Positions 1 to 64,000 of a DNA stretch of 64,000 nt are shown piece after piece; the stretch's first letter is position 1; each line of letters opens with the position of its first letter. The notes beneath the pieces were generated by a model, which saw only the letters and a program-made list of their open reading frames with translations, was not told the DNA's origin and did not search any database. The DNA is from Candidatus Obscuribacteraceae bacterium (lineage in GTDB: Bacteria; Cyanobacteriota; Vampirovibrionia; Obscuribacterales; Obscuribacteraceae): NCBI GenBank assembly GCA_044229845.1, contig JBGASG010000002.1, positions 352,001-416,000 of the forward strand, written 5' to 3'. A program made the translations under genes and the position numbers.

Positions 1-1
1 C

Positions 2-283
2 ACATCCGACACCAAAATTCCGCTCACGGCGAAGCCAAACACCGAAAATGACAATGACGTGAACGGACTTCAACTGTCAAAGAACGGACACCAGGAGAGC
101 AATGGAGACCAGGAGAGCAATGGAGACCAGGAAAGCAATGGTCGTGGTGACGCTCCTGAGTCGCCTGGCACCTCGCCCGAAGATTTGAGCGCGGCCACCG
201 GCGAAACAGCCGCATTCGATCCGCTTACCGATGAAGAGTTATTGAGAGGCGGATTGATTACCGATAGCGGTTCGGACGACTGA
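2..283 (+). CDS. 3' end of a hypothetical protein (acidic low-complexity tail), truncated by window start
   Basis: Frame is open from position 2 (TSDTKIPLTAKPNTENDNDVNG...) to TGA at 281-283; converges on the stop of the caspase-TPR gene. Confidence 0.55.
   Translation, partial: TSDTKIPLTAKPNTENDNDVNGLQLSKNGHQESNGDQESNGDQESNGRGDAPESPGTSPEDLSAATGETAAFDPLTDEELLRGGLITDSGSDD
91..144 (+). repeat. 18-bp in-frame tandem repeat x3 (QESNGD)
   Basis: CCAGGAGAGCAATGGAGA at 91 and 109, variant at 127. Confidence 0.85.
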
Positions 284-299
284 GGCAGCGGTTCGGTGC

Positions 300-2891
300 T
301 TACTGGGCGAAGCGCTCGAAGGCAGCTTTGATCTCAGGATTCTTGGGGTTCTGCTCGTAGGCTGTGCGCAATTCTTTCTCGCCAGGCTTGCGTTGATTGA
401 ATTTCTCGATCAGCAACATGCCGAGTCGGTAATGCGCTTCTGAATCGCCGATGTCCAGGTCAATAGCCTTGCGGTATTCTGCTTCTGCTTCCTTGAACTT
501 CTTGTAAAACTCGGCTTGCATATAGCCCAGTCGAGTGTGATAGATCGCCGTGTTGGGTGAGAGATTCGCGGCAGCCTGGAACTGTTCCATCACCGCATCT
601 GGTGCTCGTTTCTTCACGTCTTCAAGCATGAGCATGCCTAGGTGATAGTGAGGCTCGGCGGCCTTCGGATCGGACTTGATTGCGGCCTCGAATGCTTTCC
701 GGGCCTCGTCATGGCGACCGAGATTGACGTCCAGCACGGTTCCCATCAGGTCTTGCGCTTTGCAGAATGACGGTTTGAGGGCCAGTGCTTTACCGATTTC
801 AACGAGTGCACTGTTGTAGTTTTTGTACAGCTGAACTTGGATTTGCGCCAGCCCGAGATACGCATCGGCGTTCTTGGGGTTTTTGGCGAGCGCTTTTCGA
901 TATTGATCGTCAGCCTCGTCGAACACACGTTTTTTGACGAGCAAGTCACCGAACAATACCCGCGCCTCATCCAGGTCCGGTTCAAGCTTAATAGCGGTGC
1001 GGTATTCTTTTTCCGCTTCTTCAGTTTGTCCGCGCGAGTCAGCCAGGAACCGAGCATACACAAAATGTGGATACCCGAGGGTGGTCGAGTCTTGCTGCTG
1101 CAGAGCCTTTTGATATTCGCTGTCGGCTTCGGGCAGGCGATTTTTGTCACCCGATTGGCTGATGATGTTGGCCAACTCGCTGTTCAGCAATGGATTGTGT
1201 GGATAGATCGCGATCGCTTTGCGAATTTCCTGTTCGGCTCCTTTGTAATCCTTTTTCTGCGCAGCCATCCATTTGGCCAGTTCCCAGCGGGCTTCCCAGT
1301 TGTCATCATTGGCTGCAATAGCCTTCCGATAGTACTGATCGATGGTGTCTAATTCCCGATTTTGATCCTTCAAGAGCCTCGCCAGAGTCACCAACGCGGT
1401 GTCGTTGAGTGAATCTAGTTCGAGAGCTTGTCGATATTCTTGCTCGGCGAGGTCGACTTTGCCATTGGCAATCTGGTTGATGTAACCGTTCCAGTAATGA
1501 GCCTGAGAATTCTCAGGATCCAGCGAGATTGCGGTCTTGGCTTCGCCGAGCGCATACTCCATTTGGTTCTGGCGGAAGTAAGCACGGGCCAATCGAACGT
1601 GAGTTTTAGCTTCCTCTCCGCCATTCTTGACGGCGTTACGTGCTGATGCGAGCGCGGAACCATAATCATGGCTGGCGTCGTAGACGTCGGCTTGTGCTAT
1701 GTAACCCTCAATGTTTAGCGGGTTCATGGCGACGGCTTCGCGCAATTCTTTAATGGCGCGATCGAGTTTATGGTCGAGAATCAACTGGTTCGCGGTGCGC
1801 ATCTTATCGCCATATCCCGCCAGGTCTGCCGGTCGTTTGTTACCGGCGGTGATGGTCGGCTCGGCATACGGCGATTCGCGGTTTTCGGTAGATGGAATCG
1901 AAAGGCTGAGGTGCTCGGCCGTTCCACCTTGCATTTGCGGTGTCTGCATCTCGCCTTTGTCGTGTAGGACATTGCTCTGCACTCGCGACTTCATTTGATT
2001 GAAGGCGTCGGAGACATTTGGCTTCGTGGGCGAACTCAGAGTATCAATGAAGTAGCGCGTAAAATAGCTGTTGTGCAGCTGATCCGACTCCCACGATCGT
2101 TCATTTGCCGAACTGGAAGTGATCAAAACACTGCCGCCCGCGCTCTTGGACAATGCCGCGGCATTGATGCCTGTGCGTTGCAAACCCTTATGGGCTTCGG
2201 CACCGGCACCGCTGTAGCATGTATCTAAAACGATTACCTTCTGTCCATGGACACGCCCCTTCACCGAAGACATCAAAAGCTTCAGGTTGACGCCGGTGGA
2301 GTTGGGTTTCTTCAAGTTGGTATCGTAGGCGATAACGTAGTTGATGCCCTGAACGTCGGCACCGGCAGGCGAACCGTGCGTGGACAAGAAGAACACGACC
2401 AGATCATTGTCCATCGCAGCGTGAGGCAAAAATGTGTCCCCGACGCTGTCCTCGATATTGAGTTTGGTGGCATCTTCGTTGATCAGCAGTTTGACGTGGT
2501 CAGGTTTAAACCCACCCTTTGCTGGATCAATCAGATAGTCGTAGAAATCTTTGGCGTCCTTGGCTGCATATTTGAGCGGAGGAATCGATCCGTCGGCGAA
2601 CTGGCTGACGCCGATGACCACCGCCCATTTGTCGCCAACTGTAGTAAGTCCAAATTGTTTGGAGCCTGGCTTCACTCCCGCCCGCGGCAGATTTACCTGC
2701 TTGGCGCCCGTAGGTGCTGCTTTTGCCGCCGCAGTCCGAGCTGGAGCTGGAGCCGCCGGTGCGGCGGTTGCGGGCAACATAGCAGGACAAGCGGTCGACA
2801 TGGCAATCACCGCCGACATTGAACCGGCAACCCTGGAGCGCCAACGGCGATCCAGACAAACCCGGACAATCCACCCAACCATAGCCGTCAT
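300..2891 (-). CDS. Caspase-like (peptidase C14) domain plus long TPR array, probably exported
   Basis: KWAVVIGVSQF...LKYAAKDAKDF, His-Gly motif STHG and Cys motif LDTCYSG, followed by many TPR-like helices; hydrophobic and Ala/Pro-rich N-terminus; start uncertain (2891 or 2882; ORF track extends to 3068). Confidence 0.85.
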   Translation of the reverse strand: MTAMVGWIVRVCLDRRWRSRVAGSMSAVIAMSTACPAMLPATAAPAAPAPARTAAAKAAPTGAKQVNLPRAGVKPGSKQFGLTTVGDKWAVVIGVSQFADGSIPPLKYAAKDAKDFYDYLIDPAKGGFKPDHVKLLINEDATKLNIEDSVGDTFLPHAAMDNDLVVFFLSTHGSPAGADVQGINYVIAYDTNLKKPNSTGVNLKLLMSSVKGRVHGQKVIVLDTCYSGAGAEAHKGLQRTGINAAALSKSAGGSVLITSSSANERSWESDQLHNSYFTRYFIDTLSSPTKPNVSDAFNQMKSRVQSNVLHDKGEMQTPQMQGGTAEHLSLSIPSTENRESPYAEPTITAGNKRPADLAGYGDKMRTANQLILDHKLDRAIKELREAVAMNPLNIEGYIAQADVYDASHDYGSALASARNAVKNGGEEAKTHVRLARAYFRQNQMEYALGEAKTAISLDPENSQAHYWNGYINQIANGKVDLAEQEYRQALELDSLNDTALVTLARLLKDQNRELDTIDQYYRKAIAANDDNWEARWELAKWMAAQKKDYKGAEQEIRKAIAIYPHNPLLNSELANIISQSGDKNRLPEADSEYQKALQQQDSTTLGYPHFVYARFLADSRGQTEEAEKEYRTAIKLEPDLDEARVLFGDLLVKKRVFDEADDQYRKALAKNPKNADAYLGLAQIQVQLYKNYNSALVEIGKALALKPSFCKAQDLMGTVLDVNLGRHDEARKAFEAAIKSDPKAAEPHYHLGMLMLEDVKKRAPDAVMEQFQAAANLSPNTAIYHTRLGYMQAEFYKKFKEAEAEYRKAIDLDIGDSEAHYRLGMLLIEKFNQRKPGEKELRTAYEQNPKNPEIKAAFERFAQ

Positions 2892-3211
2892 GGCAACGAA
2901 CCTCCTACATCGGTCCCTTCTAGCTTCCAGTGATCCTGTGAAAAGTACGGACTCGTAAGTGAAATTAGGAAGACCATCTTCTAGATGCGAACTTACCCAT
3001 TCTTGGTAAGTGCTAAAACCAGACGCAGCTAGAGTTTGTGGACCTGAGCCGTCGCTTTGATACCACATGCGGTATTAAAACACCCCGGCTTGCTCGCGGA
3101 AGCGGCTCTGGCTGACGATGCTACCTATTGTGAATCAATCGAAAACGCAAAATGCAAAATTTGCACTTTTCTATCCCAAGCCCGAAAACGTACAGTCCAT
3201 GGGAAATACCC

Positions 3212-3225
3212 AAGTGATATCACTT
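3212..3225. promoter_or_regulatory. Palindromic intergenic motif AAGTGATATCACTT (single copy)
   Basis: Perfect 14-bp palindrome between the divergent caspase-TPR and PAS genes; member of the window-wide family. Confidence 0.7.
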
Positions 3226-3382
3226 ACACTTTTTCCTTTGGGCAGGGTGCTTTATTAGGATTAAATTGAATTGTCAAGAATTAGCCAAAAACAGATGGTA
3301 TTCTTTTCGGACGTTGGCAGATCGGCCCGCGTTCTTTAGAACGGCACGCAGGCGCGCGCCTTGGAGCAAGGTCGCTAGATTA

Positions 3383-4540
3383 ATGGACACACATCAACTC
3401 GGTTTCCAAGCGGGACAAGCCCTGGATGGCTATTTGAGTCGACTGCTCGACTCAAATGTTATCGGAATGATTTGCAGTGATATCTATGGACGCGTCTACG
3501 ATGCCAACGACGCGTTCCTAAATCTGGTTGGATACAGCCGCCAGGACATGCAGAACGGATTGTTACGGTGGGACAGAATCACTGCTCCGGAGTTTCTTGA
3601 AGCAAATGCAGCCGCGGTTGAGCAGCTCAAGCTGACCGGGCACATGCAACCGTTTCAGAAAGAGTACTTTCATAAGGACGGACATCGAGTGCCGGTGACC
3701 GTTGGTGCGATGACTCTGGATGGAGCCGGTCATTGCCTGGCTTATATCGTCGATCACAGCGATCATAAAGAAGTACTGCGCCTTTTGAACGAGAGCCAGG
3801 AGAAGTTTCGCATGTTGACGGAAGCGATTCCTACCATGGTCTGGACCGCCGGCAATGGTGGACAGGTCGACTACGCAAACAAGCGGTTTCTTGAATACAG
3901 CGGGATTAGGGCAACGGACGACAACGGGTTTTCCTGGCAACAGGTTGTGCACCCGGAGGATCTTCCGCTGCTCCTGCGGCGCGGCGAAGAAGCAGCTCTC
4001 GCCGGCAGCAAATTCGAAGTGGAAGCTCGCTACCGCAGCCGCAGCGGAGAGTACCGCTGGCAGTTGATTCGTGCGCAGCCAATGACGATGTCGGATGGCG
4101 TGGTTAAGTGGTTCGGCACCAGTACCGACATAGATGATCAAAAGCGTGTCGAAGCTGAATTGCGGCAGGCGGAGGCACGCTTGCGAGGGCTGGCGGAAGC
4201 GATTCCGCAGATTGTGTGGACTGCTCAGGCTGACGGTTCAATCACGTTTTTCAATCATCGCTGGTTTGAATACACCGGACTCTCGCTTGAGCAGAGCCTT
4301 TCCGGCGGATGGAATTTGTTGATCCACCCTGAGGATGCAAAAGGTTATCTCGATGAATGGGCTCGGGCTGTAGCTACAGGCGATTCGTTCGAATACAAAT
4401 TTCGCCTCAAGCGGGCGGTTGGTGTGAAAGCTCAAAACGGATATCGCAGTCATCTCTGTCGCGCCGTAGCGGTTCACGACGCAAACGACGCCGTCATCGA
4501 GTGGTTCGGCACCTGGACCGACATTCAAGGCGACAGTTAG
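3383..4540 (+). CDS. PAS-domain protein (3 PAS/PAC, no output domain), paralog 1
   Basis: DANDAFLNLVGYS, VHPEDL, WFGTSTDIDD, FFNHRWFEYTG and WFGTWTDIQ motifs; start set at ATG 3383 by alignment to the paralogs. Confidence 0.88.
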   Translation: MDTHQLGFQAGQALDGYLSRLLDSNVIGMICSDIYGRVYDANDAFLNLVGYSRQDMQNGLLRWDRITAPEFLEANAAAVEQLKLTGHMQPFQKEYFHKDGHRVPVTVGAMTLDGAGHCLAYIVDHSDHKEVLRLLNESQEKFRMLTEAIPTMVWTAGNGGQVDYANKRFLEYSGIRATDDNGFSWQQVVHPEDLPLLLRRGEEAALAGSKFEVEARYRSRSGEYRWQLIRAQPMTMSDGVVKWFGTSTDIDDQKRVEAELRQAEARLRGLAEAIPQIVWTAQADGSITFFNHRWFEYTGLSLEQSLSGGWNLLIHPEDAKGYLDEWARAVATGDSFEYKFRLKRAVGVKAQNGYRSHLCRAVAVHDANDAVIEWFGTWTDIQGDS

Positions 4541-4783
4541 TCTGGCACTGCGACAATCTGTACTGCAACAATCCTCATTCGCCGCTAGTCGAAAGACAGA
4601 CCGCTGAGAATGAGATGTACGCAGGATCCGAGAGACATAGTGGTTAAAACGATTGTCAAGTTGCGGCGAGCAGTCCGTGCTATTCTTCTGCGGCGTGACG
4701 GTGAACACGCGCGAAATCCCCAGGAAGTTCGCGCTTCTCGCGCGCTTGCGTTTTGCGGAACTCAGGTGCGGTATTGGTATTTC

Positions 4784-5947
4784 ATGGACAGGCAACAAAT
4801 TGATGCCAAAACCGAATACAACCTCGACGAATACTTGAATCGTCTGTTGCACTCTAACGTGCTCGGCATCCTTCGTTGCGATGTCTACGGCAACATCTTC
4901 GATGCCAACGATGCGTTTCTGGAAATCATCGGGTACTCGCGCGATGAGATGAACAGAGGCGAGGTGAAGTGGACCGAGATCACTCCGCCCGAGCACCGAG
5001 CCGTCGATGAGCAGGCCATTCAACAGTTGAGAGAAACCGGTCATGCGCTGCCGTTTCAGAAAGAGTATTTGAACAAACGCGGGCAACGCGTGCCGGTTAC
5101 GATCGGAGTGACGGCGCTCGATGGCGAGGGCGCACACTGCCTTGCATACGTGATCGACCACTCCGAACATCGTGCGGTCCAGACACGACTGGCCGACAGC
5201 GAACAGCAATTCAAGCTGCTGGCGGAAACCATTCCGCAACTGGTGTTTGCAGCCGCTCCGGGCGGCAAGACGTTTTACGCCTATCACAGATACATTGAAT
5301 TCACCGGCGTCGACCCGATGGGCAATGACGGCTATGCGTGGAGAGAATTTGTCCATCCGGATGACTTGCCACACATCATGGCAGAAGGTGAACTGGCACT
5401 ATCTAGAGATCAGCCAATGGAAATGGAAGCGCGCTTCCGCACCAGAGAAGGACAGTATCGCTGGCAGTTGATCCGCGGTATCAAGATGGTAATGGCTGAC
5501 GGTTCCATCAGATGGTTTGGCACCTGCACCGACATCGACGATCAAAAGCGCACCGAGAACGAGCTGCGCGAAGCGGTATCACGTTTTCGCACTCTGGCGG
5601 AAGCGATACCACAAATTGTTTGGGCAGCAAAGCCAAATGGCGACATCAACTTTTTCAATCATCGCTGGTTCGAGTACACGGGATTGTCGCTTGAGCAGAG
5701 CCTGGACGGTGGTTGGCAATTGCTGATTCATCCTGAAGATGTAGATCAGTACATGTCAGACTGGCATAAAGCACTGGAAACAGGCGATACTTTCGAGTGC
5801 AAATTTCGTCTGAAGCGGGCCGTCGGTGTGCGCGCGAAAGGCGGCGGTTATCGCGAACAGCTCTGCCGGGCAGTCGCGGTGCAGAGCTCCAGCGGCAAGA
5901 TTATCGAATGGTGCGGAACCTGGACCGACATCCAGGACCAGGAATAG
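4784..5947 (+). CDS. PAS-domain protein (3 PAS/PAC, no output domain), paralog 2
   Basis: Colinear with paralog 1 over full length; ends WCGTWTDIQDQE; start at ATG 4784 by alignment. Confidence 0.88.
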   Translation: MDRQQIDAKTEYNLDEYLNRLLHSNVLGILRCDVYGNIFDANDAFLEIIGYSRDEMNRGEVKWTEITPPEHRAVDEQAIQQLRETGHALPFQKEYLNKRGQRVPVTIGVTALDGEGAHCLAYVIDHSEHRAVQTRLADSEQQFKLLAETIPQLVFAAAPGGKTFYAYHRYIEFTGVDPMGNDGYAWREFVHPDDLPHIMAEGELALSRDQPMEMEARFRTREGQYRWQLIRGIKMVMADGSIRWFGTCTDIDDQKRTENELREAVSRFRTLAEAIPQIVWAAKPNGDINFFNHRWFEYTGLSLEQSLDGGWQLLIHPEDVDQYMSDWHKALETGDTFECKFRLKRAVGVRAKGGGYREQLCRAVAVQSSSGKIIEWCGTWTDIQDQE

Positions 5948-5977
5948 ACCGATAGACCGGAAACAGGTGGACTGGCG

Positions 5978-7138
5978 ATGCAAAGACGCGATTCAAAATC
6001 GCAGCCTCAATATAGTCTCGACGAATATTTAAGTCGACTACTGCACTCAAACGTAATCGGCATCGTCAGTAGTGACATCTTCGGACATGTGTACGATGCG
6101 AATGAAGCGTACTTGAAGATCATCGGCTACACGCGACAGGAGTTGCAGGACGGCGCGATTCGCTGGGACGCTCTGACGCCGCCGGAGTTTCATGAATGCA
6201 GTCAGATGGCAGTTGAGCAGTTGAAACACAAAGGATTCGCACTGCCTTTTCAAAAGGAATACATCCATAAACTGGGACACCGGGTGCCGGTGACGGTGGG
6301 CATGACCGCGCTAGATCCGGCCGGGCATCACTGTCTCGGATATGTCATCGATCACTCCGAACACCGCCAGGTGCAAAATCGTTTGCGCGATTCGGAGCAG
6401 AAGTTTCAGATGCTGACCGAAGCGATTCCACAACTGGTATGGACGGCCGGCGACTTCGGCAAGTGTGAGTACGGAAACAAGCGTTACCTCGAGTACACAG
6501 GCATCGATCCGACAGCCGACGAAGGACTGGCGTGGAAGAGATTTGTGCATCCGGATGATCTGCCTTATCTGGAAGAACGCGCGGATGCTTCACCGAACGA
6601 GAACACCTTTGAGGGCGAAATGCGCTTCCGAACCACCGATGGTGCCTACCGGTGGCAACTGGTGCGCGGCGAGAAATTTCGCATGACCGACGGCAGTCTC
6701 AAATGGATAGGCACTTGCACCGACATCGAAGATCAAAAACGCATCGAAGGCAGTTTGCTGGAGGCGATGGCGCGTTTCAGCACGCTCGCTGAAGCGATTC
6801 CGCAGATTGTCTGGACCGCCGGCAGCGACGGCCGAATTTCGTTCTTCAATCAACGCTTCTATGAGTACAGCGGTCTATCCGCGGAACAGAGCCTGGCGGG
6901 CGGCTGGCGCCTTTTGATTCACAAGGACGATTTAAAAGATTACTTCGCCGGCTGGGAGAAAGCTCTGGAAAGCGGCGATACTTTCGAGTGCCGGTTTCGG
7001 TTGAAGCGGGCGGTTGGCGTCCGGGCCGCCGGTGATGGTTATCGCTGGCATCTCTGCCGCGCGGTGGCATCACAGCATCCGCTCGGCACCATCAATGAAT
7101 GGTTCGGCACCTGGACAGATATTCAGGATCAGGATTAG
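5978..7138 (+). CDS. PAS-domain protein (3 PAS/PAC, no output domain), paralog 3
   Basis: Colinear with paralogs 1 and 2; ends WFGTWTDIQDQD. Confidence 0.88.
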   Translation: MQRRDSKSQPQYSLDEYLSRLLHSNVIGIVSSDIFGHVYDANEAYLKIIGYTRQELQDGAIRWDALTPPEFHECSQMAVEQLKHKGFALPFQKEYIHKLGHRVPVTVGMTALDPAGHHCLGYVIDHSEHRQVQNRLRDSEQKFQMLTEAIPQLVWTAGDFGKCEYGNKRYLEYTGIDPTADEGLAWKRFVHPDDLPYLEERADASPNENTFEGEMRFRTTDGAYRWQLVRGEKFRMTDGSLKWIGTCTDIEDQKRIEGSLLEAMARFSTLAEAIPQIVWTAGSDGRISFFNQRFYEYSGLSAEQSLAGGWRLLIHKDDLKDYFAGWEKALESGDTFECRFRLKRAVGVRAAGDGYRWHLCRAVASQHPLGTINEWFGTWTDIQDQD

Positions 7139-8955
7139 TCAGCTGACGGATCGCGAAACTGTTTCTTATAGAGAGCCGCATAAGCGGCACCGCGTTGCAG
7201 AAGCTCGGCGTGAGTTCCCTGCTCCACGACCTTTCCTTTATCGACCACGAAAATCACGTCCGCCGAGAGCACGGTCGACAGCCGGTGCGCAATCACCAGC
7301 GAAGTGCGTCCCACCATGAGCGGAACCAGAGCCTCCTGAATCAGCATTTCGTTATGCGAGTCGAGCGAACTGGTTGCTTCATCGAGGATGAGAATCTTGG
7401 GATTCTTGAGAAGCACGCGCGCGATGGCAATGCGCTGCCGTTCGCCGCCGCTCAGTTTGTGCCCGCGCTCGCCGACCACGGTATCATAGCCTTCCGGCAG
7501 CGAGGTAATGAACTCGTGGATGTTGGCCGCGCGCGCCGCCCACTCGACTTCCTCGTTGGTGGCGTCGATTCTCCCGTATCGCAGATTGTTGGCAATCGTG
7601 TCATGAAACAGATAAGTTTCTTGCATGACAATCCCGATATGGTCTCGCAATGACGTGAGCCTAACGTCACGCACATCGAAGTCGTCGACAGTCACGCGAC
7701 CTTCCTGAGGATCGTAAAACCGGGGCACCAGATTTGTAATTGTAGTTTTGCCGGCACCGGACTCGCCGACGAACGCGGCTACTTGCCCCGGCTTGATTGT
7801 GAACGAGACACCATCGAGCGCGACGCGTCCGTTAGGGTAGGCGAACTGCACCTCATCAAACCGCACTTCACCGGATATGGTGCCGAGTTCGACCGCCTCA
7901 GGTGAATCGGGAGCTTCTTCCTTCATGTCGAGATACTCGAAGATGCGCTCGAAGACGGCCAGCGCCCCGACCACCTGAATCTGCACTCCAGCCAGAGCTG
8001 ACACCGGCGTGTAGAGTCGGCTGATCAGGGCGACAAAAGAAACAACCGTGCCGATCGTAATCTGTTCGTGCACAGCCAACCAGCCCCCGTACAACCAGAT
8101 GGTGGCGGGTCCGATGGTTACCATGGCTGTGATAAACATAAGAAACCAGCGCCCGACCATGCCCAGGCGAATCTCCAGTTCCATAAGTTCGTTACTGGCT
8201 TTTTGAAACCGTTCCCGTTCGTACTTCTCTCGCACGAATGATTTGACCAGCGTGATGCCGGAAATCGAAAGCGTCTCCTGCATGAGACTGTGCACCTCAT
8301 CGGACTTCTCGCGCACGCCTTTTCTCAACGTGTACATGCGTCGCCCGATCGGCCAGAAAGGCAGCACCATAAGCGGTATCACAATCAAAGCCACCAGAGA
8401 CAACCGCCAATCGAGAAAAAAGATTGTCGCCAGCGTAGTGATAATGGTGACGATGTTGCTCAAGATCGATATCAGAGTGCCCGTGACCAAACCGTCGATG
8501 GAATCGACATCACTGGAGATGCGATTCAAAATCTCGCCGGTCTTGGTGCTGGTGAAGAAATCCAGGGGCATGCGATGGACACGCGCGATCAGCTCGGCCC
8601 TGATGTCGCGAATGATGCTCTCGCCGACGAACGCGTTCAAATAGCCCTGATAGACGCCCACCAGAGACGCCAGCAACGCCGATGCCACCATGCCACCAAC
8701 GCACAGACAGACCCCCGCGAAGTCCTTACCCGGAATCGCTTTGTCGATCAGCCACATCGTGCACAAGGGTGGCAACAGTCCCAGCGTCGACATAAGCAAT
8801 ACAGCCAGCGCAACCAGCGCTTCCTGCTTCCAATAGGGTGCAAACAGTCTGCCCAACCTGGCCCAATCGGTCGGACGTTTCACTTGGGGCCGATTGGGGT
8901 CGAACACATTCGACCACATCAAATGATATGGAGGTATTCCACTGCCGCTAAACAT
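7135..8955 (-). CDS. ABC transporter, fused permease/ATP-binding (MsbA/MdlB-like exporter)
   Basis: N-terminal TM segments; Walker A GESGAGKT, signature LSGGERQR, Walker B ILILDEAT, H-loop IAHRLST; start 8955 or 8964. Confidence 0.93.
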   Translation of the reverse strand: MFSGSGIPPYHLMWSNVFDPNRPQVKRPTDWARLGRLFAPYWKQEALVALAVLLMSTLGLLPPLCTMWLIDKAIPGKDFAGVCLCVGGMVASALLASLVGVYQGYLNAFVGESIIRDIRAELIARVHRMPLDFFTSTKTGEILNRISSDVDSIDGLVTGTLISILSNIVTIITTLATIFFLDWRLSLVALIVIPLMVLPFWPIGRRMYTLRKGVREKSDEVHSLMQETLSISGITLVKSFVREKYERERFQKASNELMELEIRLGMVGRWFLMFITAMVTIGPATIWLYGGWLAVHEQITIGTVVSFVALISRLYTPVSALAGVQIQVVGALAVFERIFEYLDMKEEAPDSPEAVELGTISGEVRFDEVQFAYPNGRVALDGVSFTIKPGQVAAFVGESGAGKTTITNLVPRFYDPQEGRVTVDDFDVRDVRLTSLRDHIGIVMQETYLFHDTIANNLRYGRIDATNEEVEWAARAANIHEFITSLPEGYDTVVGERGHKLSGGERQRIAIARVLLKNPKILILDEATSSLDSHNEMLIQEALVPLMVGRTSLVIAHRLSTVLSADVIFVVDKGKVVEQGTHAELLQRGAAYAALYKKQFRDPSAD

Positions 8956-9025
8956 GGCGGTCACCGGAACAGGTTGTTTCGTTCATAGCCTTGGTTTCAT
9001 GTACAGCTGTTTCATCCATGCAGCA

Positions 9026-9120
9026 AGATTGTAGCGAGATTGTAGCGGTCGGCACTCTTGCGTTACCGCTATTCCCGCTCTATTTCAGGCTATTTCCGCG
9101 CTATTTCCGCGCTATTTAGG
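9026..9120. repeat. Intergenic short tandem repeats (AGATTGTAGCG x2; CTATTTCCGCG-like x4-5)
   Basis: Visible directly between the ABC gene start and the stop at 9156. Confidence 0.7.
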
Positions 9121-9155
9121 CTCGGGACGCTATCAATTCAATTGCAAGGCGTTCA

Positions 9156-10259
9156 CTAACGTCCGAGCAAGCTGTTCAGTCCGTTCAAAAGAGTTTGCGG
9201 ATTTCCAGTCGACATGCCAGGCAACATCGGCAGTCCGCCCATGCCTGGCATTCCCATACCTGGCATGCCCATCCCCGGCATCATGCCCGGATAGCCGCCC
9301 ATGCCCATGCCCGGATAGCCGCCCATGCCCATGCCTGGATAGCCGCCCATGCCCATGCCTGGATAGCCACCCATGCCCATGCCTGGATAGCCCATGCCCA
9401 TGCCCGGATAGCCCATGCCACCCATGCCGCTCATCTGGCTCTGCTGCATCATCGCCGCCATTGGATTTTTCTGATAGGCTCGCTGAGCCGATTTCTGAGC
9501 GATTGTCTGCATAGCCACACCCGCAGCAATCGGCAACGCCACTCCTACCAGTGCTTTGCCGGCTTTCCCAAGAATTCCGCTACCGCCGCCGCCTCCACCA
9601 TCTTGCTCCACTGGAACCGGCTGCAGCGAGCTTCCACTACCACTACTGCCACCTTGCTGCTGGTCAATCTGGTCGAAGTAACTGTTGGCGCTGGCTGCTA
9701 GATTGTTTGGATTCGAATTCGCTGGTGGCTGAGCCGGCGCCGCTCCGAAAGCTCCCTGCTGCGGAGCACCATACTGTTGTGGAGGCGCACCATAAGAGGG
9801 AGGAGCAGCCCCATATGACGGAGGCGCACCATATGCCGGTGGTCCGCCCGCACCATACTGCGGAAGCCCAGACTCGGTCGCATACCCAAACAAGGTGCCG
9901 TCATTAGCTGGCGGCGCGCTTTGCTGAAACGCGCTCGGCTGACCCTGAGCTGGCGCCTGTGTGTAGCCAGGGGGCGCCTGTCCATAAGCCGGCGGTGCCT
10001 GTCCATAAGCCGGCGGTGCCTGTCCATATGCTGGCGGCGCCTGTCCATATGCTGGCGGCGCCTGTCCATATGCTGGCGGCGCCTGTCCATATGCTGGCGG
10101 CGCTTGTCCATATGCTGGCGGCGCTTGTCCATAGCCAGCTGACGCCTGTTCGTAGCCAGGCTGAGCAGGAAACTGCGCATCCTGCGCCCAAACTGCCGTC
10201 GACGGGATGAAAAACCCCGCCACGATAAGAATCGCTGCGCGCCGGACCCAATTGAACAT
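9156..10259 (-). CDS. Secreted low-complexity Gly/Pro/Gln/Tyr/Met-rich repeat protein
   Basis: Signal-peptide-like MFNWVRRAAILIVAGFFIPSTAVWAQ; YGQAPPA repeats; GGYPGMGM repeats. Confidence 0.75.
   Translation of the reverse strand: MFNWVRRAAILIVAGFFIPSTAVWAQDAQFPAQPGYEQASAGYGQAPPAYGQAPPAYGQAPPAYGQAPPAYGQAPPAYGQAPPAYGQAPPAYGQAPPGYTQAPAQGQPSAFQQSAPPANDGTLFGYATESGLPQYGAGGPPAYGAPPSYGAAPPSYGAPPQQYGAPQQGAFGAAPAQPPANSNPNNLAASANSYFDQIDQQQGGSSGSGSSLQPVPVEQDGGGGGGSGILGKAGKALVGVALPIAAGVAMQTIAQKSAQRAYQKNPMAAMMQQSQMSGMGGMGYPGMGMGYPGMGMGGYPGMGMGGYPGMGMGGYPGMGMGGYPGMMPGMGMPGMGMPGMGGLPMLPGMSTGNPQTLLNGLNSLLGR
9282..9420 (-). repeat. 24/21-bp coding tandem repeat (GGYPGMGM)
   Basis: Repeated CATGCCYGGATAGCCRCCCATGCC units on the + strand. 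Confidence 0.85.
9971..10133 (-). repeat. 21-bp coding tandem repeat, about 8 copies (YGQAPPA)
   Basis: Repeated GCCTGTCCATATGCTGGCGGC units with synonymous variants. Confidence 0.9.
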
Positions 10260-10392
10260 GTAGTAAGGGCTCAAAAAACCGTACAGTTTAACTATATATT
10301 GACGGCGAGGGATGTCAATAGAGTATTCAATCCAGAACACCCGTTTGTTAATTCCCAATTCTAGCCCTCATGCACCCCCCAAAAAAAATCTG

Positions 10393-10467
10393 AAGTGATA
10401 TCGCTTTGAGTCGAAACTGAAGCGATATCGCTTCAGCTCTGGCGGAAATCGGGAAGTGATATCACTT
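10393..10467. repeat. Three copies of the AAGYGATATCRCTT palindrome
   Basis: Cores at 10393, 10420 (extends to the perfect 20-mer CTGAAGCGATATCGCTTCAG) and 10454. Confidence 0.85.
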
Positions 10468-10672
10468 CAGTTCTGACGGTAGTCATGCGCTGAGGTGTCC
10501 GCAAACACGCTGCGTGCAATTTTCATCCTAAATTCGAGTATGGCGAAGTGGTCAGCATAGTGCATCGAATTCGCAAGGTATAGCTCGAAACAGCCGGCTG
10601 ATGTGATGCAGGGCGCGTGACACCGCATATGGTATCGATATCCACGCCAGCAACCTGGTGGCATTGCACACT

Positions 10673-11614
10673 TCAGGCGGCTCGCTGATCACGGTCGCCA
10701 TCGCGCTCGACCAGGGAGGCGTTGGCGTGAGCAAAGTGGTTCACCAGCCTCAGTTCACAAAATGGCGCCGGCAAATTTGATGGATCTCGCTTGCAGAGTT
10801 TCGTGACGATAATCTGCATCCAACCCATCAAGACACTGAGCCCCCGGTGATCTTGGCGGCGACTTTGCAGCATCAGATGTTCTGCGTTGCCGATATAGAC
10901 GAGCTCCTTTTCAGGCGTAGCCAGCCGTTCGAATAAACTCAGCGTGTCCCGGGGAACGAAGAGGCGATCGCCATATCCTTGCAACACCAGGATTGGTGTT
11001 CTGAGAAGCATGCGCGCACTACGTTCGTTGTCGTTGAGCAGGTTACGCACAGCAATCAGATCTCGCACGTACACCTCCTTGCATGCCAGATGATCATCCA
11101 ACCACAGCTGGCGTAGTTCTTCGTCGGGTTCCGCTCGTTCTATAAGTGCCTTGATCAAGCTGACGCGACGATCAGGCGCCAGATAGTGTTTTAACCAGAG
11201 TTCCCAGTGATTGAAGAAGTGACGGTTGGAATCGATCGCGGGGCTGCTCATGATCAGCCCATCTACCAGATGGGCGTTCTGCGATGCGCATTTGAGCGCT
11301 ATGGCGCCACCCAGAGATTCACCCGCCAGAAACAGAGGCAAGGAAGGATAGAGATTGCGTATTTCGGTCAGCGCTGCTTTCAAGTCAGCCAGGCAACCGC
11401 TGATATCCAGCGAGTGGTTTCCCCAGCTACGCCAGCAACCCAGACCACGAATGTCGATCGCCAGCACTGCAAAACCGTTGTACGAGAGAGTTGTTCCGAG
11501 ATGGTGATAGCAGCCGCCATGTAAGCCTAAGCCATGCACACAAATCACCACCGCCTTGGGATCGCCTTTCGGCAGCCAGATATGGTGAATGTCGGCGCTG
11601 ATCAGTTGCTGCAT
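10673..11614 (-). CDS. Alpha/beta hydrolase (lysophospholipase/monoglyceride lipase-like)
   Basis: VHGLG, DIRGLG, nucleophile elbow GESLGG, candidate Asp (GYGDRL) and His (AEHLM); start uncertain. Confidence 0.85.
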   Translation of the reverse strand: MQQLISADIHHIWLPKGDPKAVVICVHGLGLHGGCYHHLGTTLSYNGFAVLAIDIRGLGCWRSWGNHSLDISGCLADLKAALTEIRNLYPSLPLFLAGESLGGAIALKCASQNAHLVDGLIMSSPAIDSNRHFFNHWELWLKHYLAPDRRVSLIKALIERAEPDEELRQLWLDDHLACKEVYVRDLIAVRNLLNDNERSARMLLRTPILVLQGYGDRLFVPRDTLSLFERLATPEKELVYIGNAEHLMLQSRRQDHRGLSVLMGWMQIIVTKLCKRDPSNLPAPFCELRLVNHFAHANASLVERDGDRDQRAA

Positions 11615-11846
11615 ATGCTGCCGTTTCCTTTGAAAGGCTGATGGTGCCAATTGTGCCGAGAGTCGGAGATTATCAGTGACGACCGTTAATTTGAGCAGGT
11701 TCCTTGTGGCTTTCAACAAATTTGCCACAAATGAACCCTACTATCAATTCGGGCAACGCTATCTCCCCCTCTAGTTTTGCCTGCCAAAACCGCCACCTTT
11801 GCACCATCTTTTCTAAACCTGCCGATTGCAGGGGAGTTTCAATCGC

Positions 11847-14800
11847 ATGTCCGATCCCCCCGGAACAGATCCTTTTGAAGTTGTAGAAACTGAATCAGCA
11901 TGTGTTGAAGGTCAGACTCGCAGCACCGAAGGACAACGCGCCGCTGCTGAAGCAGAGGACAATTCAGCTGTTCAATGGAATTCCGGCGCTCAAAGAGCAC
12001 TGGCTCGCGTTCGCAGTGAGAGCGGAGCACACGCCGCCGTCATGGAAACGTTCGACGCAGGCAATGGTTTCTCACTCGAAGGTCTGCAGCAAGCGGGCAC
12101 ATTTTTGAAGAATCTCTGGGGCCGTGTGCGCGCTGCTGAGTCCGCACCGCTTCCGAGCGCAGATTCGCAGCATCCGACAGCCAGCGAGTCCGGAGACCCG
12201 AGTCCCCTCGGTCAGCCCGGGCAACCTGGTAGTGGCTCGCCAACTGCGCTGGCTCCGTTGGTTCCGCCTCCCGGCGGAAAAAACAAATCGGTGGGAGCGG
12301 TGAACGAAGGTGGTGCCAGCGACTCTCCAGAAGACGGATTGCTGGGCGGCGTCAAGAATTTGTTTGGTGGGGCATTCAACTCGGGTTACTCGGGTTGGTT
12401 CGTTCCGAGAGGGCTCCAGCCCAGCGGTTACAGCGGCCACGACAACCACGTAAATGACAATCATGGGAACGGCAATCAGGGGAACGGCAACCAATTTAGC
12501 GATATCGGCGATGGCACCCCAGTCATGCCTCCAGTGCCTGGCGGGAAGAAACACTCCTCGAATTCCGGCACATCCGGTGCCACCACCGATGATACTCAGC
12601 TGCCCTCCGCCGCAGCGACCGCGCTTCCGCTAGACGGATTGTTTACAGAGTTTATCCAGAGGACATTTCGAGGCGGCGCAGTGCACCCTCAGAATGGCGC
12701 ACATGACACTGGTTCGAACGGTGAAGTTGATAACGGACTGAAGGTTTCGAAGCCGGCGAAATCGCCGCTGCCGACCGCCGGTGATTTCGTCGAGGTCGCG
12801 ACGGCCGGCACGGTTGGAGCTGCGGGCACGACAGGCACCATGGCACCCGGCGATGACAAGAATCGCACCACATACACTACCAGCTGGCAGAATATTTTAA
12901 AGACGTTCGGATTCGATTTCACGGAGCCCCAGCCAGAGTCAGGCGGACTCTCTGCGCAACCGATCAAGAAACCCAACAGCCCAACGCCCCTCAACAATGA
13001 CGGCGCACCGGGAACGGTCGGCGGAGTTCCCGGTGTTCCGGGCGGCGCTCCCGGTGATCAGGGTACCACTAATGTCGTGCTGCCTCTGTCCGGAAAACAC
13101 GGCGAACAGAACAAAGAGAACGGCGAGGAAGAAACGACCAAAGCATTGAAGTCGGCGTTCGCATTCGGCCAATCTACTTTGATGACGCTGCTCGGTGATT
13201 ACACTCCACCGTCCAAGCGTCAGGTAGATCCGCCCCCGTCCGGCGGCAGCATCAATAACACCGACGAAATCCAAAATGCCCAGACTCGACGCCACGAGAC
13301 CAACAGCAATTTGACACCAGGGGTCGCTTCGCCAGGAAAAACGGAAGTGGCTGCGGTAACAGCGCAACAATACGAAGACATAAAGCGCCAACTCGGCTTC
13401 TTCGGAACTTTTTTCCCGACCGCCGAAGAACTGAAGTTACCGGGCGGTGGTACCACGGTCACTAACGGCACGATTTCCCTCCCGGAACTCAAACGCATCG
13501 TCACGATGGGATCGGAGACACTACAGAGCGGCTTTCATGCCTCAGCCGACGCAGTGACGGCCGGAACGTCGGGATCAACAAGTGAGCAGCAGACGTTAGC
13601 GCTCAAGAAAATACCTAGCATTTTCAATGTGTTCACCAACGAGTTCGTCGTCGAGAATGGCGGTGGCACAGCAATCAGCGAACCGGTGAAAAAGGCGGGC
13701 GCGTTCATTTTGACCACCGCGAACGAACCATTCTTTAAGGATGACCCCAACCTCAGCAACCTCGGGCAGCGCCCGGCATTAGTCAAGCAAGAGAATGTCA
13801 ACGAACCAGCCGAGTTGCACCGCCTGCCGCTTGCTGCCGCGCTGGCGTCGGCTGTCACCGACACCGCCGCGGATCTGACGCTGAACGCCAGACCGCTGAA
13901 GATGGTCGAAACTGCGCTTCTGGACGCCGGCAGATTTCAATCGGCGTTGCTGCGCAACAGTGCGGCAGAAACCGAAGCAATCGCCGCGCTTAAGGTAAGC
14001 ACTGTCGAGCGATTGCAGTCGAGCTGTGCTGATGTTTCGTCCGATGTACGCGTGGCCGCGCCTGATGTCCGCGTGGCTGCCTCTGCAAACGAGAAATTGG
14101 ATAACCCAGCGCCCGATGCACCACGCGTGCTCATGGCTGGATTCACCTCGAAACCCATTGGTACAGAGGATCAAACCGCTTCCGGAGCGTTGAGAATTCC
14201 GCCTCTCGGATCGATGTTGTCGATAGCCGGTCTTGCCCGCGAATCGATGGACGCCAACGCATCGTTATTGCTTGGCAAACTCAGCGACCAGGGGTCATTG
14301 AACGGCAAACTACCACTGGGCGAAATGATCGGGGTGGGCAAAGTTTCCACAAATATCGGTGCCACCGACGGCATCGGAAAACTGCCGCCAGGCATAGCAG
14401 CTGCCGACGGCAAACTCGCTCAATCTGGGGAGTTCGGCAAAACTATGCTGGCCGAGATCACCCGATTGGCGCAACTGATTGAAGCCGGCAAGAACGGCAG
14501 CCTGATCTCTGCCGGGGGACGATTCCCAGGCATGATCGACATCGGCAAACCGGGTGAGAACATCGTCATACCAGGCCTGGAAGGACGCATCGGTCGCGGC
14601 GCAGTAAATGTCAGTGTCGGGGTCGGAGCCGAGGTTCTGGGAGACCGCGGTGCTCGTTTTGTGGCTACGGATATAGCGAACAAGGGCATCGGAATTGTCA
14701 TCGCCAGCGGCATCGAAACCACGCTCGCAGGAGATCGAATTGGTCTGATCATCGGCAAAGGCGAACGAATCCCCTTCACCGAAGTGATCAGTATTCGTCC

Positions 14801-16499
14801 GGCGGGAGATCAATCAGGATTCACTTTGACCATTTCCACTGCAACCGGCGAGAAGGTTATCCGCGGCGGCGGCAAGAAGAAGGATCCAGACGAAGAAGAT
14901 GCGGTGACCGACGATCAGAGCAACGGTGGACTGGGATACTTCACCACCGGACAGGATCCACAAAATCAAGATCCAAATAATCCTGGAGGGTCATCTGGCA
15001 CCGATCCGCAATCACTCGCGGCGGTCAGTCAAATCGACCCGAACTCAATATTGCCCGGGATCACAATTGTAATGACCGGACCAACCGATCCAAATGCTAA
15101 TGCCAGCGCAGCCGCAAATCCAACTTCCGTCGCGCAGATTGTCCAACCACCAAATGCCCAGATGGAGTCTACCGGTACGCAGTTCATCACACCAGCAACC
15201 GTCGCGCTGGTAAATACCGGACCCGAATCTCCAGTTGCTTATTCAACCAATCCTCAGCCCGCATCTCTGGCTCAGACAGAATACGTGCAGGCAACAAGCA
15301 CGTATCAAGAGGACACTCCCACGCCAGCGCAGCAGAGCACTCCTTCAACAGCGCAGCAGATTGCTGCCACTGCGCAAACGCAGGACTCTCCCTCCACGCA
15401 ACCCGACACTTCTTCAATCCAGAAACCGGACACTCCTTCCTCCACACAGACGGTCCAAGATCCTGTAACGGCACAGCATGTTCCAGCCTCTATATTCAGC
15501 GTTGAACCAATGAACTCGGTACAGCCGTCCGTTACTACAACGCAGGATCAGATTGCCACAGTTCAGCCATTGCCGACCGCTGATTTCACTCCGATTGGCG
15601 GCCAACCACCACAAGCGTTCCTACAGCAAATGTTGGATGCTGTGTCGCCTGACGAACGCGCTCCAGAAGAGCAGGGAACACAACCGAATCAGGCTACTCA
15701 CTGGATTGATCCAACTCAATTTTCGACCCATCCCGATCCGTATGTAGCAACATCAGCAACATCGACATATGAGACAAGTCAAATTCCTGACTGCATGGAG
15801 ATGCGAGCTGATTTGAGTCAGGAAAAAGTTCCAGAGCGGCGGATCGATAAGGACGACGACGATAGAAATAGCGAACTAGAGACACTTCGTTCCTGGAAGG
15901 AAAAGGAAGCTCGGCGCATGATGGACACACTCCTGGCCGATCAAGCAACCCGCAAGGATCAGCGCCTCTTCGTAGAAGAAGAAGTTCGCACGCGCTACAT
16001 TGTTCGCCCCGGCGACACACTCGAATCGATCGCCGCCAGCGTGCTGGGCGACAGCCGACTGGCGTTGCTAATTTTCAGAATCAATCGCCCGGTGATCCGC
16101 GTTACCTATCGCGACAACAAACAAATCATTGTTTTGAAACCGAATACCATTTTGCAGATGCCTACGCGAACTGAGATCGAGATGTTCCGCGCTACGATGA
16201 GCAGCAAGAAACCCAAGAAATCACGACAATATGTCAGCGACGGCGGACCAACAACGCGCATCAATTACACCGTCAGGCTTGGCGATACCCTGCGCACAAT
16301 CGCAACCCGCCATGCGTCCCTCCAAGACGGATCACTGTGGACATTGATCGCCGAGATCAATGGACTGAGTTCAGCTGCTGACACGAGTGGGACGCCAACT
16401 GCTCGCATTCAACGCGGTACGACCTTGATACTGCCTTCGAGTGAAGAGATTAGCGAATTCCGAGCACGTCAAACATCCGCAGTTCAGAATGCAGTATAA
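11847..16499 (+). CDS. Very large low-complexity protein with two C-terminal LysM-like domains
   Basis: YIVRPGDTLESIA...IFRIN and YTVRLGDTLRTIA...IAEINGL; GGGGAG RBS before ATG 11847; about 1550 aa. Confidence 0.8.
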   Translation: MSDPPGTDPFEVVETESACVEGQTRSTEGQRAAAEAEDNSAVQWNSGAQRALARVRSESGAHAAVMETFDAGNGFSLEGLQQAGTFLKNLWGRVRAAESAPLPSADSQHPTASESGDPSPLGQPGQPGSGSPTALAPLVPPPGGKNKSVGAVNEGGASDSPEDGLLGGVKNLFGGAFNSGYSGWFVPRGLQPSGYSGHDNHVNDNHGNGNQGNGNQFSDIGDGTPVMPPVPGGKKHSSNSGTSGATTDDTQLPSAAATALPLDGLFTEFIQRTFRGGAVHPQNGAHDTGSNGEVDNGLKVSKPAKSPLPTAGDFVEVATAGTVGAAGTTGTMAPGDDKNRTTYTTSWQNILKTFGFDFTEPQPESGGLSAQPIKKPNSPTPLNNDGAPGTVGGVPGVPGGAPGDQGTTNVVLPLSGKHGEQNKENGEEETTKALKSAFAFGQSTLMTLLGDYTPPSKRQVDPPPSGGSINNTDEIQNAQTRRHETNSNLTPGVASPGKTEVAAVTAQQYEDIKRQLGFFGTFFPTAEELKLPGGGTTVTNGTISLPELKRIVTMGSETLQSGFHASADAVTAGTSGSTSEQQTLALKKIPSIFNVFTNEFVVENGGGTAISEPVKKAGAFILTTANEPFFKDDPNLSNLGQRPALVKQENVNEPAELHRLPLAAALASAVTDTAADLTLNARPLKMVETALLDAGRFQSALLRNSAAETEAIAALKVSTVERLQSSCADVSSDVRVAAPDVRVAASANEKLDNPAPDAPRVLMAGFTSKPIGTEDQTASGALRIPPLGSMLSIAGLARESMDANASLLLGKLSDQGSLNGKLPLGEMIGVGKVSTNIGATDGIGKLPPGIAAADGKLAQSGEFGKTMLAEITRLAQLIEAGKNGSLISAGGRFPGMIDIGKPGENIVIPGLEGRIGRGAVNVSVGVGAEVLGDRGARFVATDIANKGIGIVIASGIETTLAGDRIGLIIGKGERIPFTEVISIRPAGDQSGFTLTISTATGEKVIRGGGKKKDPDEEDAVTDDQSNGGLGYFTTGQDPQNQDPNNPGGSSGTDPQSLAAVSQIDPNSILPGITIVMTGPTDPNANASAAANPTSVAQIVQPPNAQMESTGTQFITPATVALVNTGPESPVAYSTNPQPASLAQTEYVQATSTYQEDTPTPAQQSTPSTAQQIAATAQTQDSPSTQPDTSSIQKPDTPSSTQTVQDPVTAQHVPASIFSVEPMNSVQPSVTTTQDQIATVQPLPTADFTPIGGQPPQAFLQQMLDAVSPDERAPEEQGTQPNQATHWIDPTQFSTHPDPYVATSATSTYETSQIPDCMEMRADLSQEKVPERRIDKDDDDRNSELETLRSWKEKEARRMMDTLLADQATRKDQRLFVEEEVRTRYIVRPGDTLESIAASVLGDSRLALLIFRINRPVIRVTYRDNKQIIVLKPNTILQMPTRTEIEMFRATMSSKKPKKSRQYVSDGGPTTRINYTVRLGDTLRTIATRHASLQDGSLWTLIAEINGLSSAADTSGTPTARIQRGTTLILPSSEEISEFRARQTSAVQNAV

Positions 16500-16692
16500 G
16501 TAGAATTTTCTGATTTTCTATAACAATGTCTTGGATCAAGATCGCATTTTTCGCCGTCATCGCATATATTAATAGGCGACGGACGCGGAGCACCGGACAT
16601 GGTGAAGAAACGAACCAGATGCGAAAACAGCTTTTGCTACTGCAATGCTGAAAATAGCGACAGCGGATATTGCAGCGAAGACTGTGAAGACG

Positions 16693-18013
16693 GAGACTGT
16701 AAAATAATCTGTGTCAAAGGTCAGAGCCCAGGCGCTCACTAGAAAGGAGCCTGACCATGACTAAAAGTACCGACATGCTGGACGAACTCATTAAGGAGCA
16801 TCTGGCACAGGGCAAGCATCCAAAGGAGCTGCTAGCGGAGGGCGGTCTTCTCAAACAACTCACCAAGGCTATCGTTGAACGGTGCCTGGAAGGTGAGATG
16901 GAGGATCACCTCGGCTACGAGAAAGGCGAGCGCGCCGGCAAAGGCGGCGAGAATCGCCGCAACGGGTACAGCAAGAAGACGCTGACCACCGAGCAGGGCG
17001 ACATTACTCTTGGTGTTCCGCGCGATCGTAATGCCGACTTCGAACCGCAGGTGGTGTCAAAGCGGCAGACACGGCTGGAGGGATTCGACGACAAGATCCT
17101 AGCGATGTATGCACGCGGAATGACAGTCCGAGATATTCAGGCGCAACTCAAGGAAATATACGGCGCCGATGTTTCGCCGACCCTCATTTCGAACGTCACC
17201 GACGGCGTTCTCGAAGAGGTGAGAGCATGGCAAAGCCGTCCTCTGGATAATCTCTACCCGATCGTGTTTTTCGACGCGCTCGTGGTCAAGGTTCGCGAGA
17301 ACCAGCGTGTGATCAATAAGGCCGTTTATCTGGCACTAGCTGTGGACACCAACGGACAGAAAGAGCTACTCGGGATCTGGATCTCGCAGAATGAGGGAGC
17401 CAAGTTCTGGCTCGGCATTCTGACGGAACTGAAGAACCGCGGCGTCCAAGACATCCTAATCGCCTGCGTAGACGGGCTCACCGGCTTGGATGACGCAATT
17501 CAAACGGCGTTCCCGAAAACCTGGGTGCAGTTGTGCATCGTCCACATGGTGCGCAATTCGCTGAAGTACGTGTCTTGGAAGGATCGCAAGGCAATGGCTG
17601 CAGACCTCAAATCGATCTACCGCGCAGCCACGGAAACGGAGGCTGCCACGAACCTCGATGCAGTCGCGGCAAAATGGGACCACAAGTATCCGACCGTCAG
17701 CAAGTCCTGGCGCGAACACTGGGCAAAGATAATTCCGATGTTTGCTTTTCCGCACGACATCCGCAAGGTCATCTACACTACCAACGCCGTAGAGTCAGTG
17801 AACATGACGCTACGCAAGGCGAGCCGCAACCACCGAATTTTCCCGACGGACGAAGCCGTGTTCAAAGTCATGTACCTGGCCGCACAGAACATCGCGAAGA
17901 AATGGACCATGCCGCTGCGGGACTGGGGCGCAGCAATGAATCAATTTTCAATAGAGTTCGCAGGAAGGATCGCGCCGTGACTCAACCTTTGACACAAATC
18001 GATTGACAGATCC
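16693..18013 (+). mobile_element. IS256-family insertion sequence, 1321 bp
   Basis: Imperfect 28-bp terminal IRs (20/28 identical, both ending TGTGTCAAAGG); 8-bp direct repeat TGAAGACG at 16685-16692 and 18014-18021. Confidence 0.95.
16757..17980 (+). CDS. IS256-family (Mutator-type) DDE transposase
   Basis: RNGYSKKTL, VPRDR, FDALVVKVR, ACVDGL, QLCIVH and YTTNAVES motifs. Confidence 0.96.
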   Translation: MTKSTDMLDELIKEHLAQGKHPKELLAEGGLLKQLTKAIVERCLEGEMEDHLGYEKGERAGKGGENRRNGYSKKTLTTEQGDITLGVPRDRNADFEPQVVSKRQTRLEGFDDKILAMYARGMTVRDIQAQLKEIYGADVSPTLISNVTDGVLEEVRAWQSRPLDNLYPIVFFDALVVKVRENQRVINKAVYLALAVDTNGQKELLGIWISQNEGAKFWLGILTELKNRGVQDILIACVDGLTGLDDAIQTAFPKTWVQLCIVHMVRNSLKYVSWKDRKAMAADLKSIYRAATETEAATNLDAVAAKWDHKYPTVSKSWREHWAKIIPMFAFPHDIRKVIYTTNAVESVNMTLRKASRNHRIFPTDEAVFKVMYLAAQNIAKKWTMPLRDWGAAMNQFSIEFAGRIAP

Positions 18014-18143
18014 TGAAGACGCTTCAGATGGTTCGCACTCTTGCACTTGCGATCACAACGATTGCGAAGCGCGCAGGCATCAAAGCGGGCTTAAATCCAA
18101 TCGAACGCTAGCGGTTCCACGTTGAACAGGGTCCGAGCAGTCA

Positions 18144-19289
18144 CTAAATAGTCACTAGCGGCGGCGATACATAAGACCTGACTTGCAGATCGCTAATTGG
18201 GTCTGCTCGGCGACATGCTGCGAGCAAGGAACCTTGCGGCCAGCGCTCTGGATTGACGAAGAAACAGTACACAGCCAGATAATGCTGTAAACGCTTTCTG
18301 CTCACCCCCTGATATGTCGCTCGAACAAAGTCAATTGCATTCGACACCCGAGTAGCTAGTGATGCCCCGAGCGTTGCAGAACGCGCTTCACTCTGCTCTT
18401 CAGTAAGTTCATCCGTCCCGCCTCTAACTTCCCTTAAGCGAGCAAATCTCTCTCCCGGAAATCGAATAATTACTCCACTGAATTCAAGCAAAGTCAGTGT
18501 TGAAGCCAGTTCAGCTGGTTCCATTTCCAGTCGATCACGCAAGACATCAAACCAAACCGGCTCCTCAGTTAGCGATTCAAAGACTAACCTCTGAGCCTCG
18601 GTCACTGCTTCTCCAAGTTGTAGGTCTTCCAGATGTATTTCGTGATGCTGCGCGCTGTGGCGTCGATCTTCGTCGCTGCTGATTTCGTCGCTCCCGATTT
18701 CATCAAGTTGCGGCTCATCAAGTTGCGGCTCATCGCCAAACATCCCGTCGATCACCAGTTGTTCAGCCAGAGGATGACTTCCTGCTGGAGTTTCGATGCT
18801 TCGCCGAAAAATGATCTTCGCAAAAGCGCGCGAGGAAACCAATTCAACCCCGTCGACATCAGGCTGTCTTATCAAATCGTCGAGCACCATTCCCATCTTC
18901 TGAAACATCTTCCAAATTGCGCCATAGCTTGCTCCAAGGAAGTTTGCAAACCGATTTGCATTGATCTGAACTCGTCGCTCGAATAGCCAAATCGCAAATA
19001 GCCAGTGCATTGGATCCCTTATCCCTTCAAAAAACGTTCCGGCCGTCAGCCAAGTCTTGGTATGACAATTAGGGCAAAGCATCGTTCGCGCGTCGATGCG
19101 CTCCAGTCCATGCGCTCCGCATCGTTTGCACACATATTCGCGATCGGGATCATCCACTCTGCACAATTCATCAACCTGAGCCTGCGCAGTTGGATAGACC
19201 CTAGAGAACAACTCCATTTCCACCGCAAGCGGATCCACAGTTAGTTCTTGGGCCTTCGATTTTTTCGATTTTCGTGATTCGTTTTGCAT
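18144..19289 (-). CDS. IS1595-transposase-derived protein: Zn ribbon/HTH, DprA-like winged helix and IS1595 C-terminal motif
   Basis: CKRC...CPNC-TWLTAGTFF; VFESLTEEPVWFDVL...LTLLEFSGVIIRFPGERF; TYQGVSRKRLQHYL; no recognisable DDE core. Confidence 0.7.
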   Translation of the reverse strand: MQNESRKSKKSKAQELTVDPLAVEMELFSRVYPTAQAQVDELCRVDDPDREYVCKRCGAHGLERIDARTMLCPNCHTKTWLTAGTFFEGIRDPMHWLFAIWLFERRVQINANRFANFLGASYGAIWKMFQKMGMVLDDLIRQPDVDGVELVSSRAFAKIIFRRSIETPAGSHPLAEQLVIDGMFGDEPQLDEPQLDEIGSDEISSDEDRRHSAQHHEIHLEDLQLGEAVTEAQRLVFESLTEEPVWFDVLRDRLEMEPAELASTLTLLEFSGVIIRFPGERFARLREVRGGTDELTEEQSEARSATLGASLATRVSNAIDFVRATYQGVSRKRLQHYLAVYCFFVNPERWPQGSLLAACRRADPISDLQVRSYVSPPLVTI

Positions 19290-19310
19290 GAGTAAGTCCT
19301 CCTACTCATG
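19287..19310 (-). promoter_or_regulatory. Hairpin sequestering the start codon of the IS1595-derived gene
   Basis: Minus strand reads CATGAGTA-GGAGGACT-TACTCATG; SD in the loop, ATG inside the 3' arm. Confidence 0.65.
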
Positions 19311-19381
19311 TAACGATGTCACGCGCAAAAAAGTTCAATCATCCGAGATTAAATGAATGGGTGACCAAGAGGGTCAAAGCA

Positions 19382-19422
19382 AATAGATATCAGTTCGATG
19401 TAAACCCGAACCGATATCACTT
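19382..19422. repeat. Two degenerate copies of the GATATC palindrome
   Basis: AATAGATATCAGTT and AACCGATATCACTT; the second matches the 37537-37562 copy at 23 of 26 nt including flanks. Confidence 0.7.
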
Positions 19423-19452
19423 GGGCATTATCTACCAGATGGTGACTTTGAC

Positions 19453-20016
19453 TTACGCGTAGACGAGCGGTGGCATCACCATTGTGGGTTCAACCACAGG
19501 CAATCTCACTTTTTTGGCGACTGTGTCTAGCACCAGTTCGAGACGTGCCAACGGAGATGCTGCTGGAATTCTCTTCACTGGGACATTGCGACTGGAATAG
19601 CAATGTTCGAATATAGGGGTGATCTTACGAGTGAACTCCTGATTCTCCCAACGGACTCCGTTGTTGTCGAAGCTAGAGAGTTCCTCTACAAGGAATGCCA
19701 TTTCATAACGCGATGGAATGAGATGATCGAAGTCGGCTGGAGGGACCATTCCGTCGTTGATGTAATAGGCTTCGCCGTCGTATAGCGCGCGGTCAAGGAA
19801 GACTATGTCGGCCGAATCGACATACGGTGCCTCCACTTCAAGCTGACGACGCAGGACTTCGCGTTGGAAGCGGTCACGGTCAACCCAGGGAAGAAATTCG
19901 CCTTCTTGGATGATTTGGGTAGCCTGTTCCGGAACGACGCGGAATCCTCGCTGTTCCAGGAGCGAGATAATCGTCGTTTTGCCTACGGATGGACCACCGG
20001 TTACGACAAACAGCAT
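19453..20016 (-). CDS. AAA_28 / NadR-Ttd14-like P-loop NTPase
   Basis: MLFVVTGGPSVGKTT, VVPEQAT and FLDRALYD; AGGAG RBS before ATG 20016. Confidence 0.8.
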   Translation of the reverse strand: MLFVVTGGPSVGKTTIISLLEQRGFRVVPEQATQIIQEGEFLPWVDRDRFQREVLRRQLEVEAPYVDSADIVFLDRALYDGEAYYINDGMVPPADFDHLIPSRYEMAFLVEELSSFDNNGVRWENQEFTRKITPIFEHCYSSRNVPVKRIPAASPLARLELVLDTVAKKVRLPVVEPTMVMPPLVYA

Positions 20017-20152
20017 CGTCGTTCTCCTGTGAGCAAGTTCTGCCTGCCCACTTCGGAGGGCGAAACAGATATATTGACAACAACGAGTATCGTCCCCATG
20101 GCGAGGTTTTTCCAATGAAAAAAAGTACACTTTCTGTTGTACACTGATTCCG

Positions 20153-20668
20153 ATGCGGATATTCGGCGTAGATCCTGGCACTGCCACCACCGGCTACGGT
20201 GTTCTCGATGTCTCCGGTCGCAGCACCTTTAGATATATAACTAGCGGCATTATCAGTACACCCAAGGATATGCCAATGCACGAGCGCCTGCGCACGATTC
20301 GGTCAGACGCGCTCAGCCTCTTGGCGGAGTACGCTCCGGATATCCTTGTCATCGAACAGCTCTTCTTTTTTCGTAATGCCACCACTGTAATCCCGGTTGC
20401 ACAGGCCCGGGGTGTTTTGTTGGAAGCAGCAGCTACATACAACATCGACGTAGCCGAATACACGCCGATGCAAGTGAAGCTGAATCTGACCGGCTACGGG
20501 CGCGCCGACAAGAAAATGGTGCAGACACTGGTAGCGAAGCTTCTAGACCATCCATCCATTATCAAACCCGATGACGCAGCCGATGCGGTCGCGTTATGCA
20601 TTTGTCACGCGCGGGCCGGATTGAGTTTCGCACCACAAGCGGTGCCCTCGATCCAGCCCCACCCCTGA
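20153..20668 (+). CDS. ruvC: Holliday junction resolvase RuvC
   Basis: GVDPGTATTGYG, VIEQLFF, AQARGV, EYTPMQVK and DDAADAVA. Confidence 0.95.
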   Translation: MRIFGVDPGTATTGYGVLDVSGRSTFRYITSGIISTPKDMPMHERLRTIRSDALSLLAEYAPDILVIEQLFFFRNATTVIPVAQARGVLLEAAATYNIDVAEYTPMQVKLNLTGYGRADKKMVQTLVAKLLDHPSIIKPDDAADAVALCICHARAGLSFAPQAVPSIQPHP

Positions 20669-21585
20669 TGCCCGAAGCTAAACGACTCCGGATGAATTAG
20701 TTCGGCAAGAATCTCAAGCGACTCGACGACCCGAGGACCTGGTCGGTTGAAGTATTGATTGCCGTCAGCGACATAGACACGCCCTGCCTGCACGGCTTTC
20801 AAAGACTCCCAGCCGGGTTGCTGTGAGAGGAAATGCATATCCTGGCAGGTGCGAGCAATGTCGAAACCGCACGGCATGACGATAATCAAATCCGGGTCTG
20901 CCGCACGGAGATCGGCAAATTTCATTGCCGGAGAATGAGCGCCAGCTAAGCCGAAGAGGTTTGTCCCGCCGGCGATGTCCACAAGTTCCGGAACCCAGTT
21001 CCCGGCGGCCATCAAAGGATCAATCCATTCGATACACGCAACGCTTGGTCTGCCGCCGTCCGGGGATAGTTCCTTCACATGGCCAACCCGTTGCCGGATG
21101 TTGTCGATGCGACCATCCATGTCAGCCAGGAGCTGTGCTCCGCGCTCGGGCACGCGGAGAGCTTCACCAACTCGCTTGACGTCCGTCCAGATATCGGCCA
21201 GCGAATCCGGTTGCAGGGACACAATCCGGGGCTGGGAGCTGATCAGGCTGCATGCCGCCGCCTCCACATCCCGCAGGCTAACAGCACAGACTTCGCACTG
21301 AGATTGTGTAATTATGTGCGTGGGCTGGAGTTCAGCCAGTATTTGACTATCGACACGATAAACACTCAGAGCTTCCTGAAGAACCGCCCGCACTCGCTGG
21401 TCAATCTCATAGCTGGTACCATCAACATTGAATTTGGGCGAGGTGCAGACGGGTAGATCTTTAACAGAGGCGGGATAATCGCATTCATGGGAACGTCCCA
21501 CCACCCGATCCCCTAAGCCAAGCGCGAAAACAATCTCGGTTGCCGAGGCGATCAGCGAAACAATTCTCAGTCCGGTTGTATTCAT
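20605..21585 (-). CDS. Cobalamin/Fe-siderophore-type ABC substrate-binding protein (BtuF-like)
   Basis: RIVSLIASATEIV, VGRSHECDYP, GNWVPEL and YFNRPGPR. Confidence 0.85.
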   Translation of the reverse strand: MNTTGLRIVSLIASATEIVFALGLGDRVVGRSHECDYPASVKDLPVCTSPKFNVDGTSYEIDQRVRAVLQEALSVYRVDSQILAELQPTHIITQSQCEVCAVSLRDVEAAACSLISSQPRIVSLQPDSLADIWTDVKRVGEALRVPERGAQLLADMDGRIDNIRQRVGHVKELSPDGGRPSVACIEWIDPLMAAGNWVPELVDIAGGTNLFGLAGAHSPAMKFADLRAADPDLIIVMPCGFDIARTCQDMHFLSQQPGWESLKAVQAGRVYVADGNQYFNRPGPRVVESLEILAELIHPESFSFGHQGWGWIEGTACGAKLNPARA

Positions 21586-21615
21586 CGTCTATTCAGCTAT
21601 TCATCTGTTCTATAA

Positions 21616-23847
21616 GTGAGCATCGAGTTTAAAGAGAATAAGGCTCTGTACGAAGCGGTAAGCGAAGGCAAACCGTGGCCTCTGGGCGCGACTTGGGATG
21701 GGCAGGGCGTTAATTTTGCCATTTTCTCAGAACATGCTACCAAAGTAGAACTATGCCTGTTCGACTCAGTGGAGGCTCTCAAAGAAGTTCAGCGCGTCGA
21801 ACTCACGGAGCGCGACGCCTTCGTCTGGCACATCTATCTGAAGGGCATGAAACCCGGGCAGATGTACGGTTATCGAGTCTACGGTCCGTACGAGCCGGAG
21901 AAGGAGGGGCATCGATTCAACCCCAACAAACTGCTTACGGATCCCTATGCTAAAGCCATCGTTCGAGACGTGAAGTGGGACGACCGATTATTCGGCTATG
22001 TGGTTGTTCACGAGCCGCGCCAGACCGAGAAGGTAAAAAAAGAAGATGATACGGATGCCGATGAGGAAGAGAAAATAGACCTGACCTTCGACACCAGGGA
22101 CAGCGCGGCATACGCACCTTTATGCGCAGTGGTCGACGAGTCGTTTGACTGGGTAGACGATAAGCGCCCCGACATTCCCTGGAACCGGACAATCATCTAC
22201 GAATGTCACGTTAAAGGGCTTACGAAGCTCCATCCGGACATTCCCGAAGAGCTGCGCGGAACCTACTCGGGTGTGTCCAGTCCACCGATTATTGCCCACC
22301 TGAAGAAGCTGGGAGTCACTGCCATTGAACTTATGCCTGTGCATCACCATCTCGACAGCCGCTTCCTCGTAGAGAAAGGACTCGTCGATTACTGGGGCTA
22401 CAACACACTGGGATTCTTTGCTCCGGACAGGCGGTTCTCATCGCGTCCGGGATTAACCGATCACGTTCGCGAATTCAAAGAGATGGTGCGCGAGCTGCAT
22501 AGACACGACATTGAAGTCATTCTAGATGTCGTCTACAACCACACAGTCGAAGGTAACCAGTTAGGTCCAACTATCAGTTTCCGCGGCATCGACAACGTTT
22601 CCTACTACCGAACGGTTGCGGATGACCCGCGCTTCTACATGGACTATACGGGCTGCGGCAACACGCTGAACATGATGCACCCGAACGTCATCCAGTTGAT
22701 GATGGATAGCCTTCGTTACTGGGTCAATGAAATGCATGTGGACGGGTTTCGCTTCGACCTAGCCAGTGCTCTGGCTCGCGAATTGTACGATGTCGATCAC
22801 CTGGGCGCCTTCTTCGACGTAATTCAACAAGATCCTGTTGTTGGTCGGGTCAAACTGATCGCCGAACCCTGGGATGTTGGACCAGGCGGCTATCAAGTTG
22901 GCAATTTCCCGGCATTGTGGACCGAATGGAACGGCAAATACCGCGACACAGTCCGCCGCTTTGTCAAAGGTGACGAAGGCGTTGTGGGAGAAACAGCAAC
23001 CCGCCTCACCGGTAGCAGTGATCTCTATGAGAAATCTGGACGGCGCCCTCATGCCAGCATCAATTTCGTGACATGCCACGACGGCTTCACGTTACAAGAT
23101 CTGGTTTCGTACAACCAAAAACACAACGAGTCTAATAAAGAAGGAAACCGCGACGGCGAAAACAACAACAACAGCTGGAACTGTGGAGTCGAATCACAAA
23201 CCAAAGACAAGGCCATCAAGGCACTCCGCTATCAGCAAAAACGCAACTTCATGACCCTCCTCCTCTTCTCGATCGGCGTCCCCATGCTCAGCGGCGGCGA
23301 CGAACTTGGGCACACTCAAAGCGGAAACAACAACGCGTACTGCCAGGACAATCCAGTCAGCTGGTATCCGTGGGAATTAACCGATCGCGAAGACGAGCGT
23401 TTCTTCGAATTCGTACAGAGGCTCATTGAACTCAGAAAGTCTCAGCTCTCAATCCATCGCAAATCATTTTTCCGCGGCGATCTGGTTGAAGGTCGCTACC
23501 AGAACGACATTTACTGGTTGCACCCAGAGGGTCGCGAGATGAAGGAGTCAGACTGGACCGACAGACAACTGCGCACGCTGGGAATTCTCATCGAAGGCAG
23601 TGGCATTTGCGAAGTCGATGAGGTTCTGGGACCGGTCTGCGGGCACACCTTGCTGATCCTCGCCAATTCCTCCCACCTGGATTCGCCGTTTGAGATACCC
23701 AAGCACCCCCTGGGACCAACATGGAGCTTGCTGGTAGAAACATCCGAGCGAGTCTCCCGCACGACCTGGGATGCCGAGAGCTATTTCCCACTAAAAGCCC
23801 GCAGCGTTGCTGTTTTTCAGCTCGACGAGCCCATGGAACAGCGCTAA
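21616..23847 (+). CDS. glgX: Glycogen debranching enzyme (isoamylase)
   Basis: PLGATWDG, YWGYNT, DVVYNHT, VDGFRFDLA, KLIAEPWD and NFVTCHDGFT. Confidence 0.96.
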   Translation: MSIEFKENKALYEAVSEGKPWPLGATWDGQGVNFAIFSEHATKVELCLFDSVEALKEVQRVELTERDAFVWHIYLKGMKPGQMYGYRVYGPYEPEKEGHRFNPNKLLTDPYAKAIVRDVKWDDRLFGYVVVHEPRQTEKVKKEDDTDADEEEKIDLTFDTRDSAAYAPLCAVVDESFDWVDDKRPDIPWNRTIIYECHVKGLTKLHPDIPEELRGTYSGVSSPPIIAHLKKLGVTAIELMPVHHHLDSRFLVEKGLVDYWGYNTLGFFAPDRRFSSRPGLTDHVREFKEMVRELHRHDIEVILDVVYNHTVEGNQLGPTISFRGIDNVSYYRTVADDPRFYMDYTGCGNTLNMMHPNVIQLMMDSLRYWVNEMHVDGFRFDLASALARELYDVDHLGAFFDVIQQDPVVGRVKLIAEPWDVGPGGYQVGNFPALWTEWNGKYRDTVRRFVKGDEGVVGETATRLTGSSDLYEKSGRRPHASINFVTCHDGFTLQDLVSYNQKHNESNKEGNRDGENNNNSWNCGVESQTKDKAIKALRYQQKRNFMTLLLFSIGVPMLSGGDELGHTQSGNNNAYCQDNPVSWYPWELTDREDERFFEFVQRLIELRKSQLSIHRKSFFRGDLVEGRYQNDIYWLHPEGREMKESDWTDRQLRTLGILIEGSGICEVDEVLGPVCGHTLLILANSSHLDSPFEIPKHPLGPTWSLLVETSERVSRTTWDAESYFPLKARSVAVFQLDEPMEQR

Positions 23848-23857
23848 GCCAAAACTC

Positions 23858-23986
23858 AATAGATATCACTTCCGGATATCAAGGATGCCGAATCGCAAGT
23901 GATATCGCTTGCGATTTTCGTGACGACGCAGAACGATATCACTTCATGATTCCACGAGCGCCATCACTCAAGTGATATCTCTTGAG
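23858..23986. repeat. Four copies of the GATATC palindrome directly after glgX
   Basis: Cores at 23858, 23897 (extended near-palindrome AATCGCAAGTGATATCGCTTGCGATT), 23931 and 23970. Confidence 0.85.
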
Positions 23987-24399
23987 CATTTACGGGTGGA
24001 GTGTGCTCGTTTTCGTTGGGGCTGTCAGGCTGACGTAAGGTTTGCCGTAAGCCTCGTGTCAGGTTCGAGCGGTACATACATAGTTGACGACACAGAGCCC
24101 ATAAAATTTCTGCGGCTCACGTGAATCGTCGCGGCTTGACACTGCTATTGGTGCTCCGAAAAGTGCTTCTGCGGCTGCCTGAGCCCATCTTCACGCATGC
24201 TTCACGCGCATCACCGGTGGGTTGATTCGCAGAAACAAGTGAAGTAGGATCAAAAAAAGCCGGCATGCAATGAACGTTTGCCGAACACAAATCGATCACA
24301 AACGCGGCTACTCAAGAGCGTTTCAATTAGGCACCATATTTGGTGCCACGCATCAGAGGCAGTAACAGACGGTGCACAGTGACACCGTTGGAGGATCAA

Positions 24400-24675
24400 A
24401 TGACCAATCAAAAACGTAATCGCGGATTTGCAGCGATGAGTGAAGAAGAGCAACGCGCAATCGCTCGCAAAGGCGGAAAGGCCGCTCACGCAAAAGGTAC
24501 AGCAAACGAATTTGACTCCCAGAGCGCCGCGGAGGCAGGGCGCAAAGGCGGCAAGGCCGTGAGCCAGAATCGGCAGCACATGAGCGAGATCGGCAAGAAG
24601 GGCGGACTGGCCCGAGCAAAGAGCAAACTCAAGTCCGAGCAAGGCACTCAAGAACTAGAACTTTCTGCTAGTTAA
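24400..24675 (+). CDS. KGG-repeat general stress protein (YciG/GsiB/Con-10-like)
   Basis: RGFAAM, ARKGG, AGRKGG and IGKKGG repeats; GGAGG RBS. Confidence 0.88.
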   Translation: MTNQKRNRGFAAMSEEEQRAIARKGGKAAHAKGTANEFDSQSAAEAGRKGGKAVSQNRQHMSEIGKKGGLARAKSKLKSEQGTQELELSAS

Positions 24676-24692
24676 GTCTTGAACTAAGACTT

Positions 24693-24740
24693 CGGCTAAG
24701 TTTTTGGCTAAGTTTTTGGCTGAGTCTTCGGCTAGGTCTT
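24693..24740. repeat. 12-bp tandem repeat x4 at a convergent junction
   Basis: CGGCTAAGTTTT TGGCTAAGTTTT TGGCTGAGTCTT CGGCTAGGTCTT. Confidence 0.75.
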
Positions 24741-26654
24741 AGGCACCAGGCAGAGCATTCCCAATGGCGGCAGCGTCAGGGTTAATGACTGCTGACGCCC
24801 GTGAATGGGCATCGGATTGGTGTGGACTACGCCCATATTGCCGACGCCGCTGCCACCATAGTCTATGGCATCGGAGTTCAACACTTCCTGCCACTCGCCG
24901 TGACGCGGAACACCAATCATATAATTGAACCTGGGCAATGGTGTGAAGTTTGCCACCACTACCATCGGATTACCGTGGGCGTCCATGCGCAGATAGGTGA
25001 GGACTGACTGCTCCCAATCATTGCAGTCGACCCATTCGAAGCCCGCTCCACGACAGTCCTGCTCATGCAAGCAACCGTGGTCTCGATATAGCTTGTTCAG
25101 GTCGGCTACGAATTTTTTCACGCCTTCGTGGTTGTAGTAGTTGAGCAAATGCCAATCAAGCGAAGTTTCGAAATACCATTCGTTGAATTGCGCAAACTCG
25201 CCGCCCATGAACATCAGTTTCTTCCCTGGAACAGTCCACATATAGCCATAGAGCAGGCGCAGGTTGGCGAACTTTTGCCAGTAGTCACCGGGCATCTTGT
25301 TGAGCAACGACTTCTTGCCATATACGACTTCGTCGTGGGAAAGGGGCAGCACAAAATTCTCTGACGACCAATAGAGGCTGCGGAAAGTCAGGTTATTGTG
25401 GTGGTACTTGCGATGCACCGGATCGCGCTCAAAGAACTTCAGCGTGTCGTGCATCCAGCCCATGTCCCACTTGAAGCCGAAACCCAATCCGCCGACGTAA
25501 GTAGGTCTGGAGACCTGCGGCCAGGCGGTGGATTCTTCCGCGATCATGAGCGTGGCAGGAAACTCGGAGTGGACGGTTTCGTTCAGTTTCTTCATGAACG
25601 AGATCGCTTCCAGGTTCTCATTGCCGCCGTAATCGTTGGCGATCCACTCACCGCTCTTGCGCCCGTAGTCGCGATAGAGCATCGAAGCCACGGCATCGAC
25701 GCGCAAGCCGTCGATGTGAAACTTGTCCAGCCAGAAAAGCGCGTTGCTGAGCAGGAAGTTGGACACTTCGTAGCGTCCATAGTTGAACACATACGTGCCC
25801 CACTCCTTGTGTTCGCCGATCCGCCAGTCCTCGTGCTCGTACAAATGTGTGCCGTCGAAGAGCCCGAGTCCGTGCCCGTCTTTGGGGAAATGCGACGGCA
25901 CCCAATCAAGGATGACACCGATGTTGCCTTGATGCAGTTTGTCGATCAGATACATGAAGTCTTCCGGCGTGCCGAAACGGCTGGACGCCGCATAGAAACC
26001 CACCGGCTGATAGCCCCAGCTGGAATCTAATGGATGTTCCGAGACCGGCAAAAACTCGACATGCGTGAAGCCCATCTCGCTCACGTACTTGGTCAGTTTG
26101 TCAGCCAACTCTTTGTACGTGAGCCAGCGATTTTCTTCCTCGGGAACCCGCATCCATGAACCCAGATGCACTTCGTAAATCGAAATCGGTGACTCCAGAG
26201 GCGGCGTTGCACCGCGCGTCTTCAGCCACTTCTCATCGTTCCACTTATATTGATCGAGATCGAAAACAATCGAAGCTGTCTTCGGGCGCACCTCGGCATA
26301 GAATCCAACCGGGTCGGATTTTTGTTCCGCGCCGCCACCTGACTGCTCGACGTTGTATTTGTACGCCGCACCACTTTTGACACCGGGGACGAAACCAGCC
26401 CAGACGCCCGACTGAGCGATGGTTTGCAAGGGTGTTGCGTTCGCATCCCACTTGTTGAAATCACCGACCACCGTCACACGCTTGGCGTTCGGCGCCCAGA
26501 CCGCGAAGTGCGTTCCTTCCTTGCCGTCCGCACCATCTTTGATTACGTGAGCACCAAGCTTGTCGTAAACCTTCTGGTGCGTTCCCTCGTTAAACAGATG
26601 CAGGTCGTAGTCAGTGATGAAGGGCACCGCTGACTGTTGAGCCTTCGACGTCAT
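24732..26654 (-). CDS. glgB: 1,4-alpha-glucan branching enzyme
   Basis: FAVWAPNA, IYEVHLGSW, SWGYQ, DGLRVDAVASM, IAEESTAW and LSHDEVV. Confidence 0.96.
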   Translation of the reverse strand: MTSKAQQSAVPFITDYDLHLFNEGTHQKVYDKLGAHVIKDGADGKEGTHFAVWAPNAKRVTVVGDFNKWDANATPLQTIAQSGVWAGFVPGVKSGAAYKYNVEQSGGGAEQKSDPVGFYAEVRPKTASIVFDLDQYKWNDEKWLKTRGATPPLESPISIYEVHLGSWMRVPEEENRWLTYKELADKLTKYVSEMGFTHVEFLPVSEHPLDSSWGYQPVGFYAASSRFGTPEDFMYLIDKLHQGNIGVILDWVPSHFPKDGHGLGLFDGTHLYEHEDWRIGEHKEWGTYVFNYGRYEVSNFLLSNALFWLDKFHIDGLRVDAVASMLYRDYGRKSGEWIANDYGGNENLEAISFMKKLNETVHSEFPATLMIAEESTAWPQVSRPTYVGGLGFGFKWDMGWMHDTLKFFERDPVHRKYHHNNLTFRSLYWSSENFVLPLSHDEVVYGKKSLLNKMPGDYWQKFANLRLLYGYMWTVPGKKLMFMGGEFAQFNEWYFETSLDWHLLNYYNHEGVKKFVADLNKLYRDHGCLHEQDCRGAGFEWVDCNDWEQSVLTYLRMDAHGNPMVVVANFTPLPRFNYMIGVPRHGEWQEVLNSDAIDYGGSGVGNMGVVHTNPMPIHGRQQSLTLTLPPLGMLCLVPKT

Positions 26655-26657
26655 TTT

Positions 26658-30158
<3,501 letters not shown>

Positions 30159-30170
30159 GCTGCTTGCGCT

Positions 30171-32189
30171 CTACATGAAGTAATCGAAATTGTGTTCCGT
30201 TCGCAAGCGCTGCCGTACTCTAAAGATAAAAGCCGGGCTGACGTGCGGATTGAGCTCGATGTAGTTACGCGGACCGTTCCACTGAAACTTTCGCTCAGTT
30301 AGGAGATCGTGGACTTGATACCGATGTTCCAATCCAAATTGCTCAAGCGGAATATACAGATATCCAGCTTGGGTGTAGTTGGGATCGCAGTTGACCACAA
30401 TGATTAAGAGCTCGTCGTTATAAGGCGACTGGCGGGCATAGGCGATGATGTTCTCATTGTCGGTTTCGAGAAACTGCAAGTTGTGGTTAAACTGCAACGC
30501 GCTGGAATCGCGACGAATGCGATTGACGCGCGTGATGAAATGACTGATGGAGCCCTCGGCTTCCAGATTCCAGCGGCGCACCTCATACTTCTCGCTGTTT
30601 CGATACTCTTCGGTGCCCGGCATGGCATTGGCTACACAAAGTTCAAACGGCGGTCCGTAAACTCCATACGAGGCCGAGAGCGTAGCAGCCAGCACGAGCC
30701 GATTCATAAACGCCGGCTTGCCACCAACCTGCAAATATTCCGACAGAATGTCGGGCGTGTTGACAAAGAAATTTGGACGCAGGTATTCGGATACTTCGGT
30801 GCGGGTCAGCTCCAGCAGATAGTCTTCGATCTCGCGCTTGGAATTGCGCCACGTGAAGTAGGTGTATGACTGGGAGAAACCTACTTTCGCCAGATAGCGC
30901 ATCACCTTCGGGCGAGCGAAGGCTTCGGCCAGGAAGATGACACCAGGGTCGGTGCGCTTCACTTCGCGAATCAGATATTCCCAGAAACGATACGGCTTGG
31001 TGTGCGGGTTGTCGACACGGAAAATTTTGACGCCGTGTTCGACCCAGAAGAGCACCACATCTTTGAGTTCTTGCCAGAGAGCGCGCCAGTCGGCGCAATC
31101 GAAGGCGATCGGATAGATGTCTTCGTACTTCTTAGGTGGGTTTTCCGCGTACTTAATCGAGTTATCGGCGCGGCGGTAGAACCAATCGGGATGCTCCTTC
31201 ACCCACGGGTGATCAGGTGAGCATTGGAACGCCAGGTCGAGGGCGATCAAAATTTCGCGCTTGCGGGCTTCTTCGACCAGCTTATCGAAATCAGCCATGG
31301 TCCCCAGCTCGGGATGCACAGTCATGTGCCCGCCGGCTTCGCTGCCGATCGCCCAGGGGCTGCCGGGATCGTTATCCGATGCCAGAAGCGTATTGTTTGG
31401 CCCCTTGCGATTGGTGATACCGATCGGGTGAATGGGCGGCATGTAGAGCACGTCGAAACCCATGCCCCGAATGTACGGGAGCACGTGAATCACATCTTTG
31501 AGCGTGCCGTGCTTGTTCTCTTTGCCGGTGAAAAGCGAACGAGGAAACAACTCGTACCAGGTGCTGAACAGGGCGTAATGCGGTTCCACAGAAACAGAAA
31601 GATTCTTGCCGTAGTCGCAAACTTCACCACGCGGTGCGTAAGTGAACATCAAATGCTCGATACGTGCATCGGTCAAAAGCGGCGCCATTACTCCGCTTTT
31701 CAGCATGCTGATGAAACGGCCGATTTCTTCCTTTTCTTCGCCCTTTGCCTTGCCGTGCGCTGCCTCTAAGAGCAAAACGCCCTCGGCGATTTCTAGCTCG
31801 ATTTCCTGTCCTGCCTGCAGTTTGCGGGACGTATCGCGCCGCCAGTTGGCGAATTTGTCAATCCAGCCTCTAAATGTGTATTCATAGTGACCGAGTTCCA
31901 GAACATCAAACTGCCCGGCAAAACGATCGGGCTCGACCGTGGGCAAAAGACGCCTCTCCGCCCACTGCGCAGTGCCGTGCTTGCGAAACAGGACCGCGCT
32001 GGCAACCAGGTTATGGCCGTCGGCGTGCAAGTCGGCGGCCACCACGACAGGCTGCCCGGTGACGCGTTTGACGGCAAACTGTCCACAGTCGATTTCCGGA
32101 TAGACACCCTCAATGACAACACGGCTGGGCAATTCCATCGCCGACAGCCGGTTTTCGCCAGTCTGCTTGGCAGTACTTGATTTCGTCAT
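30171..32189 (-). CDS. glgE: Alpha-1,4-glucan:maltose-1-phosphate maltosyltransferase
   Basis: WYELFPRS, PPIHPIG, QCSPDHPW, ENPPKKYEDI, FRVDNPHTKP and FLAEAF; GGAG RBS before ATG 32189. Confidence 0.96.
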   Translation of the reverse strand: MTKSSTAKQTGENRLSAMELPSRVVIEGVYPEIDCGQFAVKRVTGQPVVVAADLHADGHNLVASAVLFRKHGTAQWAERRLLPTVEPDRFAGQFDVLELGHYEYTFRGWIDKFANWRRDTSRKLQAGQEIELEIAEGVLLLEAAHGKAKGEEKEEIGRFISMLKSGVMAPLLTDARIEHLMFTYAPRGEVCDYGKNLSVSVEPHYALFSTWYELFPRSLFTGKENKHGTLKDVIHVLPYIRGMGFDVLYMPPIHPIGITNRKGPNNTLLASDNDPGSPWAIGSEAGGHMTVHPELGTMADFDKLVEEARKREILIALDLAFQCSPDHPWVKEHPDWFYRRADNSIKYAENPPKKYEDIYPIAFDCADWRALWQELKDVVLFWVEHGVKIFRVDNPHTKPYRFWEYLIREVKRTDPGVIFLAEAFARPKVMRYLAKVGFSQSYTYFTWRNSKREIEDYLLELTRTEVSEYLRPNFFVNTPDILSEYLQVGGKPAFMNRLVLAATLSASYGVYGPPFELCVANAMPGTEEYRNSEKYEVRRWNLEAEGSISHFITRVNRIRRDSSALQFNHNLQFLETDNENIIAYARQSPYNDELLIIVVNCDPNYTQAGYLYIPLEQFGLEHRYQVHDLLTERKFQWNGPRNYIELNPHVSPAFIFRVRQRLRTEHNFDYFM

Positions 32190-32329
32190 AAAAGCGCTCC
32201 GTCCGCTGCGGACGCAAGATCGTACCATTTGAGGTTCCTGCAGGTCCGGGAAATCAGGGTAAATCCTGGAATCGGTCGTTCCTTGTCCCGCTGTTTCAGC
32301 CTTTGGCAACCGGCTAAAGTTCAACTCTA

Positions 32330-32343
32330 AAGCGATATCGCTT
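32330..32343. promoter_or_regulatory. Palindromic motif AAGCGATATCGCTT (single copy)
   Basis: Perfect palindrome between glgE and the divergent small ORF. Confidence 0.7.
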
Positions 32344-32365
32344 GAGGTTCGGGAGGACCGGAATC

Positions 32366-32629
32366 ATGACGAAAGCCGATACCAGCTCTTATGCGCGCAC
32401 TGTGAAGATTCGTCAGGCGGCAAAACGCTCATTTGTAGCCGCTTTGACCGAACTGGAGCCGGAAGCGCAACACGCAATAGTCAGTGACATCATGCAGGCG
32501 AACAATTTGGAATCCACCACGGATGACGCTGCAAGCAGACTCGCCACTCAGGAAACCCGCCTGGATTGGCAAGCGCTCAATCTTGATGAGGGATCGCGCG
32601 TCAGTGAAAGTTCGCAAGTGAACGCTTAA
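32366..32629 (+). CDS. Hypothetical protein, 87 aa
   Basis: GGGAGG RBS before ATG 32366; no recognised motif. Confidence 0.55.
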   Translation: MTKADTSSYARTVKIRQAAKRSFVAALTELEPEAQHAIVSDIMQANNLESTTDDAASRLATQETRLDWQALNLDEGSRVSESSQVNA

Positions 32630-32945
32630 CCTGATTGAACAGGTCGGCGAGACGAAGCAGTGCGTCTCGCGAACCGGCCATCTGGTTTTCACGCCCCATC
32701 ATCTCCATATCGGCGCTTATTTTTGACATCTCATTAGCGCCAACCGATGCACAGGCACCTTTCAGCTCGTGTGCTGCTGATTTGAGCGCCGCGGCATCTT
32801 GTGCAACCACCGCGGCATCCATGCGATTGAGCAGGTCTTCAGTCGAAGAAACGAACGTCTCGACGATGTCCTGTACCGCTTCGGCACCAAAGGATTCCTT
32901 CATGTCGTTCAGGGAACTAACTATGCTGGTCGCGTCGGCAGTCAT
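32601..32945 (-). CDS. Stand-alone Hpt (histidine phosphotransfer) protein
   Basis: AAHELKGACASVGA motif in an all-helical 114-aa protein. Confidence 0.88.
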   Translation of the reverse strand: MTADATSIVSSLNDMKESFGAEAVQDIVETFVSSTEDLLNRMDAAVVAQDAAALKSAAHELKGACASVGANEMSKISADMEMMGRENQMAGSRDALLRLADLFNQVKRSLANFH

Positions 32946-33159
32946 CTCTCGTCCTCGGCTTCTTTAACGCTCTCATAAAATATAGGGACAGGGCAGCCAA
33001 AACATTTGACGCTGTAACTATATCCTATACAGAAATCGCCCGAAGAAATCAGCACAGACTTATTAGGCAGATGACGATCTTGTCAAACAGAAAAACTCGC
33101 GCATCCGGAAACTCTGGTGCCGGAAAACTCGCACAGCGAGGCTCGCACCTCTGGTGGTG

Positions 33160-34062
33160 TCACCCGCCCTGTCCGCCGAACAATTTGTTGACTGCGTTGA
33201 CAGCCGTCGATTGGTAGTAGTTTTCGATGCGGTGTCCCGCCACCATCCCGGCCAGGTTATCGGCTACCAGTCCCGTGCCCACCGAGCCAGCCACAGTAGC
33301 ACCCACCTGTTGCCCCCAGGTACCTTCACGTGTCAGCACATAACCAACGCCGGCACCGATGGCTCCACCGGCGTACTTGACCCACCACGTATCCTGATGC
33401 ACCTGCTGTTTGAAGTAAGCATCATGCATGTAGTAATGCATGGCGTCGCCGTTGGCCACATTGACGGCATCGGTCCACGAGATGCCCGTGTCATCGAAAT
33501 CAGCATGGGCAATCGTTGAGAATTGCGCCTGTGTAGCAGCGAAGACCGACTCGAAATTTGGGCGGTGCGCCTTGGCATAATCACCAACTTCATCCAACGT
33601 GAGATTGCCGTTGCCATTTTCGTCGATCTCTTTGAAGTGGACTTTCAACTCGTGAGCAGCAGCCTTTGCCTCACGCAAACTGGCATCAACCTTGAGTAAT
33701 GTGGAAAGAATGGCCAAGTCGTTATCACTTAAATCAGTCTGCTCCGCTCCATCATCTCCGAGCAACGCCACCGATTGAAAGTTGTCTCGCAGGTATTTGG
33801 CGGTCGGTGAAATATAACGGTCGTCGGAGCCAGCCATCTGATCCAGACCAGCTCTCGACATGGACTTTTGCGGTCGATTGCCTATGAAGTAATCGACCGC
33901 AGAAGGAGTCGGTTTATCCGGTACTGGCAATGCCGCACCGGGAGCCGGACTGTTGTCCGCCACCAGATATGGAATGAGCTTGGCGTGATCGATGTCTGTT
34001 ACAGTCGCCGGAAACAGCGCAGGATGATCTGCGCGCTGCAATGCAGCCGCTTTGTCGCTCAT
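33160..34062 (-). CDS. Hypothetical protein with EF-hand-like loops and a C-terminal glycine zipper
   Basis: DENGNGNLTLDEV; GGAIGAGVG...GATVAGSVGTG. Confidence 0.65.
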   Translation of the reverse strand: MSDKAAALQRADHPALFPATVTDIDHAKLIPYLVADNSPAPGAALPVPDKPTPSAVDYFIGNRPQKSMSRAGLDQMAGSDDRYISPTAKYLRDNFQSVALLGDDGAEQTDLSDNDLAILSTLLKVDASLREAKAAAHELKVHFKEIDENGNGNLTLDEVGDYAKAHRPNFESVFAATQAQFSTIAHADFDDTGISWTDAVNVANGDAMHYYMHDAYFKQQVHQDTWWVKYAGGAIGAGVGYVLTREGTWGQQVGATVAGSVGTGLVADNLAGMVAGHRIENYYQSTAVNAVNKLFGGQGG

Positions 34063-34311
34063 GATGAGTTCCCCCAGGAGTCGATGCAGACGAGATTGCT
34101 CTCGCCGGCTCTGCCGTTGCCACCAGGATATGGTCGATCAGATTTACCCTCAGCGACGAATTTCTGGACGCGTTGGCGTTTTCCTCAGTGGGGCTCTCAC
34201 GTATGAGGACGCAAAAGTGCCGCCCCCACGGGCACCCGGGAACCGTCCCGCTGCCTCTTCCGTCACCAAACTCGGCATTGAGGACAACGTAGGGTTTAGT
34301 AGGGTCTATTT

Positions 34312-34982
34312 ATGATCAGTCAATTGAGAGCAATCTGGTGGCTCATCCTGTTGCTCATGCTAATCGGAACGCCCAGCTGGTCTGTCTGTGATCCCGATAC
34401 AGCCATATGCCGAATATCAGCTCACCTGCACGATGCCGAACTCGACATTCGAGCCGGGTCCGGACGCACCACCCAAGCGCAGTTAGATACCGCTGTGTTG
34501 GCTCTGCAGGTCGAGGAAGCGCGACTTTTCTATGCAAAGAAACTCGGTCTGAAAGCAGAAGGTATCGCATCTGAGACCGAGGTGATGAAGGCGCGCCTCG
34601 CCTACGAAAAGAGTCAGCTGCAACTGGCAGCCAAAAGAAACATGGTGAAACAAGCACTGTCCGCGATTCAGAAACAGCGCGGTCTGGCGGACAATCTGTC
34701 GAGCCGGTATCACGCGCAGTTAGCACGCCGAGGCGACCTGCCGCTGCAAGGCAACCAAGATGACATTTTCTATTAAGCACCGTTTCCGGTGGCATGGATG
34801 TCCAGGGAAAAACGCCTGGAGCAATCGATTTACAAGACAAAGAACAGGTGCAAAAGATCTACACCCACAAGCAGGTTCTGGTAGCGCGAATGAAGGCGGC
34901 CGATGCAACCTCCAAAGCTATGGAACTATTGCGCAAAACCGGCGACATGTCGGCGGTTTTGCGCAATGGGTGGCATCGGTAA
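34312..34982 (+). pseudogene. Exported coiled-coil protein, possibly fragmented (ORFs 34312-34776 and 34794-34982)
   Basis: Signal-peptide-like start; helical KAEGIASETEVMKARL segment echoed by ELLRKTGDMSAV in the downstream short ORF after a stop and a frame change. Confidence 0.4.
34928..34967. repeat. 40-bp near-perfect loopless palindrome
   Basis: ATTGCGCAAAACCGGCGACATGTCGGCGGTTTTGCGCAAT; only one mismatched pair. Confidence 0.85.
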
Positions 34983-35190
34983 AGATGCCGGTGCCAGCGA
35001 ATAGAATCCGCCGAAACAATCAAGCCGACACCATTTCCAGCTGGCCGCCCCGCCTCGTTCATTGCCCGGGACTGTGCTTCGCGCTCGGCGACCGGCGCAA
35101 CCGGCTCGACGCAAGCCAATGAAGTCGGTTAGCCGAGTTCTGTGCAATGGGATAAGAGTGTTCATCCGCTGCGGCAGGTTTCTGGACGCG

Positions 35191-35222
35191 CAAAGAAAAG
35201 AGCCGGGAGGACCCGGCTCTTT
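35191..35222 (-). terminator. Rho-independent terminator of groESL
   Basis: Minus strand AAAGAGCCGGG-TCCT-CCCGGCTCTTT followed by TCTTTG. Confidence 0.85.
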
Positions 35223-35254
35223 GAGGTCTTTAGGTCTCTACGATCAGCAGGTGT

Positions 35255-36892
<1,638 letters not shown>

Positions 36893-36990
36893 CTACTTCA
36901 ATATGAAGGTAACTCTGTTCAGTTTTTTCAGTTCAGATCAGTTCAGATCGAGTGAATTGGGGTTGAGCGGTATTACCAGCGATGCTTCGA

Positions 36991-37305
36991 CTATGAACCG
37001 AAGACTGCCAGAATGTCGCGCTCAGCCATGATCAGGTATTCAACGCCGTCAATTTTGACTTCGGTGCCCGAATACTTGGCGAACAAAACTTTGTCACCAA
37101 CCTTCAGTTCCATCGGTTGACGGGCGCCCTTGTCGTCGAAACGACCGGGACCAACAGCGAGGACTTCGCCCTGCTGCGGTTTTTCTTTAGCGGTATCCGG
37201 CAGGACGATCCCGCCAGCGGTTTTTTCTTCAGCGTCGAGTTTCTTGACGACGACGCGGTCGGCCAGGGGCTTCAGGTTCAATTTTGTAGCAGATGCAGTA
37301 GCCAA
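36991..37305 (-). CDS. groES: Co-chaperonin GroES
   Basis: [21 protein letters not shown] and KYSGTEV; AAGGAGG RBS before TTG at 37305. Confidence 0.96.
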
Positions 37306-37502
37306 TGGTATAACCTCCTTCACGTTGTTATCCATTTCATGCGCGTAAGTGCCGCCACGCCAGTTGAACGAATGCGGAGAGCACTCACTTTTCCATCATG
37401 GAGTTTATCTAGCTAATCGCCATCTATGGGCGGTTTTGCCACTTTTCTTAAGGTTTTTGGGGGTGGCTGAGCAGTGCGCTGAGTCGCCGCTTGTCTACGC
37501 CG

Positions 37503-37596
37503 AAGCGATATCACTTGAGCGCGAAGCATCCTGAACAACCCAAAGTGATATCACTTGGGCATGTAGATTCGACGTCCAGCCGAAGCGATATCGCTA
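37503..37596. repeat. Three copies of the GATATC palindrome at an exact 40-bp period
   Basis: AAGCGATATCACTT (37503), AAGTGATATCACTT (37543), AAGCGATATCGCTA (37583). Confidence 0.88.
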
Positions 37597-37602
37597 TCGG
37601 TG

Positions 37603-39276
37603 CTAGCTGTCGGACTTCTTCTTGCCGGATCCCCACCCGGGCATGGCCCGCATCCAGGGGGCATACTCGGCAGGTACTCCCAACCCGGCCTTCAGCTTTG
37701 ATTGCTTCTCGCTGACAACAGCCAGCTTGGCTTCTCGGGCCAGGTCAGCCCACGCAATCGGTCCGGTTGGAGTTTGAGTTTCTGCCTCGGCCACTTTGAC
37801 CCGGTCACGTCCTTCATACTTGGCTACATCTAGAGCTTCCTCAGCCAGGTTGAGCAACTTGACTGCCGACTCGGCAATCTCCGGGAACGCAGCCATGCCG
37901 ATGGAGACGGTCACCATGCCAATCCCCGGCACGGGATTGCTTTTAATTGTGTGACGCAGACGCTCCGCCACATCGGCGGCATTCTGCTTGGGAGTCTCAG
38001 GCAGCAAGATGGCGAACTCCTCGGCGCCGTAGCGAGCAGGCACATCAATGTCGCGCAGGGCACCCTTAATCACTTTCGCTACATGCCTGATGACTTCGTC
38101 GCCACGCTCCTGTCCGAGCAGTTCGTTGACACGAGACAAATGATCAATGTCCAACAAAAGCAAGGACAGGGAGTGTTTGTGACGGGCAGAACGCTCGATT
38201 TCGCGAGCGAACGCCTCTTCGAAGTGCCATCTGTTGTAGAGGGAGGTGTGGGCATCTTGGATGGTTTGTGCAGTTGCCGACTCGTGGGTGAGCGCCACGT
38301 GCAAAGCCGTGCTTGTCTGAGCGGCAAGCGATTCGAGAAGTTCGAGTTGTTCACGGTGGAACGCCCGTGATTCCTGGGCGAACAGCATGATCACGCCCAG
38401 CGGCTCGTTGCCGGCTACAAGAGGGGTCGCCACCACCGATCCAAATGTGCCACCACCCGGTGCCATCGGCAGGTCACCCGAGTAGGAGCTGGCATCGGAT
38501 ACATATTCGGTCTTGCCGGCCACAAGCGCGCCGCCGGCGATGGTGTTTTCGACATTCAGTTTGAAGGTGTGGAAACTATTGCCGTCCAATCCTTTGAAAG
38601 CAGCCAACGTGAATGTGCGCAACTTCGGATCTACTAAGAGGACAGCGCAATGAGGCGTATTGGCCAGGATCAACGAAGTGTCTGCTGCGATTTGCAGCAC
38701 TTCTGCGATGCGCAGAGTACTTCCGGAAAGTGACACCGAAGTACGGTACAACGTCGCCAAGCGCTCTCGCTCGTATTCGCTGCGTCCAAAAAGGATCGCG
38801 TTGGCGACGGCAATTGCAGTCAAGTCAGCTAGATTCTGGAAAAAGTCCAGTTGGTCGATCAGCGAGATATCGCTGACATCCATCTGCACAGCGCCCACTA
38901 AGAGGTTGCCGGCAATCAGCGGCAGTCCCAACTGAGCGACGGAGTTCTCTCGCTTCATGATTGAGATACTGATATCGGGAGCATCGCCGGCGTGGACAGC
39001 GGCACCCTGACGGCGTTGCACAACGTGCTTCAGCAATGTCTCCGCCGTGAAAGAGAGGATTCGCATCTGCTCGATGGACGCATCGGTATAGCCGTACGCA
39101 TTCATCAACTTGAGGGACAAACTCTCGTTGTCGGAGAGGAAAATCGCTACTTTCGCGCCGCCACCCAGTTCGGCAAACTGCGCCAGCGAAGCTTCCAGAA
39201 CGTCTTTCAATCGCAAGGAAGCAAAGAGTGTCTTCTGCAATGTGAGCAGTCTAGGCAGAAGCGTTTCGGTGATCAT
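37603..39276 (-). CDS. GAF-GAF-GGDEF protein with degenerate active site (GAEEF)
   Basis: Two GAF-like regions; LLLDIDH and RDIDVPARYGAEEF; start set at ATG 39276. Confidence 0.85.
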   Translation of the reverse strand: MITETLLPRLLTLQKTLFASLRLKDVLEASLAQFAELGGGAKVAIFLSDNESLSLKLMNAYGYTDASIEQMRILSFTAETLLKHVVQRRQGAAVHAGDAPDISISIMKRENSVAQLGLPLIAGNLLVGAVQMDVSDISLIDQLDFFQNLADLTAIAVANAILFGRSEYERERLATLYRTSVSLSGSTLRIAEVLQIAADTSLILANTPHCAVLLVDPKLRTFTLAAFKGLDGNSFHTFKLNVENTIAGGALVAGKTEYVSDASSYSGDLPMAPGGGTFGSVVATPLVAGNEPLGVIMLFAQESRAFHREQLELLESLAAQTSTALHVALTHESATAQTIQDAHTSLYNRWHFEEAFAREIERSARHKHSLSLLLLDIDHLSRVNELLGQERGDEVIRHVAKVIKGALRDIDVPARYGAEEFAILLPETPKQNAADVAERLRHTIKSNPVPGIGMVTVSIGMAAFPEIAESAVKLLNLAEEALDVAKYEGRDRVKVAEAETQTPTGPIAWADLAREAKLAVVSEKQSKLKAGLGVPAEYAPWMRAMPGWGSGKKKSDS

Positions 39277-39307
39277 GGCGTCATAGCCTCGACAAGTAGT
39301 AAGTGTC

Positions 39308-39321
39308 AAACGATATCGCTT
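39308..39321. promoter_or_regulatory. Palindromic motif AAACGATATCGCTT (single copy)
   Basis: Between the divergent GGDEF and HIT genes; shares the CTTGAG flank with other copies. Confidence 0.65.
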
Positions 39322-39387
39322 GAGCGATCCCCGCTGAAGGACCACAAAGTACCATAAACTAAACGCTGGACGAGGGAGGTTTCACAA

Positions 39388-39732
39388 GTGGAGAGAGATT
39401 CCAACTGCATCTTCTGCAAAATCATCAATAAGGAGATCCCTGGCAAATTTGCCCTGGAGAATGAAGAGTATGTCGCGCTTTACGACATCAACCCACAGGC
39501 TCCAACTCACGCTTTGATCATTCCCCGTCAACATGTGAGAAATATCACCGAGTTTAAGGATGCCGCATCGCTCGGCAAGTTGTTCCAGGCAGCGAACGAA
39601 CTTGTGGAAATGCACAAGTTGCAGGATGGCTTCCGGCTGGTCGTAAACACGGGCGACAACGGTGGGCAGACGGTCGATCATTTGCACATTCATTTATTAG
39701 GTGGTCGAGGACTCTCCTGGCCTCCGGGATGA
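39388..39732 (+). CDS. HIT family nucleotide hydrolase (Hint-like)
   Basis: CIFCKII, DINPQAPTH, GQTVDHLHIHLLGGR and WPPG; GGAGG RBS. Confidence 0.93.
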   Translation: MERDSNCIFCKIINKEIPGKFALENEEYVALYDINPQAPTHALIIPRQHVRNITEFKDAASLGKLFQAANELVEMHKLQDGFRLVVNTGDNGGQTVDHLHIHLLGGRGLSWPPG

Positions 39733-39992
39733 CGACCGGCTTGGGGCGGGGTTCGGCAAAGGTCGACGTAGAGTTTCTTTAGCTTTTATATAGATTTTGC
39801 ACCCCTTAGATATCCCCCGAGAGGCGCAGCCGGTCGCGAAAATCGAACTTTGTAAAGTAGCAACCAAAAGTCCAGTTTTTAACTCTTCCGTGTGGGTATA
39901 AAGAATCCAAGAGGAACGCGTTGCGTTGGAACCCGCCGGAAAACTAACGATTTAGCGTATCCATCACCGGAAACCGGCATGGGAGACGGAAA

Positions 39993-40217
39993 ATGTCTAC
40001 TGCTACACAGCAAAGAGATCAGGTGCTCTGGATGGCCGATTGCTACTCGCTAGCAAAACGCTTTCCGAATCCGCATACCTGGCTGGCGCTGCTCGAGCCG
40101 CTTGAACAGGGCGGCGAGAAGGGCAGAGAGTCCATCAATCCGTTTCACTACTGGCTCTGGATGGAGATCTGGAAGGCAGCGCAACCGGAGAGCGAAGACT
40201 CGCCACTGAATAACTGA
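39993..40217 (+). CDS. Hypothetical protein, 74 aa, Trp-rich
   Basis: GGGAG RBS; followed immediately by a strong terminator. Confidence 0.65.
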   Translation: MSTATQQRDQVLWMADCYSLAKRFPNPHTWLALLEPLEQGGEKGRESINPFHYWLWMEIWKAAQPESEDSPLNN

Positions 40218-40220
40218 GGC

Positions 40221-40252
40221 AACGGGTCGGCTACGCCGACCCGTTCTTCTTT
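40221..40252 (+). terminator. Rho-independent terminator
   Basis: AACGGGTCGGC-TAC-GCCGACCCGTT followed by CTTCTTT. Confidence 0.85.
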
Positions 40253-40288
40253 AGCGGCCGTTCTTTAGCGGCCGTTCTTTAGCGGCCG
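40247..40288. repeat. 14-bp tandem repeat x3 (TTCTTTAGCGGCCG)
   Basis: Exact copies at 40247, 40261 and 40275 at a convergent junction. Confidence 0.9.
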
Positions 40289-40312
40289 TTCTCGTTTGCG
40301 GCCTTGCATGCT

Positions 40313-41344
40313 CTACGCGCGAGCACTCACAGGCGGATGCACGCAAATGTCGCTTTTGTGTTCTTTATCGTTGTCGACATCACAACAGACAATCGAATCA
40401 ACGACCTGCGCCTTGGCGCCGACGCGGCATCCCGACCAGATCACCGAGTCGCTGACATGCGCGCCGGCTTCGATCACGCAACCGTCACCGACCACGACCG
40501 TGCCACTTAATACGACACCACGGTCGATGCGCGTGCCGCGGCCGATGATCGCTCTGCCTTGAATAGATCCCTCGATAACGGCGCCATCGGCAACGTATCC
40601 ATACGGCTTCTCCGTGCCGGCGATAGCCAGTTTCACACGGCTGTGGGCGGCATCGAAGTTAGATAAGCGGTATTGCTTGAGCGTGCCGACATCCGACCAG
40701 TAAGTGGGGATATCGACTGCCAGAACAGGCAACCCGGCATTGACCAGAGATGGAAACAGTTGGCGTCCAAAGCCGTAGGTACCTTCCTTCGGCATATGGT
40801 CGAAGACTTCCGGTTCCAGCACATAGATTCCGGTGGAGGCATTTTTTGAAAGCGCGTCCTCTGCTTTGGGTTTCTCCTGAAAGCCTTTAATAAAGCCATC
40901 GGCATCGGTCACCACCACGCCGAATTGGCTGACGTCGTCCACTTGTTTCGTGCCGATAGAGGCCAGCGCGCGCTTGCGTTTGTGTTCGGCGATGATGTTA
41001 GTCAGGTCGGCATCGGTGAGCAGATCGCCCATCAGAATTATGCAGGTGTCGTCGCCCAGGAAGTCGCGGCAGGCCCGCACTCCGCCTGCGTCGCCGGTCA
41101 GCTCCTTCTCTTCTTTGAAGTGCAGCTGCACACCAAATTCGCTGCCATCGCCGAAGTAGTCGCGAATCATGTCTGGAAGATAATGCAGGTTGGCAGCGAT
41201 GTCGGTGATGCCATGTTTCTTCAACAGATTGATGATGTGCTCCATCACAGGGCGGTTGGCAACCGGCACCAGCGGCTTGGGGACTTGTCCGGTGACCGGA
41301 TCTAAACGGGATCCTACGCCGGCCGCCAGAACCATTGCTTTCAT
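40313..41344 (-). CDS. NDP-sugar pyrophosphorylase (mannose-1-phosphate guanylyltransferase-like) with beta-helix tail
   Basis: MKAMVLAAGVGSRL, PKPLVPV, FQEKP and WSDVGT; hexapeptide repeats. Confidence 0.9.
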   Translation of the reverse strand: MKAMVLAAGVGSRLDPVTGQVPKPLVPVANRPVMEHIINLLKKHGITDIAANLHYLPDMIRDYFGDGSEFGVQLHFKEEKELTGDAGGVRACRDFLGDDTCIILMGDLLTDADLTNIIAEHKRKRALASIGTKQVDDVSQFGVVVTDADGFIKGFQEKPKAEDALSKNASTGIYVLEPEVFDHMPKEGTYGFGRQLFPSLVNAGLPVLAVDIPTYWSDVGTLKQYRLSNFDAAHSRVKLAIAGTEKPYGYVADGAVIEGSIQGRAIIGRGTRIDRGVVLSGTVVVGDGCVIEAGAHVSDSVIWSGCRVGAKAQVVDSIVCCDVDNDKEHKSDICVHPPVSARA

Positions 41345-42840
41345 TTCGTACCTGCTCCTTTCTGTTTCCTTGCGCCACCATAAGTGACACCGAGTTCGTT
41401 GTTCGCGCCGCTATTTACGCCGGCGATGCGCGGCTTGAATAGCGGTAGACGCTCTTGATCGCTCGATAATTTCTCCTGCGCGCGAGTCAGTGCAAATTCC
41501 ACCTGATCTTTCGAACTGCCACCAAATGAACAGAACGATGCCACGGAATTTTCCATGGTGACAACTTGATAGATATCGTTTTCGAAGGCCGGCGAAAATT
41601 GCTGCCACTCGCTGAGAGACAGGTCCGAGAGGTACTTGCCACGCGCCTTGCAGTAATTAGTAAGCGCTTCCACGATTTTGTCGGACTTGTCCTCTGGTAT
41701 GTCCCGTGATACCAGATAATTTTTGGCATTGGCCGCATTCAACATGTCGGCGCAGGCCATTTCGCGCATGCGATTAGCATCGATCTCGATATTGGGGATC
41801 AAGACCGACGCCAGATCGAGTAACTGGCGCAGGATTTCGGCGCTCTGGAAAAGACCCGGCAGCGACTCTTGCAAATCCTGGCTGTATCCCAGTGGTATCG
41901 CCTTCAGTTGCGTCAGGTGTTCCATCAGCCGGCCGAACAAAGTGGAAGGCCGGGCGCGCAAAACTTCCAATAACTCCGGATTGCGCTTGCTGGGCATGGC
42001 TTGCGAGTCGAAAACGAATCGCTTGGGCAGCTTGACGAAACCAAATTCCTGGGTAGCCCAGAGCAAAAGCTCGGAACTCATTTGTGAGAGATGCACCCCA
42101 ATCAGCGAAGCCACCGCGCTGAACTCAATGACGAAGTCGCGGTCGGAGACAGCATCGACGCTGTTTTCGATGACATCGTCGAAGCCCAGCTCTTGTGCCA
42201 CCATAGCCCGGTCAATCGGCTCGGGGGTGCCGGCCAGGACGCAGGCACCGAGGGGCAATACATTTAAACGCCGGTAAAATTCGCTGAGGCGTTCGAAGTC
42301 GCGGCGAAATCTGGCTTCGTTGGCCAGCCACCAGTGGGACAGCAAGATGGGCAGCGCCGGCTGCATATGTGTATATCCCGGCATGACAACATCGAGGTCG
42401 CGCGTCGCCAGTTCGATCAACTGAGTGCGAATCTGCAACAGTGCCTGGAATACTTCAAAAACGGCATCGCGCAGCCAGAGCCTGACATCGGTAGCGTCCT
42501 GGTCGTTTGTTGATTTAGCTATGCGCAAAACGGCCGCCATCTCGCCGACGATTTCGTTCAGCCGCCGCTCCAGTCCTTCGTGAATATCGGCATCATCGGG
42601 ACTGATGAAATTGACGCCGTCGGCGAGTTCTCTGCCGATCTGCTCAAGCGCCCCGACAACCTGTTCGGCGTTGCCGGGGTCGACGATTCCCGTCTTGCCG
42701 AGCATGCGGACGTGCGCCATTGAAGATGCCACATCGTAGTGCAGGAGCGTACGTTCAAGGAGCGGATGCTGCCAGAAGCGGCGAACCTGGTTGAATTCTC
42801 TGGAGACTTTGTCGTTGGTCGTAGGATTGAAATCCGGCAT
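41341..42840 (-). CDS. argH: Argininosuccinate lyase-like protein (divergent)
   Basis: YDVASSMAH, MPGYTHMQ, PLGACVLAG, NSVDAVSDRDF and MPSKRNP. Confidence 0.8.
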   Translation of the reverse strand: MPDFNPTTNDKVSREFNQVRRFWQHPLLERTLLHYDVASSMAHVRMLGKTGIVDPGNAEQVVGALEQIGRELADGVNFISPDDADIHEGLERRLNEIVGEMAAVLRIAKSTNDQDATDVRLWLRDAVFEVFQALLQIRTQLIELATRDLDVVMPGYTHMQPALPILLSHWWLANEARFRRDFERLSEFYRRLNVLPLGACVLAGTPEPIDRAMVAQELGFDDVIENSVDAVSDRDFVIEFSAVASLIGVHLSQMSSELLLWATQEFGFVKLPKRFVFDSQAMPSKRNPELLEVLRARPSTLFGRLMEHLTQLKAIPLGYSQDLQESLPGLFQSAEILRQLLDLASVLIPNIEIDANRMREMACADMLNAANAKNYLVSRDIPEDKSDKIVEALTNYCKARGKYLSDLSLSEWQQFSPAFENDIYQVVTMENSVASFCSFGGSSKDQVEFALTRAQEKLSSDQERLPLFKPRIAGVNSGANNELGVTYGGARKQKGAGTK

Positions 42841-42921
42841 GACATGCGCTCTGCGCCTTGTTTAAGACGATCCGATCTTACCGCGCGCGCGCCGTCCTGT
42901 AATTGCGTCGAAATAACCAAC

Positions 42922-42944
42922 AAAAAACCGGCATCTCTGCCGGT
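42922..42944 (-). terminator. Rho-independent terminator downstream of the 35-aa ORF
   Basis: Minus strand ACCGGCA-GAGA-TGCCGGT followed by TTTTT. Confidence 0.75.
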
Positions 42945-42996
42945 CTCTCTTCTTTAGCTAGTTTCGATAATTTCGTTCGATTTGTCTTGATTTGCG

Positions 42997-43104
42997 CTAC
43001 GCAGCTTTTTTCTTGAGCAATTTTTTGATTTTCTCGACTTGCTTCATGTAGCGGGACATTTCTTGCTGATATCTCTTCTGCACTTCTTTCTCTTGTGTGG
43101 ACAT
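42997..43104 (-). CDS. Small basic helical protein, 35 aa (below ORF-track cutoff)
   Basis: MSTQEKEVQKRYQQEMSRYMKQVEKIKKLLKKKAA; purine-rich leader upstream and terminator downstream. Confidence 0.6.
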   Translation of the reverse strand: MSTQEKEVQKRYQQEMSRYMKQVEKIKKLLKKKAA

Positions 43105-43396
43105 ACTCTTTCTTCCATCCGTTCTAGATTCTTGCTTTCCTCTTCTCGCGCAGTGTCTCTTAATTGGAGTCTCCGAGTTCAGGCGGTTTTGGTTTTTGAC
43201 TTACCGCACAGCATAGCGCGCTTTGGAAAGCAGCTATACACTCAATATAAACTGTCTTTAAGTAACATGCAACACATGACAGGCTTCGGATATAGATCCG
43301 TTTTCGCCGAAACACTGACAGCGTCTGAATATCTTGTACCCAATTTGCGAGGTTTCCAGACTCATGGTCTCTGAACTTAAGACGTAGTTTTCCGCT

Positions 43397-44689
43397 TTAA
43401 GTTGCAGCCCCGGCGCCTTCGCGGCCAACCCCTTCACTTTCGCCGGAATCAGGCACCGGCGACCCATGCACGCCTCCGCCCCGGGGGACGTTGGGAAGCA
43501 AAAACGAAAGCGCGAAAGCCAAAATCATCACCGCCGCCCCCAGGTAATAGGGGGTCTGCAGCCCTACATGCAGGAAAAACCAGCCGCCGGCAATCGGTCC
43601 AAGAATCCGTCCCAGTGTGGAAAGCGACTGCCCGACACCGAGGGCACCACCGACCCTGGCTGGATCGGCTTGCTTGGAGAGAATGCTCTGATTGGAAGGC
43701 GTGGTGATGCCGGTGCCCGCCGCCAGGAACGCCAGGGCACCATAGAGCATCGGCACGCTGGTCGACAGTCCGATCAGCAAAAGACCGACGGCGGTCAGCA
43801 GCGATCCCGTTGCCACGAGCGCCTTTTCAGGCACTTTCTTATTGAGGCGGCCGATCAGACCGCCCTGGATAAAGACCATCAAAAGTCCGATGTAGGTGAA
43901 CATCAGGCTGTTTTCGGTGATGCCGAATTTGAAAACGCGTTCGCTGAAAAGCACAAGCGTTGCTTCCATGTTGGCAAAGGCGAAGGTGGAGATAAAAAAC
44001 AGGGACAGCGCCACGCGCAGCCGCGGATCGGCGAGTGTCTTGAAATAAAAGGCCGGATCGGACACGAAACGCTCATGTCCAGCCTGGCTGCGGTTTGGCG
44101 GCTCAGGCAGTTTGGCGGCCGCCAGCAAAAGCGCCATGCCGCTGAAGGCTGCCGCCACATAGCCGATGTAATTATGAGCGCCCAGATAACTGCACAGCCC
44201 GCCGACAGCGGGTCCCAGAACAAAACCCAGTCCGAAGGCAGCGCCCACAAGTCCCATGCCTTTCGCCCGGTTTTCGATGGTTGTCACATCGGAGATGTAA
44301 GCCTGAGCGACGGCGATATTGCCGTTGCCGGCGCCCGCTACCAGCCTCGACAGGAACAGCAGCGGTAGTGAGTGCGCGAAGCCCCAGATCAAGTAGCCGA
44401 TCGTGGAAGCGGTGAGGCTGATGAGCAGCACCGGACGGCGCCCTAATTTATCGGAAAGCCGTCCCCAGTAAGGGGTGAAGATGAACTGCATGAGCGAATA
44501 GGACGCCACCAGCCATGAAATAGTCACGGCGTCGGCTCCAAATTGCTCGGCAACGGTGGGCAACACCGGAATGATGATGCCGAAGCCGATCAAGTCGATG
44601 AAGACGACAAGAAATATCAGCAGCAGCGGCAATTTCGAGCTTTTGGCGGGCGGTTGAGAATTCTCTTGAGATGGTGATGGTCCGGTCAT
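43397..44689 (-). CDS. MFS transporter (TetA/DHA1-like)
   Basis: DLIGFGIIIPVLP, motif A GRLSDKLGRRP and GFVLGPAVGG; about 12 TM segments. Confidence 0.92.
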   Translation of the reverse strand: MTGPSPSQENSQPPAKSSKLPLLLIFLVVFIDLIGFGIIIPVLPTVAEQFGADAVTISWLVASYSLMQFIFTPYWGRLSDKLGRRPVLLISLTASTIGYLIWGFAHSLPLLFLSRLVAGAGNGNIAVAQAYISDVTTIENRAKGMGLVGAAFGLGFVLGPAVGGLCSYLGAHNYIGYVAAAFSGMALLLAAAKLPEPPNRSQAGHERFVSDPAFYFKTLADPRLRVALSLFFISTFAFANMEATLVLFSERVFKFGITENSLMFTYIGLLMVFIQGGLIGRLNKKVPEKALVATGSLLTAVGLLLIGLSTSVPMLYGALAFLAAGTGITTPSNQSILSKQADPARVGGALGVGQSLSTLGRILGPIAGGWFFLHVGLQTPYYLGAAVMILAFALSFLLPNVPRGGGVHGSPVPDSGESEGVGREGAGAAT

Positions 44690-44950
44690 AGTTTCTTACA
44701 GGATGTTATTGCCGTCGGCAGTCCGCTTTTCGTTGCAGCCGAAGACTCGGTCCATGGGCTGAAAACGGCTTCAGGCGGCGCACCAGCACCTTAGAGTAGC
44801 GCACGAGAGACATTGCTGCCTTAACAATCTGGAGGGGTGGAGCGGCTGATACAGTGCGCGTTAGAGATAGATTCTCCTTTAAGCTGGGTAGGTTAAGAAC
44901 GGGCACTAGTTTGCCTCGTGGCGCTGATTTAACCAAGACTTTTCCTGTCA

Positions 44951-46816
44951 ATGAAACTTTGCCTGGTCTGTAACTTTCAATTCGGTGACGAGCAGGACCT
45001 GTGTCCCAAGGACATGTCCAAGCTCGTGCCTTTGGGCAAAGATCCACTGCTCGGCAAACTGATTCAAGAACGCTATCGCGTCGAATCTGTAATCGCCAAA
45101 GGCTCGATGGGCATTGTTTACAAGGCGACGCAGGAGTTGATCGGTCGCGAAGTCGCCGTCAAAGTTTTGCATGGCTATCTGGTCGCCGATGATGAGTCGA
45201 TGAAGCGCTTCCACAAAGAAGCAAAAGCCGCCAGCCGTCTCAACCATCCCAACATCATGACGCTCTACGATTTCGGTGTGCTGCCTTCTGGACAGCCGTA
45301 CATCGTCATGGATTTGCTGAAAGGCAAGAGTCTCGCCGATATCCTCTCTGAACGGCGCAATCTGCCGGTCGACGAAGTGCTGCCCATCTTCCAGCAAGTT
45401 TTCCAGGCCATTGGTGCGGCGCACAAAATCGGTGTGGTGCACCGCGACATGAAGCCCGACAACATTGTCGTCGAGCAGTCGCGCAATAAGGTGCCGCTGG
45501 TCAAACTCGTCGATTTCGGCATCGCTACTTTCATTCAAGAGCAAGAAGACACGCTCGGCAAAATCACCAAAGCCGGCACCGTATGTGGTAGCCCCACCTA
45601 CATGAGCCCCGAACAGTGCGACGACAACAAGGTCGACGGCCGCAGCGACTTATACTCACTGGGCATCGTTCTGTACGAAACTTTGACCGGTCGTGTGCCT
45701 TTCGACGGCGCCGACATTTACAACGTCATGTCGATGCACGTCAAAGACGCACCACCCAGTCTCAAGGCTGTCCGCCCCGATCTGAACTTCCCGCCGCAAC
45801 TGGAGCAGGTCGTCGACCGCGCGCTGCAAAAAGATCCCGGCAAGCGTTTTCAGACAGCCTCCGATTTCTGGGAATCTCTCTCGAACGCCTGCACCAACGG
45901 GCGCCCGCGTTCGACGGCCACACCGCAGCCGGCGACCACCTCACTGACGCCGACCCCGGCTGCCGCAGCCGGCGTCGGAGCAGGCGGTGGCGGCGGCAGC
46001 CCCCTGTCCAGCAATCCGCTCGGCATGGGCGCGCCGATCAGCAATCCGATGGCGACATCATCGGCACCGACGACCGACATTCAACGGCCGGCGCCGCGCG
46101 AGCCGGAAGCACCATCCCCGGTGCGCGGGCACTCCGGGCACACGCCGGAGCCGCTCACCAAAGGGTCCGATGAAGGAGATGTGCAATCGCTGGTCGACCG
46201 CGCCTTGATCAGCAAATTGCATGCCGCCGGCATGACACCGGTTTCCGGACTGCAACCGGCTCCCGAGCCGCCCAGTTCCGCCGCTATCATCAACCAGATT
46301 GTCGACGAAGACGCCATGCGCAAGAAGATGCATGCGTCCACACTGATTATCAACAAACCGCTGACGCGCAAGAAGAAGAAACGCGGCGTCGATCCGATCA
46401 TCCGCTGGGTCGGCTTCATGCAGCAGCTGATGCCAATGGGTCTGACGATTATTCTTTCCGCATCGCTGCTCTGGGTAGTCGCCAACGAGGCTTATTTGCA
46501 TGCGGTCCTGGACCGCAAGGTGAAAGCCATGTTGGGAGCGCAGAAAGACAAGACCGATGTCGACGCACTGTTGCGTGCCAACAAACTCGATCAAGCCCGC
46601 AAAACCCTGGAGAAACGCAAGCGCGCCGGCACTCTCACTGGCGAAGATCAAGAGAGTCTGAACGACGTATACTTCCTTTTGGCTCGCCGCGAGGCAAAGA
46701 GTCGGCGCTACAAAGCCGCTCTTAACTGGCTGAATCAAATCAGCGACGACGAAAGACAAGACGATGAGACACAGCTGCTGATCAAAAAATATCGCAGACT
46801 GTCCGGACTCAAATAA
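44951..46816 (+). CDS. Hanks-type Ser/Thr protein kinase with Cys-rich N-terminus and C-terminal TM segment
   Basis: CLVC...CPKD; VAVK, HRDMKPDN, DFG, GSPTYMSPE and DLYSLG. Confidence 0.92.
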   Translation: MKLCLVCNFQFGDEQDLCPKDMSKLVPLGKDPLLGKLIQERYRVESVIAKGSMGIVYKATQELIGREVAVKVLHGYLVADDESMKRFHKEAKAASRLNHPNIMTLYDFGVLPSGQPYIVMDLLKGKSLADILSERRNLPVDEVLPIFQQVFQAIGAAHKIGVVHRDMKPDNIVVEQSRNKVPLVKLVDFGIATFIQEQEDTLGKITKAGTVCGSPTYMSPEQCDDNKVDGRSDLYSLGIVLYETLTGRVPFDGADIYNVMSMHVKDAPPSLKAVRPDLNFPPQLEQVVDRALQKDPGKRFQTASDFWESLSNACTNGRPRSTATPQPATTSLTPTPAAAAGVGAGGGGGSPLSSNPLGMGAPISNPMATSSAPTTDIQRPAPREPEAPSPVRGHSGHTPEPLTKGSDEGDVQSLVDRALISKLHAAGMTPVSGLQPAPEPPSSAAIINQIVDEDAMRKKMHASTLIINKPLTRKKKKRGVDPIIRWVGFMQQLMPMGLTIILSASLLWVVANEAYLHAVLDRKVKAMLGAQKDKTDVDALLRANKLDQARKTLEKRKRAGTLTGEDQESLNDVYFLLARREAKSRRYKAALNWLNQISDDERQDDETQLLIKKYRRLSGLK

Positions 46817-46846
46817 CCGGATGAGCAGCCGGAAACCGGACTGAAA

Positions 46847-48154
46847 ATGCAGCAAACAATCCTCGAAATCATCGTCATCCTGGGACTCTTTTTAGCTAAC
46901 GCTGTGCTTGCGGCCGCTGAAATGTCCATTGTGTCGGCGCGCAAGGCTCGCCTCCATCAATGGGCCGATAACGGCGACGCCAACGCCAAGATTGCGCTCG
47001 ACCTGGCTAATTCCCCCGACGAACTGGTGTCTACGGTCACCTTCGGCATCACGCTGATCGGCATTCTCACAGGCGCCTTCGGTGGTGCCACCCTGGCTGA
47101 CGCGCTGGAGACATACTTAGAGACGATTCCCGCCATCAAGAACTATGCCGAGATTCTCAGCATTCTGTGCGTGGTGCCCCCCGTCACTTATCTGTCTGTG
47201 ATCATCGGCGAACTGGTGCCCAAGCGACTGGCGCTCAGCAATCCAGAACGTGTCGCCTGCGTGATGGCGCCTTTCATGCGCCTGGCCGCCAATCTATTCC
47301 GTCCGGCGGTGCGCTTACTTTCTGCCAGCTCGGGAGTGGTGCTGCGCATCATGGGTGTCAGCGAGCAGAAGGAACCGATGATTACCGACGCCGAGATTCA
47401 AGTTCTCGTCGAGCAGGGGACGCAAGCGGGCATCTTCGAAGAGGCTGAGCAGGAAATGGTCGAGGGCGTGCTGACGCTCGCCGATAAAACCGTGCGCGCG
47501 CTGATGACGCCGCGTCTGGGAGTTGCCTGGCTGGACAAGAAGAGCACGCAAGAACAGATTCTGGAGTGCCTCAACGAAAACAATCACAGCTACATTCCAG
47601 TTGCCGATGAAAACCTGGATAACGTGCTGGGCATCGCGCAAACCCGCCGGCTGTTTCTCGCCATGGCAGCCGGGCAGAAGATTCAGCTCACCGAATTTAT
47701 CGAGCAACCCCTGTTTCTTCCCGAAAGCACCACCGCCCTCGACATCCTCGATATGTTCCGGCAAACGCGCGTCCACGTTGCCTTCGTGATCAATGAATAC
47801 GGCGGCTTCGAAGGCATGGTCACCATCAACGACGTGCTCGAATCAATCGTCGGCGAAGTCGCCATCGGACCCGACGCCAAGGCGCAAGTCGAACAACACT
47901 CGGACGGCTCCTGGATCGTCAACGGCGATGCACATATAGATGATGTAAAAGACGTGCTCGAAGTGAAGGAATTACCGGGTGAAAACCTGAACGCCTACCG
48001 CACCCTGGCTGGTTTCCTGCTTTATCAGTGGCAGCGCATTCCCGCCAAAGGCGAAGCACTCTCCTGGGAGCACTGGGACTTCGAAGTGCTCTCGATGGAC
48101 GGTTATCGCATCGACTCGGTGCGCGTGCGCGCCAAAAACCGCGCCGCATCCTGA
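46847..48154 (+). CDS. Hemolysin-family / CNNM (DUF21-CBS-CorC_HlyC) protein
   Basis: AAAEMSIVSAR, GELVPKRLA, MTPR, NEYGGFEGMVT and TLAGF. Confidence 0.92.
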   Translation: MQQTILEIIVILGLFLANAVLAAAEMSIVSARKARLHQWADNGDANAKIALDLANSPDELVSTVTFGITLIGILTGAFGGATLADALETYLETIPAIKNYAEILSILCVVPPVTYLSVIIGELVPKRLALSNPERVACVMAPFMRLAANLFRPAVRLLSASSGVVLRIMGVSEQKEPMITDAEIQVLVEQGTQAGIFEEAEQEMVEGVLTLADKTVRALMTPRLGVAWLDKKSTQEQILECLNENNHSYIPVADENLDNVLGIAQTRRLFLAMAAGQKIQLTEFIEQPLFLPESTTALDILDMFRQTRVHVAFVINEYGGFEGMVTINDVLESIVGEVAIGPDAKAQVEQHSDGSWIVNGDAHIDDVKDVLEVKELPGENLNAYRTLAGFLLYQWQRIPAKGEALSWEHWDFEVLSMDGYRIDSVRVRAKNRAAS

Positions 48155-48169
48155 GCACGCTAGCCCGTT

Positions 48170-48200
48170 TTCAATCCGACTTCAATCCGACTTCAATCCG
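48170..48200. repeat. 11-bp tandem repeat x3 (TTCAATCCGAC) at a convergent junction
   Basis: Copies at 48170, 48181 and 48192, abutting the accA stop. Confidence 0.85.
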
Positions 48201-49181
48201 TCAGGACGCAGCTTCCACGAAGGCGCCCAACTTGCGGAATTTGGTCTGGCGATCCTTCATAAGATCCGCCGGGGATTTCGCAGACAATTCGCGGATGTGT
48301 TTGAGCAGTGCTTCCTTGACCGTCAGCGCCACCGCGTCATAGTCGTGATGAGCACCGCCGAGCGGTTCCTTCACCACTTCGTCGACGACGCCGATTTTGG
48401 CAATCTGGCGAGCGGTGATTTTCATCGCCTCGGCAGCCTCGGCGATCTTGTCGCCGGAGCGCCATAGAATAGATGCGCAACCTTCCGGCGAGATCACCGA
48501 ATAAACCGAGTGCTCGAGCATCAAGATGCGATTGGCCACGCCGATGGCCAGCGCGCCTCCGGAGCCTCCCTCGCCTGTGACAATCGAGATCACCGGCACG
48601 GTCAGTCCGGAAAGTTCAAGCAAGTTGACGGCGATTGCCTCGGCCTGGTTGTGTTCTTCGGCCGCCATGCCCGGGTAGGCGCCCGGTGTGTCAATCAGGG
48701 TGACAATCGGCAGGTGGAATTTTTCGGCGTGCTTGAAGACACGCAGCGCCTTGCGATAGCCTTCAGGCTGGGGCATGCCGAAATTGCACAGCTGCTTATC
48801 CCGCAGGCTGCGACCTTTCTGCGTGCCGACGGCGACGACGCGCGCACCATCCATGGTGAGCAGCCCGCAGACCATAGCCGGATCGTCGGCACCTTTGCGG
48901 TCGCCGTGCAGTTCGATCCAGTTTGGATCCCAGCGCTCGAAATAATCGCGGGTATAGGGGCGCTGCGGATGCCGCGCCAGAGCCAGGTGGTCGATGGGGC
49001 GCAGGTTGGCGTAAAGCGAGCGCTTCAAATGATCGTACTGGTCCTGAAGCAAGTCGAGGTCTTTGCCGAGTTCGGGATTGTGAGTTTCGGCAACCTGCTT
49101 TTCCAGAGCCTCGATTTGCTGCGCCAATAAGAGGAGCGGTTGCTCGAATTCCAGAGGCACATTCTTCTTATCGGCAGGCAT
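48201..49181 (-). CDS. accA: Acetyl-CoA carboxylase carboxyltransferase alpha subunit
   Basis: ARHPQRP, ELHGDR, PEGYRKA, DTPGAYPG and GEGGSGGA. Confidence 0.96.
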   Translation of the reverse strand: MPADKKNVPLEFEQPLLLLAQQIEALEKQVAETHNPELGKDLDLLQDQYDHLKRSLYANLRPIDHLALARHPQRPYTRDYFERWDPNWIELHGDRKGADDPAMVCGLLTMDGARVVAVGTQKGRSLRDKQLCNFGMPQPEGYRKALRVFKHAEKFHLPIVTLIDTPGAYPGMAAEEHNQAEAIAVNLLELSGLTVPVISIVTGEGGSGGALAIGVANRILMLEHSVYSVISPEGCASILWRSGDKIAEAAEAMKITARQIAKIGVVDEVVKEPLGGAHHDYDAVALTVKEALLKHIRELSAKSPADLMKDRQTKFRKLGAFVEAAS

Positions 49182-49208
49182 CGACCGGCGTCTTCCTTTG
49201 CAATGGGT

Positions 49209-50129
49209 TCAGCGACTGAGGGCATGTTCGGGTCGCGACGATGAAGACGAATCGTCCGCACCGCGAGCACCGTGAAAAGCTACAACCTGCGTGAGCACGT
49301 CACGCATTTTTCCGCGTTCTACAACCATGTCGACCTGCCCGTGCTTGAGCAGGTACTCCGCGGTCTGGAAATCGGTCGGCAACTTCTGCCGAATGGTTTG
49401 CTCGATAACGCGGCGTCCGGCAAAGCCGATGCGCGCGCCCGGCTCAGCCAGGATGATGTCGCCCAGCATCGCAAAGCTGGCCGTGACACCCCCGAACGTG
49501 GGCTCGCTGAGGATCGATATAAATAGACCGCCGGCATCGGCGAAGAGCTTCAGAGCTGCACTGGTTTTAGCCAGCTGCATGAGGCTGAGGATGCCTTCTT
49601 GCATGCGGGCACCACCGGATGACGAGACGATGATCAAAGGCAGCTTTTCTTTGAGCGCATATTCAATGATTCGCACCAGCTTTTCGCCGACCACAGATCC
49701 CATGGAGCCACCGAAGTGCCCGAAGTCCATGAGCCCGGCGGCTACTTCATAGCCGTTTATTTTGAACGTACCAGTGAGAACCGCTTCCTTGAGACCCGAC
49801 TTTCTGGTGGCTTCAGCCTGACGCTTGACGTAGCCTTCGGTGTCCACGAATTCAAGGGGGTCTGCGGAAGTCAGGTCGGCATCGCGCTCAACCCATGTGT
49901 CCGGATCGGCCAGTTGCTCGATGCGCTGCTCGGCACCGATGCGAAAGTGATACTGGCATTTGGGGCAGACGTGCAGGGCCACACGCAGGTCGCGAGTGTA
50001 GAGCAGCTCGCGGCATTGGAAGCACTGCGTCCAGAGCGCGCAGTATTCTTCCGTAGTCAGCGGTTGCTTGACCGCCTCCGCAGTCTCACGTCGTTTCTGT
50101 CTCTTCTCGAACCAGTCTTTGAGATCCAT
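49209..50129 (-). CDS. accD: Acetyl-CoA carboxylase carboxyltransferase beta subunit
   Basis: Zn finger CFQC/CPKC, GGSMGSVVGE, SGGARMQEG and GFAGRRVIEQT. Confidence 0.96.
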   Translation of the reverse strand: MDLKDWFEKRQKRRETAEAVKQPLTTEEYCALWTQCFQCRELLYTRDLRVALHVCPKCQYHFRIGAEQRIEQLADPDTWVERDADLTSADPLEFVDTEGYVKRQAEATRKSGLKEAVLTGTFKINGYEVAAGLMDFGHFGGSMGSVVGEKLVRIIEYALKEKLPLIIVSSSGGARMQEGILSLMQLAKTSAALKLFADAGGLFISILSEPTFGGVTASFAMLGDIILAEPGARIGFAGRRVIEQTIRQKLPTDFQTAEYLLKHGQVDMVVERGKMRDVLTQVVAFHGARGADDSSSSSRPEHALSR

Positions 50130-50342
50130 TGCATTACTTTTTCGAAGTTGAATCAGCAGCCAACTTTGCTGCCGTTCGCCGAAGCGCGCATCCATGCGCC
50201 TCTTCAATAGGCTGGAATTATATCACCGCCCATCTTTAGCACTTAGAATAATATCCAGCATCGGGGCTTTTCGTTAGGATTAGTGACCGCCTTGCAACCA
50301 GCCGGCGCCAGTAGATGAGAATAGCTTAAGAGTCGAGAACAC

Positions 50343-51179
50343 ATGCGCATTCCGCGCTTCTTCCTTTTCCCCGGCGACCTGGACCGCGCCGGGACACTGC
50401 GCAATCACTCGCCATTGGAGATCGGCGAGCGGTCCCAGGTGGATCAGATTCGCAATGTCTTGCGCCTTCGAACCGGTGCGCAGATAGATGTGCTGGATAT
50501 GCAAGCCAACATCTATCGGTGCGAAATCGTTGAGCTGTCTCCAAATATGGTGCGCACCAGAGTGGTCGAGATCGCCACCGCCGAAGGTGACCCGCCGGTT
50601 GATTTGATCGTCGGCATGTCGATGATCAAGGGTGACCGTTTCGAGACGGCGCTGCAAAAACTGACGGAGATCGGCGTGCGGTGTGTGGTGCCGCTGATCA
50701 CGGAACGGACAGTGGTGCGCGGCGATGACACCACCGGAGATGCCAAGCGAGATAGTGCAGGGAGCAAGAAGCTGCAGCGCTGGCAAGCGATTGCTCGCGA
50801 AGCGGCCGAACAAAGTGAGCGCGCCTCCATACCGCAAATTTTGCCGCCGGTAAAGCTGCCGGCTTTTCTGTCTGACTTCACCACTGGTGGCAAATTAGAT
50901 ATAGCATTTATATGCACGGAGCGCCTACAAGCCGGACTGTTGCGTGACAAAGTGCATAGTCCGGCGGCTGCAGATAAAAATTCCAAAACCAGCGATCAGA
51001 TGCAGAAACGGATGCAGATCGGATTGCTGATCGGCCCCGAAGGTGGCTGGTCGGAGCAGGAAGTGGTATCAGCGGAAGAACGAGGCTGGCAGCCGGTTTC
51101 CTTAGGTCGACGCATTCTCAGAGCTGAGACGGCGGCCATAATTTCTGCTGCGCAAATTATCTGTACATTTGAGAGTTGA
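50343..51179 (+). CDS. rsmE: 16S rRNA m3U1498 methyltransferase
   Basis: VLRLR, QKLTEIGV, EAAEQSER, IGPEGG and LGRRILRAETA. Confidence 0.93.
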   Translation: MRIPRFFLFPGDLDRAGTLRNHSPLEIGERSQVDQIRNVLRLRTGAQIDVLDMQANIYRCEIVELSPNMVRTRVVEIATAEGDPPVDLIVGMSMIKGDRFETALQKLTEIGVRCVVPLITERTVVRGDDTTGDAKRDSAGSKKLQRWQAIAREAAEQSERASIPQILPPVKLPAFLSDFTTGGKLDIAFICTERLQAGLLRDKVHSPAAADKNSKTSDQMQKRMQIGLLIGPEGGWSEQEVVSAEERGWQPVSLGRRILRAETAAIISAAQIICTFES

Positions 51180-51214
51180 TTGGCGGTACAATATTGCCCG
51201 CGAAGTGCTTGTGA

Positions 51215-51346
51215 GGTATCCACCGCTCAGCGAGTTACTGCTCGGCAAAGCCGTGCGCAGAATGCGTAGAGCAGGGCGTAATCGCCCGTGGTGCCAGCAA
51301 GGAATCAGGGAACTGAACAGTTGCCACCACGGACGGGGTTGATACC
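51215..51346 (+). ncRNA. Candidate multi-helix structured RNA of unknown family
   Basis: Nested stems GGTATC/GATACC, CTGCTC/GAGCAG, GGCG/CGCC, CGTGGTG/CACCACG and TCAG-GGAA-CTGA; TACAAT at 51187 upstream. Confidence 0.4.
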
Positions 51347-51462
51347 AAATACGATGTTGAAGGAAATTTCGTCATCAGGCTTGACAAATAAGAGAAATGA
51401 GAGTCTTATAGTACTTGGTATGGCTAACACCACCTGTGATGCTACGGCTGTCTAGAAAGGCG

Positions 51463-52128
51463 ATGAGTGTGGCCGCAAATCTGGCTCGTATCAAGAACAC
51501 GCTCGGCGCCCAACCCGTCACTCTCGTTGCCGTTTCTAAAGGCGTCAACGTAGATCTGATGGTGGAAGCTTTCGAAAACGGTGTCACCGAATTCGGTGAG
51601 AATCGCGTTCAGGATGCTCTCGAAAAACAGGCGGCGTTGCCACCGCAGATGGCGGATAAAATCCACTGGCACTTTATCGGCCATTTGCAAACCAACAAAG
51701 TGAAGAAGGCTGTGGGCCGCTTCGCGCTCATCCATTCCGTAGACAGCATCAGGCTGGCGGAAGAGATTTCGCGAGAAGCTACGGCTGCCGGGATCACCCA
51801 GGCAGTGCTCCTGCAAGTGAAAGTGGTGCCGGATCCGAGCAAGTCCGGTTTCACGCCCGAGCAACTTCGCCAGAGCATCGACCAGATTATGTCGCTGCCC
51901 AATTTGCAGGTGGAAGGTCTGATGACCATCGCACCGTTCACCGCGGATGAAGATATCTGGCAAACATGTTTTGACGGTCTGCGCGATTTGCGCGACGAAC
52001 TGGAGAGCGCCTCCGATGACAAATATGCGCTCAAAGAATTGTCCATGGGGATGACCCAAGACTGGGAGGCTGCCGTCGAAAGCGGCGCCACCATGATCAG
52101 GCTCGGCAGAGCCGTTTTCGGTCCATAA
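51463..52128 (+). CDS. yggS: YggS/PipY family PLP homeostasis protein
   Basis: LVAVSK, FGENRVQD, WHFIGHLQTNK, LSMGMT and GATMIRLG. Confidence 0.95.
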   Translation: MSVAANLARIKNTLGAQPVTLVAVSKGVNVDLMVEAFENGVTEFGENRVQDALEKQAALPPQMADKIHWHFIGHLQTNKVKKAVGRFALIHSVDSIRLAEEISREATAAGITQAVLLQVKVVPDPSKSGFTPEQLRQSIDQIMSLPNLQVEGLMTIAPFTADEDIWQTCFDGLRDLRDELESASDDKYALKELSMGMTQDWEAAVESGATMIRLGRAVFGP

Positions 52129-52218
52129 ATTACGGTAGGTGTGTGGCGGCGGGACTCCCGCCAAATCAAGTTCATCAGTATGTAGTGGTGACATGAAGAT
52201 GAACGGAAGACAAGGAGG

Positions 52219-52725
52219 ATGGTTGTGAGTTTAGTCCAAAAATTCAAGAGCTTCTGGTTCGGCCCGTCCGACAACTACGACAGCGAAGATTTTGAAGATC
52301 TGTTTGAAACCAGTGATGATATCTACGCGACCAATGGCCAGCTCGCTCTCGATGTCGCTCCGGCACCGCCGGTACGCGCACCCAGAACGACAACTACGCA
52401 AAATGCGAAAGTCGTCGACCACCCGAACGCTCAAGCAATGAGCGAAGTGATGGTCATCGAGCCGCGCACATTCCAAGAGTCACTGGAGATCGTCGAACAA
52501 CTGCGCACGCGCAAATCGATCCTGCTCAACTTGCACTTGCTGGATAACGATCAATCGCAACGTGTCGTAGATTTTCTCTCCGGCGCTACTCATGCCATCG
52601 ACGGGCATCAACAGCGCATCGGCGACGGCGTCTTCCTGTTTGCACCGTCTTCGGTGACAATCAACGCCGAATCGACCTCGTCCAAAGCCATCAAAGATGT
52701 GTTCTGGACCAAGGGACTCCAATAG
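52219..52725 (+). CDS. sepF: Cell division protein SepF
   Basis: EPRTFQE, QRVVDFLSG and FLFAP; adjacent to yggS. Confidence 0.9.
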   Translation: MVVSLVQKFKSFWFGPSDNYDSEDFEDLFETSDDIYATNGQLALDVAPAPPVRAPRTTTTQNAKVVDHPNAQAMSEVMVIEPRTFQESLEIVEQLRTRKSILLNLHLLDNDQSQRVVDFLSGATHAIDGHQQRIGDGVFLFAPSSVTINAESTSSKAIKDVFWTKGLQ

Positions 52726-52776
52726 ATCGAAGTTTTGAAACCAACCTATGGGGTTGGCATTGAGCGGGGAAAAGAG

Positions 52777-52805
52777 TGCCGGGCGCAAGCCCGGCATTTC
52801 TTTCT
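52777..52805 (+). terminator. Rho-independent terminator after sepF
   Basis: TGCCGGGC-GCAA-GCCCGGCA followed by TTTCTTTCT. Confidence 0.85.
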
Positions 52806-52855
52806 CTACGCGTGAAACAAAATCTCAAGAGTCCTCCACCTCGTGAGGTAGTTGC

Positions 52856-53375
52856 ATGTGCCAGAGCGTCCCCGAAGGATATGGAGCCCCAACCCTGCCG
52901 CCACACCAGTACCCGCCGGGCATCAAAGTCTTCGCCGGGCTAGTGGCAGTCGTCGCCCTCTACGGGTTGTTCTCGACACCGCATGCGCTGATGTCCCTGC
53001 ACCAGTTGCGGGCAGCTAGTGCCTCTATGACGGCGGCAACTTCCAGGGCGCCGCGCAAGCCTACGAAGGCGTGCTAAAAGAAGCGCCCCGCTCCGGCACC
53101 GCCAAGTTGGGCGCCGCTAAAGCCTACTTCCAGTTGCATGACGAGTCGGCCGACAAGAAAGCGTTGACGTTGCTGGTCTGGACAAATACGACGCAGAAGA
53201 CCTGGCGAAAGTGATGCCCGAAAAATACCGGGATCTGTTTACCGCCGGCAGCCGCAAAGGCAGCGTTGTCCTGGAGTCCGTCAACGGCTCCAACGTCGAT
53301 CGCCCGTGGTTTGATGCGATCTATGCCGTCCTGGTGTCGATGGCCCTGCCGATGATCCTGGCCGGCAACATCTAG
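52856..53375 (+). pseudogene. Membrane-anchored TPR-like protein broken by two frameshifts
   Basis: TM segment, then a shift near 53024 to YDGGNFQGAAQAYEGVLKEAPRSGTAKLGAAKAYF, then a shift near 53177 to LDKYDAEDLAKVMPEKYRDLF...TAG at 53375. Confidence 0.65.
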
Positions 53376-53408
53376 CTCTCGGCAACATCTATATAGTGAA
53401 CGGCGTAT

Positions 53409-54341
53409 TTATTGAACGGCGTTCTGATACCAGTAATTTGGATTGGTGGCATTGCCGCTCACATACAAACTGAAATGCAGGTGCGGTCCGCTGGCACGAC
53501 CAGTTGCCCCGATCTTGCCGATCTCCTGCCCGGCTGCCACCATCTGCCCCTCTTTGACCAGCAGCTTCGACATGTGAATATAGAAAGAAACCACGCCCTG
53601 CCCGTGATCGATAGCGACAGTGCCACCATGCAAGCGCCAACCGGTGTGAGCTATCAGTATCCGCCCTGCCTGCGTCGCTTTCACCGGCGATCCATAGCCG
53701 CCGGCATAATCGATGCCCGAGTGAAAATAGTCATCCAGCAGCTTGCCGTTCACCATGCGTCGCACACCGAAGGTGGATGACACGCGTGCCGCCGAGGGTG
53801 TTTGAAACTTGCCGGTCCAGAACTTCTCGGGGCTTACGGTGTGGCGCGCTTTATCCACAGTTTCTTCCTCGCCGGGAGAAGAAACGAAATTGTCTTTGCC
53901 TGGTGGCAGACGCAGATGCTGCAACCCGAATCCACCCCACACCACATTGAGTGGCACCGCAGTCGGCCCGACAGAAATCTTGTATGCGCCCGGCTTTAAG
54001 AGCACAGGCACGCTGACGAAGGCGCGATAAGATACAGGACCAGCCTCGCTGGTAGTGGCACCGGCTGCATCTTTATCAGACGCAGCATCGCGTGATACCG
54101 GAAAGGCTTTATAAGTTTCGTTGTTGAACTTAGCCACCGGCGGCGGTTCCGACCCGTTGAACTGGCCGACGGGATCGATGTGCAGAATCACCACCGATCC
54201 CTGCTTGGCGGTCGTCTGGGTCGCATGAATGTTGTAGTACGCATCGGCATCAACCGCCGGTGGTGCAGCACAACCTGTGACGAGAGCGAGAATAGTAAGA
54301 AGAAAGGTGCGCCCTTCCGCGCGACATGGCATCAGGGTCAC
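53409..54341 (-). CDS. M23 family metallopeptidase, probable lipoprotein
   Basis: HSGID and GPHLHF Zn motifs; LVTGC lipobox-like sequence. Confidence 0.9.
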   Translation of the reverse strand: MTLMPCRAEGRTFLLTILALVTGCAAPPAVDADAYYNIHATQTTAKQGSVVILHIDPVGQFNGSEPPPVAKFNNETYKAFPVSRDAASDKDAAGATTSEAGPVSYRAFVSVPVLLKPGAYKISVGPTAVPLNVVWGGFGLQHLRLPPGKDNFVSSPGEEETVDKARHTVSPEKFWTGKFQTPSAARVSSTFGVRRMVNGKLLDDYFHSGIDYAGGYGSPVKATQAGRILIAHTGWRLHGGTVAIDHGQGVVSFYIHMSKLLVKEGQMVAAGQEIGKIGATGRASGPHLHFSLYVSGNATNPNYWYQNAVQ

Positions 54342-54402
54342 TGCCTACACAATCTAATTGAAGGGATTCCGATTTGCACGCTAGTGTGTTGAAACGATCT
54401 GG

Positions 54403-54675
54403 TTAGTCCGGAAGCAATTCTTCGATAGCGGTGCGCAGTTCAGCGACCTTCTCGATTGGAATGGCAACACCCTTCTTGGTGGGCTTTTCTTCGCCGTCTT
54501 TGTCCAGATACCATTCACGAATGTGCAGATACTTGCGTCCGGCATACTCGCCGAGATACACGTTGATCGTCTCGCCACGCGACTTTTCATGCACGCGAAT
54601 GCGATCGGAAGCGGTGGTCGGTGTTGGCTGTTCCTGTGACTTCGAGCTGGAACTTTGCTGAGCTTTAGGCGACAA
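54403..54675 (-). CDS. PC4/YdbC-like single-stranded DNA-binding protein
   Basis: EYAGRKYLHIREWYLDKDGEEKPTKKGVAI; GGAGG RBS before TTG. Confidence 0.85.
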   Translation of the reverse strand: MSPKAQQSSSSKSQEQPTPTTASDRIRVHEKSRGETINVYLGEYAGRKYLHIREWYLDKDGEEKPTKKGVAIPIEKVAELRTAIEELLPD

Positions 54676-54829
54676 GGCTATTTCCTCCGGTCGGTACGAG
54701 CGTTAGATTTCCAAATCACACGGATACCTTCTTCTTATTCATATCTCTAACATACCCTCTTATGATAAAAAGTAAAGTTCTATTGTTCATTCTCTACTGA
54801 TCTGGAATAAAGGTTCAAAACAATTCGGT

Positions 54830-56140
54830 ATGTCCCAGTTCGTAGATCTAGTTCGCATAAAAGTTCGCTCTGGCGATGGTGGCAACGGCATGGTTGCCTG
54901 GCGGCGCGAGAAATATGAGCCGCTGGGCGGACCGGCAGGCGGCAACGGCGGGCGCGGTGGCGACGTGATTCTCCAAGCCACCAACGACATGTCGACGCTC
55001 TTAGACTTCCATTACAAAAACGAATTTAAAGCCACCCCCGGACAGAAAGGGGGGTCTAAGAACAAACATGGCAAACAGGGGGCAAATCTGGTCCTTAAAG
55101 TGCCTGTGGGAACGATTGTGCGCGATCTGGACAACGGCGGCCAACCAATCGCCGACCTGGCAGCCGCCGAGGCAAAGGTGACGGTGGCAGCGGGCGGACG
55201 CGGAGGACGAGGCAACACCGATCTGGCGACTCATGGCAATCGGGCGCCTTATTACTGCGAGCCGGGCGAAGCCGGCATCGAAAGACATCTGGAGCTGGAA
55301 CTCAAACTGATTGCCGATGTCGGTATTATCGGTCTCCCGAATGCCGGCAAATCAACCCTGCTGTCGGTGATGACCGCCGCCAAACCCAAAATCGCCGCCT
55401 ACCCCTTCTCTACCCTCACCCCCAACCTGGGCGTCGTCAAAGGAACTTCCGGCGACGGCTTCGTACTGGCTGATATTCCGGGACTGGTGGAGGGGGCGTC
55501 CGCAGGCTCAGGGCTGGGACACAAGTTTTTGCGGCATATCGAGCGCACCAGACTGCTCGTGCATATGGCCGATGCGACCAGCGAGACGCTCACCGACGAC
55601 ATTCGCACCATTTCTCACGAACTGGAACTGTACGGACAGACCCTGGCAAAGCTGCCCCGGCTCCTGGTTTTGAACAAACTGGACATGCTTTTGCCCGAAG
55701 AAGCCGCCAACTTGACCACCGACATAGAAAAGGAACTGCCCACCCTGGGCGGCGATGCGCAAACCATCAAAAAAGTCCTGGGTATCTCGGCCGCTTCCCG
55801 CCTCCACACTGATGATCTGCTGAAAGCCATTCAGTACGAGCTGTCCCTGCTACCGGTCACGGATACCACGGTGCATGTTTTCGACGACCCGGCCGCGCAT
55901 GAGCATGTAGACTCCGGTTTCAACGTCTGGCGCAAGAAAAACATCTTCCATGTGGAGGGTGACCGCGTCGAGCGGATTGTCTCGGTCACCAATATGCGCA
56001 GCCCCGAGGCGCTCCACCACCTGTTCCACGTGCTGCGCAGCATGGGGGTGGTCGATGCTCTACTGCAGGAGGGGATTCAGCCCGGGCAGGAGGTTGTCAT
56101 AGGGCCGACCTCATTCTCGTTTGGTGAAGATATGTACTGA
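54830..56140 (+). CDS. obgE: GTPase ObgE
   Basis: GDGGNG, GLPNAGKST, YPFSTLTPNLG, DIPGL and NKLD; C-terminal Obg domain. Confidence 0.97.
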   Translation: MSQFVDLVRIKVRSGDGGNGMVAWRREKYEPLGGPAGGNGGRGGDVILQATNDMSTLLDFHYKNEFKATPGQKGGSKNKHGKQGANLVLKVPVGTIVRDLDNGGQPIADLAAAEAKVTVAAGGRGGRGNTDLATHGNRAPYYCEPGEAGIERHLELELKLIADVGIIGLPNAGKSTLLSVMTAAKPKIAAYPFSTLTPNLGVVKGTSGDGFVLADIPGLVEGASAGSGLGHKFLRHIERTRLLVHMADATSETLTDDIRTISHELELYGQTLAKLPRLLVLNKLDMLLPEEAANLTTDIEKELPTLGGDAQTIKKVLGISAASRLHTDDLLKAIQYELSLLPVTDTTVHVFDDPAAHEHVDSGFNVWRKKNIFHVEGDRVERIVSVTNMRSPEALHHLFHVLRSMGVVDALLQEGIQPGQEVVIGPTSFSFGEDMY

Positions 56141-56281
56141 GCGGGCTTTAGGACTATATTTGGGGGAGGTTTGAAGACACCCCTGAGTGGAATATACTTT
56201 TAGGCTCGCCTCCCGGCAAAGCCGGTCAGGACTAGACCGTACGACCGCGACGCACCGTATGTGATACCATCTCCGACCTAG

Positions 56282-58075
56282 ATGCAGGCAAATCAAACTC
56301 GCAGTTCAACAGTTAAGGCCGCCCATGGCTTTCCGGCGGTGCTTTCCAGTTTGTACGACTGCCAGGGCATCATCAGCGAAGACGCGCGCACGATCGTCTA
56401 TAAGGCCAAGCATAAAGAAGTAGATCGCCTGGTGGCTGTGAAGATCTTCCACTCAGTAGACGTTGCCCGGCTGCCTTCCGGGTTCGACCTCGCCCTGAAA
56501 AATACCGGTTCGCTCAACCATCCCAATATCATTCGAGTCTACTCGTTCGGTATTGCGTCCACCGGCGCACCGTACGTCGTCAGCCAGCACTTCGAGGGCA
56601 AAACGCTCTCCGAGCTGATCACCTCCGACGGACGCATGAACGTTCATCGTTTTTGTCAGACCTTCTTGCCGATTTTGCACGCCATGGCTTACTCCCATCA
56701 AAAGGGGCTCGTGCACGGCGACCTGACTTGCAAGAATGTGATTATCACGGGCAATCCCAGCAATCCTATACCGCGTCTGACCAACTTCAACATCGCTCAG
56801 TGGCACGAGCACGTGCTCACCGGCAACAATACGACAGAAAAGCGCTTACTCTACGGCACACCGGCCTACATGAGCCCGGAGCGCTGCGACGGCGAGAAGA
56901 TGAGTATCCGTTCGGATATCTACGCACTGGGCGTCATGATGTACGAAGCATTGACCGGCAAACTGCCCTTCAACGGCACTACCAGCGATATCATTCAAAA
57001 GCACCTGCACGAGCACGCACCGACCCTCGATCCGTCTATACCAAAACCGGTGCACGCCCTGGTCATGCAGGCACTGGCTAAAGAACCGCATATCCGACAC
57101 CAGTCGACCGGTGATATGTACGATGCGCTGCGCGCGGTCGGCGACGAGATCGGAGCGTCTCTGGGGATCGCCACCGAAGAAGAGGAAGAACCGCAAGAGA
57201 GCGCGGCAGCAAGTAAGATTGGACTGGCTGTGATCGCCACCTTCCTGGGCATCATCATCGGCGTGTTGCTCTGGTCGATTTACCAGCAAAAACCCAAGGT
57301 CGAGCCGCATCCGGTTTCGCAACAATCGATACCAACCCCGGTGACGCGTGCTCCGGCGGCCGCAGATTTGCCTTTGACCATCGACAGCAATGCACCGCCC
57401 GGACATTTGCTCGAGTTGGCGGAAGAGGCTCTGACAGCGCGTCGTCTCGGCAACGCGCAGGCGCTAGCGGCAGCAGTTTTGAGCAACTCATCGGCCGGTG
57501 AAGACAATCACGCACGCGCCTATTACATGGCATCGCGCGTCGACTCCGAGCGCGGCGACCTCAAACGAGCCGTCACCGACGCCATCGCCGCCGACAAGCT
57601 CGCGAATCACTCGGGATCGAAAGTTGCCCGTTCGCTTATTCTCGTTCATCTCGCAGACCTCTACTGCCAGCAAGCTCAATACGCTGCGGCGGTGGCCGTA
57701 CTGCAACAGGCTCGCGGCATCGAACACGACGATCGCGGCGACGATACCATGGCTATGGCATTTATCAATCTGTTGCAGGGCGAAGCCGAACTGGGCTTGA
57801 AGAAATATCTCGATGCCGGCGAGCACTTGCGCGAAGCACTATATGTGGTGAACAAGAGCCCAGGACGAAACGGCGACGCTCGTACACGTCTCGACTGGGA
57901 TCTGGCTAACGTCTACTACAGTCAGGGCGACTACGTGAGCGCCAAGCCGTTTCTCGAACATTACATCGCCACCGCCCGCTCGTCGGCCAGTCAGCCCAGC
58001 AGCAACATTGTGCGGGCGGAGAAAATGCTGGCTCTCTCGCAAGAAGTGTCCGGCGAAACCGCTCAAAAACACTGA
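56282..58075 (+). CDS. Ser/Thr kinase-like protein with degenerate motifs (probable pseudokinase), TM and TPR
   Basis: VAVK and GTPAYMSPE retained; no Gly-rich loop, HGDLTCKN, DFG replaced by NFN. Confidence 0.8.
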   Translation: MQANQTRSSTVKAAHGFPAVLSSLYDCQGIISEDARTIVYKAKHKEVDRLVAVKIFHSVDVARLPSGFDLALKNTGSLNHPNIIRVYSFGIASTGAPYVVSQHFEGKTLSELITSDGRMNVHRFCQTFLPILHAMAYSHQKGLVHGDLTCKNVIITGNPSNPIPRLTNFNIAQWHEHVLTGNNTTEKRLLYGTPAYMSPERCDGEKMSIRSDIYALGVMMYEALTGKLPFNGTTSDIIQKHLHEHAPTLDPSIPKPVHALVMQALAKEPHIRHQSTGDMYDALRAVGDEIGASLGIATEEEEEPQESAAASKIGLAVIATFLGIIIGVLLWSIYQQKPKVEPHPVSQQSIPTPVTRAPAAADLPLTIDSNAPPGHLLELAEEALTARRLGNAQALAAAVLSNSSAGEDNHARAYYMASRVDSERGDLKRAVTDAIAADKLANHSGSKVARSLILVHLADLYCQQAQYAAAVAVLQQARGIEHDDRGDDTMAMAFINLLQGEAELGLKKYLDAGEHLREALYVVNKSPGRNGDARTRLDWDLANVYYSQGDYVSAKPFLEHYIATARSSASQPSSNIVRAEKMLALSQEVSGETAQKH

Positions 58076-58093
58076 TTCAGCCTGCTGGTAGGT

Positions 58094-59863
58094 ATGGGTA
58101 GCGAGCTCGATGACGATCCACTGCGCGCTTTATTAGATCGCGCGCAGATGCACCTGATCGAACCGCTTGGACAAGGCGGCATGAGTCGCGTCTACAAAGT
58201 GCGCAACCTGCACCTCGATCGCCTGGAAGCGATAAAAGTCATGGACAGGCGCTTGCTGTACCAGGTGGAGTATCTCAAACGATTGCAGCAAGAAGCGAAG
58301 TCAATCGCGCGTCTGCAGCACGAGGGCATTCTGCAAGTCTACGGCATGGGTGTTCTCGGCGATGGATTGCCCTACCTGTCCATGGAAGTCCTGGAGGGCG
58401 AGTCGCTGTCCGCGTTCCTGCAGAAACACGATCGCTTGACGGTGGCACAATTTTCTCAGTTGCTGCGGCCACTTTTAACGGCACTGGCATATGCTCACCA
58501 GCAGGGAGTCCTGCATCGCGACCTGAAACCAAGCAACATTTTTCTGGTCGATGGGAAACCGGAAACTCCCAAACTGATCGACTTTGGACTGTCCCAGCAG
58601 TTGAACCAGGAAGAGATTTTGCGCCTTACCCAGACCGGCGAAATGATCGGCACCCCCACCTACATGAGCCCGGAGCAGTGCCGCGGCGAGCCGCTCGACG
58701 AGCGCTCGGACATCTATTCGCTGGGCTGCGTCATGTATCAATGTTTGTACGGCGCTCCGCCTTTTGAAGGCGAAACAGCGCTGGAGGTGATGGTCAAACA
58801 AACCAACAGCGACACGCCCATCTTGCCGGTGTTGCCCGGTAATAGAGCAGTGCCACCACATGTGCAGGCTCTGGTCTTGAACTGTTTGAGCAAAGACAAA
58901 AACGCACGCCCAGCCTCAGCACCAGCCGCGCTGGCTGTGCTCGAAGACGACAGCGCAACACCAGCGCAACGCCGAGCTAAGAAAAAGACACCGGGCATGC
59001 CGTCTAAAATGAAAGTCTTGATCTTGTCTACCGGCGCCGCCTTGCTGGCGGCGACGGCAGTTTGTCTGAGTCTGATTTCGAGGCCTTCCACCGCACCACC
59101 GCCGCCGCCCCCGCTAACCAATCAAGACAAAGTCGAGGAAGTGTTCCGGCTCTCACAAGGTGCCATCAAGAACGGTGACTTGCCGGAAGCTGTCGAGCTG
59201 CTGACGCGCATCGAACCGGCGGCAATCTCCTACAGTCCGACTCTTTACGTGAGGATATGCGAGGACCTGGGCGCCTGCCACCGCGAACTTGGACACAGGG
59301 AAACCTCACTCCTCTATCTGAAACGCGGACTGGACCACGTGCCGCCCAGCGACCTGGAGAGGTTGCCTGAATACACCGAGACTTTTTTGAGAGAGACCGC
59401 TCTCACATTCGATCACTTTCACGAACCACAACAGGCACGCGATTACTTCATCAGAGCCGACGACTTTTTGCACAAGTGGAAATCAAATCCGAACCTGCGA
59501 TCGGTCGACTGGGACGAACAAGCACTGCAGACTTACTATCGCTGGGCATTGTTTGAAGAGCGCTCCGGCAACCCGAAGCAAGCGGAGCGACTTTTCAAAC
59601 TGGTGATGGATATAGATGTCCGCCAATTCAGGCGCGAATTTTTGACCTGCCAACTGGACGCCGCTTTTCACCTGGCCGGCATACTGCATCGGCAGCATCG
59701 CGTCGCCGAGGCTCTGGAGTTGTACACCGACGTATCCATGCTGCAAGGAACAGATGCTATGTCTCTGTCACCACCCGAACTAGCAATGCGAGAAGAAGCA
59801 AAAGCCCTGGCTGCCCAATGCAGCCAGGAGCTGAAAGCCCAGAAAAAATCGCCAGGTCACTGA
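58094..59863 (+). CDS. Ser/Thr protein kinase with TM and TPR-like region
   Basis: GQGGMSRV, AIK, HRDLKPSN, DFG and GTPTYMSPE. Confidence 0.92.
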   Translation: MGSELDDDPLRALLDRAQMHLIEPLGQGGMSRVYKVRNLHLDRLEAIKVMDRRLLYQVEYLKRLQQEAKSIARLQHEGILQVYGMGVLGDGLPYLSMEVLEGESLSAFLQKHDRLTVAQFSQLLRPLLTALAYAHQQGVLHRDLKPSNIFLVDGKPETPKLIDFGLSQQLNQEEILRLTQTGEMIGTPTYMSPEQCRGEPLDERSDIYSLGCVMYQCLYGAPPFEGETALEVMVKQTNSDTPILPVLPGNRAVPPHVQALVLNCLSKDKNARPASAPAALAVLEDDSATPAQRRAKKKTPGMPSKMKVLILSTGAALLAATAVCLSLISRPSTAPPPPPPLTNQDKVEEVFRLSQGAIKNGDLPEAVELLTRIEPAAISYSPTLYVRICEDLGACHRELGHRETSLLYLKRGLDHVPPSDLERLPEYTETFLRETALTFDHFHEPQQARDYFIRADDFLHKWKSNPNLRSVDWDEQALQTYYRWALFEERSGNPKQAERLFKLVMDIDVRQFRREFLTCQLDAAFHLAGILHRQHRVAEALELYTDVSMLQGTDAMSLSPPELAMREEAKALAAQCSQELKAQKKSPGH

Positions 59864-59887
59864 GTGCAGCACCACAGATGGTGCTAT

Positions 59888-60115
59888 TTACTCTTCTTCC
59901 GGCTTGGCGGATTTTTTCTTGGTCTTTTTCGGTTCTTCGTGATCGTGACCTTCATGATCGTGGTCATGACCTTCGTGATCATGATCATGTGCTGGAGCCT
60001 GAGCCACCGGACCGCGAGCTTCGCGGCGCACATTTGCTTCGTGTTGCAAGCGCGCAGATTTCTGTTTGCGTTTCGCCACCTTGGCGGCGCGCTTCATTCC
60101 TCTTTGCTGAGCCAT
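59888..60115 (-). CDS. Small Lys-rich protein with a His/Asp repeat
   Basis: MAQQRGMKRAAKVAKRKQK...HDHDHEGHDHDHEGHDHEE; start uncertain (60115 or 60169). Confidence 0.65.
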   Translation of the reverse strand: MAQQRGMKRAAKVAKRKQKSARLQHEANVRREARGPVAQAPAHDHDHEGHDHDHEGHDHEEPKKTKKKSAKPEEE

Positions 60116-60209
60116 CTCAATCGTTGCCTCTGTTATGGACTTTAATTCGACCGCGGCACGGGGAGCCATCGGTCACCGCTGCAGATGATATCAATTCAGT
60201 TTTGCGGGA

Positions 60210-60719
60210 TCAAACCCAGAGATTACCCAGGTATTGAATCCCCCTGCTGAAGGCGTCGGTCTTCAACCCTTCCAGGATCTGCCTTCCGATGGGCGGATAG
60301 AGCGCTCCGTTTTGCAGGTCGGCAAGCGGCAAAAAGTCCACCCCTGCCAGAACCGGCTCGTTGCCAAGACGCATAGTACCGCCGGTCACACGGGCAGTCA
60401 TGTAGACATTGACAATGTGCCGCGAGCGGTCGGGAGCAATCGCCTCCGAGATAAAAACCATCTTGTCAACCGCAACTTCCAGTCCGGTCTCTTCTCTGAC
60501 TTCGCGCGCTCCACACTCTTGAAAGGTCTCGCCGTACTCCAGCCTTCCACCTGGCAAAACCCAGTACTGCTTGCTGCCTTTGCGGTGTTTGACGAGAAGA
60601 ATTTTCTGATCGTCGGAGATGACGATAACCGAAACCCGCGTGGTCGGAATTGCTTTGCCGGGCTTCTTCTTGAGCCGATGCTTGGGCAAGTGAACCTCAA
60701 AATTTGGACGCCGCTGCAA
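60210..60719 (-). CDS. NUDIX hydrolase
   Basis: Nudix box GGRLEYGETFQECGAREVREETGL; start uncertain. Confidence 0.9.
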   Translation of the reverse strand: MQRRPNFEVHLPKHRLKKKPGKAIPTTRVSVIVISDDQKILLVKHRKGSKQYWVLPGGRLEYGETFQECGAREVREETGLEVAVDKMVFISEAIAPDRSRHIVNVYMTARVTGGTMRLGNEPVLAGVDFLPLADLQNGALYPPIGRQILEGLKTDAFSRGIQYLGNLWV

Positions 60720-60843
60720 TTCTAATAGATTTGAGAATCAAACAAATACCTTACAAATCGTATTGTCAGTTGAGGTCCCGTTCTCATTTAGATACCGTTT
60801 TATATTGATGTGCTGTCGTAAAACTGCTTGAGAGACCAGCAAG

Positions 60844-61911
60844 GTGACTGAAGAAAAGGTTGTTGTAAACGTGAGTAGCGAAGAACTGATCGCTAAATTG
60901 CAGGCGTGCCAGAACGAAGGTGTGTCGGCCATCGACGGCGCCGACACCACCGCACAACTGGAAGAGGTGCGCCAGAAGTTTCTCGGGCAAAAAGGCGCAG
61001 TGACGGAAGTCTTGCGCGCCATCGGCAAGCTGCCGAAAGACGAGAAGGCCGGCGTTGGACAAACAGCCAATCAGGTGAAGATCCGCCTGGAAGAAGCGCT
61101 GGCAGAGCGCGCCGCCTCGCTGGAAGACCGCGAGTTGCAAGCCCGGCTTTCGACCGAACGCATAGACGTAACTTTGCCCGGCACCGGACTCGTGCACGGA
61201 CATCTGCACCCGCTCACGCAGATCACACAGGAAATTATCGAGATCTTCTTCGGCATGGGCTTCACCGTGGCCGAAGGTCCCGAAATAGAAACCGAGTACT
61301 ACAACTTCGACGCGCTCAACACGCCCGCCGATCATCCGGCCCGCGATGAACAGGATACTTTTTATACCTCGGTCGGCGATCTGGTCTTGCTGCGCAGCCA
61401 GACTTCCACCGTCCAGGTGCGCGTCATGGAGAACAACAAACCACCTTTGCGGGTTATCTCACCCGGACGCGTGTATCGCAATGAAGAAGTCAACGCCCGC
61501 AAGTACCCGCTCTTTCACCAGGTGGAAGGACTGCTTGTGGACAAAAACGTGACGTTCGGTCAGCTGAAAGGCACACTCAATGAATTCATCCGCTTAGTCT
61601 TCGGAAAACCGCTCAAAACCCGGTTTCGCCCCGACTTCTTTCCGTTCACGGAACCCAGTGCGGAATTAGATTGCCAGTGCCCGTTCTGCCTCGGCGAAGG
61701 CTGCAAGACTTGCGGGCAGCGAGGCTGGCTCGAACTGCTCGGCTGCGGCATGGTCGATCCCAATGTCCTGCAAGGCGTCGGTATCGACCCTGAGATCTGG
61801 AGCGGCTTCGCCTTTGGCATGGGCATCGAACGGCTGGCCATGCTCAAATACGGCATCAACGATATTCGCAACTTTTACAACAACGATCTGCGTTTTCTCG
61901 AACAGTTTTAA
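60844..61911 (+). CDS. pheS: Phenylalanine-tRNA ligase alpha subunit
   Basis: NFDALN, HPAR, LRSQTS, FHQVEG, FPFTEPS and GFAFGMGIERL. Confidence 0.97.
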   Translation: MTEEKVVVNVSSEELIAKLQACQNEGVSAIDGADTTAQLEEVRQKFLGQKGAVTEVLRAIGKLPKDEKAGVGQTANQVKIRLEEALAERAASLEDRELQARLSTERIDVTLPGTGLVHGHLHPLTQITQEIIEIFFGMGFTVAEGPEIETEYYNFDALNTPADHPARDEQDTFYTSVGDLVLLRSQTSTVQVRVMENNKPPLRVISPGRVYRNEEVNARKYPLFHQVEGLLVDKNVTFGQLKGTLNEFIRLVFGKPLKTRFRPDFFPFTEPSAELDCQCPFCLGEGCKTCGQRGWLELLGCGMVDPNVLQGVGIDPEIWSGFAFGMGIERLAMLKYGINDIRNFYNNDLRFLEQF

Positions 61912-61929
61912 CTCATAAGGAACAGTGAC

Positions 61930-64000
61930 GTGAAGCTCTCGTACAACTGGCTCTCGGACTTTGTCGACGTTTCCGGATTGTCACCGCAGGAAGTGGCAGA
62001 CCGCCTGACCATGGGCGCCATGGAAGTAGAAGAGGTAAGACCTTTCGGCCCGGATCTGGTGGGCGATGTGATTGTCGGCGAGATACTCGAGATCAATCCT
62101 CACCCCAACGCCGACAAAATTCGCGTCACCAAAATCAAACTGCAAGACCAGGCGGAAGCGCGCGAAATCGTTTGCGGCGCCTGGAACATCAATGTCGGCG
62201 ACCGCATTCCGGTCGCCCTGCCCGGCTCTCGTGTAATCAACCGTCACGACGGCACCGCTCTCGAGATCAAAGAAAGCAAAATCCGCGGCGTCACCTCCAA
62301 CGGCATGCTCTGCTCGGCACCGGAACTTGGTATTACAGGTAGTGGCGATGGTATCCTCTTGCTCGACAAGCAGACGCCGCTGGGTATCGACGCCAAACAA
62401 CTTTTGCACCTGCAAAAAGACTGGATTCTTCATGTCGGTTCGCGCAGCAATCGCGGCGATGCACTGTGCGTGGTCGGACTGGCGCGCGAGGTGGCGGCGC
62501 TTTTCGGACGCCCCTTGAAGAAACAAGATTGGGCGCTGCCCGCAGGCGAAGACCAGTCACAGTCAGTGGTCGTCGAGATCGAAAGCCTGGAGGACTGCCC
62601 GTTTTTCACAGCTCGCCTCTTGACCCAATTGCAGAACGGCGCTTCACCCTACTTGATCGAAAGACGCCTGCAGGCAGTCGGCATGCGCACCGTCAGCGTC
62701 ATTGTCGACATCACCAATTATGTGATGCTGGAATACGGTCAGCCGCTGCATGCTTATGATCTGCGGCAACTGCGCGGACCCCAACTTTCCACGCGCCGCG
62801 CCCGCAAAGGCGAAAGACTGACGACCATCGATGCCAAAGAACGAGACCTGAGCGAAGAAGTGATGGTGATTGCCGATGCCGGTGGAGTGGTCGGCGTCGC
62901 CGGAGTGATGGGCGGCAAAGACAGCGAAATAGCCGACGACACTCAAGCTATCGCTCTGGAAGCGGCATGCTTCCGCCCGTCCCGAGTGCGGCGCGGCAGC
63001 CGCCTGCTGGGCTTGACCAGCGACAGCAGCCTGCGCTTCGAACGGGGCGTCGACCTGGGCTCCGTGCGCGTTGCCTCCGATCGCGCCACTTACCTGTTGC
63101 TCAAGTATGCCGGGGGTAAATTAGGAGAATTGACGGCCGCCGGCTCCGACGCCGTGCCACCACAGACGGTATCGATGCGCATGTCGCAACTGAAGCGCAT
63201 AACCGAAATCGAAATCAGCTCCAACGAGGCCACGAGCCTCCTGGCGCCGTTGGGCTTCGACGGCAAAGCCCGCGGCGAAGACGGTATCGAAGTAGACGTG
63301 CCCTCGTTTCGTCAAAAAGATGTGACGCGCGAGATTGATCTGATCGAGGAAGTCTGCCGGCTCTGGGGCTACGATCGCTTACCGCCGTCGATGCCCGGGC
63401 AAACCATCGCCGCCGCACCGCCGGACCAGGCGCCATTGATATCACGCGAGAGTCTGCGCGCCTCCGGCTTGAGCGAAGCCTGGCTGAGTTCATTGATCAG
63501 CATCGAAGACCTGCAAGGCCGTGGCGCCGTTCCCAGCAGCGACGAACGACAGGTGCGCGTGCTCAATCCATTGAGCGAAGAGCATCAAGTTTTGAGGCAG
63601 AGCCTGATTCCAGGGCTTTTGCGTGCGGCCGCCTACAACCAGGCACGCGGGCGGCTGGATGTCTGGCTGTTTGAGGTGGGCCGCAATTATCAGACGCAAT
63701 CTGCAAACGCGCGCGCAACGGATCCCAAGCAGACTGCCACAGTTGAAAAGCTGCTGGTGTCCGGGGTTCTTTCCGGTGCTCCCCAGCAAGCCCCCTGGAG
63801 AGCCCAGGGGGAATCCGACTACTACACGGCGAAGGGCGTTGTGGAGAACCTGATTAAGGACTTGCGCCTGGATCCTGCGAAGGTGGCATTCGTCGGCGGC
63901 AATATGCCGGGCTGGTTCCACCCAAACAAGAGTTGTTGTGTCGTCTATCGACCAGACGGCAACACACATCTAGACCTGGGAATGGTTGGAGAAGTCCATC
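61930..64000 (+). CDS. pheT: Phenylalanine-tRNA ligase beta subunit, truncated by window end
   Basis: GTG start after AAGGA; KLSYNWL, HPNADKI, IVCGAWN, SNGMLCS, NRGD, VDITNYVMLEYGQPLHAYD, RFERGVD and DLIEEV. Confidence 0.95.
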   Translation, partial: MKLSYNWLSDFVDVSGLSPQEVADRLTMGAMEVEEVRPFGPDLVGDVIVGEILEINPHPNADKIRVTKIKLQDQAEAREIVCGAWNINVGDRIPVALPGSRVINRHDGTALEIKESKIRGVTSNGMLCSAPELGITGSGDGILLLDKQTPLGIDAKQLLHLQKDWILHVGSRSNRGDALCVVGLAREVAALFGRPLKKQDWALPAGEDQSQSVVVEIESLEDCPFFTARLLTQLQNGASPYLIERRLQAVGMRTVSVIVDITNYVMLEYGQPLHAYDLRQLRGPQLSTRRARKGERLTTIDAKERDLSEEVMVIADAGGVVGVAGVMGGKDSEIADDTQAIALEAACFRPSRVRRGSRLLGLTSDSSLRFERGVDLGSVRVASDRATYLLLKYAGGKLGELTAAGSDAVPPQTVSMRMSQLKRITEIEISSNEATSLLAPLGFDGKARGEDGIEVDVPSFRQKDVTREIDLIEEVCRLWGYDRLPPSMPGQTIAAAPPDQAPLISRESLRASGLSEAWLSSLISIEDLQGRGAVPSSDERQVRVLNPLSEEHQVLRQSLIPGLLRAAAYNQARGRLDVWLFEVGRNYQTQSANARATDPKQTATVEKLLVSGVLSGAPQQAPWRAQGESDYYTAKGVVENLIKDLRLDPAKVAFVGGNMPGWFHPNKSCCVVYRPDGNTHLDLGMVGEVH

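Follow-up and report, generated by a model that had tools for sequence, protein, structure and literature searches.

Palindromic sites of about 24 bp, self-symmetric and with GATATC at their centre, cluster around paralogous genes in Obscuribacteraceae, and these companion genes form a large and unnamed family whose product, judged from its sequence, is an IS1595 transposase derivative in which a DprA-type winged helix takes the place of the DDE core. In the genome holding the window (the whole 64,000-nt stretch of DNA analysed; genome G000), five clusters of sites were found with exactly five paralogous genes, one per cluster, each adjoining a site. It is tentatively suggested that the protein likely binds the palindromes in cis and, by recruiting ComM in competence as predicted, would bias transformation locally toward DNA bearing the gene and its sites. 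The openly accessible literature searched contained no description of such a companion gene/palindrome system.

Palindromic sites and their regional distribution

The palindrome family reported in the preliminary description proved to be real: the window contains 8 exact matches to AAGYGATATCRCTT where 0.01 would be expected, and 17, as compared with 0.56, when up to two mismatches are allowed. Scoring with a 24-bp weight matrix recovered 14 of the approximately 15 copies originally listed, at the positions given for them (15-38 bits), whereas the copy at 19382 is decayed (8.4 bits) and an additional degenerate copy proposed at 60183 (9.0 bits) lies inside the ORF at 59818-60237 and is probably background. 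The unstranded satellites of the window include single palindromes at 3207..3230, 32325..32348 and 39303..39326, arrays of three copies at 10388..10472 (10393, 10420 and 10454) and 37498..37601 (37503, 37543 and 37583), and an array of four at 23853..23988 (23858, 23897, 23931 and 23970). The flank said to recur between distant loci, ACTTGGGCAT, is present at both 19419 and 37553, and no Rfam family matched the window at the gathering threshold. The 24-bp length of the motif and the unannotated companion ORF at 18144-19289 had previously been overlooked.

Genome-wide, 157 of the 159 copies lie outside called genes (as defined by a simple in-house gene caller) in an assembly of which genes make up 86%, and 43 of the 62 loci with an adjacent stop codon are within 50 bp of it, so that both the intergenic bias and the closeness to stop codons first seen in the window hold. 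The supposed dependence of copy number on gene orientation fails at this scale: the 87 loci comprise 48 co-oriented, 23 divergent and 14 convergent junctions and 2 inside genes, against an expected 51/23/10 (p = 0.45), and arrays occur at 27/48 co-oriented, 9/23 divergent and 7/14 convergent loci (co-oriented versus divergent, p = 0.21). Nor is the family dispersed, as had been stated, the copies being regional instead, with none on the 1.07-Mb contig C1 and 142 of 159 no more than 130 kb from a companion gene, in zones that make up 18% of the assembly. The density of sites drops with distance from the gene (33, 65, 102, 125 and 136 sites within 10, 25, 50, 75 and 100 kb, respectively), and each cluster has its own half-site variant, namely AAGC (61/80), AACC (40/40), AATT (14/20), AAGT/GAGT/AAGC (83/88) and AAGT/AAGC (52/64). 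Because the sites of a gene are confined to its surroundings, up to about 100 kb away, and each paralogue has a private variant, which is an unusual physical arrangement, action in cis over an entire chromosomal domain is suggested.

Repeating the scan in related genomes, as had been proposed, revealed enrichment of the motif in one family only among the 41 genomes sampled, 25 of which belong to that family. G022 has 34 copies of a variant of its own, of which 32 lie at C12:168-406 kb with the gene at 237 kb; in G007, 37 of the 50 copies listed lie at C13:727-855 kb with the gene at 830 kb; and in G006, 17 copies extend across 190 kb containing two companion genes. Four genomes without a full-length gene gave 0, 2, 0 and 0 matches to the core pattern. 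Halos are optional, since G013 and G024, with at least 10 genes each, gave 16 and 15 matches to the pattern and thus have few satellites. In G014, 24 of the 50 sites listed are on contigs without a detected companion gene, and a hidden gene predicted in its C17 cluster was absent there and from three other windows inspected.

Comparison of close relatives showed that the GATATC core is strongly constrained, with 1/588 core bases changed between two relatives against 576/9292 flanking bases (6.2%). All five companion genes occupy orthologous places in G000 and G001; the window gene's orthologue in G001 carries a frameshift within its winged helix, and the G001 sites are still retained. No clean filled/empty site pair was found between these two genomes, no empty allele of gene or site was recovered in four runs, and no new insertion was seen across 65 orthologous loci in genomes 5-7% apart. 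Fourteen sequencing runs contain the window. Three locus pairs, all within the same cluster and 8-42 kb apart, agree at 14-15 of the 16 bases of the outward flank, and when the threshold is relaxed, flank sharing reaches only marginal significance (p = 0.052). Of 9 sites tested, 6 fold poorly as single strands (-1 to -6 kcal/mol), which fits duplex recognition, and arm covariation in G000 was absent from clusters A, C, D and E and weak in B (p = 0.03-0.06), so that hairpin structure is not required at G000 sites. Clusters are not orthologous between genera, and a conserved macrodomain was rejected on these grounds. A phage origin was likewise rejected, one site variant and the protein both lacking a match in viral contigs.

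An IS1595 derivative carrying a DprA-type winged helix

The companion gene of the window (P0001, 381 aa) lies on the minus strand at 18144..19289, as do the features given below, and its product has no DDE core. From N- to C-terminus, the companion protein is composed of a zinc ribbon and HTH, an R-S-x-x-T..P..E motif, an acidic linker, a DprA-type winged helix and a C-terminal helix. The zinc ribbon (C54-x2-C57...C72-x2-C75; 19065..19130) and the HTH which follows it (residues about 93-140) are of IS1595 type (HHalign 99.8%, the confidently aligned columns reaching about residue 140), and the nearest relatives outside the family are IS1595 transposases (E 4e-23). These two domains and the C-terminal helices (GVSRKxLQxYL, residues 309-345; 18255..18365) align with the ISXO2-like transposases of IS1595 (PF12760 + PF12762, NF033547), whereas the catalytic RNase H domain of the latter gives way to a linker and the winged helix. 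The companion protein scores 26.5 bits against the IS1595 family (cut-off 75), the DDE(N) RNase H domain is absent, and none of the invariant acidic residues of IS1595 is matched by a conserved position here, conservation of acidic residues in the family being limited to E104, E176, D248 and E269; in the predicted model, the segment at the catalytic position is a disordered linker and winged helix. The R-S-x-x-T..P..E motif (residues 162-176; 18762..18806) is family-specific and lies where the IS1595 catalytic domain begins. R163 and S164 within it, together with R68, are found in 56/56 members, T167 in 52/56, P173 in 53/56 and E176 in 55/56, and invariant R163-S164 with E176 could be a candidate catalytic site, which the proposed explanation leaves unused. 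No DDE, HUH or nuclease fold was recognised in the protein, PF01797 (Y1/HUH) gave no match, and in a fold search the winged helix alone was matched, the rest being assigned no known fold.

The winged helix (residues 228-284; 18438..18608) shares 35% identity over 55 aa with the C-terminus of the host DprA, and DprA_WH (PF17782) was detected in 20/20 members. The DprA winged helix has been reported to bind and recruit ComM, a bidirectional helicase, via a glutamate-leucine pair (10.1101/2024.10.21.619469). The LE(L/F)xG motif of this domain is kept in the companion family, in which E269 (55/56 members) is the most conserved position of the winged helix and is followed by L in 44, F/I/M in 11 and A in 1 of the 56 members; by motif spacing, we infer this pair to be the counterpart of E353/L354 of V. 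cholerae DprA. Recruitment of ComM via the winged helix is thus predicted. The companion protein differs from the DprA loader, as described in the source drawn on here (10.1101/2024.10.21.619469), in lacking the Rossmann-fold ssDNA/RecA-loading domain and in having its winged helix fused to a predicted sequence-specific binder of duplex DNA.

The family was found only in Obscuribacteraceae, one Melainabacteria family, with a separate expansion in each lineage: copy number ranges from 0 to about 17 per genome, 7/25 family genomes have no full-length gene, and genome-specific clades of 10, 10 and 7 genes were observed. A protein database search returned 676 clusters at 50% identity (E up to 1e-30), the best 150 being near full length, and dN/dS values of 0.16-0.38 were obtained for the gene. 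IS1595 insertion sequences carry terminal inverted repeats and a target-site duplication. Neither was seen here in comparisons whose closest paralogue pairs are only 78-81% identical, at which divergence short IS ends could have decayed. The copied gene units are ragged at either end, the sequence common to close paralogues stopping at differing places, and nothing is conserved after the companion stop codon in four paralogue pairs compared by eye. In G013, 9 of the 10 palindromes proximal to a companion gene have perfect arms, 15-32 bp long, and the outer sequence is locus-specific.

A promoter-like box shared with competence genes

A promoter-like box, TTGAACTTTTT-N12-CGT in the window (19307..19338, minus strand, 49 bp before the companion start codon), was found before 53/56 companion genes, and the same box precedes comM, comEC, comF, yraN, radC, recA, priA, dnaB, dnaE and an ECF sigma gene. 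The box search gave 36 matches in the genome versus 1 in the reversed genome, the comM box ranked third among 39 box matches, and the box is present in 23/24 family genomes, with single matches in 4/16 genomes outside the family. The companion gene thus shares a promoter motif with DNA-uptake and recombination genes, as members of a competence regulon do. No box lies directly upstream of dprA, and since replication genes also carry the box, it could be the signature of a broader recombination/repair response. A palindrome lies upstream of 50/55 companion genes versus 1/55 in an internal control; it precedes the promoter box of the same gene by 26-102 bp, which makes autoregulation plausible. 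In the window, the gene-proximal palindromes (19409 and the decayed 19382; 19377..19427, unstranded) are 50 bp upstream of the box. ComM is present in 5/5 genomes tested, its gene lying at C6:216158-217711 in G000, and comM is intact. ComM/YraN have been reported to lengthen recombination tracts (PMC13663708).

Proposed role, related systems and alternatives

A competence ECF sigma factor would turn on the companion gene along with comM, and a zinc ribbon/HTH dimer may then occupy half-sites close to its own gene, in the fashion of an IS transposase, while the winged helix would load ComM from the chromosome side. ComM can extend or collapse a D-loop; the outcome favoured here is collapse or stalling of D-loops formed by site-less incoming DNA, which would shield the companion gene from curing. 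Intact sites would win conversion over mutated ones only within reach of the protein, and such local conversion could preserve the core and limit the extent of the halo. New sites and gene copies may arise via occasional ectopic recombination in transformation, as opposed to DDE transposition. The stronger version of this proposal, a new class of selfish element that has abandoned transposase chemistry and spreads by way of natural transformation, each copy marking about 200 kb of chromosome with a private palindromic barcode and, induced in competence, directing ComM through a captured DprA winged helix against barcode-less incoming DNA, is doubtful.

The system resembles REP/REPIN-RAYT systems in its extragenic palindromes of about 20 bp, arranged in arrays beside a transposase-derived gene, and in that each paralogue has its own sequence type (PMC3337134). 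The extragenic placement (157/159) and the single variant per gene cluster are those of REPs; the genome-wide dispersal of REPs is not seen here (142/159 in 18% of the assembly, none on C1). RAYTs are described as short IS200-type HUH/Y proteins, single-copy per type, and REPINs as inverted doublets found genome-wide (PMC3337134), whereas the companion protein is IS1595-derived, 330-500 aa long, present in up to about 17 copies per genome and devoid of a recognisable catalytic core, and its sites are self-symmetric and near the gene only. Nothing like the competence promoter or the DprA-type domain appears in the part of the RAYT account drawn on here (PMC3337134). A REP/RAYT system proper was rejected, the Y1 transposase PF01797 being absent from six site-rich genomes (G004, G006, G007, G014, G019 and G022), and none of its 4 matches in G000 being flanked by arrays. 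The preliminary reading of a lineage-specific, REP-like and predicted protein-bound site is sustained by the restriction to one family, the constrained core and the companion gene; its abundant regulator or fixed chromosome organiser is not, orientation bias being absent and the syntenic counterpart in G000 of the main G006 cluster carrying no copies.

Mobile elements that aim a gene at the transformation machinery offer a second likeness (PMC12378983). ComM is a frequent target of elements opposing curing, and the routes described in that source, all cell-wide, are insertion into comM or other com genes, repression (RokLS20, RocRp) and block of the uptake apparatus (PMC12378983). The effect proposed here would by contrast be local and site-directed, with comM left intact.

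That the protein is instead a RAYT-like mobiliser with new chemistry, cutting the palindrome through R163-S164/E176 while ComM helps to copy sites or gene nearby and the satellites are non-autonomous progeny, appears unlikely. The conservation of R163, S164, R68 and E176, the genome-specific clades and the flank sharing between same-cluster loci would be in keeping with it, as would the perfect arms of G013, such as a fold-back intermediate would leave, and local hopping of IS is documented (PMC5009759). However, no DDE, HUH or nuclease fold was recognised, the 65 orthologous loci yielded no new insertion, the copied gene units are ragged on both sides, flank sharing is marginal at the looser threshold, and a single change in 588 core bases is unexpected for neutral progeny. 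Rather improbable is a host-domesticated local enhancer, in which the companion protein would pre-position ComM, with YraN, to give longer or more frequent transformation tracts in its region, or would itself organise domains of about 200 kb in competence, to the benefit of the host. It shares the promoter-box and DprA-type domain evidence with the preferred reading and would suit the purifying selection on both genes and sites, the five orthologous gene places in G000 and G001 and the extension of recombination tracts by ComM/YraN (PMC13663708), but halo positions differ among genera, genomes carry anywhere between 0 and about 17 copies, which form genome-specific clades, 7/25 family genomes lack a full-length gene, and an enhancer of replacement would tend toward self-erasure.

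Transcription-factor operators, the first option of the preliminary description, through which the protein would regulate its neighbours and itself, are very unlikely: the HTH and the palindrome near the gene's own promoter box would suit them, but promoter-side gaps are not preferred (p = 0.45), 14 loci are convergent, 43/62 lie within 50 bp of a stop codon, neighbouring genes are functionally unrelated, and positional halos are unexpected for a diffusible regulator. The motifs matS (bound by MatP), parS (bound by ParB) and DUS are multi-copy and protein-bound, matS and parS being regional and DUS acting in transformation. The companion sites differ from matS and parS in having no fixed chromosomal position and from parS in the absence of ParB, and differ from DUS in being neither genome-wide nor in coding DNA; parS itself was rejected, with ParB_N in 3/41 genomes and the ParA-like matches of G000 outside the clusters. 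That the sites mark chromosome position in a parS/matS-like manner, or are DnaA-independent, helicase-loading replication origins, is scarcely credible, because the scarcity of ParB_N, the missing strong DnaA match in 7/25 family genomes including G000 and G001 (6/7 carrying the gene) and the promoter box shared by priA, dnaB and dnaE are set against clusters at non-orthologous positions, GC skew without a switch at companion genes, the gene's presence in 12/18 DnaA-positive family genomes and the incompleteness of the assemblies.

The analysis also yields a candidate sigma factor for competence, the ECF sigma encoded at C4:10450-11076 of G000, together with a candidate regulon in Obscuribacteraceae. 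Should recruitment of ComM be borne out, the companion protein would naturally load a recombination helicase at specific sites. The preferred reading of local, ComM-mediated bias bears on two open questions, the persistence of dispersed bacterial palindromes beside domesticated transposases and the resistance of mobile DNA to transformation-mediated removal. If the stronger, selfish-element version were true, chromosomal curing would be countered in cis and at the protein level, and one chromosome would comprise several recombination-gated territories.

Distribution of the palindrome

A weight matrix derived from the 118 copies in the source assembly (G000) that carry no more than one mismatch describes a palindrome some 24 bp long whose GATATC centre is close to invariant. 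The palindrome family recognised in the preliminary description is real: the window contains 8 exact matches where 0.01 would be expected and, at two mismatches, 17 where 0.56 would be. Among the 15 copies reported there, 14 score 15–38 bits whereas that at 19382 is decayed; a further degenerate copy at 60183 is probably background. At 17 bits or more, G000 carries 159 copies at 87 loci, 157 of them outside the genes predicted with our hexamer-based program (4301 genes, 86% coding), in agreement with the intergenic location proposed. One palindrome, at C18:134651, falls in the low-complexity linker of a coding sequence and is conserved in the close relative G001. The suggested dependence on gene orientation did not extend to the whole genome, where 48, 23 and 14 loci occupy co-oriented, divergent and convergent gaps against 51, 23 and 10 expected, and arrays, previously assigned to co-oriented junctions, are present in all three gap classes. 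Lineage specificity was borne out in 41 genomes, a degenerate 18-mer being enriched across the 25 Obscuribacteraceae (up to 189 copies per genome; reversed control, 0–6) and at background level in the 16 genomes outside the family.

Dense clusters of sites are found on contigs C3, C6, C8 (the window), C10 and C18 of G000, and contig C1 (1.07 Mb) has none. The five clusters have private half-sites (AAGC; AACC; AAGT/AAGC; AATT; AAGT/GAGT/AAGC). In G006, 17 perfect copies lie within 190 kb and the syntenic region of G000 is devoid of sites; the clusters therefore do not form a fixed chromosomal domain. A search for ParB found it in 3 of the 41 genomes, and six site-rich genomes yielded no member of the RAYT family.

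The companion gene

Starting from two G006 ORFs adjoining sites, we identified a protein family of which G000 contains exactly five members, one per cluster, the C8 member being the window ORF 18144–19289 (minus strand). Within 130 kb of a companion gene, a zone covering 18% of the assembly, lie 142 of the 159 sites (33, 65, 102, 125 and 136 within 10, 25, 50, 75 and 100 kb), and several of the others are on small contigs placed next to a cluster by synteny. Similarly, G022 has a private variant of which 32 of 34 copies surround the companion gene at C12:237 kb, and 37 of the 50 copies listed for G007 (a further 12 exist) surround that at C13:830 kb, the other 13 being at the start of another contig. 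The pattern is incomplete in G014, where gene-bearing contigs account for 26 of the 50 listed copies and contigs without a detected gene for 24, four inspected windows of the latter containing no companion gene. A single-protein query retrieved full-length or near full-length proteins from 18 of the 25 family genomes and none of the 16 outside; protein-atlas neighbours are Melainabacteria clusters, one member being annotated as from Candidatus Obscuribacter phosphatis, and the assignment to Obscuribacteraceae is based on these matches. G013 and G024 each have at least 10 companion genes yet few satellite sites. The palindrome occurs upstream of 50 of 55 companion genes and inside one of 55 as a control (after exclusion of seven duplicates or orthologues and of one row whose flank was too short). 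Gene-proximal palindromes at the G013 loci L077–L086 and at L051 and L136 extend into perfect 30–64-bp inverted repeats with outer arms unique to each locus, some centred on GTTAAC.

The nearest relatives outside the family are IS1595 transposases (E 4e-23); for IS1595, NCBIfam sets a cut-off of 75, and the companion protein scores 26.5 bits. Profile alignment to IS1595 (99.8%) has high confidence in pairing the zinc ribbon, HTH and C-terminal helices and close to no confidence in the middle, which consists of an acidic linker and a DprA winged helix (PF17782 in 20/20) 35% identical to that of host DprA. The structure model (pLDDT 79) lacks an RNase H sheet, and fold searches matched the winged helix only. 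R68, R163 and S164 are invariant in 56/56 sequences, and E176 and E269 occur in 55/56. Between G000 and G001, orthologues have dN/dS values of 0.16–0.38 (191 neighbouring genes: median dN 0.008, dS 0.165), and the G001 orthologue of the window gene is frameshifted within the winged helix. In a midpoint-rooted FastTree of 56 rows, read without branch supports, every one of the 10 G013, 10 G024 and 7 G019 sequences groups with the others of its genome. The sequence shared by close G024 paralogues ends at different points on both sides (for example −403 to +74, −157 to +7 and −190 to +346, measured from the start and the stop as assigned), which suggests that the gene moves without fixed ends.

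Elsewhere in the window, an IS256-family (Mutator) element (16693–18013), 130 bp downstream of the companion gene, is polymorphic, with an 8-bp duplication and an empty allele in two of four public runs, and has no relation to the palindromes. The same runs confirm the window and contain no empty allele of the companion gene or sites. Also present are three consecutive PAS-only ORFs (424, 445 and 386 aa; 3266–7138) with no output domain detected, a 1557-aa ORF (11826–16499) whose sole domain match is a C-terminal LysM, and a glycogen cluster (glgX, glgB, treS and glgE-like; 21616–32324).

Site constraint and the competence-type promoter

Identity between G000 and G001 is about 93% in the compared region, where nearly all site loci are common to both, with varying array length. 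Across 65 locus pairs (98 sites aligned gap-free, 27 skipped), a single change was seen among the 588 positions of the GATATC core, whereas the intergenic DNA on either side had 576 in 9292, a result that stands against a halved expectation of 18, given that selection by score favours intact G000 cores. Only C/T exchanges occur at the Y/R position. The region C17:23500–25000 of G000 looks scrambled relative to G001, probably through a local assembly error.

The promoter box upstream of companion genes, also found before comM, comEC, comF, yraN, radC and recA, occurs 39 times in G000. Among the genes that it precedes is that of a candidate competence ECF sigma factor with an anti-sigma (C4:10450–11076), the factor that would recognise the box, and the candidate regulon further includes priA, dnaB, dnaE, an sbcC-like gene, two DUF1800 genes and four HTH_3 genes, of which two have a PLD-like domain. 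Another multi-copy gene preceded by this box encodes a 206-aa DUF6088 protein (L186–L188 in G010; L152 and L153 in G000), with near-identical copies at three G010 loci and about 17 listed boxes sharing a spacer ending; it is possibly another selfish family exploiting competence. A strong DnaA match is absent from 7 of the 25 family genomes (G000, G001, G003, G016, G018, G019 and G022; 87–92% complete), and ParB_N was not found in 38 of the 41 genomes of the class sample; together with priA, dnaB and dnaE under a competence-type box, these gaps make recombination-dependent initiation worth considering. The replicative helicase DnaB of G000 (C18:312420–314978) contains an intein with a LAGLIDADG domain.

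Proposed mechanism and its alternatives

The best explanation, which we favour tentatively, is that a cis-bound companion protein loads ComM, with collapse of site-less donor D-loops near its gene. The protein would be made together with ComM in competence, bind its own site variant nearby and bring ComM in from the side of the chromosome. If D-loops formed by site-less donor DNA then collapsed, the companion gene would be protected against curing and intact sites within the halo would be favoured in conversion, so that sites could be conserved without host benefit. The bounded halo has a possible basis in the preference of IS transposases for cis action via cotranslational binding, as described in the accessible part of PMC5009743. 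A mobiliser with new chemistry is unlikely, and would draw on the invariant R-S motif, three near-identical flank pairs, each within one cluster, and the perfect 15–32-bp arms at 9 of 10 G013 companion genes, for which we found no other explanation. A domesticated enhancer, rather improbable, agrees with the purifying selection. Operators fit poorly and are very unlikely, and origins or centromeres, which also fit poorly, are the least probable of all.

The logic of the system is similar to that of REP-RAYT, as far as the part of PMC3337134 available describes it, from which it differs in ancestry, regional confinement, self-copying, the competence promoter, the DprA-type domain and the lack of a recognised catalytic core. 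The searched literature contained no description of it. A gene-halo system with a shared promoter is well supported, and its effect on transformation is a prediction.
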